Shown: piece after piece, positions 1 to 37,377 of the stretch
Position numbering within the stretch: position 1 is the stretch's first letter
Layout of the letters: every line of letters starts with the position of its first letter
Assembly: GCA_964510025.1 (NCBI GenBank)
Contig: CAZDZV010000013.1
Span: 1 to 37,377 of the forward strand
Length of the DNA: 37,377 bases
DNA from: an uncultured Methanosarcinales archaeon
GTDB lineage: Archaea > Nanobdellota > Nanobdellia > Woesearchaeales > DATDXC01
Direction of reading: 5' to 3'
Made by a program: the position numbers and the translations under genes
The notes under the pieces: generated by a model
What the model was told of the DNA's origin: nothing
What the model saw: the letters and a program-made list of their open reading frames with translations, nothing else
The model's database searches: none

Positions 1-574
1 CATACATATATTCATAAAAAGCTGTGGGCTCTGAATAGGTATATGCAATAGATGCACAGCCCTGGTGGGATGATTCTGCAACGATCTTCTCTGGCATGGC
101 ATCATAGTTCCTAAGCTCCTCTGGCTTGAACTGGCTAAGTGTCCAGTTCTGGCAGTTAAGACAGCGGAAGTTGCAGCCTGCTGTTGCCAGAGAAAATGCC
201 TTTGACCCTGGAAGGAAGTGGAACAATGGCTTTTTTTCTATGGGATCTATATGGACAGATGCTGGATTGCCATATGCCAGTGTGTAGAGCTTTCCATCCT
301 TGTTTACCTTATTCCGGCAGATGCTCCTGTCATCTGGCTCTAACAGGCATTGGTTAGGGCATACAAGACACTGCACATTATCCCCGTATTTCCTGTAATG
401 GTAGGCTTCCTTGCTCCACTTCCACAATGTCTCTGGAGCATCGCCCCTGAATATGGATGGTCTGGATGCGAACAGATGCTTATAGCCAACGCTGCCCAAT
501 GCCAGCGTGCCTGCTCCTGCCAGGACATATTTCAGAAACTGCCTTCTTGTGATCCTCTTCTTGAGAAGCTTCAT
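1..574 (-). CDS. AmmeMemoRadiSam-type radical SAM enzyme (PflA-like), partial; runs off the left end of the window
   Basis: Not in the ORF track. Translated by hand from ATG at 574: MKLLKKRITRRQFLKYVLAGAG...QCLVCPNQC...DPIEKKPLFHFLPG...AGCNFRCLNCQNW (CxxxCxxC)...SIAYTYSEPTAFYEYMY, which is characteristic of this family. Confidence 0.9.
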   Translation of the reverse strand, partial: MKLLKKRITRRQFLKYVLAGAGTLALGSVGYKHLFASRPSIFRGDAPETLWKWSKEAYHYRKYGDNVQCLVCPNQCLLEPDDRSICRNKVNKDGKLYTLAYGNPASVHIDPIEKKPLFHFLPGSKAFSLATAGCNFRCLNCQNWTLSQFKPEELRNYDAMPEKIVAESSHQGCASIAYTYSEPTAFYEYMY

Positions 575-612
575 ACAGACTGTCAAGAAAGCAGAGTATA
601 AATATTTTCTGC

Positions 613-1257
613 CTATCTGTAAGACTTCTTCCTTATCTTCAGGATCAGGCTGCTTAGGGTGCCGACAGGACAGAAGCAGTTGCACCAGAACCTGGGTATG
701 AAAAAAGAAGCTGCGAATATCAGCATGAAGATTGCCAGTGTCGGCAAGTAAAGATTGTAAACTCCCCTAAAGAAGAATCCCTGTACCGGCTTATAGAGAA
801 GGGATATGACTATGAATAGTGTAAAGGCCAAAAAAAAGTATCTTATTGAGCTAATCCATCCTGGCAGACATATCCTCTTGCCAGAGAGACTGCCCTGCCA
901 GTCCTGGAGAGTGCCGACAGGGCAAAGCTTATAGCACCAGTGCCTGTCTTTAAGATTCTTGAGCAGAAAAGCAGGTATGATAAACAGCCTTAGATTGCCG
1001 AAAGGGCATTTTCTGGGGCATGCCTGGCAGAAGATAAAAGGCACCTTAAAATAGCATCTTATGAACGGAAAAAGCGCAAATGGCAGGAATATAATGAAAG
1101 CTGGATATCTTAGGTCTGCATTGGACATGATAAAAAGTGAAGCGATCACCAGGGCAGCATATACAAGAATGTTGTAGCTGATGTGTGAGAAAATATGTGG
1201 GTGCAGTAATATGACAGATGCTAATATCAAAAGATAGACCAATGCAATCCTTTTCAT
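613..1257 (-). CDS. Membrane 4Fe-4S-binding protein (NapH/MauN-like)
   Basis: Hydrophobic segments with CQACPRKCPFG, WCYKLCPVG and WCNCFCPVG motifs. Overlaps the upstream gene by 4 nt. Confidence 0.75.
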   Translation of the reverse strand: MKRIALVYLLILASVILLHPHIFSHISYNILVYAALVIASLFIMSNADLRYPAFIIFLPFALFPFIRCYFKVPFIFCQACPRKCPFGNLRLFIIPAFLLKNLKDRHWCYKLCPVGTLQDWQGSLSGKRICLPGWISSIRYFFLAFTLFIVISLLYKPVQGFFFRGVYNLYLPTLAIFMLIFAASFFIPRFWCNCFCPVGTLSSLILKIRKKSYR

Positions 1258-3284
1258 TTTTTTGTCAGTATTATAAATGCACTTATCAAGTTTACTGCTG
1301 CAACCGCAATGCAGACATTTATGAGGCCCAAGAGAGGCACTAGAAAAGCTGCTGTGATCAGGGCGCCTATGGCGCTGCCTATCAGGTCTGCGGTGTAAAG
1401 CTTGGAAGCTGTCTCCTTTACAGATGTGAAGTCTAATTTTGCAGCTATCGGAAACTCCATGCCGACCATGATAGCCAATGCCAGTGTCAGCAGAGAAAAT
1501 ATCAGCTGCGAAGCAACAAATCCGAGATTGAGGGTGCGGAGATTTACCAAGATAAAAGGCAGCAGAAGAGCGTATGCGACTATAGCAAATTCCAGGATTA
1601 CAAAGGTGGTTACACTCCTTTTTTTCCTGTTAGCATAGAAGCTGCCCAGAGCGAGGCCAAGCATGAACATCGTTATTATTACACCGACCATGTGGTAGAC
1701 ATAGCCATATATTACCTGCAAGCCGAACAGTATGACCAGCTCCAGGGAGGAAGCTGTGAAGCCAGTTGCAAATATTGAAAAAGTTACCGGCCTCAGTCCT
1801 GCCAGGTATACAGCCATGAAGAGGAAGATAGCCAGAACAAACAGCAGGTAGTCAAGCCTGAAGTAGCTCAAAAAGTAGAGCAGATAATAGTAATAGGCCA
1901 CAGGCCTGAAATCCTTGTTTATCCCGACATCTGCATCTATGGAATCCATGGTCGAGACTATCCTTGTCTGCATCCCTTCCAGATAGTCCACAAAATGAGC
2001 GGTGATATTCTTATCCCCCATAAGCCTGGATATCTGATAGCTTAGCTTTTCATCAGAAGCCAAAAAATAGTTCCTGCCTGACGGCACGATGATGACATCT
2101 GCAAAAACCTGCTTCAAGGTCTTGTACAGAACGGAATTAAGCCTGACAGCGTCGTCGCTAAGGTAGTTTTCCGCAGATACGAGGCTTAAGGATATCACTG
2201 CCCTGTCATTAAGCCTGTTTTTCAGCTCCTGAAAAAATTCAAGGGTATAGAACCTGTTGACCTGGGCTGTTGCAGGGTCTGGAAGGTCGATGATGACAAT
2301 GTCATATTTTTTGCTGGTCTGCCGCAGGTAGAGCCTTGCATCCTTGCTTATTACAGCGACGTTCTGGGGTATGCGGCTCCTGGCTGCCTCTATAACAAGG
2401 GGGTCCAGCTCAACATAATCGACCTTATCTACATGCTTCAAAATCTCATCCAGGGTGCCTGAAACTCCGCCAGAGACCAGAAGGACATCCTGTGGATCAG
2501 GATGCTGCACCATCGCATAGTGCACTGCCTCTTCATTTTCCAGGGTGTTCTCTGTTGAAAACAAAATCATGCCGTTCTGGTAGTAGTTGAGCTGGTCCTG
2601 GGTCCTTGTGATGACAAGCCGTCCGTATATGGAATCTTCCTGGTACACCAGCTCCTGTCCTTTATACTGCAGCTCTGTAGACAGCCTGTTGAAATCTGTT
2701 GAAGAAAGGAAAAGTGCGGCAAGGATCAAGATCACTATCAGGTTCTTTTTCTTCGCAAGGAAAAAAGCTGCAATCAGGTTGATGATCATAATGAGGGATA
2801 TGATCTGGAACGGATCCAGGATAAATACAAGCAAAAAGCTGAACACCAGCCCGCCAAGAATATCGCCTATGTTGTCTAAAAAATAAACATGCCCTATGGC
2901 GTTCTTTCTTGAGAAAGCGATGCAAAACAGGGTAAGAAGCATGCCAGATATCAGGCAGTAGGGAAGCAGCAGCAAAAATGATGCCGCAAAGACAGTGAAC
3001 ATGCTCTGCATGCTGAAGAAGAGGGTCCTCAGTGACCTTATCAATAGTACGGCTACAAACGGCAGAAAAGCGACAAGTACCTGGAAGAGTACAATATCTT
3101 TCTTTGTCCTGTATCTGCCAAGATAGGCGCCGATGCCTGTGATAAGCAGCCAGTTGGCTATAATCACCCCCAGGACAAGCTCATTTCCGCTGAATACATT
3201 CAGAAATTCCCTTATCACCAGAAGCTGTGTTATGACTGAGGATATGCCTAAGGCTGTGATAGAGAAGAACAGTTTCCTATCCAT
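1254..3284 (-). CDS. Fused multi-pass membrane / spermidine-synthase-like SAM-dependent protein
   Basis: N- and C-terminal TM bundles flank a core with VLLVSGGVSG, YVELDP, DARLYL and YDIVIIDLPDP...NRFYTLEFF motifs. Confidence 0.85.
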   Translation of the reverse strand: MDRKLFFSITALGISSVITQLLVIREFLNVFSGNELVLGVIIANWLLITGIGAYLGRYRTKKDIVLFQVLVAFLPFVAVLLIRSLRTLFFSMQSMFTVFAASFLLLLPYCLISGMLLTLFCIAFSRKNAIGHVYFLDNIGDILGGLVFSFLLVFILDPFQIISLIMIINLIAAFFLAKKKNLIVILILAALFLSSTDFNRLSTELQYKGQELVYQEDSIYGRLVITRTQDQLNYYQNGMILFSTENTLENEEAVHYAMVQHPDPQDVLLVSGGVSGTLDEILKHVDKVDYVELDPLVIEAARSRIPQNVAVISKDARLYLRQTSKKYDIVIIDLPDPATAQVNRFYTLEFFQELKNRLNDRAVISLSLVSAENYLSDDAVRLNSVLYKTLKQVFADVIIVPSGRNYFLASDEKLSYQISRLMGDKNITAHFVDYLEGMQTRIVSTMDSIDADVGINKDFRPVAYYYYLLYFLSYFRLDYLLFVLAIFLFMAVYLAGLRPVTFSIFATGFTASSLELVILFGLQVIYGYVYHMVGVIITMFMLGLALGSFYANRKKRSVTTFVILEFAIVAYALLLPFILVNLRTLNLGFVASQLIFSLLTLALAIMVGMEFPIAAKLDFTSVKETASKLYTADLIGSAIGALITAAFLVPLLGLINVCIAVAAVNLISAFIILTKK

Positions 3285-3316
3285 AATAAACAGATAGGAT
3301 TAGACATAAATAAATG

Positions 3317-4810
3317 TTACGATATGAGAATCTGGCCAAGCTTCTTATAGGTCTTCACAGCGAACTTAAGCTTGAGCCTGCTGTCCGAGTATATGGTAAA
3401 CAGCCTCTCTCCTATCCTGACCCTGTCGCCGACATGCCTGTACAGGTAGATGCCTGCTCCCTTGTTGGCGGGCGCCCCTGCCACCCTGGCTGTCTTGCTT
3501 ATTGACTCGTTCGGAATCGAAGCTATCTTTCCTGACTTCACTGCTTTGATGCTTTTCCTGAACCTCGCCAGCTCTATCTTGCCTGGCATGATCTCCCTGC
3601 CGCCCTGCGCCCTTATTATCTCGATGAACTTATTATACGCTTTCCCTGACTCCAGGATATCCCTGGCAAGGGCTTTTCCTTCACCTCTTCTTGCCTTGCC
3701 GCCGAGCTCAAGCAGCAGGCCTGCGAGCATCAATGACTTTTCCTTAAGGTCCTGAGGCGCCTGCAGCTCATCCCTGAGCACATACAGGACATCCTTTGCC
3801 TCCAGAGCAGGCCCTATGCCGTTGCCTATCGGCTGGGTGCCGTCTGTTATGACCACCTTTGCCTTAATGCCCAGCTTCTTGGAAAGGTTCTCAAAATCCC
3901 TCTTAAGAAGCTTTGCCTCTCTTCCCATGCTTATCTTTGCCCCCCTGCCGGCAGGTATGTCTATTACAAGGTGTGTCGCTGAGACAGAGGCTTTTTTTGC
4001 CATGACAGAAGCAAGGAGCTGGCTTTTTGCATCTATGCCCAGCGGCTTTTCCACCCTTATTATCTTATCATCAGCAGGAGCAAGGTTTAGTGAACCGCCC
4101 CAGACAAGGCAGCCATTTGTCTTCGTGACTATGCTTTTCATCTCGCTTATAGGGATGATCACATTTGTAAGGACCTCGACAGTATCAGCGGTGCCGGCCG
4201 GGCTTGTTATGCTTCTCGATGATGTCTTGGGGATGGCCAGGCCAGCGGCAGCGACTATCGCCACTATTATCGGGGTTGTCCTGTTTCCGGCCACCCCGCC
4301 TACGCAGTGCTTGTCCATGACAGGATAGCTCCTAAGCTTCAGCTTGTCGCCTTCATCTGCCATCGCCTTTGTGAGCAGCGTCGTTTCGGTCACATTAAGC
4401 TCTCTTGAATAGCACGCAGAGACAAAATAGGTAAGCTCTATGTCGCTTAGCTTGTTGTTCGTTATGTCCCAGACGATCTGCCTTATCTCGTTCTTGTCCA
4501 GAACATGCCCGTCCAGCTTTTTCTTGATGAACTCGATCGACAGGGGTGTCCCAGAGGGCGTTATCCAAAGCGCATCTCCATTCTTCAGCTGCATCAGCTT
4601 CTGGACCTCCTCAAAGACAGCTATGCTGCCCCGGGGGACAACATCGCAGTTGCTGCATGTATCTATGACAACAGTCTCTGTCCTGCTGCCTTTTTTTATC
4701 TTTATGCGGTCGAGAGAATGAAGGTCGAGCAGGGATGCATCTTCCCTGTTGAGGATCACTATGAGAGTGCCGCCTGCCGATATCCCTATGTTCCTTACCT
4801 TAAGCTTCAT
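3317..4810 (-). CDS. deoA: AMP phosphorylase (archaeal thymidine phosphorylase family)
   Basis: DKHCVGGVAGNRTT and KTSSRSITSPAGTAD motifs, N-terminal beta-barrel extension and ~500 aa length are typical of AMP phosphorylase. Confidence 0.92.
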   Translation of the reverse strand: MKLKVRNIGISAGGTLIVILNREDASLLDLHSLDRIKIKKGSRTETVVIDTCSNCDVVPRGSIAVFEEVQKLMQLKNGDALWITPSGTPLSIEFIKKKLDGHVLDKNEIRQIVWDITNNKLSDIELTYFVSACYSRELNVTETTLLTKAMADEGDKLKLRSYPVMDKHCVGGVAGNRTTPIIVAIVAAAGLAIPKTSSRSITSPAGTADTVEVLTNVIIPISEMKSIVTKTNGCLVWGGSLNLAPADDKIIRVEKPLGIDAKSQLLASVMAKKASVSATHLVIDIPAGRGAKISMGREAKLLKRDFENLSKKLGIKAKVVITDGTQPIGNGIGPALEAKDVLYVLRDELQAPQDLKEKSLMLAGLLLELGGKARRGEGKALARDILESGKAYNKFIEIIRAQGGREIMPGKIELARFRKSIKAVKSGKIASIPNESISKTARVAGAPANKGAGIYLYRHVGDRVRIGERLFTIYSDSRLKLKFAVKTYKKLGQILIS

Positions 4811-5874
4811 CCGAAGATTGCCCCTTTTTCCTGCTGATATATCTGCAGGAATGTCATGAATACAGCCAGCACAACAGGCCCTATGACAATCCCCACAAAA
4901 CCGAACATCGCCAGGCCGCCCAGCACGCCCAAAAGCACAAGCACCGGATGCACCTTTGCCTTGTCCCCTATTATCTTAGGCTTAAGCAGATTGTCTATAA
5001 GCCCTATAACAAATGCGCCGTAAAGTATCAGGATTATGCCCTTTATTATGAGCCAGTTTGATTCAGCCAGATAGCCGTCGAATATCATCAGCACCGCTAT
5101 AGGCAGCCATACCAAAGGAGGGCCCACTATAGGTATGATGGCAAGCAGGGCCATAAGGAGCCCCAGCAGTATCGGCGATTTCACGCCAAGGATAAACAAG
5201 CCCAGTGCCCCGACCGCTCCCTGGATAAAGGATACGACTATATGCCCGAAGACAACAGCATGCATCACATTGTCAAATTTCCGGATAATCCTCTTGCGGT
5301 GCAGCTTCCTGAGAAGGATAATATCCTCAAGCTTCTTCATCATCTCAGCTCCGTCCCGGAAAAGGAAGAACATTATGAATATCATTATGAATATATTAAA
5401 GATTATGGCTGGGATCGAGAACAGGAAGTCAGAGATGCTCTCCACAAGAAAATTGGTGGCCCGCTGGGTCGCTGTATCTACATAATATTTTACCTGAGGT
5501 TCTGCCAGAAATTTTCTTGCCTGGCTGGAAAGCATGCAGAAGGGGGTATCGTTCTCGCACTGGAATATGTCGTCCCCGAAGATCCGCTGCTTTATCAGGA
5601 GATAGTTGACCCTAGCCTCTTTTGCAAGGGCATTCATGGCAAATATCAGCGGAATTGTTATTATAAGTATGGCCAAAGATATGGTGATGAGTGCAGAAAG
5701 ATTTTTTCTCCTGAGCTTCCTGTTTATAAGCTTGTATAACGGAAAGAATATGTAAGCCAGGATCATAGATGTAAGTATTACCACTATAAAGGGCCTTATG
5801 ATGAAAAAGACCAGTACTATGAGGGCGATAAAGAGGACGATGAAAAAGTATCTTTGGGTATTGTCAGATGCCAT
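4807..5874 (-). CDS. AI-2E family transporter
   Basis: Multi-TM protein with FFLFRDG, IPIVG, IDNLLKPKIIG and GGLAMFGFVGIVIGP signatures. Confidence 0.9.
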   Translation of the reverse strand: MASDNTQRYFFIVLFIALIVLVFFIIRPFIVVILTSMILAYIFFPLYKLINRKLRRKNLSALITISLAILIITIPLIFAMNALAKEARVNYLLIKQRIFGDDIFQCENDTPFCMLSSQARKFLAEPQVKYYVDTATQRATNFLVESISDFLFSIPAIIFNIFIMIFIMFFLFRDGAEMMKKLEDIILLRKLHRKRIIRKFDNVMHAVVFGHIVVSFIQGAVGALGLFILGVKSPILLGLLMALLAIIPIVGPPLVWLPIAVLMIFDGYLAESNWLIIKGIILILYGAFVIGLIDNLLKPKIIGDKAKVHPVLVLLGVLGGLAMFGFVGIVIGPVVLAVFMTFLQIYQQEKGAIFG

Positions 5875-5919
5875 GTTAGCTTATTTTGCTTCAAGGTATT
5901 TAAATCTTGGGTATATATA

Positions 5920-6026
5920 TGGGCCTGCCCGGAGTTTCGCGGAAGAAATTTCCTCTCGAACCGGGGACTACTGCCGTTCCGAAGAACCTTGTCGAGGCAG
6001 TGTCATAGCCGCTAGACCACAAGCCC
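5920..6026 (-). tRNA. tRNA-Val(GAC) with two introns (37/38 at 5977-5989; 59/60 at 5934-5954)
   Basis: Acceptor GGGCTTG/CAGGCCC-A, anticodon stem CTGCC/GGCAG, T stem CCCGG/CCGGG. Removing two BHB-like introns (13 and 21 nt) gives a 73-nt cloverleaf with loops TCGACAC and TTCGAGT. Confidence 0.88.
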
Positions 6027-6066
6027 GCTGGTTCTATAAAATTCCAGCTTAAATAAAAAACTTTCG

Positions 6067-6390
6067 CTAAGAAATATGATAAATCTCATCCGCATGCTCC
6101 ACCCTTGCTCCGCCTACTGCGTAAGAAGGCAGCCCAGGATGCCCAGCATGCATGGTATGGATTGCAGCTGCGTCTATCCATGCATACCCGTCAAGGTGGG
6201 CTATAGTTGTGTCCAGCATTATCCTCCTCAGCGGAAACCTGCTGCTGAATACCCATAGATCTGAACCAGGCTTTAAATGGGCGAGGTCATCGAGCCTTTG
6301 TATGTTGCTGAACCTGGAGGCATCTCTTCCGGATCCCTCAAAGGCCTCCATCATCTCCAGATGATCCCTCATCTTGTCTAGGTATTGCAT
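6067..6390 (-). CDS. Hypothetical protein
   Basis: 107-aa ORF filling the gap, with an AT-rich promoter-like tract upstream. No motif recognised. Confidence 0.55.
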   Translation of the reverse strand: MQYLDKMRDHLEMMEAFEGSGRDASRFSNIQRLDDLAHLKPGSDLWVFSSRFPLRRIMLDTTIAHLDGYAWIDAAAIHTMHAGHPGLPSYAVGGARVEHADEIYHIS

Positions 6391-6428
6391 ACCAGAGAAA
6401 GGTGAAAGACGTTTTAAAAAGCTTTTGT

Positions 6429-6881
6429 TTAAATGTTATACACTATCAGGATCATAGCGGCAGCATATACTGTCTTAAGCTGGCTGCTTTTGCCAAGAAG
6501 GTGCTCTAATCTCAGTATAACGAAAAAAGGGAAAGTGAGTATCTTTTTCAGCAGATTGTGGTATTTCTGGAAATTGGTGTCCTCCAAAGAAGGAAAGGAG
6601 GAGTAAAGGATCACAAAAGAGAAATACAGCTTCAATGCCTCTGCATAGAATCCTGAAGTATATATGTTCAGCATGATCAATGCGGCTATAAGAGCAGCTA
6701 TGAAAGGAGCTGTTGCGACCAGCAGGGACTTGATAATAGAACTTGGGGAAACGTGCTCTACAAATCCGCCTGTCAGCGAAATTTTGAAGCGGGTAACCTT
6801 TACAGATAGAAGCAGGCACATAAGAAGATGGGCTAGCTCATGGAAAACCACACCCGGAAATAACAGCAAATCTGTCAGCAT
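6429..6881 (-). CDS. Membrane zincin-like metalloprotease (HExxH)
   Basis: PGVVFHELAH motif, ATAPF and TM helices. Start moved to the ATG at 6881 (MLTDLL) because the longer ORF overlaps the upstream gene. Confidence 0.75.
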   Translation of the reverse strand: MLTDLLLFPGVVFHELAHLLMCLLLSVKVTRFKISLTGGFVEHVSPSSIIKSLLVATAPFIAALIAALIMLNIYTSGFYAEALKLYFSFVILYSSFPSLEDTNFQKYHNLLKKILTFPFFVILRLEHLLGKSSQLKTVYAAAMILIVYNI

Positions 6882-6910
6882 ATGCCTTATTTTATGCGAT
6901 GATTTAAAAA

Positions 6911-8113
6911 TTATTTGTTTTTCTTGAAGGTGAACCATGCAATCCCTATAAAAGCTGCCAGGATCAGCAGCCTTGCCATGATTATCATGGGCTGCTGCAT
7001 AAGAAAGGGCTCTGGGTCTGCCTGTGCGCATTCTGGATTGGATATGTATTTACATCCTTCTGCTGGATCGCAGACGCCTATGACGCATTCATCTTCTGAA
7101 TCATCGCATGTTATGTTCTTGTGGGTGCACCTGTTGCCTGAGCATATGTCTGTTGTGCAGACATCGCTGTCATCGCATCCAGAACTTGACAGGCAGCAGT
7201 TCTCTATGAAGGTATAATAGCATTCATCCCCCCTGCATGAGGCCTTTTCGCAGACTGTCCTGGGCTGGCAGGTGGAGATGCATTTGTGCTGCTGGATGCT
7301 TTCGCACAGGCTGCACCTCAGGATCCTGCAGGTGCTGTTCTCGCAATAGGCGCCTATAGGGCAGTGAGAATCTTCAAAACATTGTTTTTCCTTGCACCTT
7401 ATAAATGCAGCTGATGCGTATCGGCTCTTGTCGCATCCTTCCACCTCAAGATAGAGCTTGTCCATCACCTGGTTCTTAAGGTCTCTGGAAGGGACCCTAA
7501 GAAGATACCTGTCAAGGCCTATGTGCCTCACCTCATATGTCTCAGGGATATCCTCTGACTTGATAGGGCCTTTGCCTAGCTCATCAGAGGTGAGGGCAAC
7601 AGTGCCGAAATAGGTGTTTGCAGGGTTGATGTAATAGACAATATCATCCCTCAGCTCTGCGGCTGAGAACTGCATGCCCAGGCCGTGGAAGAGATAGTAA
7701 TAGTCAAGCTCGTGCTCCATGCACAGGTCAATCTCCAGATCGATCTTCTCACAAAGATATTTTACGTTTGCACACTTAAAATCATATCTTTTTGTCTCTT
7801 CGCCGTCGTCAAGCACAAGTGTGTAGGATTTGTAAGGGTCCAGGATGCCCTCTTTCGAGACAAGCCTCTTTTCATTTATGTCGAGGAATACAGGGGGCTC
7901 GTCTATCATGACAGAGTAGTTCTTGTCTATGGACTCAGCGGTTATGCTGACCTGGGACCATGGCTTCTGCGGATTCGGGGAACATTTGTCCTTTGAGCAT
8001 GTGTATTCTGCTGTGAAGCTGACATAGCCGGTCTCTGAGCATTCTATGTCCTTGACAAAGATGGTTGCCTGCACTGTTGCTGCCAGCAATAATAATACTA
8101 TGAGATATTTCAT
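6911..8113 (-). CDS. Secreted Cys-rich surface protein with C-terminal membrane anchor
   Basis: Signal peptide MKYLIVLLLLAATVQA, Cys-rich repeats (CDDSDVCTTDICSGNRC, CDDSEDECVIGVCDPAEGC), C-terminal TM helix and basic tail. Confidence 0.8.
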   Translation of the reverse strand: MKYLIVLLLLAATVQATIFVKDIECSETGYVSFTAEYTCSKDKCSPNPQKPWSQVSITAESIDKNYSVMIDEPPVFLDINEKRLVSKEGILDPYKSYTLVLDDGEETKRYDFKCANVKYLCEKIDLEIDLCMEHELDYYYLFHGLGMQFSAAELRDDIVYYINPANTYFGTVALTSDELGKGPIKSEDIPETYEVRHIGLDRYLLRVPSRDLKNQVMDKLYLEVEGCDKSRYASAAFIRCKEKQCFEDSHCPIGAYCENSTCRILRCSLCESIQQHKCISTCQPRTVCEKASCRGDECYYTFIENCCLSSSGCDDSDVCTTDICSGNRCTHKNITCDDSEDECVIGVCDPAEGCKYISNPECAQADPEPFLMQQPMIIMARLLILAAFIGIAWFTFKKNK

Positions 8114-8208
8114 GAAATTTTTGGTCTATAGGAATTATAAAAAGCTTTTGTTTAGTTTTCGTCACCAAAGAGAAAATATTAAATATCAGCAGCATAGATG
8201 GGGCATAT

Positions 8209-8976
8209 ATGGACAAGGCAAAGGACATAATGGCAAAAGAGCTGCTGTATGTCAATTTCTATGACAAGGTGCTGGATGTTGCAAAGAAGATGTTCCAGTC
8301 AAGGGTCGGATCTGCGCTTGTCCAGAAAGACGGAACAACAGAAGGCATCTTGACAGAAAGGGATATAATAAGGGACTGTGTTGTAGGTGCCAACAATATC
8401 TTCAACACAAGAGCTGGAGTTGTCATGTCTGATCCTGTGATAGGCATAGGACAGGACAGCTCTGTCATAGATGCATGCCACATGATGCAGAGCAACGAGA
8501 TAAAGAAGATAGCTGTTATGAAGAAAGAGAATGTGGTCGGCATAATAACGATAACAGACATAATCGACTATCTGGCCAAAAAAGAAGTCAAGGACCTTCT
8601 GATAGAGCGGCTCATGACCAGAAAGGTCATATATGCAGACGCTGCCGATGATATAATAGATGTCTCTGAAACCATGAAAAGGGTGAATGTTGGCAGTGTT
8701 GTGGTGATGAAGAACGGCGTCCCGGCCGGGATCGTCACAGAGAGGGATATAATAAAAGGGTGTGTATCAGGCGAGAAGAACTTCATAAAGACCACAGCTG
8801 AGGATATAATGTCTAGCCCGCTTGTAATGCTGAATGAGAGGCAGAAAGTAGCAGAAGCAATCCAGAAGATGAGCGAGGCAAGGATAAAGAAGATAATAGT
8901 CACAGATTCAAAGGACGAGATATGCGGCATAATAACACAGACAGATATAGCCTACAATATTGACAGTCTGGTCTAG
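8209..8976 (+). CDS. CBS-domain protein (two Bateman modules)
   Basis: Internal duplication: GILTERDI/GIITITDI and GIVTERDI/GIITQTDI. Confidence 0.92.
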   Translation: MDKAKDIMAKELLYVNFYDKVLDVAKKMFQSRVGSALVQKDGTTEGILTERDIIRDCVVGANNIFNTRAGVVMSDPVIGIGQDSSVIDACHMMQSNEIKKIAVMKKENVVGIITITDIIDYLAKKEVKDLLIERLMTRKVIYADAADDIIDVSETMKRVNVGSVVVMKNGVPAGIVTERDIIKGCVSGEKNFIKTTAEDIMSSPLVMLNERQKVAEAIQKMSEARIKKIIVTDSKDEICGIITQTDIAYNIDSLV

Positions 8977-9045
8977 TATTATTCTAAATTTTTTTTACCT
9001 AAATAGTAGTAATATTTATATAAGGAATGGTAATAAGGGGGCTAA

Positions 9046-10266
9046 ATGAAAAATATAATGATGTTCGGATGCGGACGGTGGCCCGATGAGAGCCACTTGC
9101 CAGCCATAGCCGCAGACCAAGATATTGAGCTAACCAAGGTCGTAGAAGTGGAGGAAAGAGCTGTGAGGCAAAGGCTGCAGAAGCATGGGCTTGCTCCTGA
9201 GATTGTAGTTGTGGAACCTGGTCAGGATATATCAGGAATCTGCTGTCAAGGTATAGACGGTGTCATCGTAGCTAGTCCCGATGCCTACCATAAAGAGCAT
9301 ACACAGTATGCTCTAAGGAGAAAGCTGCCGGTGCTTGTGGATAAGCCGTTGACAATGCCCAGCGATCCTGATTTCTTCACTGTTCCAGGAAGCTCAAACA
9401 AACTGCTGGATGACTATCGTGAACTGATAGCTCTGGCTGGTGATACACTATTCATGCTTGGAGCCCACAGAAGATATCAAAGAGCCAACCAGGTGACCGC
9501 TGATCTTATTAGGAAGTTCCATCATAGGAATGATCATCATTATATCCACAACGTAACTGTTGTTACAGCTGACGGATATTGGATCTTACCGAGGTTCCTT
9601 GATGTGGCTTATCCGATAGGTGCGGGTGGCAAGCTTACGCATACTGGATATCACCTGCTTGACCTGGTGCCGTGGTTTATCAGGCAGTCTGGATTGGCTG
9701 CAGACACAGCAGAAGTGTATGCGATGCCGCATACACCAAGAGATTCAGCGTATCTTGCGGGCGCTGATGGAAGCTACAGGAATTATCCTGATGTTAATAT
9801 CAATCTCATGGTGGGTTTCAGCCATAATGGCTATCATGTTTGCACCTTCAGCCTAGCTGCGCTGCATGAAGGCTTTTCAGAGAGACGCACTTTTAAGGGG
9901 GTGGACAGGGAAGGAAGAACAAAGATCGAGGAGATCATAATAAGCCAAGGAGCCTCAAGAGGATATATCTTAAGAAGGTTTGCAAAGTTTAAGGATGATG
10001 ATTCATCCGCTTGCGGAGCCAATGCTCACCAGACATTAGATGTCATCGGCCCGAGGCTCACGACCGTTGACCTTGGATATGATCCCGGAAATACAGGGCC
10101 CAGCCAGGATTTCTTCAGGGCGCTTAAGAGCGGAAAACATGATGTTTCCTCTGCTGCCTCTGACCATCTTACAGGGATAAGTCTGCTTGCAGCAGCCTAT
10201 GAATGCATGATCAAGCGCATAAATGGAGACTATTCCCCGGTTTTTATAGAAATAAAGGCTAGTTAG
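9046..10266 (+). CDS. Gfo/Idh/MocA family oxidoreductase
   Basis: N-terminal Rossmann-like FGCG, DGVIVASPDAYH, VLVDKP and GGKLTHTGYHLLD motifs. Confidence 0.85.
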   Translation: MKNIMMFGCGRWPDESHLPAIAADQDIELTKVVEVEERAVRQRLQKHGLAPEIVVVEPGQDISGICCQGIDGVIVASPDAYHKEHTQYALRRKLPVLVDKPLTMPSDPDFFTVPGSSNKLLDDYRELIALAGDTLFMLGAHRRYQRANQVTADLIRKFHHRNDHHYIHNVTVVTADGYWILPRFLDVAYPIGAGGKLTHTGYHLLDLVPWFIRQSGLAADTAEVYAMPHTPRDSAYLAGADGSYRNYPDVNINLMVGFSHNGYHVCTFSLAALHEGFSERRTFKGVDREGRTKIEEIIISQGASRGYILRRFAKFKDDDSSACGANAHQTLDVIGPRLTTVDLGYDPGNTGPSQDFFRALKSGKHDVSSAASDHLTGISLLAAAYECMIKRINGDYSPVFIEIKAS

Positions 10267-11722
10267 CTAGCATCTTCTTGGCTACCTTCTGGAAATGGTG
10301 GCCATGGATGGCTGCTTCCACTGCAACACTGAAGCATTGCTTCTTCCTTATGAGAGTCTTTATCAGCAGCTTCCAGTAGTAGAACCTTGAGCTCGACCTG
10401 ATGCCTATTACCCACATGCTCCTGAAGAATGCCCTGAGCATGGCCATGGATAATTTTCCCCTTACAGACGGCCTGTAGTTCCTGACCATGGTGTCGATAC
10501 GCTTGTAATACAGCTTTGGCGAGTATATGCTTGAGATTATATGCTTGTATCCTTCAAGCAGCTTTTTGGAGCCCATCTTTGGGATAAAGTTCAGGGAGCC
10601 GTCTGTGTTCTCTCCGGTAATCTCTTTTGTAAGCCTTTTTTCTGATTTCAGCCTTTTCCAGAGCCTGGTCTGGGGCAGCGCGTTCAGCAGGCCGACCATG
10701 GCTGTCACGATGCCTGTCTTCTGTATGAACCTTATCTGCCTTTTGAAGATATTTTCCTTGTCATTGTCAAAGCCCACTATGAAGCCTGCCAGGACCTGGA
10801 GGCCGTGCTGCTGGATCTTCTTAACTGCATCTGACATGCTGGATTTCGTGTTCTGGAGCTTGCTGCATTCTTTCAGGCTGTCCATCTCAGGGGTCTCTAT
10901 GCCTATGAAGACCTTGTAGAAGTTTGCAGCTTTCATGAGCTGCATCAGCTCTTCATCATCTGCAAGGTTTATCGATGCCTCTGTAAGAAGCGCAAACGGG
11001 TAGCGGTGCTTTTTCTGCCACTGTATAAGCTTCGGCAGCATCTTCTTCACCTTGTTGTTCCCTATGAAATTGTCATCTACGATAAAGACAGAGCCCCTCC
11101 ATCCTCTTTCCCTCAATGAGTCAAGCTCTGCAAGCAGCTGCTCGTCTTTCTTTGTCCTCGGTATCCTTCCATTCATTATTATGATGTCGCAGAACTCGCA
11201 GTTGAAAGGACATCCTCTTGAATACTGGACACACATGGTGGCATAGTCCCTGAAATCGATGAGGCTCCAGTCAGGCTTCGGCGTCTTTGTTATGTCGGGC
11301 TTAAGCTCTGATGTGTAGATATGCTTCAGCTTGCTGTCCCTGAGGTCCTTGAGGAACATGGGCAGCGTTACCTCTGCCTCATTCAAGACGAAATGATCGA
11401 TGTCCTTGAAATTTTCATGGCCTGTGGTGAACAGAGGGCCCCCTGCCACTATCTTCTTGTGCTTTGCCCTCTCTACTATCTCCCTGACAGACTCTTTCTG
11501 CACCACCATGGCGCTTATAAGTATCATGTCTGCCCATGCTATATGCTCATCTGTCAAAGGATGGACGTTGAGGTCTATAAGCTTCTTGTTTCCGGGCAGC
11601 ATAGGCGCTATGGTCAACAGACCCAAAGGCGGAAAAGCTGCCTTCTTGGCTATGAACTTCATTATATGGCTGAAGCTCCAGAAAGTGTCCGGATATTTAG
11701 GATAGACCAATAGTATGTTCAT
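10259..11722 (-). CDS. B12-binding-domain radical SAM protein (DUF4070-type)
   Basis: YPDTFWSF...PPLGLLTIA N-terminus, SRGCPFNCEFC, FIVDDNFIG and C-terminal AIHGHHF. Confidence 0.92.
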   Translation of the reverse strand: MNILLVYPKYPDTFWSFSHIMKFIAKKAAFPPLGLLTIAPMLPGNKKLIDLNVHPLTDEHIAWADMILISAMVVQKESVREIVERAKHKKIVAGGPLFTTGHENFKDIDHFVLNEAEVTLPMFLKDLRDSKLKHIYTSELKPDITKTPKPDWSLIDFRDYATMCVQYSRGCPFNCEFCDIIIMNGRIPRTKKDEQLLAELDSLRERGWRGSVFIVDDNFIGNNKVKKMLPKLIQWQKKHRYPFALLTEASINLADDEELMQLMKAANFYKVFIGIETPEMDSLKECSKLQNTKSSMSDAVKKIQQHGLQVLAGFIVGFDNDKENIFKRQIRFIQKTGIVTAMVGLLNALPQTRLWKRLKSEKRLTKEITGENTDGSLNFIPKMGSKKLLEGYKHIISSIYSPKLYYKRIDTMVRNYRPSVRGKLSMAMLRAFFRSMWVIGIRSSSRFYYWKLLIKTLIRKKQCFSVAVEAAIHGHHFQKVAKKMLAN

Positions 11723-11816
11723 ATCTGCATAAAAAAGGGAAGAGCCTATTTAAAGGTATGGTTTTGCGGCTGCTGAGGGAGATCAGCTAGATAGGGCTGA
11801 GCAAAACTGATGGATT

Positions 11817-11948
11817 CTAAGAGACTATCGCTATGCTAGCATCGCAGTCAGCCTGCAGGCATTCTGAAGCTGCCTCAAGAATCCTGTCTTGCTGCTCCAC
11901 AGTCAGCTGCTGATCTTTCTCAGATATTATATCTATCACTATCTTCAT
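11817..11948 (-). CDS. Small hypothetical protein, 43 aa (MKIVIDIISEKDQQLTVEQQDRILEAASECLQADCDASIAIVS)
   Basis: Below the ORF-track cutoff. Strong SD (GGTGAAGGAGG) just upstream of the ATG. Confidence 0.6.
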   Translation of the reverse strand: MKIVIDIISEKDQQLTVEQQDRILEAASECLQADCDASIAIVS

Positions 11949-12097
11949 CTTTTCCTCCTTCACCCCAGAATCAGTCTTGCGATAATGGTAATCAGTATAT
12001 GCTTAAATAGTTATGGGAATTTTTATAAATTTGAATTACATCAGAACTCTTTTTTAGATCATAAATTGATGTCCCTATTTAAAGGGTTCTTTAGGTA

Positions 12098-12170
12098 AGC
12101 CCTTGGCGGTATTTGCAACCGCGACCTCCACCTTACCAAGGTGGCGCAATAGCTACTATGCTACAAGGGC
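12098..12170 (-). tRNA. tRNA-Thr(GGT), intronless
   Basis: Acceptor GCCCTTG/CAAGGGC-T, anticodon arm CCACC-TTGGTAA-GGTGG, T arm GCGGT-TGCAAAT-ACCGC. Confidence 0.88.
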
Positions 12171-12248
12171 ATGGCTTCAAGAATTTTGTTTTTATATTTA
12201 AAAGTTGTCATAGATAATTTTATATATTATGCTGGGTTTGTCTGGGCT

Positions 12249-12920
12249 ATGGGGATAGCAGACTGGTTCAGGAAGAAAGAAGAGGATTACACTGCCTTCC
12301 ACACTGTGAAGACTGAGAATGGCAGCTATGATGATTTCCACAGGAGGCTGATGAAAGGAAGCAACATCATCCTCATTAACGGCAAAAGGGGCTCTGGAAA
12401 GACAGCGCTGGGCATGAAGTTCCTGGAGCTGTTCAGGAGAAAGTCCAAGAGAAAGGTGTATGCCATGGGATTTGAGAACGCCAAGCTGCCGTTCACGATC
12501 AAAAAGGCCGACAAGATAGAGGACATATCGAATAATTCTGTGGTGCTCATAGATGAAGGGGCCATCCTATTCGGATCAAGGGATTCCATGAAGCAGGTCA
12601 ACAAGCAGCTGGGAAAACTGATGACAGTGGCAAGGCACAAGAACCTGAGCCTGATACTCATAGCGCAGAACTCTGCCATGATAGACCTAAATGTGCTGAG
12701 GCTGGCAGACACAATAGTGCTTAAGGAGCCGTCCCTGCTGCAGGCCCAGTTTGAGAGAAAAGCCATAAAGGATATGTATGAGAAGGTTGCTCCCCATTTC
12801 AAGGATGTCGATGCTAAATCTCATTTCTACATCATGGATGATGAGTTTGAAGGCCTTATGAAATTTGGACTGCCTGAGTTCTGGAACGAGAAGATAAGCA
12901 AGAGCTTCAAGAACCTATAA
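12249..12920 (+). CDS. Small P-loop ATPase (Zot/HerA-FtsK-like)
   Basis: Walker A GKRGSGKT, Walker B VVLIDEG and ARHKNLSLILIAQ motif. Start placed at MGIADW, downstream of a TTTATATA box. Confidence 0.8.
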   Translation: MGIADWFRKKEEDYTAFHTVKTENGSYDDFHRRLMKGSNIILINGKRGSGKTALGMKFLELFRRKSKRKVYAMGFENAKLPFTIKKADKIEDISNNSVVLIDEGAILFGSRDSMKQVNKQLGKLMTVARHKNLSLILIAQNSAMIDLNVLRLADTIVLKEPSLLQAQFERKAIKDMYEKVAPHFKDVDAKSHFYIMDDEFEGLMKFGLPEFWNEKISKSFKNL

Positions 12921-13326
12921 GGTAGTCAGAGATATATGTGCCATATTCTTCAATGATCTCGGGTGGAAGGTCTCTGAAGCCTGTTATCTGCCCCCTGCAG
13001 CTTTCTGCCCCACACTGGCAGTCAAAAGGGTATTCCAGCTCTTCCTCTGTCATTGCATAATCAAAAGTGACCTGTTCTCCTTGCGCTATCCTTCTCCTAG
13101 CTACAAGAATCCTGGTGCCCTGGATCCCGCAGTTTGGGTCGCAGCTATGGTTAAGGTACAGCCCCGGAGGATCAGGCAGCATATGCTCCAGCCTGCCAAC
13201 CTGTATGGTATGGCTTCCCCTTTTATCTGCAGGCCTTCCTTCTATGGCCAGGACACAGTCACCTATATTGAAATCAGCTGCAGCAAATACCCCCTTGCCT
13301 GTGCCACATTGCCTTACCTCTAGCAT
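12907..13326 (-). CDS. SET-domain protein-lysine methyltransferase with post-SET
   Basis: GKGVFA, YLNHSCDPN, GEQVTFDY and CQCGAESCRG motifs. Confidence 0.93.
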   Translation of the reverse strand: MLEVRQCGTGKGVFAAADFNIGDCVLAIEGRPADKRGSHTIQVGRLEHMLPDPPGLYLNHSCDPNCGIQGTRILVARRRIAQGEQVTFDYAMTEEELEYPFDCQCGAESCRGQITGFRDLPPEIIEEYGTYISDYLIGS

Positions 13327-13432
13327 GGGTGAGAAGAATAGATTTTAGGTTATAAATATAATGCAAAGCTTTATAAATGGATAGCTGTTCATCTTGTATG
13401 TTCCTCATTCATCTAAATTGGAGGTGAGAGAA

Positions 13433-13480
13433 ATGAGATACACAAAAACTGACCATATGTCAGACTTTCTGGACAAGTGA
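13433..13480 (+). other. Putative micro-ORF (15 aa, MRYTKTDHMSDFLDK)
   Basis: Perfect SD GGAGGTGA upstream. The stop codon lies in the loop of hairpin TTCTGGA/TCCAGAA, followed by a T-rich tract. Confidence 0.35.
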
Positions 13481-13839
13481 TCCAGAAGTTTTCTTTTATA
13501 GTTATAATCTAGAAGATAACTGTGTTTTCAAAATTTGCATAAAGAATTTTCCATGGCATATAGATGAAACACGTGAAAACTGTATACTTTGCAGATGAAA
13601 AGTGGCGGAAGCTGAAGATTTCAATGCGGAAAAAGCAGGTTGAGATTTGACGACATGTAGTACTAGTAGAATGAGGAAGATGTACAAAAAGATGATCGTC
13701 AAAGCTGTTGGGCATTTTTGCAAAAGAAGGAGAAGAGAATTCACCTGTCGGAAAGTTCCGCAAGCTAAAAAAGGGCCTGCCAAAGAATCGCTTGATAATG
13801 CTTTATTTTAAGAAAAAATATCGGCAAGATAGCGGGATA

Positions 13840-14721
13840 TTAATGTAACTCATAAATATCCAAAGGTGAAGCCCTGGAACCCTGTGCAAATTTTACAAAC
13901 ACGCTAATACCTGTCTTCTGCCTAAGCCTGGTTGCAGCGCCTACAAGATCATTGCCTATCAGGACGCCGACCTCTATATCGCTCTCTGAGATATATTCCT
14001 CGACTATCTCCGGAACATCCTCACCTATCAGGATGACAGGATATTGGCCTGACATCAGGCCCTTTTCAAGAAATCTGCCGGATGTAAGGTACACCTGGGT
14101 CAGCTGGCCCAGCCTTTCAAACTCATAGGCCAGCTCGATGTTATTGCTGTACCTGTCACCTTCATTAATTATTGCCGGATCATATACAGACAGGCTGTCA
14201 AGGTCTATATCGCCATACAGCAACAAGGAGTGCACCTCTTTTCCATCCAGAAAATCCTTGTTATCCTCAAAAAGTACATATGCCCCTGTCATGACAGCAT
14301 ATGGTGCAACTGAGACTGCATCATATGGATCATCTATGATTATGTAATCATCGACTGAAAGCTTTTCAGCATAATATATGTTGTTGCCTTCAGCCTTGAA
14401 GTCTGGTGTCTCGCCTATAATGGACTGATACAGGGCCCTGGAATAGACATCCTGCCATACAGCTGGCAGTTCTGGCGGAATAAGTTCCTCTGGCGTATCT
14501 TCTTCAGGCAGCTCTTCTGCGGATCCTTCTGGCTCGTCTGCATCGCATACCTTGTTGCCATTTGCATCCAGGCAGCAGCCAGAAGCAAATCTCATATATG
14601 GTTCTTCACACACGATGACCTTATCAGAAATCCTCTCAATATCCTCATCAGAAAGCTGGCTTATGTCAATGTCTTCGCAACCTACCAGCAAAATCACAGC
14701 CAAGAAAATAAGCCATCTCAT
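13840..14721 (-). CDS. Acidic lipoprotein / cell-surface protein
   Basis: Start at MRWLIFLAVILLVGC (lipobox-like) and CCLDANGNKVCD motif. The longer ORF would overlap tRNA-Leu. Confidence 0.75.
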   Translation of the reverse strand: MRWLIFLAVILLVGCEDIDISQLSDEDIERISDKVIVCEEPYMRFASGCCLDANGNKVCDADEPEGSAEELPEEDTPEELIPPELPAVWQDVYSRALYQSIIGETPDFKAEGNNIYYAEKLSVDDYIIIDDPYDAVSVAPYAVMTGAYVLFEDNKDFLDGKEVHSLLLYGDIDLDSLSVYDPAIINEGDRYSNNIELAYEFERLGQLTQVYLTSGRFLEKGLMSGQYPVILIGEDVPEIVEEYISESDIEVGVLIGNDLVGAATRLRQKTGISVFVKFAQGSRASPLDIYELH

Positions 14722-14777
14722 GAAGATGAAGCTGATAGTTTGATATTTAAAGTTTTGCATAATTTCAGCGAAAAAAA

Positions 14778-14918
14778 TGCGAGGGATGGGATTCGAACCC
14801 ACGGACCCACTAAGGGACAGGATTGCTTAAGGTATGTCTCCATCTTAAGTCCTGCGCGTATGGCCTAAAGCGCAGCCTTAGACCGCATCTTTAATTGACC
14901 AGGCTTCGCTACCCTCGC
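14778..14918 (-). tRNA. tRNA-Leu(TAA) with two introns (21/22 at 14860-14894; 37/38 at 14824-14843)
   Basis: Acceptor GCGAGGG/CCCTCGC-A, long variable arm and GGGTTCGAATCCC. BHB motifs GGTC/GGCC (bulges AAT, ATA) and CTTA/TAAG (bulges AGA, CAA). Spliced length is 86 nt. Confidence 0.92.
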
Positions 14919-14957
14919 ATATCACTGAGAAAGGTTGTGGCAAATTTAAAAAGGTTT

Positions 14958-15431
14958 CTATGACTTCTTATGAAAGTAATCCATCAGGTAGTTGTAGAGG
15001 TCATATGTATCTGAGGTCAGCTTGCCTTCAAACCTGTGGGTATAGAACTTGCTGACATACTTATCGTAGACTGCCCTCAGGAAATAGAATGTGGGCTTCT
15101 GGAACCATCTTGACTCAAGGTCTGTCTCCAGGATCCCGTCCAGGGCGATGGCAACATCTGCAACATCATGCTTGCCTGCTTTCCTTATGTCCCTGAACAG
15201 CGCCTGCAGCCTTACGATGGTCTTTGCATAGTCTGCCGGCATGTCCCATATCTCTATGAACCACTCTACTTTCTTGTCTTTTGCAGTCACGTGCTCTGAT
15301 TTCTTCTTTATCTCCTTGTGCCTGCCTTTGGCAGCTATCCAGTCCTCTACCTTTTTGAAGAAATCCCTTATATCGACCGGCCCGTTGTAGCTTATCCTAA
15401 GCTCGGTGACGCATATCTTCTTCTCTACCAT
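14958..15431 (-). CDS. Hypothetical protein, paralog 3 of a tandem triplet
   Basis: Start MVEKKIC at 15431. Shares Y-x-G-x-x-D and D-x-E-x-RW...YDKY motifs with the two upstream genes. Confidence 0.8.
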   Translation of the reverse strand: MVEKKICVTELRISYNGPVDIRDFFKKVEDWIAAKGRHKEIKKKSEHVTAKDKKVEWFIEIWDMPADYAKTIVRLQALFRDIRKAGKHDVADVAIALDGILETDLESRWFQKPTFYFLRAVYDKYVSKFYTHRFEGKLTSDTYDLYNYLMDYFHKKS

Positions 15432-15432
15432 C

Positions 15433-15969
15433 TTAGTGTGCAAAATGAGGCACTTTCGAGACAGGCCTGTAGTGCCTGTACATGTTGAAGAACCTTTCAA
15501 GGTCGTCATACAATGTGTGCAGGTCAAATGTAAGGCGTTGCTCAAACCTCTCTGTGTAATACTTATAGATGAACTTGTCAAACATCACCCTGAAGAACTG
15601 CAGCATGGGGGTAAGCTCCCACCGGTGCTCGTAATCATGCTCTATGTAGCCGTCCATATAGAACAGCACCTTTCCCTGGTAAAGCTCCTGCTTCTTCTCA
15701 TCTACCACCACCTCAACTTTCTTTAGCCCGAAAAACAGCACACGGAGCTTATAGATGAACCGGTTGTAGTCAGATATCTTCTTCCAGTAAGCTATCTCAT
15801 ATTCGATGTATTTGCCATCTGCGAGGTTCTGCTCAAAGTTTTTAGACTCCCTCTTCTGTATCTGCCTCTGCTCAAACCACGAGCCTAAGAACTTGAAAAG
15901 CGCCTTTGTGTCGAAGACACCTGAATACTCAAGCTTCAGGTGGTCTACAATTATCCTAACGTCTCCCAT
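15433..15969 (-). CDS. Hypothetical protein, paralog 2 of a tandem triplet
   Basis: YSGVFD...DYEHRWE...FDKFIYK. Spaced 1 nt from both neighbours. Confidence 0.85.
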   Translation of the reverse strand: MGDVRIIVDHLKLEYSGVFDTKALFKFLGSWFEQRQIQKRESKNFEQNLADGKYIEYEIAYWKKISDYNRFIYKLRVLFFGLKKVEVVVDEKKQELYQGKVLFYMDGYIEHDYEHRWELTPMLQFFRVMFDKFIYKYYTERFEQRLTFDLHTLYDDLERFFNMYRHYRPVSKVPHFAH

Positions 15970-15970
15970 C

Positions 15971-16534
15971 TTAGTATAGCTTGTGCACGCCGGTAAAGTA
16001 GCGGTGCTCGTACTCCTCTGATTCCATCTTGAGCCTATGCTTGATCATAGCTGCGAAATTGTACATCTCATAGCGGTTCTTAGGACCCCATCCCTGGGTA
16101 TAGTTCATCTTTATTATATATTTGTTATAGAAATGCTTCAAGTGCTTGAAGAACGCTGTCTCATCCCACCTTCCTTCATAATCAGATATTATGCTAACCT
16201 TTATCTCTATCCAAATCCTGCCTTTTGTAAATACCTTTTTAGAGCCGTCTGCCATCACCACCTCTATGTCCCTAACATCATAGGTGTGGATATAGATATG
16301 GAACTTTATCTGTATGTAGTCGTTATCGTTCCTTGTGGCCTCCCAGGTATACTGCCTCTCCGCCCCGTAAGGGCTAGGGTGCTTGTGCTTGTAGATATGC
16401 TCCCGAAACTTGAACTTTCGCCTTCGGAACCAGTCAACCATGGACTCATAAAGGTCCTGCATGTCCCAGACGCCCTTATATCTGATAAAGGTCTTGGCTT
16501 CTGTCAGATCTCCCCAGCCTGCTGTCTCAACCAT
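15971..16534 (-). CDS. Hypothetical protein, paralog 1 of a tandem triplet
   Basis: YKGVWD...DYEGRWD...YNKYIIK. Confidence 0.85.
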   Translation of the reverse strand: MVETAGWGDLTEAKTFIRYKGVWDMQDLYESMVDWFRRRKFKFREHIYKHKHPSPYGAERQYTWEATRNDNDYIQIKFHIYIHTYDVRDIEVVMADGSKKVFTKGRIWIEIKVSIISDYEGRWDETAFFKHLKHFYNKYIIKMNYTQGWGPKNRYEMYNFAAMIKHRLKMESEEYEHRYFTGVHKLY

Positions 16535-16566
16535 ATACCAAACCTTATAGACAGGAATTTATAAAT

Positions 16567-17112
16567 TTATTGGTTAGAACAATTCTTGCAGACAAGGACA
16601 CTGTCTTTTGAGATAAGGGTTTCGGAATATTCTCCGCATGTCTGGCAGATGCCTTCATTTGGAGAGACCTTGTTTATCGGCTTCCTGGCCTCTTCCCTCA
16701 GCTCAAAGGTGTCTACCATGATCTCAAACAGCTGGGGCTCTATCTTTAGAATATCCTTCAAGGTGAGCAGCCCAAGCAGATTTTTTCCATCGACAACAGG
16801 AAGATGCCTTATGTTGAGATCCTTCATCTTCAGCAGAGCGTCAAAGATATCTGCATCTGGTTCTATGGTGACAAGGTTTGTCTCCATTATGTCCCTCACT
16901 TTCTTATCCAAGGGATTCTGGCCCTGAGCTATGGTCTTCCTGACGATGTCCTGCTCTGTAAGGATGCCTTTTATGCTCCTGTTTGTCTGTATGACTACTG
17001 CGCCTACGTGATGATGGTCCATCTCCTCTGCGCAGTACTGCAGGGAATCATCAGGCTTGAGAAATATGGGCTGTTCGGTCATAGCATCTGCAGCTTTAAT
17101 GCCTGTCTTTAT
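16567..17112 (-). CDS. CBS-pair protein with C-terminal Zn ribbon
   Basis: GILTEQDI and GLLTLKDI, with CQTC...CKNC at the C-terminus. First ATG is 17082, but the CBS motif continues upstream (IKTGIKAADAM), suggesting an ATA start at 17112. Confidence 0.85.
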   Translation of the reverse strand: MKTGIKAADAMTEQPIFLKPDDSLQYCAEEMDHHHVGAVVIQTNRSIKGILTEQDIVRKTIAQGQNPLDKKVRDIMETNLVTIEPDADIFDALLKMKDLNIRHLPVVDGKNLLGLLTLKDILKIEPQLFEIMVDTFELREEARKPINKVSPNEGICQTCGEYSETLISKDSVLVCKNCSNQ

Positions 17113-17183
17113 CCTTATCCCCTCAAGAAAAACCTAACATAAATTAATTTATAAATATAATGGTTTTATAAAATATAGTTTAC

Positions 17184-19028
17184 TCAGTAATTAACAAGAA
17201 CCTCAACATCCTTGCCGAACAGCCTCTTAAGGTCCTCAAAGATCTTCTCCTTTATGAAGACTTTCGGAGCTATTTCAGCCTTTGCAAGCTCTTTCTCAAG
17301 CTCTTCCAAGGTAGCTTTCTCTATGGTTGACAGGCCGCCGTCCTTTGTTATCTTTGCCTTGGAAAGCTCCTTGTCCTGGTTGTCGATGTCATGCACGATA
17401 AATGCCTTATCCCCAAGAAGTATCACCTCTCCGTATCTGCTGCCATGCTTCACCCTAATCTTTGCCCTTTCAAGCTCTCGTCCTCTTTTGCGCTGCATAT
17501 ACTCCACCAGGAACTTTATCAGATCTTTTGAAGATTTCTTCACCTTGTCCACTTCCTGCTTCGTGAGCTTCTTGTCAAGATAGTCCTGCTTTGCCTGGAT
17601 TATCTCATTGAGCATACGAAGATATTTTGCAGGTATCTTTCCCTGGCTGATAAGCTCATCTTCAAAGGCCCTTACGACCTCTTCATCGGTTATCTTTTCC
17701 CTGCCTTCCATCTTCAGGACGTCCCTGATTATGGTGACAACAGTATCATATATGTTAAGCATGTCCTCCTCTTCCTTTATCTTCTCTATCTGGGAGAAAA
17801 GCCTGTGGATCCTCTTCAGGTAGTCTTCTGCGCTCTTAAGCAGATCATCCACATCCTTGCCTGTGAGGCCTTTCTTGAAGCCGTGCTCTATGTCTTTCCG
17901 GATCTTGACGTTGTTCTCAAGTATATCAACATATTTCTGCTCAAGGAGGTTCTCTTTTTTCACAAAGATCTCAGACATCTTCTCAGCTGTCTCTTTCGGT
18001 GCCGGTGGCGGCACACCATAGAGCATCAGGGCTGCCTGGCTTGGTGTAAGTATAGCATAATATATGTCTTCCATCCCGATGTTCTTCAGCTCGGTCTTCA
18101 CCCTCCTTATCATCTGCTCGCCGGATGACATGAACATGTCGATAGCCTCTGCAGAAGGCTTTATCTTTCCCATCTTGAGAAGCTGCTTCCATGGCATAAA
18201 TATTCCCCTGTCATAGAAAGGGACTCCATCCCTGAGCAGTGTAAATATGATCGGGTTAGCCTCTTTCAGCGAATCCCAGAAATCAGTCAGTATATAGACC
18301 TGGATGTTTATCTTGTTCTTTATCTGTGTTATCTCCCCTGCTTCAACACCCATGCCGATTATTATAGCGCGCAGCTTGTCTTTCAGCTCAGCCCGTGTCA
18401 TCCGCTTGACGTCAGTGTCGTCTATCACTATCCAAACGTCGATGTCAGATGTCTTCGTGGCCTTGCCCTGCACCAAGGAGCCGGCAAGAACATAGCTTAC
18501 TATGTATCTCTCAAACTTCTTCAAGACCATATTCTTATGGACTTCAGCTATCTTTATCGCAGAAAGCATTCCCAGGTCGTATACAGGAGCGCCCATAGAT
18601 ATCAGCTGGAGAAGCTCGTATTTGCCGTCATAGCATGACTGCCACAGCTCAGAGAGCAGAACGACCTCCGGCCTTATATGCTTCTCAACCTCAACTGCAA
18701 TGTTGTCGATTATAGAAAAAAGCTTGTTACGAAGCTCAAGCTTTGTCATCTTCTTGCTGTCAGAATCATCAACCAACACCAGGACAGAGATATCATCCTT
18801 GTCCCATTTCTGCCCTTCTTTGGGCTTTGGAGGAGGAAGAAGCGATATTCCGATAACATATTTGTCAAATTTCTCAAGTACCTTTTTCTGGAACTTGTCA
18901 AGCTTTGTCTTTATCTGCTTCAGCTTTTCCTGTGTCTCTTTTGGAAGGTTAGTAGTATCCTGGGCCCTGGAAGGCGCGGCAGGCTGCTGAGAACCTCTTG
19001 GTATTTTCAAATCTTTCTTTTTAGCCAT
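17184..19028 (-). CDS. Multidomain nucleotidyltransferase (degenerate NTase + intact NTase) with HEPN-like region
   Basis: Second domain has LAGS...SDIDVWIVIDD. The first repeat (ISVLVLVDDSD) lacks GS. These are followed by YYAILTPSQAALM and RKDIEH (Rx4H). Confidence 0.8.
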   Translation of the reverse strand: MAKKKDLKIPRGSQQPAAPSRAQDTTNLPKETQEKLKQIKTKLDKFQKKVLEKFDKYVIGISLLPPPKPKEGQKWDKDDISVLVLVDDSDSKKMTKLELRNKLFSIIDNIAVEVEKHIRPEVVLLSELWQSCYDGKYELLQLISMGAPVYDLGMLSAIKIAEVHKNMVLKKFERYIVSYVLAGSLVQGKATKTSDIDVWIVIDDTDVKRMTRAELKDKLRAIIIGMGVEAGEITQIKNKINIQVYILTDFWDSLKEANPIIFTLLRDGVPFYDRGIFMPWKQLLKMGKIKPSAEAIDMFMSSGEQMIRRVKTELKNIGMEDIYYAILTPSQAALMLYGVPPPAPKETAEKMSEIFVKKENLLEQKYVDILENNVKIRKDIEHGFKKGLTGKDVDDLLKSAEDYLKRIHRLFSQIEKIKEEEDMLNIYDTVVTIIRDVLKMEGREKITDEEVVRAFEDELISQGKIPAKYLRMLNEIIQAKQDYLDKKLTKQEVDKVKKSSKDLIKFLVEYMQRKRGRELERAKIRVKHGSRYGEVILLGDKAFIVHDIDNQDKELSKAKITKDGGLSTIEKATLEELEKELAKAEIAPKVFIKEKIFEDLKRLFGKDVEVLVNY

Positions 19029-19100
19029 GAAACCACCTATACTCTATAAACAGTAGTAATAAAAATAGGGGTATAATATTTAAAGGTTTTGGAAACAGAA

Positions 19101-19202
19101 TTATTTCTTAGCTCTTTTACGTTTTTCTTTCTTCATCCTTTTGCGCTGCCACTTCCATCGCATCTGCCGCTTCTTTTTCCAGCGTCTTGAGCTTCTTTTC
19201 AT
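19101..19202 (-). CDS. rpl41e: Ribosomal protein eL41 (L41e/eS32)
   Basis: Translated by hand: MKRSSRRWKKKRQMRWKWQRKRMKKEKRKRAKK, containing the MRWKW-x-R-K-R signature. Not in the ORF track. Confidence 0.88.
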   Translation of the reverse strand: MKRSSRRWKKKRQMRWKWQRKRMKKEKRKRAKK

Positions 19203-19237
19203 ATTTCAGAGAACTTTGAAGTTATTTATAAATGTTA

Positions 19238-20020
19238 TCATGCTTTGGCAAGCACGACCCTTTTTTCATGCGAATAGAGCTGCTCATCCCTTATTACGCT
19301 CCAGACAAGGCTTCCATAGTCCTTGGCTGCTGTGGATCCTGGAGCATAGCTGAATATTGATCTCCCTTTTTTTGGGGATTCCTTAAGCTTGGAGCAGGTA
19401 TGCACTGGATCAGACACAATGCCGTAATGCTCGTTCATCAGCTTCTTGAATGATTCCTTGCATGTCTTTAGGCGCCTGTCATAAAGCGTGGGCACGATCT
19501 TGGTTATTGTGCAGTTGTGGCCGAATACCTCATTTATGGTGGCTATCACATCTATTATCTTGCCGAGGGAATGGAGGCCAAGATGGTCTGTTGATGTCGG
19601 CACAATAGCCTCATCTGAAGCTAAGATTGCGTTCTGGTTTAGAAGCCCGACTGACGGGCTGCAGTCTATAAGTATATAATCATAGCCTTTTATCTTCTTC
19701 AGGCGGCTCCTCAAAAGCAGCTCCCTGTTTTTCATGCCTGTCATCATTATCTCTGCTTTTGTAAGGTTTTCCTTGCTTGTTATTATGTCAAGGTTCCTGC
19801 CAAGATGATGAACGCATTCATGATAATCTGTTCCGTCTATCAGAAAGCTGTACATATCCTTTACTGATTGTGAATTCAATGCAACACCCACATTGCCCTG
19901 AGCATCAAGATCCAGGACAAGAACCTTCCTGTCTTTCCTGCTCAATCCTGCTGCCAAAGAAATTGCTGTTGTTGTTTTGCCAACACCGCCTTTCTGGTTT
20001 ATTATGCTTATTGTCCTCAT
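19238..20020 (-). CDS. parA: ParA/Soj family ATPase
   Basis: NQKGGVGKTT, DLDAQGN and YDYILIDCSPS motifs. Confidence 0.92.
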   Translation of the reverse strand: MRTISIINQKGGVGKTTTAISLAAGLSRKDRKVLVLDLDAQGNVGVALNSQSVKDMYSFLIDGTDYHECVHHLGRNLDIITSKENLTKAEIMMTGMKNRELLLRSRLKKIKGYDYILIDCSPSVGLLNQNAILASDEAIVPTSTDHLGLHSLGKIIDVIATINEVFGHNCTITKIVPTLYDRRLKTCKESFKKLMNEHYGIVSDPVHTCSKLKESPKKGRSIFSYAPGSTAAKDYGSLVWSVIRDEQLYSHEKRVVLAKA

Positions 20021-20134
20021 TTTAGCCCTCCGTCTCGTCTATAAGATGAATATTTAGTGTGGAATAACGTATACTAGTATATAAATCTTTTGGTAGGAGA
20101 AAAGTTTATATATCTGTAGAAATAAGCTGATTAT

Positions 20135-20419
20135 ATGCAAAAGAAATACCCTGAAGGTTTTTTCATAGCTGTGGGGATTGCTTTCGGTATGCTTTTTGGT
20201 ATACCTTTGGCAATGTCCTTAGGAAACTATGGGTTTGTGGGAGCCGGAATCCCGATAGGGCTGGCCATAGGCATGGCGCTGGAAGAAAAATTCAAAAAAA
20301 AAGGTAGAATCAGACCTCTTACGAAAAAAGAGAAAGATCAAAGAAAGATAGCGTTCATGGCAGGCGTGGCCTTGCTTGCTCTTGGCCTGATAGTTTTTGT
20401 TGCAATGCTGCTCAGATAG
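20135..20419 (+). CDS. Small membrane protein
   Basis: Gly-rich TM helices, with a TTTATATA box upstream. Confidence 0.7.
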   Translation: MQKKYPEGFFIAVGIAFGMLFGIPLAMSLGNYGFVGAGIPIGLAIGMALEEKFKKKGRIRPLTKKEKDQRKIAFMAGVALLALGLIVFVAMLLR

Positions 20420-20522
20420 AAGAAATCCGGATGAGAGCCGGCAGGCCTGCAGCTATGCCTGCTTGGTATCTAAGTCGGAGCTTCAAAGAAAAGATTAAAA
20501 ATCAGGGAATATAACTTAAGCC

Positions 20523-21182
20523 ATGTGCGGAAGGTTCTCTTTTTCAAAGCCTGAAAGGCAGCTCTTGCTGAACAGGTTTGGGCTCAAGAAGATAGAGATA
20601 GAGCTCAACCCCAGGTATAATATCGCTCCTTCCCAGAAGGTCCCTGTCATCTTCAACAGCTCTCCAGATACGCTTAGTGAAGCGCAATGGGGATTGATCC
20701 CTTTCTGGGCCAAGGATGAGAAGATCGGCTATAAGATGATAAATGCAAGGGCAGAGACAGTTGCAGACAAGCCGGCCTACAGGGATCCTTTCAGGAAAAA
20801 AAGATGCCTGATAATAGCTGACTCATTCTATGAATGGAACAAAAAAGGGGGGAGGAAAACGCCATACAGGATAATGAGGAAAGATAGCGGATTTTTTGCC
20901 TTTGCAGGAATATATGACCAATGGAAAGACATCACCACATGCTCCATAATAACAACTGAGCCAAATGAGCTTTTGAAGAAGATACACATAAGGATGCCTG
21001 TAATCCTTAACAAGGAAGATGAGGGAAGATGGCTGGAAAAGCCGGACAAGGGATTGCTAAAGCCATATCCTGCTGAAGGCATGAAGATGTATGAGATATC
21101 TTCATTAGTCAACAAACCAGAGAATGATTCTGAAGAGATTATGAAGCCGTCAAAGCAGGGTGGTTTAGGGAAGTTTATGTGA
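20523..21182 (+). CDS. SRAP / SOS-response-associated peptidase (YedK/HMCES family, abasic-site protection)
   Basis: MCGRF N-terminus, RYNIAPSQ, WGLIP, NARAET, FYEW and IHIRMPVIL. C-terminal PIP-box-like QGGLGKF. Confidence 0.95.
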   Translation: MCGRFSFSKPERQLLLNRFGLKKIEIELNPRYNIAPSQKVPVIFNSSPDTLSEAQWGLIPFWAKDEKIGYKMINARAETVADKPAYRDPFRKKRCLIIADSFYEWNKKGGRKTPYRIMRKDSGFFAFAGIYDQWKDITTCSIITTEPNELLKKIHIRMPVILNKEDEGRWLEKPDKGLLKPYPAEGMKMYEISSLVNKPENDSEEIMKPSKQGGLGKFM

Positions 21183-22302
21183 CAGGGCTATGTTTTGCAT
21201 GCAAAGCCTGCAAAGCTTGAAGAAATCCTGGTCTGCCATTGTATGATCCTAAGGCAGCTAATAGATTGCTTGCATGAAGAGCGACAGGCGGGCAAAAACG
21301 ACATGCTTCAGCTGGGTATTGCTGGGCATTGTCTCTCTGTTGCTGTATGAGCTGCATCAGGCTAACTCCAGGTTGGAGCAGATCACCTATAGGGGCAACA
21401 GAAGCCAGGGCAGTATGCCCGCAGGGATAAAGGCAGCCATCAGCTGCGACTGTCTGCCAGAGAACAGGATAATAACATCTGGAGCAGAGAGCCTCAGGGT
21501 CATTTACCTCTGTCACTATAAATGAAGCGTCAGCTAGTTCATGCGCTGCTGCAAGCTGGTCCTCTATCATAGACGGGTCCATATCAGGATTTAGAAAATC
21601 TCTCCTGTATTGCACACCGTTGGCGCCTGCATCCTTTACCCGTTGGGCTGCTCTCAGAATATCATGATAGTTACGGTCGCTTATTACATACCCAACATGT
21701 ATGAACAGGCCAGTATTCTGCCTCTCTGCAGCGGCACGCAATAAGCCTATGCCCTCCATTATCCTTTCAAAGCCTTTTACTTTCTTGATATCATAAAGCG
21801 TCTCGCTGGAACCTGCGTCAAGGCTTACCCTTAAGTAAGCCATCCCTGCAAGCCTTTCAGCATAAGGCTGATTGCCTGATTTATACATCAGCCCAATACC
21901 GTTAGTGAACATCCTTTGCCTTATCCCTGCTTCTGCCAGCTGGTCTACAGCATCCAGGGTCTTCGGGTTGACCAAAGGATCTCCTGTTGAACCTACAAAC
22001 TTTACAAATTGGACGCCCATCTGATCTGCCTCAGCTTCGATTATTTTTTGGATCACTGTCTTAAGATTATCGTCCTGCGTTAACCTGTTTGGGACACGCT
22101 CCTGCTCGCCCCAGCAGAAATAGCATTGGGCGTTGCATAGGGCAGAAGGCTGAACCTCTACCTCGTATGGTGGGACAACCGCTCCCTGAAGGAACATCAT
22201 AATACGCTCAAACTGCCGTAAGAAAAATTCCAGCTCAAATGGCTCCTTGCCTTCTTCCGGAAGAATAGCACTTTCCAGCTCTGAAAGAATCGATCCTGGC
22301 AT
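21175..22302 (-). CDS. Radical SAM protein with C-terminal SPASM/twitch-like domain
   Basis: CNAQCYFC, GSTGDPL, FTNG and RVSLDAG, with C-terminal DGCLYPC...CRFC. Confidence 0.85.
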   Translation of the reverse strand: MPGSILSELESAILPEEGKEPFELEFFLRQFERIMMFLQGAVVPPYEVEVQPSALCNAQCYFCWGEQERVPNRLTQDDNLKTVIQKIIEAEADQMGVQFVKFVGSTGDPLVNPKTLDAVDQLAEAGIRQRMFTNGIGLMYKSGNQPYAERLAGMAYLRVSLDAGSSETLYDIKKVKGFERIMEGIGLLRAAAERQNTGLFIHVGYVISDRNYHDILRAAQRVKDAGANGVQYRRDFLNPDMDPSMIEDQLAAAHELADASFIVTEVNDPEALCSRCYYPVLWQTVAADGCLYPCGHTALASVAPIGDLLQPGVSLMQLIQQQRDNAQQYPAEACRFCPPVALHASNLLAALGSYNGRPGFLQALQALHAKHSPVT

Positions 22303-22345
22303 AGGGCAAGGAGAATGGATTGTTATTCTTAAAGTTTACTACTTT

Positions 22346-24886
22346 TTAGAGGCTAAGGATAGCCTGCCTCTCGATAACTTCCTTGCTGCCGTTGAAGATA
22401 TACACCGATGCTTTCCTGGTCTTTGTCCTCTTGTCCACTACCTTGTGCACCTCAACATCAAAGCCAAGCTCTATGAGCTTCTTTATTGTCTTTTTCTGGA
22501 CAGAAGAAAGCTGCTCGTACTGCAGCTTGCATTCTACAAACCTGAAGCTTTTTCCGAAGAACAGGAAATCAGGCATACCATGATGCACCTTATTTATGTA
22601 TTCCAGATGCTCATGCAGGCCTGGATGGTGCCTGTCCATCAGGTCCTTGAGAAGCTGGTATTTTCTCCTTACGTTGGGGTAGATCTCGTCCTTTAGTATG
22701 CCGATAAGGCCAGCTCTCCATACATGCCCTTTTTTCTCCAGCCGCTTCCTTATCAGCTTTTCTGAAAGCCCTTTTTTGTCTTCATAATCTTTTGATACCG
22801 GGATGTACCTATGGATGACCTTTATGTATTCATGCAGCCTTGACTGCCTTTCTATTTCTGCAGCCTCTTCTATATCCTGCCTTGTGTAGCCGAATGGCTG
22901 CAGAATGACAAACAATGACCTTACAAGAAGCTTCTTGTACTGCCCTATATCCGGCTTCCTGTATTCTTCCGGCAATACCGGCCCTTTTCCATAGATGTAC
23001 CTTATGAACTGGCCGGGCATTACTGCAACGCCTTTTTTCCTAAGCTTCTCCAGTATCATCTTCTGGGGGATGTTATGCCTGTAGTTGTCCTTAGAAATCC
23101 TGACTGCTACCGTAAGAAAATCCTTATGCACATCAGGTATGGCCCCTATGACCTTTCTGAGATAGCTGCAAAGGTAGGGGAAAGCAAGATGGACCTGTTT
23201 TTTGCTGTCGATAGATTTCAGAAATTCTATGCACTGCTTCTGGAACATCTTCACTATCTCAGGGGAAGACCTTTGCCTTATCTCGATGCCCCTTGCCTTT
23301 ATCTCTCCATTCCTGAAGACGCCATAATAAGTAGAAGGCAGGGCCCTGTACTTATCGATGACAGAAGGAAGGAATGTGACCCAGCGGAATATGCCTTCAG
23401 GCATTATGGGTATGCCTGTCTCAAGCTCTATCTCCCTGCAGAAATCCCTGACTTCTTTTTCTGTTATGCCTTTTTTCTTTATGAAGACAGAGTCAACAAT
23501 TGCATGGACAACCTTAAAGCCTTTTTCCTCTGCCAGCCTTGTGACCTTAAGCAATGTCTCCCTTGCATATGCGCAGATAGCCATGTGCGATGTAGGTATG
23601 CCGAGCTTGAATTCCCTGAACCTGAGGTAGCCATAGCAGCTGACCAATACCCATTTAAGGCCTTTGGCCCTTTCCTTGTTTATTGATGTGGGATTTTTCT
23701 TATAGTGCATCCTTCTGTCGATAAAAGGCTTAAGGACAACAGGGATAAGCCCTTTGAATGCCATGGATGCCTTTACAGGAAGATCTGGTATGGATGCAAA
23801 AGGGCCCTTATCTGTAAGCATCGAGTCTGCGCTTATGTTGTGGTTGTAGATAAGCCATGGGAACATGCTTACAAAATCTATCTCAGCGACATCCTTGTGG
23901 AAGCCTATCATGGGGTCATAATAATGGCCGCCCCTGTCTGCCTTAAGCATCTCAAGCATGGTCAACGGCGGCTCTATGGGCTTTTCCTTGTATGGGACCA
24001 GCATATCCTGCATTATCATCTCCCTCATAAGGGCTGTCTGGAAAACAGCCCCAAAGCTTCTTGAGGCTGTCCTCTGGAACAATGTTCCGGATAGCTGAAC
24101 AAGCTCCATTATAGCCTCTGGCTGGCATTCTGTGCCTACAAAGCTGTGGGTGTCTACCAAAAACCTTCCTTTAAGCCTGACTGCAAAATCCTGGTAGCGG
24201 ACCTGGCCATAGCTCCAGTAGCTTTTTCCTCCCCTGTACCTTATATCATAATCATCCCATCTGTTTAAAGGGCAGCCTATTCTGTGCCTCTTCAGCCTCT
24301 GATACAGCAAAGGCATACGTGAGAAAGCGTAATCCATGACAATGCAGTCTGGATCCTCAAGCCTGAATATCCTTGAGAACTCCTCCAGTATTGCCTTTTC
24401 ACTGCCTTTTATAACCTTGCCGTTGACTTCTATGCACCTTATTTTATCTCCCTGGGAGATAACATTTAGCCTTAGTTTCTTTAGAGGGATATCTGTATGG
24501 CCCGGGATGGGGGCTATGTTTTCACCTAGGACAACAGCAGAGCAAGGCCTTATGTCATGCTTGTAGAGAAACATCTGCTCTGGGACAATATCTGCATTAT
24601 ACAAAGGGACCCTGTGCTTTGTAGCTTTTTCTATATCCCTTATGAACTTTTCAAATCCAGATATAGGCGCAGGTATCTCCAGAACATATTTGTATTTCCT
24701 AAGGTATGTCTTTTTCCTTACCTTTCTGAAAGCGACATCATTCTCCCTAAGGACTTTTTCTGCCTTTAATCCCGCATATATGGCTGTTCTGAAGTCTTTC
24801 TCGAGCCTTATGTCATCATCTCTTGTCTTGAGCCAGAGAATTATCTTGTTGCCTTTCCTGTATGCCTGCATCAGCCACGCTTTCAT
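22346..24886 (-). CDS. polB2: Family B DNA polymerase of the PolB2 type fused to a C-terminal VRR-NUC-like PD-(D/E)xK nuclease
   Basis: DFVSMFP (motif A), KWVLVSCYGY (motif B) and HAIVDS replacing YGDTDS (PolB2 hallmark). C-terminal GMPDFL...FVECK...LSSVQK. Confidence 0.85.
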   Translation of the reverse strand: MKAWLMQAYRKGNKIILWLKTRDDDIRLEKDFRTAIYAGLKAEKVLRENDVAFRKVRKKTYLRKYKYVLEIPAPISGFEKFIRDIEKATKHRVPLYNADIVPEQMFLYKHDIRPCSAVVLGENIAPIPGHTDIPLKKLRLNVISQGDKIRCIEVNGKVIKGSEKAILEEFSRIFRLEDPDCIVMDYAFSRMPLLYQRLKRHRIGCPLNRWDDYDIRYRGGKSYWSYGQVRYQDFAVRLKGRFLVDTHSFVGTECQPEAIMELVQLSGTLFQRTASRSFGAVFQTALMREMIMQDMLVPYKEKPIEPPLTMLEMLKADRGGHYYDPMIGFHKDVAEIDFVSMFPWLIYNHNISADSMLTDKGPFASIPDLPVKASMAFKGLIPVVLKPFIDRRMHYKKNPTSINKERAKGLKWVLVSCYGYLRFREFKLGIPTSHMAICAYARETLLKVTRLAEEKGFKVVHAIVDSVFIKKKGITEKEVRDFCREIELETGIPIMPEGIFRWVTFLPSVIDKYRALPSTYYGVFRNGEIKARGIEIRQRSSPEIVKMFQKQCIEFLKSIDSKKQVHLAFPYLCSYLRKVIGAIPDVHKDFLTVAVRISKDNYRHNIPQKMILEKLRKKGVAVMPGQFIRYIYGKGPVLPEEYRKPDIGQYKKLLVRSLFVILQPFGYTRQDIEEAAEIERQSRLHEYIKVIHRYIPVSKDYEDKKGLSEKLIRKRLEKKGHVWRAGLIGILKDEIYPNVRRKYQLLKDLMDRHHPGLHEHLEYINKVHHGMPDFLFFGKSFRFVECKLQYEQLSSVQKKTIKKLIELGFDVEVHKVVDKRTKTRKASVYIFNGSKEVIERQAILSL

Positions 24887-25704
24887 AGGCTATCAAAAGG
24901 GCTTTTTACATTGATCATAGCCGGACAGGCAGCATGGATATAGACCATAGAAGTTTCAGCAGAGCCATGGCCCAGCAATCCCTGCAATGTCTGAAGACTG
25001 CAACCGTTTTCAATGACATGCGTACCAAAGCTATGGCGGAAAGTGTGTGGATGGATATTTTTTTTGATTCCAGCTTCTTTTGCTGCCTTTTTTACAATTT
25101 TAAAGACAGTTTGTGTGCTTAAATGATAATTGTTATAGCCTCTAAAAACATAAGAATCATATTCCATGTTCTCACTCCAGTCTTTTAATTCATCTTTAAG
25201 TTTCTCAGCAATCACAAAAACCCTGTCTTTGTTTCCCTTTCCAGACCTTACCCAGCCATAGCTGTTGTCAAGCTCAAAATCTCTTACTCTTAAATTAACC
25301 ACCTCAGAAACCCTTAAGCCAGCGGCATACATCAAGCCTATCATAAGCTTATGTTTTTTATTTTTGACCACTGACAGAATCCTTATAAGCTCTTCTCTTG
25401 TAAGCATAGTTGGAAGGTGCTTTGGCTTTTTAGAATATCTTATGCTTAGCCTCCATCTTTTGAATAAGACCCAATCAAGCATGAATTTGATCGAGTTTAA
25501 GGCAACATTAAGAGTATTTCCTGAAAGGTTTCTGTCTGACAGATGGTTTATATATTCTTTTACATCCTTCTTGGTTATTTCATTATGGTCTTTTTTACAG
25601 TATTTTAAGAATCTTTTATTCCAAAAAACATAGGCCTTTATTGTCTTATTGCTTAACCTTCTTCTGAATGCTTCTTTTTTAATGGCTTCGACTATGTCTA
25701 ACAT
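24883..25704 (-). CDS. Tyrosine recombinase (Xer/IntI-like, N-terminal SAM-like domain), catalytically intact
   Basis: GLRVSE (R), GKGNKDR (K), HTFRH (HxxR), LLGH and VYIH (Y), with C-terminal KSPFDSL. At 273 aa it has no visible IntI-specific insertion. Confidence 0.93.
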   Translation of the reverse strand: MLDIVEAIKKEAFRRRLSNKTIKAYVFWNKRFLKYCKKDHNEITKKDVKEYINHLSDRNLSGNTLNVALNSIKFMLDWVLFKRWRLSIRYSKKPKHLPTMLTREELIRILSVVKNKKHKLMIGLMYAAGLRVSEVVNLRVRDFELDNSYGWVRSGKGNKDRVFVIAEKLKDELKDWSENMEYDSYVFRGYNNYHLSTQTVFKIVKKAAKEAGIKKNIHPHTFRHSFGTHVIENGCSLQTLQGLLGHGSAETSMVYIHAACPAMINVKSPFDSL

Positions 25705-25814
25705 ACTGATTCACCTAAAAATAATCCTGGCGGGCTTATTTAAATATCTCACGCACCTAAATGTCTTGTGCCTGTGGTAGGGTGATCTTGGGCTTTTAGG
25801 TCCTTTATCAATCA

Positions 25815-25842
25815 AATTTCCATAAGTCAGGTAATGTCCAGT
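25815..25842. other. Candidate recombinase-proximal dif-like site (attI analogue)
   Basis: AATTTCCATAA-GTCAGG-TAATGTCCAGT has the same arm/6-bp/arm layout as the downstream junctions, with a degenerate right arm. Confidence 0.4.
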
Positions 25843-25914
25843 GGAATCTTAATTTCTTGTGAAAATTTTCTTTCATTTACCTCAAATGCTTAAGAAACAG
25901 TCAGATAATTAATT

Positions 25915-26193
25915 ATGCATCCAGATACTAAAATTACATTGATTACGCTTCCAATAAGTAAGAAAACATTTGAGGTGAAAAAAATGAAAGAAATAGATGA
26001 AATATGGCTCCAAAGGAAATTTGCAATGGATAGATTGTATGATGATACCGAGAAGTTATTACGCTATAACTCCCTTTGCGCACAAAGATTGCAATCTGAA
26101 GCAGAATCTGGGACATGTGCTCCAAAGCTATTCCCAGGATGTCAAAATCAAAGAGATTGCTATTATACCTTACCAGTAGTCACGAAAAAGTGA
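25915..26193 (+). CDS. Hypothetical protein (possible cassette 0); start uncertain
   Basis: ORF lies between two candidate sites. SD-like GAGGTGA precedes the internal ATG (MKEIDEIW). Confidence 0.5.
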   Translation: MHPDTKITLITLPISKKTFEVKKMKEIDEIWLQRKFAMDRLYDDTEKLLRYNSLCAQRLQSEAESGTCAPKLFPGCQNQRDCYYTLPVVTKK

Positions 26194-26248
26194 CTTTCAG
26201 GTTTAATAATAATGCCTTTTCAAGCCCCATAACCACAAAATTTCAAAG

Positions 26249-26276
26249 AATACGTATATAAATAGTTACATTCAAT
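26249..26276. other. Cassette junction J0 (degenerate left arm)
   Basis: AATACGTATAT-AAATAG-TTACATTCAAT. GTTACATTC (26265-26273) is the reverse complement of GAATGTAAC (27898-27906). Confidence 0.65.
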
Positions 26277-26441
26277 AAAATTTTACTTTTTACACGAGAA
26301 AAACGGGGTTTCCTAAAAAAACTGAAGGGGGAAAATCTCTTTAATGTTTTAATTGATTGGCTGGGCTAAAAAAATTAGAAATCGAAAGATATATATATAT
26401 ATCCTTTGATAGAAAATAGATATATACTACTTTAAAGGAGG

Positions 26442-27584
26442 ATGAAAAAAATGAAAAATAAATATTTGATTCTGAGCCTGTTTGTGATTGGGATTTTAAT
26501 GTCAAGTTCTCTTGTTTCTGCTGGTTGGTTTGATTGGCTGTTTAGAGATAAAAATGTTGTTGGAGAGGCGTATGCTGGAATAAGTCCAAGTGCATGTAAT
26601 TATTATAAACAAAAGTGCGAGGATACTAATTATAAATATCATCAAAGATATTGTGATATTTGGGATAAATATTGTAAACCTACTTGTGATGATGGGATCA
26701 AAAACGGAAATGAAGAAGGTATAGATTGTGGTGGTGATTGTAAACCTTGTTCAAATGTTGTAAGCCCTAAATTTGAAGAATTATGGGTCGACAAAGTTTA
26801 TCCATTATCACAAAATTATATATCTTTTACTACAGATGCCTTAGTACAATACTCAGCAGATGGAAACAAGAAGAACACTTACGGATATGATGAAAATGGT
26901 GGAAGAATCACCGCAAGTGGCGATTTAACATTAGACCCATCCAAATATGTCATAACAAAATCAAAAGCATTAGTCCATTATTCAAGTGATGGCAATAACA
27001 AGCACACAGTAGAATTTCAGAGCGATGGTACAAGATTTACCACAAATAATGATTTAATCTTCGATCCTGCAAGATATGTTGTTGCTAAAACTGATGCTAT
27101 TGTTCAATATTCAGGAGATGGAAATAATAAAAATACATATGGCTTTGATGACCAAGGGGGAAGAATAACAGCAAACGGAAATCTTAATCTTGATCCATCA
27201 CAATATGTTGTGGTTAATAGTGATGCTATTGTTCAATATTCAGCGGATGGTCAAAATAAGAATACTTATGGTTACGACAATAATGGGGGCAGAATCACTG
27301 CAAATGGAGACCTAACACTCGACCCATCTAAGTATGTAATCACTAAATCTAAAGCATTAGTTCATTACTCTAGTGATGAAAACATTAAACATACTGTAGA
27401 ATTTGAAGATGGTAGTAGAGAATTCTCCATGGGAACTAGATTAACTACTGCTGGAGATTTAACATTAGATCCTGCTGGTAATGTTATAGTTAATGGAGAT
27501 TTAGTTTTATTATCTCCTGATGGGTCTAAATGGAAAATAGAAGTAAGTAATTCTGGAGAATTATCAACTGAAAAAATTCAATAA
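26442..27584 (+). CDS. Secreted repeat-containing surface protein (cassette C1)
   Basis: Signal peptide, CDDGIKNGNEEGIDCGGDCKPC motif, five ~43-aa repeats and C-terminal LLSPDGSKWKIEVSNSGEL. SD GGAGG. Confidence 0.85.
   Translation: MKKMKNKYLILSLFVIGILMSSSLVSAGWFDWLFRDKNVVGEAYAGISPSACNYYKQKCEDTNYKYHQRYCDIWDKYCKPTCDDGIKNGNEEGIDCGGDCKPCSNVVSPKFEELWVDKVYPLSQNYISFTTDALVQYSADGNKKNTYGYDENGGRITASGDLTLDPSKYVITKSKALVHYSSDGNNKHTVEFQSDGTRFTTNNDLIFDPARYVVAKTDAIVQYSGDGNNKNTYGFDDQGGRITANGNLNLDPSQYVVVNSDAIVQYSADGQNKNTYGYDNNGGRITANGDLTLDPSKYVITKSKALVHYSSDENIKHTVEFEDGSREFSMGTRLTTAGDLTLDPAGNVIVNGDLVLLSPDGSKWKIEVSNSGELSTEKIQ
26832..27485 (+). repeat. Five ~129-bp intragenic coding repeats (A-B-A-A-B)
   Basis: A type: TDALVQYSADGNKKNTYGYDENGGRITASGDLTLDPSKYV. 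B type: SKALVHYSSDGNNKHTVEF... Confidence 0.85.
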
Positions 27585-27894
27585 TTTTTTTATTTTTCTT
27601 TTTTAGCTTAGCCTTTATGTTATTTCTGAAAGAGAGATTTCCCCCTTAATATATTTGTTAGATTGGGCTAAGCCCTCGATAAACGGAAACCCCTTAAAAT
27701 ATAGTCTCGCTAACGCTCGAATTGATAAAAAAGTAAGAATTTTACTCTGCGGAATTTTGCTACGCAAAACCGCCCTTTCGGGCTTTCCTTGTCCTCCCCA
27801 CTCCGCAATTGTATTTCTTCTGTAACTAAATGTATTACTTTAAAGAACCTGATGTTTATATTGCTGTAAACCTATAAACAATTGCTCGTAGGTC

Positions 27895-27922
27895 GGCGAA
27901 TGTAACAGGCATTATGCGAAAT
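27895..27922. other. Cassette junction J1, dif-like site
   Basis: GGCGAATGTAA-CAGGCA-TTATGCGAAAT. Confidence 0.8.
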
Positions 27923-28179
27923 TTTTTATTTGCCTCGTCGGTAAACGCCGACTTTCTGGATGATAATTTCTTTTCCCATACAAAGCTCAAAGAAATTCTC
28001 TTCCGGAAAGCAAGGGCTTACGTCGAAAATGCTAATGTTACTGCCTTCGTTTAATCGGGGATTAAACGGCTACGTACGAGTCAAGCTCTACTCCGACCTA
28101 AATTTTTTATTATATTAGAATTGGGGGCTAGTTAGGTTAAAATTTATATATTAAGTCCGATTATCTAATCTATTCTAAA

Positions 28180-29172
28180 ATGGCAAAGGCTAAAGAAAGC
28201 AGTTTTAAAAGAATTGGCGAATCTGAAACATGGGAAAAGGGACAAAAAGCAAGCGTGGCAACTGTTCTAGAAAGGAAAGATGGTGTTAAAGGAATTTCTA
28301 TCAAAATTGGCAAAAAAGTTCCTTATCAATCTCGTCCAAGATACGGAAAAACAATCTGGATAGATGAAGAATTAGACTTGCCTTCTTGGCTTAATTGGTT
28401 TATCAGAACTATCAAGAATATGTACTTAAAGGTATTTGGTAAGAGGGTCACTGGAATTGATGAAGAATCTGAATATTATAGGACTAGAACTGAACAATTA
28501 ACTAAAGAATTAGCTGAAACACAGAGAAAACTTGAAGAATCTGAGCAGAAACAAATCTCAAATAAGCACATTGTAAGCCTAGCACAGAAATCAATTGAAA
28601 ACTTAGATAACTATCAAACAGTATTTAATGAATTCAAATCGAACATAAATGAAAGTTTGGATAAAGGCGTTGGATTTGAAGAAAAGATAAAAACTAAGAT
28701 AATGGATAATAGATGGTTATTAGGTTTAGAATGCCAAGTAGAAGCAAAGAATGAGAACGTAGATAAACAAACTCAAATCGATTTACATGTCAAAACTAAA
28801 TATAATCAAGATAGAATATTTGAGGTAAAAAGCCCCAATATAAAACCAGTGATTCGAAAGGATAACAAAGAAAAACGAAGATTCATAATTTCTCCAGATT
28901 TAGCTGATGGTTTAAGTGAACTAATTTTATATATGCGAAGAACGGATATATATTCTCAACATAAGAATGAGGGTCTTTACGGAATTCAGAAAGCTTCAGG
29001 ATGTATCTTAATCGGTTATAATCTCAGCGATTCGGAACTAGAGTTATTAAAGGAACTGAATTTTCACTTAGGTCCGCATATTCAAATTGTTACATATAAT
29101 GATCTTATTAAAAATATTGAATCTGAAATGACAATAATTAAAACTGTCAAAGAAGAAATAACAAAACAATAA
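28180..29172 (+). CDS. Shedu-like (SduA/DUF4263) defence nuclease with coiled-coil N-terminal region (cassette C2)
   Basis: QIDLHV...IFEVKSP PD-(D/E)xK core, LADGLSELILY, ILIG and IQIVTYNDLI C-terminus typical of DUF4263. Confidence 0.7.
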   Translation: MAKAKESSFKRIGESETWEKGQKASVATVLERKDGVKGISIKIGKKVPYQSRPRYGKTIWIDEELDLPSWLNWFIRTIKNMYLKVFGKRVTGIDEESEYYRTRTEQLTKELAETQRKLEESEQKQISNKHIVSLAQKSIENLDNYQTVFNEFKSNINESLDKGVGFEEKIKTKIMDNRWLLGLECQVEAKNENVDKQTQIDLHVKTKYNQDRIFEVKSPNIKPVIRKDNKEKRRFIISPDLADGLSELILYMRRTDIYSQHKNEGLYGIQKASGCILIGYNLSDSELELLKELNFHLGPHIQIVTYNDLIKNIESEMTIIKTVKEEITKQ

Positions 29173-29176
29173 ACCT

Positions 29177-31894
29177 CTAAATCTTATCTAAAATTGTCTC
29201 AACAATTTCAATCTCTTTTTTATTCAATCCATACAACTTGTAAACTTCTTGGTCTATTTCATCATCTAATTTTTTAATTTCTTTTTCTAAGCGAACTTTT
29301 TCATCAGTTTTCTTATTATGTAATTTAGTTAATGCTTCATTTTTTTGTATAATATTGCCTACTAAATCTTTGATTTTATTCTGTTGGCTAGGCTTAGATT
29401 TTATAATAGGTAATACTCTCAATTGCGGAGCTTGATATTGATAATATCCCCCACTCATTCTAAGTCCTGAGAATAATTCTCCATAAATATAACTCATTAG
29501 TTTTGAGTTAAGTAAACCAGCTAAAAACAATAAATCATATCCATCTTTTGGTGAATGAACACAATTAGTATTTATAGAAGCATAATCACCTTTCAAATCA
29601 ACAAACCCCTCTAATCTTAGTGCAAGTTTAGCAAATACAATTTTTTGATTTTGATATAACTCCTTTCTAGTATCTTTTATTTTACTAATATCTAATTTTG
29701 GAAAAAATAATTGCTTTCCTTTATTTAAGAATCTGACATATCCATAGGATGTCGCAAATCTGTCAATAGTACCTGAATTTAAGATTGACAAACCGTCAAT
29801 CCCTTCTTTAATGTGTTTTGAGAATTCATCTGATTCTGCTGCAGTACTTGTAGCTTGAACCTCTGCACACTCTTCAAGCGGGGTTGAATTATTATATATC
29901 CTCTCAATAATTTTTGCGCCTTTGGTCAGTAGGAGCCCCCAGATATTTTCAGGTAGCATTTCCAGATTTTTTGAAGATATTTTATCAGAAATAATTTTTG
30001 AATTCTCATCAATTTCAAATCTCTCTATTTGGATATCATACCTCTTTTCTTGTTTGATTTTTTGGAAAATAGTAACTACAGGATATACAGAAGGATCTTC
30101 AAAAACGTTTACTTGAGATAAATCAAATATTTTCACTAATTTATAATTCTGATTAATAAATTGCCTAAATGCTACACCATATGGAGAGGATAAAAATTTA
30201 TTAGGAGTAATAAATGCTACATAGCCACCATATTTACATAAATTGAGTGCTTGTTCAAAAAACAAAATATATATGTCATATGTTCCACGAGATGAACTAT
30301 ATTTATTTTTCCAAAAGTCTTTAACCTCTTTGCCGTAAGTCTTTGTTAGTTGTATCGCATTAATATAAGGAGGATTACCAATAACTACATCAAAACCCCC
30401 CTTGTCCATTATTTCTCTAAATTCTTCTTGCCATTTGAGAGGTTTGAACTTTACAAATCTAATATCATCAATCAAAGAATTCCCAACTTTGATATTCTCT
30501 TGCAATGTAGGCAATCTATGCTTTTTCTCAGCAGCCTTTAACAACAGATTCAATTGTGCAATCTCTACAGCTTTAGCATCTAAATCAACACCAAAAATAT
30601 TATCTTTAAGAATCTCAACCTTTCTTCCGTAAGTTGCAGATTCTCCGGTTAAATCTAGCTTTGTTTGGTCTATCTCACCATTTTTCTTTTTATCAAGAGT
30701 TACCAAATAATCAAAAGCCTTCATTAAGAAGCTTCCAGAACCGCAGGCAGGATCAAGAATCTTGATATTTTTTAAATCAAATTTCCTGTCTTTCGCTAAC
30801 TCTCCTACTGTGTTCTTAACAATATAATCAACTACATAGGTAGGAGTATAATAAATGCCTTGCTCTTTTCTATGCGCCTTGCCATTAGAAAGTTTTGCTC
30901 TTTTTGGTGTTGTTTTAAGTATATGTCCCAAGTATTGCTCATATATATTACCAAGAACATCAGCATCGATAACTCCAAAATCGTAATGTACTGTATTATC
31001 GGATGTCTTGAATAACCCTCTTATTACTTTTTCAAGAATATTATCATCAATTTCCAAATCTTCGCATAAATGCTGTACAAATAACTTACTATTATAGATA
31101 TTATCTATTTGCCTAAATAAATTATTCAGCTTTTTATACACTCTTTTATGAGTATCTTCCCTTATAAGAGATTGCAGCATCGGAGCTTCCAGTTCTTTGT
31201 CTTCCAATGTTCTGATAAAGATAAGCCTGTCTAAAATCCTTTGTACTGATTCGTCTAACTCATCAACAGACAAATTCTTAGAAGCATTATCTTTTAGGAT
31301 GTTTTTTGATAAGATTTCTCTAAAAACTGTCATATCCGTTAGAAGCTGCTTATCTACGGGAACCTTCTTGGCTTTTTTACCCCATTTTTCCGCTTCTTTA
31401 TCTATCTCATTGCTTGCAAAACTCTCTTTTGATAATAGCCAAAGCTGGTCAAACCTATCAAGAAATTGCTGACAATTAATCCCAAAAAACATATTTTGAA
31501 GAGGATTTGCAGATTTCCATTCAGCATTGAATACTTTTATTCCCTCAAAATCCGATAAGATTGCCCAAGTACATCCTTTATGCCAAGAGTAATTGATTGC
31601 CTGCTCTACAAATTTTATGTTCTCTAAGTCTTCTTTTAGTGATTTAGCTTCAAGAAAGAATTTAGGTATTCCATCAATCCTAAAACCGTAATCTACTCTT
31701 TTTCTAGAAATCTTTTCTTCAGCAGTTACTTCTTCTCCATCCTCTACTTTCCAGCCTAAAGCACGAAATAAAGGAAGAATGAAGTCTTTTTTAGTCATCT
31801 CCTCATTATAAGATTTTAGTCTGCCAGATTGAACAACTTGGTCATATTTCTCAACTAACAGTTGAATTTCTTTTTTGGCTGTTTCCTTGTCCAT
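29177..31894 (-). CDS. Type IIG restriction-modification fusion enzyme (REase + N6-adenine MTase + TRD) (cassette C2)
   Basis: N-terminal RVDY...FLEAK nuclease, GIYYTP, ILDPACGSGSFL, FDVVIGNPPY and a C-terminal specificity/helical region. Confidence 0.93.
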   Translation of the reverse strand: MDKETAKKEIQLLVEKYDQVVQSGRLKSYNEEMTKKDFILPLFRALGWKVEDGEEVTAEEKISRKRVDYGFRIDGIPKFFLEAKSLKEDLENIKFVEQAINYSWHKGCTWAILSDFEGIKVFNAEWKSANPLQNMFFGINCQQFLDRFDQLWLLSKESFASNEIDKEAEKWGKKAKKVPVDKQLLTDMTVFREILSKNILKDNASKNLSVDELDESVQRILDRLIFIRTLEDKELEAPMLQSLIREDTHKRVYKKLNNLFRQIDNIYNSKLFVQHLCEDLEIDDNILEKVIRGLFKTSDNTVHYDFGVIDADVLGNIYEQYLGHILKTTPKRAKLSNGKAHRKEQGIYYTPTYVVDYIVKNTVGELAKDRKFDLKNIKILDPACGSGSFLMKAFDYLVTLDKKKNGEIDQTKLDLTGESATYGRKVEILKDNIFGVDLDAKAVEIAQLNLLLKAAEKKHRLPTLQENIKVGNSLIDDIRFVKFKPLKWQEEFREIMDKGGFDVVIGNPPYINAIQLTKTYGKEVKDFWKNKYSSSRGTYDIYILFFEQALNLCKYGGYVAFITPNKFLSSPYGVAFRQFINQNYKLVKIFDLSQVNVFEDPSVYPVVTIFQKIKQEKRYDIQIERFEIDENSKIISDKISSKNLEMLPENIWGLLLTKGAKIIERIYNNSTPLEECAEVQATSTAAESDEFSKHIKEGIDGLSILNSGTIDRFATSYGYVRFLNKGKQLFFPKLDISKIKDTRKELYQNQKIVFAKLALRLEGFVDLKGDYASINTNCVHSPKDGYDLLFLAGLLNSKLMSYIYGELFSGLRMSGGYYQYQAPQLRVLPIIKSKPSQQNKIKDLVGNIIQKNEALTKLHNKKTDEKVRLEKEIKKLDDEIDQEVYKLYGLNKKEIEIVETILDKI

Positions 31895-31940
31895 ATTCTA
31901 AATATCAAAGACAACTAATTTATAAATATTCCTTAAAATT

Positions 31941-32219
31941 TTATTCTAAGCTGTGATTGTTAAAAAACCACCTATATTTATCATTTAGTTTATCATAGCA
32001 GCTTTGACATATTCCTGTTTTATTAACACCAAGATTATCAATTTTGCTTCCGCAAGTGATACATAAATTATTCATCAAATTGTGCAAATCAAATAGAATC
32101 ATACTTTTTGTGTCATTTGGAATCTTAGAATTATCAAGCTCTTTTTTCAGTCTTTTCATTAATAAAACTCTTTCAAAGTCATCTTTAGTTTCCTCTCTAT
32201 ATTTATTTATCTTATTCAT
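31941..32219 (-). CDS. Small hypothetical protein with CxxC...CxxC
   Basis: CITC...CQSC. Overlaps the upstream gene by 4 nt. Confidence 0.6.
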   Translation of the reverse strand: MNKINKYREETKDDFERVLLMKRLKKELDNSKIPNDTKSMILFDLHNLMNNLCITCGSKIDNLGVNKTGICQSCYDKLNDKYRWFFNNHSLE

Positions 32220-32899
32220 CTCATCCTTAAAGCTTGACCTTTAAATTTACCATTAAACTCAATATCATCAAAGACATTAACCAATATTGTCGCTACCCAT
32301 GAAGCTGTTGATAATCCATTCATATTTCCGTTATATGCCAATTTTATTTGACCTTCTATTGTTTCAGGATTAGTTGCGATTCTACTGGCACCTATTTTTA
32401 TCCAATTTGCTTTATTTTCTTTTAGGTAATTGTAAGCAGCTTCAAATCTCTCTTTCTCTACCCTAATTTTATTTCCTGAAGAAGTAAAACCAATCTTTAT
32501 GCCCCAATCAGACAACTCTTCAATGATAAAACTTTGACCTTTGCTTGAAGGAGAGATTAATTGCATATTCTTATGGTGCTGTAAATAATCATATATCTTT
32601 TTCCACATATTCTCATCTCCTTTGCTTTTCTTGCCTAAGAATTTAAGAAAAGGAGTTTCCTTTTTCTCTGGTTGTTTTGGGTTATACATCCAATAATTAT
32701 CTTTATGGATTACTCTATTTTCTTTTTGAAAAAAGTTAAGATAAGGCGAAACTGCCCCCATCTTAGCCCCCAATTCATTAGATAATTCAATAACAGTAAA
32801 GGCCTTATCACTATTCTCTCTCAAAAAATCAATAAGTTTATCTTTTAGCGATTCGGATTTTCTATCCAAATTTTTAAATTCTTCTCGACTTATAGGCAT
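32216..32899 (-). CDS. Hypothetical protein with N-terminal winged HTH
   Basis: LIDFLRENSDKAFTVIELSNELG helix-turn-helix pattern. SD AGGTGA and a TATA box upstream. Confidence 0.7.
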   Translation of the reverse strand: MPISREEFKNLDRKSESLKDKLIDFLRENSDKAFTVIELSNELGAKMGAVSPYLNFFQKENRVIHKDNYWMYNPKQPEKKETPFLKFLGKKSKGDENMWKKIYDYLQHHKNMQLISPSSKGQSFIIEELSDWGIKIGFTSSGNKIRVEKERFEAAYNYLKENKANWIKIGASRIATNPETIEGQIKLAYNGNMNGLSTASWVATILVNVFDDIEFNGKFKGQALRMR

Positions 32900-33088
32900 A
32901 TCAAATCACCTTCTTATATGTTTATATGTTGTGTATATATGTATGTATATATAAATGTTTCTATTTTAACCCCCAATTCTTACGAAAGTTAGTCTGTTAC
33001 ACAGAAATCTATAATTAACATATAATAAAAAACTACGGCAGTAACGCATTTTCGACAAATAAAAAGCTACGCTCACCATCAAAGGTTC

Positions 33089-33117
33089 ACTTCGCATAAT
33101 CAAATGCTATGCGGTTG
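33089..33117. other. Cassette junction J2, dif-like site (7-bp spacer)
   Basis: ACTTCGCATAA-TCAAATG-CTATGCGGTTG. Confidence 0.75.
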
Positions 33118-33208
33118 CGTTACTCAAGCCATCAAAGACTTTGCGTTACTCTCCCAAATTTTTTAATGCCGACAAAACCAAAAGGTTTATATATTAGTGG
33201 TTATTTTT

Positions 33209-33244
33209 ATAACCAGATGGTTATTTAATTGACCAAGTGGTCAA
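33209..33244. promoter_or_regulatory. Tandem palindromic operator sites between the TATA box and the MNT start
   Basis: ATAACCA-GA-TGGTTAT (33209-33224) and TTGACCA-AG-TGGTCAA (33229-33244), with a 20-bp period. A further half-site lies at 33198-33204. Confidence 0.7.
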
Positions 33245-33245
33245 G

Positions 33246-33785
33246 ATGGACGAAATACTCAAAAACAATATATACAAAATACTAGAACTTTTTATAGAGA
33301 ATCCCAGTAAAGATTTTTCTGTTCGGGGCATTGCCCGGAAATTAGATTTGAGCCATGCTACTGTGATAAAATATGTCTCTAATCTATTTTCCTTAAATCT
33401 AATAAAAAAGAAAGAAGATACTTTATATCCAACCTACTATGCTAACACTGAAAGTGATAAGTATAAGTTTTACAAGAAAAATTATATATTGTTTAAGATA
33501 AAAGAGTCTGGCATAGTTGGATATATCCAAAAACAAACTTTAGCATCTTCGATAATCTTATTTGGGAGCTGCTCAAAGGGGGCATTTACAGAAAAAAGCG
33601 ATATAGATATCTTTGTAGAAGCTAAAGAATCAGGTTCAGATATAAGTAAATATGAAAAAAAGCTAAACAGAAAAATCAATCTTTTATTTGAGCCAAATAT
33701 CAATAATCTTTCAAATGAGCTAAGAAATAACATCATAAATGGTATAATCTTATATGGTTTTATAAGGATTAATGGAGGGAAATAA
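33246..33785 (+). CDS. wHTH + minimal nucleotidyltransferase (MNT antitoxin) (cassette C3)
   Basis: FSVRGIARKLDLSHATV HTH and ILFGSCSKG...SDIDIFV. ATG 33246 is preferred over GTG 33237. Confidence 0.88.
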   Translation: MDEILKNNIYKILELFIENPSKDFSVRGIARKLDLSHATVIKYVSNLFSLNLIKKKEDTLYPTYYANTESDKYKFYKKNYILFKIKESGIVGYIQKQTLASSIILFGSCSKGAFTEKSDIDIFVEAKESGSDISKYEKKLNRKINLLFEPNINNLSNELRNNIINGIILYGFIRINGGK

Positions 33786-33788
33786 AAA

Positions 33789-34214
33789 ATGGCAGATAAA
33801 ATAAGCTGGAAAGAATGTGTTGACCAGAATATCATAACAAAAACAACTCCAGATAAAGAAAGATCATTGCAGATGCTTAACATGGCAAATTTAAGGCTGG
33901 AATTTTGGGATAAAAAAATCAATGATAAGTTTATTGCCCTAAAAGTTGAGGCATATTATGATATAATAAAAGAGCTTATTTTTGCCCATATGTATAAGAA
34001 TGGATTCAATTGCACAAACCATTTATGCTTAATAGCCTATCTTAGAGAGAAATTTGAAAATTTTGATTTTGAAATTGATAAGACAGATGAATTGAGAAAA
34101 CTAAGGAATGAGATAAATTATAGGGGATTCTCTGTTCAAAAAGACTACTTAGACAGGAATGAACTAGAGTTTAAGAGTATTATAAACAAGCTAAAAGATA
34201 GCCTAAAAAAATAA
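33789..34214 (+). CDS. HEPN-domain toxin (cassette C3)
   Basis: AYYDIIKEL...NHLCLIAYL...RKLRNEINY (Rx4Y variant). Lies immediately downstream of the MNT gene. Confidence 0.8.
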   Translation: MADKISWKECVDQNIITKTTPDKERSLQMLNMANLRLEFWDKKINDKFIALKVEAYYDIIKELIFAHMYKNGFNCTNHLCLIAYLREKFENFDFEIDKTDELRKLRNEINYRGFSVQKDYLDRNELEFKSIINKLKDSLKK

Positions 34215-34314
34215 TTTTTCGTTTTTGAGTATTTCTTATTGTTTTGTCAGCAAATAAAAAACTCTCTCGCTACGCTCGAGCCTGCCAGCTCGAGTCTCTT
34301 CGAGCCTCGAGGGC

Positions 34315-34342
34315 AGGTCGCATAACATTGATTATAAGAAAT
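34315..34342. other. Cassette junction J3, dif-like site
   Basis: AGGTCGCATAA-CATTGA-TTATAAGAAAT. Confidence 0.8.
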
Positions 34343-34397
34343 ATTACTCAGAAAACTTTTTTAGTTTTTAGAAGGGGGCTTTGAGAACCTATTAATA

Positions 34398-35072
34398 TTA
34401 AATGTTAGCTAAATCTTCAAATCTATTGTAACAGACATCCCTTATATTCCAATCACCATCTTCCGGTAGACCTGTACAAGATTCATCTGCATAACATTCA
34501 AATTTTAGTTTTGTAGGTAGATTATCACAATCACTATTTTCTGGTATTACTAAAGCTCTTTTTAACAAACATTCTTTAATTGATTCTTCTGGATATTGAT
34601 TGCAATCAATACTTGTAGTTTTATCAGGATATTCCATTTTTACCCAATCTCTTAATCTATTTTGATTGTTTGTTTTATCAAAATATTTGATCTCATAATT
34701 TTCTTGTGGTAAATTTTTAATTTTAAATTTTATATTCCTGTCACAATTACACATTTCTGGAAAATAGAACATCTTATCTTTAATATATAAATTTATGATA
34801 TTTGCTTCAAGTTTATAATCTCCATCAATATTTCCACCACAATTAAAATTTGTTTTTCCAGAAATTATTAGGTCATTTCCAATCCATTGTATATCAGTTA
34901 ACTTTTCAAATCCAGAAGTTAAAAAATTGTTTTCTTTACAATCTTCATAATCAAATGAATAATTTAGAAATAAATATTTGATACCAGCAAAATAAAATAG
35001 ACCTAAAAGTATTATGACTGCTAATATAATTAAGCTGATTTTATGTTTTGATATAAGATTGCTTACTTGCAT
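34398..35072 (-). CDS. Membrane-anchored Cys-rich extracellular protein (cassette C4)
   Basis: N-terminal TM helix, FNCGG...MCNC and several further Cys residues. Confidence 0.75.
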   Translation of the reverse strand: MQVSNLISKHKISLIILAVIILLGLFYFAGIKYLFLNYSFDYEDCKENNFLTSGFEKLTDIQWIGNDLIISGKTNFNCGGNIDGDYKLEANIINLYIKDKMFYFPEMCNCDRNIKFKIKNLPQENYEIKYFDKTNNQNRLRDWVKMEYPDKTTSIDCNQYPEESIKECLLKRALVIPENSDCDNLPTKLKFECYADESCTGLPEDGDWNIRDVCYNRFEDLANI

Positions 35073-35267
35073 TTAATATAATATAAGCGGTTATTTATAT
35101 AAATATTGTGTTCTCAAAGCCCCTTAATCTATTCACAATAATGCCCTTCGGGCTCGAACAAAAAGTTTTCTTGCGTCATACCTCGATGATTTCTCGAGTG
35201 TTACGCTCACAGCTGTTCGCTACACCTCAAGCCCTCTTCGAGTTTTTGCTCCATTACATTCCGCAAA

Positions 35268-35295
35268 AATTCTTATAACAGGCATTAAGTTCAAT
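35268..35295. other. Cassette junction J4, dif-like site
   Basis: AATTCTTATAA-CAGGCA-TTAAGTTCAAT. The spacer is identical to that of J1. Confidence 0.8.
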
Positions 35296-35464
35296 AAAAT
35301 TTGAGTTCCTTGCCGAGTAATAAAAACTGCAGAAATAAGGCATTTATTTATAAATAAAGATTACCTGATACAGTGTTTTAAGTTTAATTCTCGTCGATAA
35401 TCAATATAAAAGGTTAAATTTATATAGTAAAACCACATCCAGTACTTTCCAAGGGTGGAAAAAT

Positions 35465-35704
35465 ATGAAAAACGATGATGTCATAGGACTCTTAGAAAGG
35501 ATCGATAAGAAGCTTGGATTGATACTGGGAAACCAAATCACTGAGAAGGAGGGCAACATAAAGGCACAGGTGGCCAGACTTGCCAAATCAAATCTGGGCT
35601 CTATTGAGATTGCACAAATACTGGGAATAAGTCCAGCTCATGCGTCCAAAGAATTATCGATCATAAGGAAGGTGAAGAAGCATGAAAACAAAACAGAAGA
35701 ATGA
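35465..35704 (+). CDS. Small coiled-coil + HTH protein, paralog 1 of 6
   Basis: LERIDKKLGLIL...LGSIEIAQILGIS. Confidence 0.8.
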   Translation: MKNDDVIGLLERIDKKLGLILGNQITEKEGNIKAQVARLAKSNLGSIEIAQILGISPAHASKELSIIRKVKKHENKTEE

Positions 35705-35903
35705 ACTTGACCTATTACAGGAAATCAACAATAAGCTTGATATGCTTGTTGCTTTGACTGCCGCCCAAGGAAAAGATAGAGACGAGCAGATCCGAACTTT
35801 AGCAGGTCTAAGCTTTACTAATGCTGATATCAGCAGGCTTCTGGGAATCCCTAAGGGAACTGTTGATGTTGTCAGAGCGAAAAAGAAGAGTGGTAAAAAA
35901 TGA
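35682..35903 (+). CDS. Small coiled-coil + HTH protein, paralog 2 of 6
   Basis: LQEINNKLDMLVAL...FTNADISRLLGIPKGTV. SD AGGTGA. Confidence 0.8.
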   Translation: MKTKQKNELDLLQEINNKLDMLVALTAAQGKDRDEQIRTLAGLSFTNADISRLLGIPKGTVDVVRAKKKSGKK

Positions 35904-36133
35904 ACCCTGATCAGTTTTCAATAATTGAAAAAAAGCTCAACACCGTAATAAAGTTGTTAGCCATGCAAGCTATTGGCGATAAAGAGTATCGCCAACAAAT
36001 CACACTTCTTGATGCTATGGGTTTCCAGCAAAAGGAGATTGCAGACTTAACAGGAAAAACCACAAACAATGTGAAAGTCACGCTTCACCACATTAGGAAA
36101 TCACAAAAGAAAGGTGGAAAGAAAAATGAATGA
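35900..36133 (+). CDS. Small coiled-coil + HTH protein, paralog 3 of 6
   Basis: IEKKLNTVIKLLA...GFQQKEIADLTGKT. ATGA overlap with the upstream gene. Confidence 0.8.
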   Translation: MNPDQFSIIEKKLNTVIKLLAMQAIGDKEYRQQITLLDAMGFQQKEIADLTGKTTNNVKVTLHHIRKSQKKGGKKNE

Positions 36134-36317
36134 TAAGCAATTTGATGAAATCTGCAAAAAGTTAGACCGGATTTTTGCAATCATTGCAGTCCAGAGTATA
36201 GAAAATAAAGATGATAAGATTTACACACTAAAAAATTTAGGCTTCAAAAGCGATGAGGTTAACCCCATTGTTGGCGTAAAGAGCTGTAGGCAAATGGAAG
36301 GATGGAAAAGAAAATGA
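36126..36317 (+). CDS. Small coiled-coil + HTH-like protein, paralog 4 of 6
   Basis: ICKKLDRIFAIIA...LKNLGFKSDEVNPIVG. Start placed at ATG 36126. Confidence 0.75.
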   Translation: MNDKQFDEICKKLDRIFAIIAVQSIENKDDKIYTLKNLGFKSDEVNPIVGVKSCRQMEGWKRK

Positions 36318-36511
36318 ACGATCCTGAAATCACAAAAAAGCTAGACACAATAATTGCACTTCTTGCAACACAAGGTAAAGAAGATGTAGAAAAACTAAAG
36401 ATAATGAAAGCTTTAGGCTATCCTTATAGTGAAATCAGTAAATTACTTGGAGTTCCTGAAGGAACATTAAAAACATGGGATTTTAAAAATCGAAAGTCCA
36501 AATCAAGGTGA
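36314..36511 (+). CDS. Small coiled-coil + HTH protein, paralog 5 of 6
   Basis: ITKKLDTIIALLA...GYPYSEISKLLGVPEGTL. ATGA overlap at 36314. Confidence 0.8.
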   Translation: MNDPEITKKLDTIIALLATQGKEDVEKLKIMKALGYPYSEISKLLGVPEGTLKTWDFKNRKSKSR

Positions 36512-36516
36512 TAACT

Positions 36517-36729
36517 ATGGAATCAGATGATGCTAAAAAAATTATTCGGCGTTTAGACGTGATGATAAACCTATTAATGAGTAGCAGCCAACAGAATCCT
36601 ATTAAAGACTCTGATAAGATAGCTTCTTTGCATGGTTTGGATCTTAGCGCAGCAGAAATTGCTGAAATTACAAACAAAAGCAGACAAAATATTGATGTTG
36701 TGCTTAGGAGACTTAAGCAGAAAAAATAA
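36517..36729 (+). CDS. Small coiled-coil + HTH protein, paralog 6 of 6
   Basis: IIRRLDVMINLL...LSAAEIAEITNKSRQNI. SD AGGTGA before ATG 36517. Confidence 0.8.
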   Translation: MESDDAKKIIRRLDVMINLLMSSSQQNPIKDSDKIASLHGLDLSAAEIAEITNKSRQNIDVVLRRLKQKK

Positions 36730-36730
36730 A

Positions 36731-37377
36731 ATGGATATACAAGAATTAATTGCACGTGGTCGTTTTATCTTCAATGGCGCGCCCAAAAGACTTGATGCTT
36801 ACAGAGAAGTAAATGGGAGAAGAAATGCAAAAGAGATTTCGAAGAAAATTGGAAGGAACCTCTCTTCAACTCTAGCCGATCTTCAAAAAATTAAAGATAT
36901 TGGCTTAATACAGCTCAAAGAAGATGGACAAGGTAGACCAATAAAAAAGGATAATTCAATTATCTATGAAAAAACATCTCTAGCAAGATGCATTTCTTTA
37001 TCCTATTTTAAAGATCCAATTAAAGCCCAGAAATCTATTAAAAAATTCACTCCAAAAAGCAAAGGCAAAAAAATAGCGATAAATTATCCTGCATTTTTAT
37101 CAGAGACGGAAGTTATAGATATTTGCAGAACAGGGGAAGATCAAATACATGAATTTAAGGCTGCAGGAACTGATATTAAAAAAATAACTGAGGAAGTAGC
37201 AGCAATGCTCCATAATAGAGAAGGTGGTTTAATATTTTACGGAGTAGAAGATAATGGAGATATTACAGGTACGGATAAAAAAAGTCAAGATATGGATCAG
37301 CCATTACAAAATTCAATAAGGAATTCAATAGACCCCTCGCCCCCTGCGGTAAAACTTAAACAACTTACGGTTGCAGG
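36731..37377 (+). CDS. wHTH + Schlafen/AlbA_2-domain protein, partial (runs off the right end of the window)
   Basis: Translated by hand: MDIQELIARGRF...NAKEISKKIGRNLSSTLADLQKIKDIGLI (wHTH)...GEDQIHEFK...VAAMLHNREGGLIFYGVEDNGDITG (AlbA_2 signature). Confidence 0.88.
   Translation, partial: MDIQELIARGRFIFNGAPKRLDAYREVNGRRNAKEISKKIGRNLSSTLADLQKIKDIGLIQLKEDGQGRPIKKDNSIIYEKTSLARCISLSYFKDPIKAQKSIKKFTPKSKGKKIAINYPAFLSETEVIDICRTGEDQIHEFKAAGTDIKKITEEVAAMLHNREGGLIFYGVEDNGDITGTDKKSQDMDQPLQNSIRNSIDPSPPAVKLKQLTVA

What the first reader, a model, noticed from the sequence alone, without database searches (positions are those of the whole stretch)
24883..37377. Integron-like cassette array with non-attC architecture: tyrosine recombinase plus cassettes joined at dif-like sites whose arms co-vary per cassette
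Seen: five junctions of the form ...TAA-(6-7 bp)-TTA... separate the gene blocks. J0 AATACGTATAT-AAATAG-TTACATTCAAT; J1 GGCGAATGTAA-CAGGCA-TTATGCGAAAT; J2 ACTTCGCATAA-TCAAATG-CTATGCGGTTG; J3 AGGTCGCATAA-CATTGA-TTATAAGAAAT; J4 AATTCTTATAA-CAGGCA-TTAAGTTCAAT. The arm opening each block is complementary to the arm closing the same block, kilobases away: C1 TTACATTC/GAATGTAA, C2 TTATGCGAA/TTCGCATAA, C3 TATGCG/CGCATA, C4 TTATAAGAA/TTCTTATAA. At J1, J3 and J4 the two arms facing each other across the junction match less well. Known: the 11-6-11 layout with inner TAA/TTA is that of Xer dif sites, and integron cassettes also begin with the complement of their own R'' box. Inference: each block was a circle with one symmetric site, inserted sequentially by the adjacent divergently transcribed recombinase, which lacks the IntI insertion. 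Unequal spacers suggest exchange without spacer homology, as in integrons. I do not recognise this as a described system.
Basis: partly seen in the sequence, partly recalled or inferred. Interest (0 to 1): 0.95.

Follow-up and report, generated by a model that had tools for sequence, protein, structure and literature searches.

The report
Xer-type gene-cassette array in DPANN archaeon
A tiny uncultured archaeon stores unrelated accessory and defence genes as separate cassettes joined at short Xer/dif-like recombination sites beside a XerA-like recombinase gene, an integron-like gene-collecting system that I could not find described.

Summary
All five junctions exist and lie between genes. Within the window alone the pattern is not significant.

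Comparative evidence supports it:
- The same recombinase subfamily carries the same kind of site upstream in relatives of the same order.
- Nine further arrays show the same rule.
- With junctions picked by constant letters only, the arm that opens a cassette matches the arm that closes it in 20 of 27 cases. For the two arms of one junction the figure is 2 of 35. None of 100,000 permutations reached 20.
- Cassette ends also share a second inverted stretch of 10-15 nt in 20 of 25 cassettes.
- Two metagenome contigs are identical from the recombinase to base 3 of the right arm, then unrelated.

The enzyme is XerA-like and lacks the IntI extra domain.

Best reading: cassettes are circles with a palindromic Xer-type site, inserted next to the recombinase. 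No enzyme activity or circle has been shown.

This scan has noted the same kind of array on other genomes. Six literature searches found no description.

The parts
24883..25704 (-). XerA-like tyrosine recombinase, 273 aa, transcribed away from the array
   Evidence: Pfam Phage_integrase and SAM_4. NCBIfam recomb_XerA_Arch scores 218.2 bits against a cut-off of 220. The integron-integrase model matches in two stretches, below its cut-off. The protein belongs to a clade of 33 rows with support 99; all 19 rows labelled as having a site or array fall in this clade.
25915..26193 (+). 92-aa ORF between the recombinase and the first site; role unknown
   Evidence: No Pfam family. An ORF lies at the same position in same-family genome G002 in the DNA alignment; its protein was not compared. 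There is none in G001.
26249..26276 (+). J0, the primary (attI-like) site: a family-conserved left arm and an A-starting spacer, joined to the opening arm of cassette 1
   Evidence: The left arm and flank are conserved in G001 and G002. The same type of site lies upstream of 12 of 29 homologues.
26277..27894 (+). Cassette 1: a 380-aa protein with four 129-nt tandem repeats (26442-27584)
   Evidence: Opening and closing arms are complementary at 8 of 8 positions. No outer inverted stretch of 8 nt or more was found.
27895..27922 (+). J1, an internal junction with all constant letters
   Evidence: feature score 11 of 11.
27923..33088 (.). Cassette 2: a 330-aa unknown protein (28180-29172 +), a 905-aa type IIG restriction-modification enzyme (29177-31894 -), and 92-aa and 227-aa unknown proteins (31941-32899 -)
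   Evidence: Pfam Eco57I, N6_Mtase, MmeI_Mtase and TaqI_C. Arms match at 9 contiguous positions. The first 10 nt after the opening arm recur inverted about 25 nt before the closing arm.
33089..33117 (+). J2, a degenerate junction (7-nt spacer, right arm starts CTA)
   Evidence: It fails the constant-letter score. Its left flank is a paralogue of the J3 left flank.
33118..34314 (+). Cassette 3: a 182-aa HTH plus minimal nucleotidyltransferase (33237-33785) and a 141-aa partner (33789-34214)
   Evidence: Pfam Polbeta, NTP_transf_2 and HTH_11; no family for the partner. The closing arm at J3 is also perfectly complementary to the opening arm at J1.
34315..34342 (+). J3, an internal junction
   Evidence: 11 of 11.
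34343..35267 (-). Cassette 4: a 224-aa unknown protein (34398-35072)
   Evidence: Arms match at 9 contiguous positions. A 12-nt outer inverted stretch is present.
35268..35295 (+). J4, an internal junction. Its right arm is 11 of 11 identical to the right arm of the J0-equivalent site in G001 and to the right arm of the C22 site
35296..37377 (+). Fifth block, open at the contig end: six small ORFs, three with sigma-70 region 4-like HTH, and a Schlafen AlbA_2 protein
   Evidence: A matching closing arm with junction lies on contig C23 at 17858-17885, read in reverse. Run contigs diverge at 37092.

Best explanation
This is a gene-cassette array run by a XerA-family tyrosine recombinase. Its logic resembles an integron; its enzyme and core site resemble Xer/dif.

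Anatomy:
- The recombinase gene faces a primary site (J0). The J0 left arm and A-starting spacer are conserved among relatives.
- Each cassette starts with TTA, 5 variable letters and AAT, usually followed at once by a further 10-15 nt.
- Each cassette ends with the inverted copy of those 10-15 nt, then a structured module of about 40-60 nt, then a purine/G-rich triplet, the complement of the 5 variable letters, and TAA.
- A 6-nt spacer follows, mostly starting CA.

Proposed mechanism: when a cassette is excised as a circle, its two ends meet. They form a long imperfect palindrome with a symmetric 11-6-11 Xer-type core at the centre. The recombinase exchanges strands at the spacer between this core and J0, or another junction. 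Each cassette therefore keeps its own pair of arms in the array.

Shown:
- the anatomy;
- its recurrence beside one recombinase clade;
- the covariation of arms;
- cassette contents that differ between genomes;
- one exact natural breakpoint.

Inferred:
- circles;
- catalysis by this enzyme;
- the place of strand exchange;
- tolerance of unlike spacers.
For: - Junctions and genes.
- The island has GC about 0.31 against about 0.45 in the rest of the contig.
- Enzyme family, and the integron-integrase model matched only in two stretches.
- Sites upstream of paralogues and homologues.
- Further arrays: G084, G101 (a one-contig genome), G151, G110, G011, L007, L146, L148 and L155.
- Covariation of 20 of 27 against 2 of 35, with 0 of 100,000 permutations. 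With three more arrays, 25 of 34 cassettes have perfect arms.
- An outer inverted stretch of 10 nt or more occurs in 20 of 25 cassettes, against 1.8% of 600 mismatched pairs. A joined-ends fold has median -29.0 against -15.7 kcal/mol and is more stable in 24 of 25.
- L154 and L155 are 100% identical over 497 nt, up to the third base of the right arm, and unrelated after it.
- In 19 of 29 homologue loci the contig ends within 1.5 kb upstream of the gene. Only 2 of 29 end that close downstream. One of the 29 is the unpublished G135; without it the count is 18 of 28.
- Cassette contents are unrelated between arrays and are accessory in type.
- The module sits at the same cassette end whatever the gene strand.
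Against: - No circle, empty site or excision joint was seen. Only run contigs at depth about 3-7 were on hand.
- No close strain pair shows the same cassette at two places.
- The within-window statistic alone is not significant.
- 7 of 27 adjacent arm pairs are imperfect, and J2 is degenerate.
- By my reading, about 6 of 16 clade loci with 2 kb or more of upstream DNA show no clear array (L006, L015, G137, G076:C7, L151, G139).
- In G101 and G084 the array-linked enzyme is the only XerA homologue at E <= 1e-20. It may therefore be the housekeeping enzyme.
- Variable arms with preserved pairing are not explained by plain double-strand binding.
Confidence: 0.7

Rival explanations
1. The recombinase is simply the cell's chromosome-dimer resolvase, and J0 is its dif site beside the gene. 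The cassettes are small parasites without a recombinase of their own. Like IMEX elements or Acinetobacter dif modules, they exploit this housekeeping system and pile up at dif. There is then no dedicated gene-capture platform.
For: - G101 (one contig) and G084 have only this one XerA homologue.
- The enzyme scores 218.2 against the XerA cut-off of 220.
- More distant homologues have near-perfect palindromes 55-70 bp upstream of the gene, as in dif-next-to-xer modules.
- The cassettes carry no recombinase.
Against: - This genome and G151 also hold a separate copy that passes the XerA cut-off (231.2 and 258.7 bits). In this genome that copy has its own palindromic site 38 bp upstream.
- The array-linked enzymes form their own clade (support 99), sister to that canonical clade.
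- J0 is asymmetric.
- The cassettes share a common structured end module, and no replication or transfer genes were seen in them.
Confidence: 0.2
2. The cassettes are non-autonomous transposon-like elements with terminal inverted repeats. An enzyme encoded elsewhere moves them, and they prefer to insert at the ends of other copies. The recombinase nearby is a bystander or merely marks a preferred target.
For: Each cassette has terminal inverted repeats of 8 nt plus 10-15 nt. The 6-nt spacers differ between junctions, like the coupling sequences of Tn916-type elements (that comparison is recalled).
Against: - The junction has the 11-6-11 layout of tyrosine-recombinase cores, with constant inner TAA and TTA.
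- Arrays start at a conserved site next to one recombinase clade in many genomes.
- I saw no target duplications in the junction listing.
- The repeats differ between cassettes of one array, so they cannot be one transposase's recognition ends.
Confidence: 0.06
3. The junctions are chance AT-rich palindromes, or terminator or regulatory hairpins between genes, with no role in recombination.
For: The bare layout is frequent (23 copies in 12.5 kb). The relaxed chain test in the window is not significant.
Against: - None of 100,000 permutations reached the observed covariation.
- The arms pair across kilobases, not within a junction (2 of 35).
- The module keeps its polarity whatever the gene strand.
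- An exact breakpoint lies at the site.
Confidence: 0.02

Closest known systems
Integrons (IntI, attI, attC cassette arrays), including the archaeal integrons and IntI-less attC clusters of Ghaly et al. 2022 (PMC9668308; passages and Data S1/S3 rows read)
   Same: - A tyrosine recombinase gene faces a primary site.
- A row of unrelated accessory cassettes follows.
- Each cassette has a sequence-variable, pairing-conserved recombination element at its end.
- The first letters of a cassette complement its own end.
- Contents differ between relatives.
   Different: - The enzyme is XerA-like and lacks the IntI extra domain.
- The core is a 28-bp dif-like site.
- The cassette boundary lies at the centre of the palindrome, not at its 3' edge. 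A junction in the array is therefore built from halves of two different cassettes.
- Genes point both ways, so a single common promoter is unlikely.
IMEX: integrative mobile elements exploiting Xer, such as CTXphi, TLCphi, VGJphi and the gonococcal island (named from recall; PMC9226527 seen only in a search listing)
   Same: Elements without their own recombinase, joined to the chromosome at dif-like sites. They can stack in tandem, and exchange can proceed without matching spacers.
   Different: - Here the units are 0.1-5 kb gene cassettes in which no replication, phage or transfer genes were seen.
- They share a common structured end module.
- They lie beside a distinct XerA subfamily, which in this genome is not the best dif/XerA candidate.
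dif (pdif) modules of Acinetobacter plasmids (PMC6449649, PMC13141974, PMC12907356: search listing and abstracts only)
   Same: Small accessory modules of one to a few genes, including toxin-antitoxin and defence-type genes, bounded by 28-bp Xer sites and shuffled between replicons.
   Different: - Those modules use XerC and XerD.
- Their sites alternate in orientation (recalled), so that a module is bounded by two like arms.
- They lie on plasmids, with no adjacent recombinase gene.
- Here the constant letters point the same way at all junctions picked in the eight arrays; scans of the opposite strand of these stretches gave 0-3 hits each. The arms also vary from cassette to cassette.
Archaeal XerA/dif (Cortez et al. 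2010, PMC2958812; search listing and abstract only)
   Same: A single recombinase of the same family and an 11-6-11 site. In this genome the canonical copy (C5) has such a palindromic site 38 bp upstream of its gene.
   Different: XerA/dif is known for chromosome dimer resolution, not for holding gene cassettes.

Membership tests
Integron | An integron integrase with the IntI-specific additional domain | tested here: not met
   TIGR02249 scores 205.4 bits against a cut-off of 265 and matches in two stretches. The first ends at model position 179; in paralogue C22 the best stretch starts at model position 238. PRK15417 scores 134.6 against 435. The protein is 273 aa. That the uncovered part is the IntI-specific domain is recalled.
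Integron | attC sites: 55-140 nt folded elements with R''/L''/L'/R' boxes and the crossover in R' (GTT) | tested here: not met
   The boundary lies at the 6-nt spacer at the centre of the cassette-end palindrome, and there is no GTT crossover motif. IntegronFinder's attC model was not on hand, so no model-based scan was made.
Integron | A primary insertion site next to the integrase gene | tested here: met
   An analogue is present. J0 has a conserved left arm upstream of the gene in 12 of 29 homologue loci and in G001 and G002. A breakpoint falls at it in L154/L155.
Integron | Mostly promoterless, co-oriented cassettes read from one promoter | tested here: not met
   Genes lie on both strands in the window and in G101.
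XerA/dif chromosome resolution system | Recombinase of the XerA equivalog family | tested here: inconclusive
   NF040815 scores 218.2 bits against a cut-off of 220. Paralogue C5 passes with 231.2. The array-linked enzymes form a sister clade to the canonical one.
XerA/dif chromosome resolution system | An 11-6-11 site with inverted arms recognised by the enzyme | tested here: met
   The layout is present at all junctions. Binding was not tested.
XerA/dif chromosome resolution system | The site acts in dimer resolution near the replication terminus | not tested
   Whole-genome skew of the one-contig genome G101 was not computed.
IMEX | The element lacks a recombinase and is integrated at the host's dif by the host's Xer | tested here: inconclusive
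   The cassettes lack a recombinase. Whether J0 is the host's dif is open: this genome has a better dif/XerA candidate on C5, while G101 and G084 have no other XerA.
Acinetobacter-type dif modules | Modules bounded by Xer sites in alternating, inverted orientation, acted on by XerC and XerD | tested here: not met
   The constant letters (TAA-CA, TTA, AAT) point the same way at all junctions picked in the eight arrays; scans of the opposite strand of these stretches gave 0-3 hits each. There is a single recombinase type. The defining feature itself is recalled.

The most novel reading that the evidence does not exclude
This may be a second, independently evolved integron-type system. In it a Xer-family enzyme recognises a folded form of the cassette-borne palindrome, either single-stranded or cruciform, and exchanges strands at its apex. 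The argument is that cassette-specific arm letters and outer stems are kept complementary while their sequence drifts. That is the signature of a structure-specific site, as in attC, and is not expected for plain double-strand recognition.
Probability: 0.3. Interest if true: 0.92.

Novelty: new variant of a known kind. Interest (0 to 1): 0.85.

Why it matters
- Integrons are the textbook device for stockpiling and shuffling genes. They are defined by one enzyme lineage and one kind of site.
- Here the same logic seems to be built from the chromosome-resolution enzyme family and a dif-like core, in ultra-small DPANN archaea whose means of gene exchange are poorly known.
- It would explain a hypervariable locus that breaks most assemblies just upstream of this gene. 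Such loci are missed by integron-finding software.
- It offers a compact recombinase with a 28-bp core to test.
- It gives a direct way to ask how these symbiont-like archaea acquire defence and surface genes.

Tried and rejected
- **Chain statistic in the window alone** (first try timed out). Not significant, so I dropped it as support.
- **Exact-motif search across 401 genomes of the order**. It gave 10 matches. By my count of the table's control columns, the control (the pattern read backwards) gave 25. There is no enrichment. Only 2 of the 10 matches lie beside a homologous recombinase.
- **Synteny of cassette genes near the first 19 homologue loci.** None found.
- **Rfam.** Only a tRNA and an rRNA at gathering level in 7 sources. 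Nothing at E <= 1 on the C23 tail. I first took the L001/C23 conserved element for an RNA gene. It is a cassette-end module with a junction.
- **Contig-end overlaps in the own assembly.** None of 15 nt or more.
- **Public runs.** 3 runs from one study, kept as contigs at depth about 3-7, and probably the source sample. No joint between junctions and no circle joint. One 32-nt copy of the J4 core sits in other flanks, and alternative continuations occur at 27945 and 37092.
- **Shared cassettes between arrays.** Only 3 of the pairs among 14 stretches share anything at E <= 1e-8. The Fur-ZIP pair lies in a cassette in L148 but outside the G084 array.
- **Wobble test for the folding strand.** Only 3 non-Watson-Crick pairs turned up, so it is uninformative.
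- **G043 against G076.** The same sequence, so uninformative.
- **Ghaly et al. supplements.** Six Woesearchaeales and six Pacearchaeales entries. In the rows I saw there were 2-4 attC hits and no IntI. No sequences were given, so I could not test whether those are these arrays.

Full report
**Setting**

The window is the whole of contig C13 of a 1.70-Mb, 33-contig genome. Related loci carry titles naming Woesearchaeota archaea, and earlier notes of this scan say the same.

From about 24.9 kb to the contig end, GC falls from about 0.45 to about 0.31. At the boundary lies a 273-aa tyrosine recombinase on the minus strand (24883-25704).
- a repeat protein;
- a block with a type IIG restriction-modification enzyme;
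- a nucleotidyltransferase with a small partner;
- a 224-aa unknown protein;
- a run of small HTH genes with a Schlafen AlbA_2 protein, which runs off the contig.

All 5 of 5 junction strings are present once each, and all are intergenic. The layout itself is cheap: TAA-N6/7-TTA occurs 23 times in the island. A chain test on a relaxed definition was not significant. It gave 50 complementary pairs. The simulated pair counts centre at roughly 45 by my reading of the distribution, a figure the call does not print. Chains of 3 or more occurred in 90 of 2000 simulations. The window alone therefore does not carry the claim.

Three further results do:
- The 12-mer shared by J1 and J4 occurs nowhere else in the genome.
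- The genome has three XerA-like paralogues, on C13, C5 and C22. A matrix trained only on the ten arms of J0-J4 puts its best off-window hit 38 bp upstream of the C5 gene. Another hit lies just upstream of the C22 gene, and its right arm is 11 of 11 identical to that of J4.
- The pattern recurs in other genomes, as set out below.

**Relatives**

A same-family genome (G003) keeps the polymerase-recombinase neighbourhood. G001 and G002 keep the J0 left arm and its flank. In G001 that left arm is joined directly to the right arm found at J4 in the window. In G002 the contig ends six bases into the right arm. So cassettes 1-4 of the window lie between the two halves of a site that stands joined, as one junction, in a sister genome.

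In the order, 36 of 151 genomes have a homologue at E <= 1e-60. Of the 29 loci returned:
- 12 show the same type of first site upstream;
- 19 have their contig end within 1.5 kb upstream of the gene, against 2 downstream. One of the 29 is the unpublished G135; without it the count is 18 of 28.

Assemblies breaking just there fits a locus that differs between cells of a population.

Where contigs run on, arrays appear: G084, the one-contig genome G101 with at least ten junctions, G151, G110, G011, L007, and the metagenome contigs L146, L148 and L155. By my reading, about 10 of 16 clade loci with some 2 kb or more of upstream DNA show an array. L006, L015, G137, G076:C7, L151 and G139 show none or only a doubtful one.

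**The covariation**

Internal junctions share constant letters: a purine/G-rich triplet, 5 variable letters, TAA, a spacer mostly starting CA, TTA, 5 variable letters, AAT. I picked junctions by these constant letters only (at least 10 of 11). The 5 variable letters of an opening arm were then perfectly complementary to those of the next closing arm in 20 of 27 cases. The comparison figures are:
- 2 of 35 for the two arms of one junction;
- 8 of 135 for non-adjacent pairs in one array;
- 47 of 1028 between arrays.

None of 100,000 within-array permutations reached 20. With three more arrays, 25 of 34 cassettes have perfect arms.

The pairing goes further. In 20 of 25 cassettes, a stretch of 10-15 nt in the 45 nt after the opening arm recurs inverted within 130 nt before the closing arm. 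The same holds for only 1.8% of 600 mismatched pairs. In the 22 cassettes with such a stretch of 8 nt or more:
- it starts directly after the opening arm in 15 of 22;
- it is separated from the closing arm mostly by 37-65 nt (up to 116).

That intervening piece is a module with small hairpins and recurrent motifs. It is found in different genomes and on contig C23 of this genome. Folding the joined ends of one cassette gives a median of -29.0 kcal/mol, against -15.7 with another cassette's start. The joined form is more stable in 24 of 25. The module keeps its place at the same cassette end whatever the strand of the genes. That points to a feature of the DNA, not a gene terminator.

**A natural breakpoint**

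Contigs L154 and L155 come from two samples. They are 100% identical over 497 nt, from inside the recombinase gene through the left arm, the spacer and the TTA of the right arm. They are unrelated from the next base on.

**The enzyme**

All three paralogues hit the archaeal XerA model best:
- C13: 218.2 bits, just under the cut-off of 220;
- C5: 231.2;
- C22: 209.5.

The integron-integrase model matches in two stretches and stays below its cut-off. The first stretch ends at model position 179. In paralogue C22 the best stretch starts at model position 238. I take the part between to be the IntI-specific domain; that is recall. The motifs usually assigned to the catalytic Arg, Lys, His-x-x-Arg, His and Tyr can be read in the translation (the assignment is recalled).

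In a quick maximum-likelihood tree, the array-linked enzymes form a clade of 33 rows (SH-aLRT 99). It holds all 19 rows labelled as having a site or array. It is sister to a clade (97) containing the C5 copy and G151's second copy. The careful search did not finish, and I left G135 out.

Against a purely dedicated role, G101 and G084 have no other XerA homologue at E <= 1e-20.

**Contents**

Of 52 cassette-region proteins from seven other arrays, 29 have a Pfam family. These include peptidases, LemA, a CAP-domain protein, transporters, MgtC, NUDIX and HD proteins, a nuclease, methyltransferases, Fur with a ZIP transporter, and regulators. The other 23 have none. Arrays share almost nothing with each other. 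The window's cassettes lean towards defence.

**How it most likely works**

I take each cassette to be a unit that can exist as a circle. In the circle its two ends form a long imperfect palindrome centred on a symmetric Xer-type core. The adjacent enzyme recombines this core with J0 or with another junction, exchanging strands at the spacer.

This accounts for:
- the per-cassette arms;
- the conserved left half of J0;
- the shared right arm of J4 and G001;
- the L154/L155 breakpoint.

Spacers come from a small family and are tied to neither arm. That fits exchange without strict spacer identity, but it is inference.

The plain double-strand model does not explain why arm letters and outer stems vary between cassettes yet stay complementary. 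That is the mark of selection on pairing, as in attC sites, and it keeps a folded-substrate mechanism open. The wobble test to find a folding strand had too few mismatches (3) to say anything.

**What is known**

I made six searches. I read passages of Ghaly et al. 2022 (PMC9668308) and of the review of archaeal tyrosine recombinases (PMC8371274). None described cassette arrays at dif-like sites beside a XerA-type enzyme.
- The archaeal integrons of Ghaly et al. use IntI with the extra domain and folded attC sites.
- Their Data S1 and S3 hold six Woesearchaeales and six Pacearchaeales entries. The rows I saw have 2-4 attC hits and no IntI. I could not test whether some of these are the arrays described here.
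- Papers on Acinetobacter dif modules and on IMEX were seen only as listings and abstracts.

This scan has noted the same kind of array on other genomes. I took from those notes the lead to look for structure beside the core, and I tested that here.

**Verdict**

The system is a new variant of site-specific gene-cassette platforms. Its activity still has to be shown.

Noticed in passing
window 22346-24886 (-): An 846-aa protein with a weak family-B DNA polymerase match and a C-terminal VRR-NUC nuclease domain. Its start overlaps the recombinase stop by 4 nt. It is conserved in relatives (64% to 37% identity), but lies next to the recombinase only in G003.
   Followed up: partly
window 25705-25915, and the same place in L087, L088, L093: A conserved promoter-like AT box followed by two copies of a GTCCAGTGG-like motif, between the recombinase start and the first site, in four genomes of the family.
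   Followed up: no
G000 contigs C6:276, C6:3252 and C14:33335: A repeat of about 29 nt occurs at three places, two of them near contig ends. It may be a CRISPR repeat or an element end.
   Followed up: no
G000 contig C31:2-3457 and contig C27: Three tyrosine recombinase genes lie in a row on the 3.7-kb contig C31. A 376-aa recombinase lies on the low-GC 6.6-kb contig C27. These are probably other mobile elements.
   Followed up: no
G000 contig C22:18980-19007: The third XerA-like paralogue has its own dif-like site about 45 bp upstream, with the same right arm as J4. The contig ends 217 nt later, so there may be a second array in this genome.
   Followed up: partly
G000 contig C23:17858-18000: A cassette-end module and junction whose closing arm fits the J4/C22 right arm. 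The 14-mer that follows J4 occurs only here and at 35296, so C23 may continue the window's array.
   Followed up: partly
L093 (G002:C14) 1735-2636: Directly downstream of the G002 recombinase lies a nucleotidyltransferase with a small partner. They are 32% identical to the window's cassette 3 pair.
   Followed up: no
L142 (G011:C5) 394-736: Three junctions are spaced exactly 100 nt apart. These are gene-less mini-cassettes made only of end sequences.
   Followed up: partly
window 35268-35299 in runs X1 and X2: A run contig carries the exact 32-nt J4 core between flanks unrelated to the window. The same junction therefore stands in another context in the same community.
   Followed up: no
window 26827-27429: Four tandem copies of a 129-nt unit (43 aa) lie inside the 380-aa cassette 1 protein.
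   Followed up: no

What the first reader, a model, noticed from the sequence alone, without database searches (positions are those of the whole stretch)
26265..35279. Each cassette is enclosed by long, imperfect, nested inverted repeats, placing the genes in the loop of a giant stem
Seen, as colinear nested pairings. C1: TAAAATTTTACTTTTT 26276 / AAAAAAGTAAGAATTTTA 27727; GGGGTTTCC 26305 / GGAAACCCC 27685; AAGGGGGAAAATCTCT 26325 / AGAGATTTCCCCCTT 27633; GGCTGGGCTAAAAAA 26359 / TTTTTTAGCTTAGCC 27599. C2 (5.2 kb apart): TTTTTATTTG 27923 / CAAATAAAAA 33056; GTCGAAAATGC 28022 / GCATTTTCGAC 33046; GTTACTGCC 28037 / GGCAGTAAC 33037; TTTTTTATTATAT 28103 / ATATAATAAAAAA 33020; AGAATTGGGGG 28117 / CCCCCAATTCT 32970. 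C3: TGCCGACAAAAC 33167 / GTTTTGTCAGCA 34241. C4: AGAAAACTTTTT 34350 / AAAAAGTTTTCT 35160; AAGGGGGCTTTGAGAAC 34372 / GTTCTCAAAGCCCCTT 35110. The repeat sequences are largely cassette-specific and interrupted by bulges and side hairpins, so structure rather than sequence appears conserved. Inference: in single-stranded form the stem brings a cassette's two ends together and defines the unit of excision. In the excised circle it would be one long hairpin with the spacer at its tip, an inside-out counterpart of attC.
Basis: partly seen in the sequence, partly recalled or inferred. Interest (0 to 1): 0.9.

Follow-up and report, generated by a model that had tools for sequence, protein, structure and literature searches.

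The report
Hairpin-ended gene cassettes beside archaeal Xer integrase
In this tiny archaeon a row of accessory genes sits next to a recombinase gene, and each gene unit's two ends are mirror images that can zip together, which looks like a gene-swapping system related to bacterial integrons but built differently and, as far as I could find, not yet described in print.

Summary
Observation confirmed. All 24 quoted strings lie at the stated coordinates. In a blind scan of the 37-kb contig the best inverted-repeat chains are those that bracket the gene units. Cognate flanks co-fold far better than non-cognate or shuffled ones.

The units are cassettes in a one-directional array beside a 273-aa Xer-type tyrosine recombinase that lacks the IntI-specific domain. 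The junctions look like dif sites (recalled comparison). The inverted repeats are the two halves of a long hairpin-type attachment element, an attC analogue, split at its apex. The tip is the dif-like core, not the spacer. The spacer is a side branch.

These elements fall into sequence families shared between species, with different cargo. Side hairpins and junction inheritance point to the bottom strand. Single-stranded folding and mobility are inferred, not shown.

This scan met the same system earlier on other genomes. I found no paper describing it.

The parts
24883..25704 (-). Array-linked Xer-type tyrosine recombinase, 273 aa, transcribed away from the array
   Evidence: Pfam Phage_integrase 4e-42. 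NCBIfam XerA_Arch 218.2 bits (cut-off 220); integron integrase TIGR02249 205 bits (cut-off 265). Aligns end to end with XerA 4a8e. Against IntI4 2a3v, query 176-192 stands opposite residues 180-239, so the IntI-specific insert is missing.
25750..25844 (+). Integrase-proximal conserved boxes (CACGCACC..ATGTCTTGTGCCTGTGG at 25750-25777; ATGTCCAGTGG at 25834-25844)
   Evidence: The same TATA + CACGCACATGTCCAGTG(N)CCAGTGG arrangement is visible upstream of orthologous integrases. Function not tested.
25984..26193 (+). Small ORF (69 aa from the internal ATG) between the integrase and attI
   Evidence: Preceded by AACATTTGAGGTG, as in several relatives. No Pfam or NCBIfam hit. tblastn over the fetched loci found nothing.
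26253..26276 (+). attI-like site: CGTATAT - AAATAG - TTACATTCAAT
   Evidence: The motif C[GA][TC]ATA[TA]-6 nt-TTANNNNNAAT lies upstream of the integrase in 12 of the 28 other integrase loci scanned, plus this window.
26266..27911 (+). Cassette C1. R' 26266-26276; left arm 26276-26375; gene 26442-27584 (+); right arm 27599-27744; spacer 27745-27894; R'' 27895-27905; central CAGGCA 27906-27911
   Evidence: bottom rank 1, top rank 2; R'/R'' match at 5 of 7 variable positions; z -3.8.
27912..33105 (+). Cassette C2. R' TTATGCGAAAT 27912-27922; left arm 27923-28151 with side hairpin 27941-28021; four genes 28180-32899; right arm 32947-33065; short spacer; R'' ACTTCGCATAA 33089-33099; degenerate central 33100-33105
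   Evidence: Top chain of the contig. Co-fold ddG -28, z -15. R'/R'' 6 of 7. Cargo includes a Type IIG restriction-modification enzyme, 2e-127. A homologous core in G013 is canonical.
33106..34331 (+). Cassette C3. Degenerate R' 33106-33116; left arm 33167-33178 and 33252-33266; nucleotidyltransferase gene plus partner gene 33237-34214; right arm 34221-34252; spacer 34253-34314; R'' 34315-34325; central CATTGA 34326-34331
   Evidence: Weakest case: alignment rank 2; co-fold rank 4 on top and 1 on bottom; z -3.7.
34332..35284 (+). Cassette C4. R' TTATAAGAAAT 34332-34342; left arm 34342-34404; gene 34398-35072 (-); right arm 35070-35171; spacer 35172-35267; R'' AATTCTTATAA 35268-35278; central CAGGCA 35279-35284
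   Evidence: Second-best chain of the contig. Co-fold rank 1 on both strands, z -9.1. R'/R'' 6 of 7.
35285..37377 (+). Cassette C5, left part. R' TTAAGTTCAAT 35285-35295; left arm 35295-35311; small HTH genes and a Schlafen/AlbA_2 gene. It runs off the contig.
   Evidence: The right end is on the reverse complement of G000:C23, about positions 130-297. The same end modules surround other cargo in L178, L180 and L181, and homology with the window starts exactly at 35285.

Best explanation
The region right of 25705 is an integron-like gene-cassette array. It is served by a dedicated XerA-like tyrosine recombinase (24883-25704), which is distinct from the housekeeping xerA/dif unit on contig C5.

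Cassettes are joined head to tail at dif-like junctions of the form [R'' ...TAA]-[6 nt, CANNNA]-[R' TTANNNNNAAT]. All junctions point the same way. The first one is an attI-like site.

Each cassette begins with R' and a left arm. It ends with a right arm, a GC-rich spacer and R''. R' pairs with R'', and the left arm pairs with the right arm.

In a circular cassette these parts would therefore form one contiguous imperfect hairpin element of 250-350 nt. This is the counterpart of attC, and its apex is a dif-like palindromic core. Integration crosses over at the apex, between the central 6 nt and TTA. That splits the element, so its halves become the inverted repeats that enclose the genes.

I infer that the halves re-pair in single-stranded DNA, most likely the bottom strand (the strand that encodes the integrase). 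Re-pairing would bring the two flanking junctions together, so that one strand exchange releases the cassette. This parallels integrons and CTXphi.

Shown here: the anatomy, the cognate complementarity, the junction motif, the crossover position, the families of end elements with different cargo, and the strand asymmetries.

Inferred: that this recombinase acts on these sites, that cassettes move, and that single-stranded DNA is the substrate. I give about 0.85 to the cassette-array and split-hairpin reading, and about 0.4 to the single-stranded bottom-strand step.
For: Context. GC falls from about 45% to about 32% at 25 kb. The recombinase is divergent from the array.

Junction motif. TAAC-N4/5-ATTA-N4-[ACT]AAT has 5 hits in the 1.7-Mb genome; 3 are in the window's array and 1 is in its continuation on C23.

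Same architecture elsewhere.
- G084/L038: 4 cores, all on +.
- G281/L076: 9 cores, all on +; 8 of the 10 top repeat chains each bracket one unit, scores 17-26.
- Metagenome contig L081.

Complementarity.
- Flank alignment: cognate mean 22.7 against non-cognate 13.1 (sd 2.9); 13 of 20 rank first.
- Co-folding.
- R'/R'' variable positions: 3.95 against 2.84 of 7; 0 of 100,000 permutations reach the observed mean; C1-C5 score 5-6 of 7.
- In all 10 circle-junction folds printed, the MFE shows an apical 8-9-bp stem with a 6-nt loop, then spacer side hairpins, then the arm stems.

Crossover. The last central base is G in 8 of 12 attI sites. It is A in the 19 internal junctions found by the pattern, which allowed A or G. 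Homology between the window's C5 and L178/L180 starts exactly at 35285, behind three different upstream partners.

Families. C5-type ends are 93-100% identical around unrelated cargo (no tblastx hit in the cargo) in L178, L180 and L181. The spacer 27740-27892 is 97% identical in G004 with unrelated flanks.

Strand.
- TTC triloop hairpins: 14 on the core-sense strand against 1 GAA, in 38.7 kb of arrays. Genome background: 70 against 61 in 1.65 Mb.
- The bottom strand folds better in 18 of 20 circle junctions, mean -2.8 kcal/mol.
- The central 6 nt stay with the left partner, which is the inheritance expected from exchange of the bottom strand (plus the textbook tyrosine-recombinase mechanism).

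Assembly. In 12 of 18 relatives' loci with 46% identity or more, under 1 kb is available upstream of the integrase before the contig ends. The same holds, with 500 nt or less, for 7 of 11 metagenome contigs at 43% identity or more. This fits a variable, repeat-rich region.
Against: - No excised circle, empty site or cassette presence/absence variant was seen. The three runs that hold the region are Logan contigs at about 5x depth. They show only loose ends (27945, 33174, 34203, 35267/35299) and one weak 125-nt skip.
- No whole cassette was found in two contexts. Only the end elements recur.
- Three of 20 cassettes lack a cognate arm signal. About 8 of 20 have a poor R'/R'' match, mostly where near-identical spacers recur.
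- The central 6 nt differ between neighbouring sites. That would block ordinary double-strand Xer recombination and forces a special mechanism.
- The strand clues are modest and not independent. Many TTC hairpins are copies of one conserved element. A G.T-wobble bias test was inconclusive, 81 against 103.
- The recombinase scores 218.2 against the 220 cut-off of the XerA model. Nothing shows that it binds these sites.
Confidence: 0.6

Rival explanations
1. Same cassette array, but recombination is purely double-stranded at the dif-like cores. On this reading the long arms and spacers are accessory DNA. They could bind partner proteins as cer/psi accessory sequences do, extrude cruciforms, or be relics of how the elements arose. 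They would not fold as single strands.
For: The circular-form core is an ordinary 8-11/6/11 Xer-type palindrome. [quoted passage not shown] Spacers lie on one side of the core and are conserved in sequence between genera. This resembles the 280-bp cer site with its accessory proteins (PMC5357621, passages).
Against: Arms that differ between neighbouring cassettes yet stay complementary to their own partner point to selection on pairing, not on a protein-binding sequence. The central regions differ between neighbouring junctions. According to the A. baumannii Xer paper, excision usually needs identical central regions (PMC11705084, passage). The strand-biased side hairpins are not explained.
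Confidence: 0.22
2. The pairing acts in RNA. A read-through transcript of the array would fold each cassette's ends into a processing or stabilising stem, as in archaeal rRNA operons.
For: The flank pairing is also strong with RNA parameters, and strand asymmetry persists: the bottom strand is more stable in 16 of 20. The side hairpins are strand-specific.
Against: The pairing ends coincide with recombination-type junctions beside a recombinase, and homology breakpoints fall exactly at A|TTA. Genes lie in both orientations within one array. In C1, AT-rich TATA-like sequence lies between the left arm and the gene, so the arm is probably not in that gene's own transcript (by inspection). No Rfam family matched.
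Confidence: 0.08
3. The units are non-autonomous transposons with terminal inverted repeats, carrying passenger genes and moved in trans by a transposase.
For: Inverted ends recur in families around different cargo. An apparently cargo-less version of the C2 end element exists in G013.
Against: No target-site duplications: units abut head to tail at oriented dif-like cores. No transposase family was found among the 21 window ORFs scanned. Arrays start at an attI-like site beside a Xer-type recombinase in many genomes.
Confidence: 0.05
4. Chance matches in AT-rich intergenic DNA.
For: Background chains of score 7-11 occur throughout the contig, and the C3 pair is within that range.
Against: Cognate pairs beat non-cognate and shuffled controls. 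The prediction held on another contig. The pattern recurs in other genomes.
Confidence: 0.01

Closest known systems
Integrons (IntI, attI, attC cassette arrays), including the archaeal integrons of Ghaly et al. 2022 (PMC9668308; passages read)
   Same: A tyrosine recombinase gene divergent from a one-directional array of cassettes. An attI-like site next to the gene. Crossover just 5' of TTA, compare G|TTRRRY (consensus recalled). The cassette start is complementary to an inverse core near the cassette end. Recombination elements are conserved in fold more than in sequence and come in families with varied cargo. Hints that the bottom strand is the active one. Cargo rich in defence and toxin-antitoxin-type genes.
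   Different: The recombinase lacks the IntI-specific domain, which the paper says the archaeal IntIs possess. The hairpin is cut at its apex, not near its base, so its halves flank the genes. The core looks like dif (recalled comparison). Spacers do not fold as attC hairpins. Genes lie in both orientations.
pdif / xrs cassettes of Acinetobacter plasmids (PMC11705084; passages read)
   Same: Accessory genes bounded by Xer-type 11-6-11 sites, often with differing central regions; modules are arranged in series.
   Different: There the flanking Xer sites themselves are mostly inverted, the host XerCD/FtsK acts, and no excision was detected. Here the cores are direct repeats, a dedicated recombinase paralogue sits beside the array, and the inverted repeats are long sequences specific to each cassette or family, lying outside the cores.
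CTXphi-type IMEX elements at dif (review PMC5357621; passages read)
   Same: Use of a dif-like site with a folded single-stranded structure of about 150 nt as the attachment site. One-strand exchange is recalled knowledge. Tandem build-up at one site.
   Different: Those are phages that use the host XerCD, and the folded stem itself holds the whole site. Here the units are small gene cassettes with a dedicated recombinase, and the site sits at the hairpin tip.
Archaeal XerA/dif (PMC2958812; passages read)
   Same: A recombinase of XerA length and fold family. 11-6-11 imperfect palindromes. dif flanked by further inverted repeats. This genome has its own xerA with the perfect palindrome TCGTATAA-TATACA-TTATACGA beside it.
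   Different: The housekeeping system has one site and no cassettes. The array-linked enzyme is only 34% identical to that xerA.

Membership tests
Integron | Integrase carries the IntI-specific additional domain around patch III | tested here: not met
   Against IntI4 (2a3v), query 176-192 spans chain residues 180-239, so about 43 residues are missing. TIGR02249 scores 205 bits, below its cut-off of 265, in two stretches.
Integron | Each cassette ends in an attC that folds on its own (R''-L''...L'-R') between genes | tested here: not met
   Six inter-cassette stretches folded as DNA gave z-scores of -2.7 to +0.7, with no common hairpin. The pairing partner of each cassette end lies at the other end of the cassette. 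No attC covariance model was available to run.
Integron | Recombinase gene next to attI and a one-directional cassette array | tested here: met
Xer/dif system | Recombinase belongs to the XerA family | tested here: inconclusive
   NF040815 scores 218.2 bits against a cut-off of 220. End-to-end alignment to XerA 4a8e, E 7.5e-39.
Xer/dif system | Site of two inverted arms of about 11 bp around a 6-bp centre | tested here: met
   Junctions read ...TAA-CANNNA-TTANNNNNAAT. In circular form the arms of one cassette are complementary. Judged by inspection and counts; no published dif model was run.
Xer/dif system | Single chromosomal site used for dimer resolution | tested here: not met
   Several sites in series separate accessory genes. 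A separate xerA with its own palindrome is on contig C5.
pdif / xrs modules | Module flanked by Xer sites, mostly in inverted orientation, with no dedicated recombinase | tested here: not met
   Cores are all in one orientation and a recombinase gene adjoins the array.
TIR transposon / MITE-like passenger element | Target-site duplications and a transposase | tested here: not met
   Units abut at oriented cores without duplications. No transposase family among the 21 ORFs scanned.
CTXphi-type IMEX | Single-stranded folded attachment site recombined by one strand exchange | not testable with these tools
   Only indirect strand asymmetries are available.

The most novel reading that the evidence does not exclude
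DPANN archaea carry a second kind of integron. A Xer-type recombinase without the IntI domain captures and releases gene cassettes whose recombination element is a long hairpin cut at its apex. In the chromosome each cassette is therefore clamped by its own two half-hairpins. Excision would happen on folded bottom-strand DNA by a single strand exchange. The shared end-element families with varied cargo would then be a window on how cassettes are made, which is still an open question for integrons.
Probability: 0.4. Interest if true: 0.9.

Novelty: new variant of a known kind. Interest (0 to 1): 0.8.

Why it matters
Integrons are the textbook gene-capture machine of bacteria. How they arose from Xer-like recombinases, and how cassettes are created, remain open questions.

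This array is run by a plain Xer-type enzyme with dif-like sites and a reversed hairpin geometry. It could be an independent solution or an early form of the same idea. It occurs in ultra-small archaea whose routes of gene exchange are poorly known.

The cargo here includes a restriction-modification enzyme, toxin-antitoxin-like genes and surface proteins. That suggests a swappable pool of defence and surface genes.

The sites are short and well defined, so binding, cleavage and strand preference can be tested directly with purified protein and oligonucleotides.

Tried and rejected
- attC-like folding of the spacers: no consistent hairpin.
- Rfam at gathering thresholds: only the tRNA.
- Reads: three runs of one study, Logan contigs at about 5x. 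No circle or deletion junction. Loose ends only, one weak 125-nt skip (27937-28061, side 25), and one odd back-joint in AT-rich sequence.
- Relatives of the C4 protein in metagenome contigs: none.
- Homologues of the restriction-modification gene and of the C3 gene pair in other genomes: not in arm or core context.
- G.T-wobble bias between strands: 81 against 103, from noisy alignments; inconclusive.
- Loose core pattern across 301 genomes of the order: no more frequent than its reversed control. It is only useful where hits cluster, as in G281.
- Self-junction pattern (own R'' joined to own R'): 0 hits in viral contigs and 3 of 401 genomes. I examined 1 of the 3 (L184). It is a junction between two cassettes, not a circle.
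- tblastn of the small ORF against the fetched loci: nothing.
- Alternating GGCATTA/TAATGCC motifs suggested invertible segments. I dropped this idea once the cores proved to be direct repeats.
- DNA_Mathews1999 gave the same numbers as the 2004 set, so it is not an independent check.

Full report
**Setting**

The window is a whole contig (G000:C13) of a 1.7-Mb genome in 33 contigs. Earlier notes of this scan call the organism a Woesearchaeota-type DPANN archaeon. That fits the record titles of the relatives found later.

GC content falls from about 45% to about 32% at 25 kb. At the border lies a 273-aa tyrosine recombinase gene (24883-25704, minus strand; Pfam Phage_integrase 4e-42).

To its right come gene blocks in both orientations:
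- C1: a secreted repeat protein.
- C2: a Type IIG restriction-modification enzyme (2e-127) with three unknown genes, one weakly Shedu-like.
- C3: a nucleotidyltransferase gene plus a partner gene. They match candidate defence families PDC-M05A (1e-12) and PDC-M05B (4e-4).
- C4: a small Cys-rich membrane protein.
- C5: small HTH proteins and a Schlafen/AlbA_2 protein.

**Checking the observation**

Seven of the 12 pairs are perfect complements; the rest have one or two mismatches or a 1-2-nt indel.

I wrote a blind scan that chains exact inverted seeds across the contig. It puts the C2 flanks first, the C4 flanks second and the C1 flanks fourth. A 15-nt C3 pair lies within the background range.

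The generic repeat tool shows only one of these pairs among its 25 longest, because the blocks are short and gapped.

Results:
- Co-folding with DNA parameters gains about -20 kcal/mol for cognate flanks, against about -8 (sd 2.5) for non-cognate flanks.
- Cognate pairs rank first in 13 of 20 (top strand) and 14 of 20 (bottom strand).
- This genome's six cassettes all rank first on the bottom strand.
- None of 25 dinucleotide shuffles per cassette reaches the cognate value.
- Three cassettes (L76_7, L78_1, L78_2) show nothing. Their boundaries may be wrongly set.

**The prediction**

The 15-mer at 35295-35309 has exactly one other copy in the genome, near the end of contig C23, in the orientation that makes it the pairing partner. 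Read in array orientation, that copy is followed by a spacer and then CGACGAACTTAAC ATCG ATTATGCTCAAT.

So the prediction is met. The array continues on C23 for about 7 kb of low-GC DNA. One caveat: this end type is a family (see below), so physical continuity across the gap is likely but not proven.

**What the junctions are**

Between cassettes there is a short conserved core...TAAC-N4-ATTA-N4-[C/A]AAT. The pattern has 5 hits in the genome; 3 are in the window's array and 1 is in its continuation on C23.

Read as [..TAA]-[CANNNA]-[TTANNNNNAAT], it has the 11-6-11 layout of Xer/dif sites (PMC2958812, passages). It resembles bacterial dif; that comparison is from memory.

Left of C1, the same right half is joined to a different, conserved left half: CGTATAT-AAATAG-TTACATTCAAT. 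This attI-like motif is found upstream of the integrase in 12 of the 28 other integrase loci scanned, plus this window.

The roughly 11 nt that open a cassette (R') are complementary to the roughly 10 nt before the next core (R''):
- At the variable positions, cognate pairs match 3.95 of 7 against 2.84 for non-cognate pairs.
- None of 100,000 permutations reaches that mean.
- C1-C5 score 5-6 of 7.

The left arm starts at the last T of ..AAT. The right arm ends just before a GC-rich spacer of 23-150 nt that precedes R''.

I joined each cassette's right end to its own left end and folded the result. All 10 folds printed give the same picture:
- an apical 8-9-bp stem with a 6-nt loop, which is the core;
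- one or two side hairpins from the spacer;
- the arm stems, with further side branches.

The inverted repeats are therefore the two halves of one hairpin element, cut at its tip.

**Where the crossover lies**

At attI sites the last base of the central 6 nt is G in 8 of 12. At the 19 internal junctions found by the pattern, which allowed A or G, it is always A. The centre therefore stays with the left partner, and the exchange point is centre|TTA.

There is independent support. The window's C5 left end is identical to L178 and L180 from exactly 35285 onward, while the three upstream sequences are unrelated.

In the textbook tyrosine-recombinase mechanism (established knowledge, not tested here), an exchange point on that side of the centre is the one made by the bottom strand.

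The central bases differ between neighbouring sites. The A. baumannii Xer paper states that excision usually needs identical centres (PMC11705084, passage). This again favours a one-strand exchange.

**Generality**

- Orthologues of the recombinase (46-65% identity) occur in relatives. In 12 of 18 such loci, under 1 kb is available upstream of the gene before the contig ends.
- The same holds, with 500 nt or less, for 7 of 11 metagenome contigs at 43% identity or more.
- Where more sequence exists, the architecture recurs. L038 (G084) has four cassettes. L076 (G281) has nine cores on one strand, and 8 of its 10 top repeat chains each bracket one unit. L081 shows it too.
- More distant recombinases (L090 at 45%, L093 at 38% identity) also head rows of repeat-bracketed units with variant cores. 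L093 even has a hairpin between R'' and R'.
- An exact 19-mer from a conserved side hairpin occurs in 9 species: 6 Woesearchaeota, 2 Nanoarchaeota single-cell genomes, and 1 genome labelled Methanosarcinales.

**The ends come in families**

The C5-type ends consist of R' plus AAAATTTGAGTTCC on the left, and a right module of 65-81 nt. At 92-100% identity they surround quite different cargo:
- about 0.9 kb in L178;
- about 1.65 kb in L181;
- about 2.5 kb in L180;
- at least 2.4 kb here.

tblastx finds no similarity in the cargo.

Other shared pieces:
- The spacer 27740-27892 is 97% identical in another genus, with unrelated flanks.
- The spacer at the C5 right end on C23 is 79% identical to one in L076.
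- G013 holds the C2 left-flank and right-end modules only about 90 nt apart, with no gene between them.

Seen in circular form, this is the same situation as attC families with varied genes: one contiguous recombination element plus any cargo.

**Which strand**

- Small hairpins with a TTC triloop closed by C:G occur 14 times on the core-sense strand against 1 GAA, in 38.7 kb of arrays. The genome background is 70 against 61 in 1.65 Mb.
- On the bottom strand these read C-GAA-G. From memory, that is the motif of unusually stable DNA mini-hairpins.
- The bottom strand of the joined ends folds better in 18 of 20 cases, by 2.8 kcal/mol on average.
- Together with the crossover side, three weak and partly dependent clues point to the bottom strand, as in integrons.
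- A wobble-pair test was inconclusive.

**The recombinase**

It aligns end to end with archaeal XerA (4a8e). Its best PDB hit is IntI4, but about 43 residues of the IntI-specific insert are absent. It scores just under the XerA model cut-off and well under the integron-integrase cut-off.

The genome has three Xer-type genes in all:
- A separate xerA on contig C5 (34% identical). A perfect palindrome, TCGTATAA-TATACA-TTATACGA, lies beside it and is probably the chromosomal dif.
- A second array-type gene on contig C22, with an attI-like site about 210 nt from the contig end.

**What is not shown**

No circle, empty site or whole-cassette move was found. Activity of the enzyme on these sites, and single-stranded folding, remain inferences.

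**Literature and earlier notes**

Ghaly et al. 2022 describe archaeal integrons with the IntI domain and classical attC (passages). The 2021 review of archaeal tyrosine recombinases has no occurrence of 'cassette', 'IMEX' or 'DPANN' (term search). Four full-text searches gave no paper on Xer-type cassette arrays in archaea.

Earlier AI notes of this scan describe the same kind of system in other DPANN and CPR genomes. They agree with this reading but are not independent evidence.

The tallies include nine genomes flagged unpublished. No specific claim rests on them.

Noticed in passing
window 22346-24886 (-): An 846-aa protein joins a family B DNA polymerase domain (5.7e-12) to a C-terminal VRR-NUC nuclease domain. 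Its gene overlaps the end of the recombinase gene by 4 nt, so the two look co-transcribed.
   Followed up: no
window 25984-26193 (+) and 25750-25844: A small ORF with an AACATTTGAGGTG leader lies between the recombinase and attI, and two TGTCCAGTG-like boxes lie upstream. Both features recur upstream of orthologous recombinases. They could be an accessory factor and its binding or regulatory sites. The ORF has no family hit.
   Followed up: partly
G000:C5 about 22530-22555 and 21611-22465: The housekeeping-type xerA (NCBIfam 230.8 bits) has a perfect 8-6-8 palindrome, TCGTATAA-TATACA-TTATACGA, about 70 nt upstream. This is probably the chromosomal dif.
   Followed up: partly
G000:C22 18096-19224: A second array-type recombinase gene has an attI-like site (TAATAGATG|TTAAGTTCAAT) about 210 nt before the contig end. 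The genome probably has two cassette platforms.
   Followed up: partly
L167 (G013:C19), reverse strand, about 1320-1610: Homologues of the C2 left-flank module and of the C2 right end plus spacer lie only about 90 nt apart with no gene between them. This looks like an empty version of the end element.
   Followed up: partly
window 27937-28061: A 125-nt stretch with its own 33-nt-arm hairpin, inside the C2 left flank, is skipped in one contig of run X3. Only 25 nt lie on the shorter side, so this is weak.
   Followed up: no
window 26827-27429: The C1 gene holds four tandem 129-nt repeats (60-73% identity), so its product is a repeat protein with a Cys-rich N-terminal part.
   Followed up: no
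reverse complement of G000:C23, about 7360-7450: At the far end of the low-GC island there are GACCAGTGG and CCACTGGACA boxes like those next to the recombinase gene.
   Followed up: no
L093 (metagenome contig), upstream region 575-3550: Beside a 38%-identical recombinase, gene units bracketed by GTTGTGCGAAAT / ATCGCACAAC-type arms alternate with gene-less hairpin units placed between R'' and R'. This layout is closer to classical attC.
   Followed up: partly
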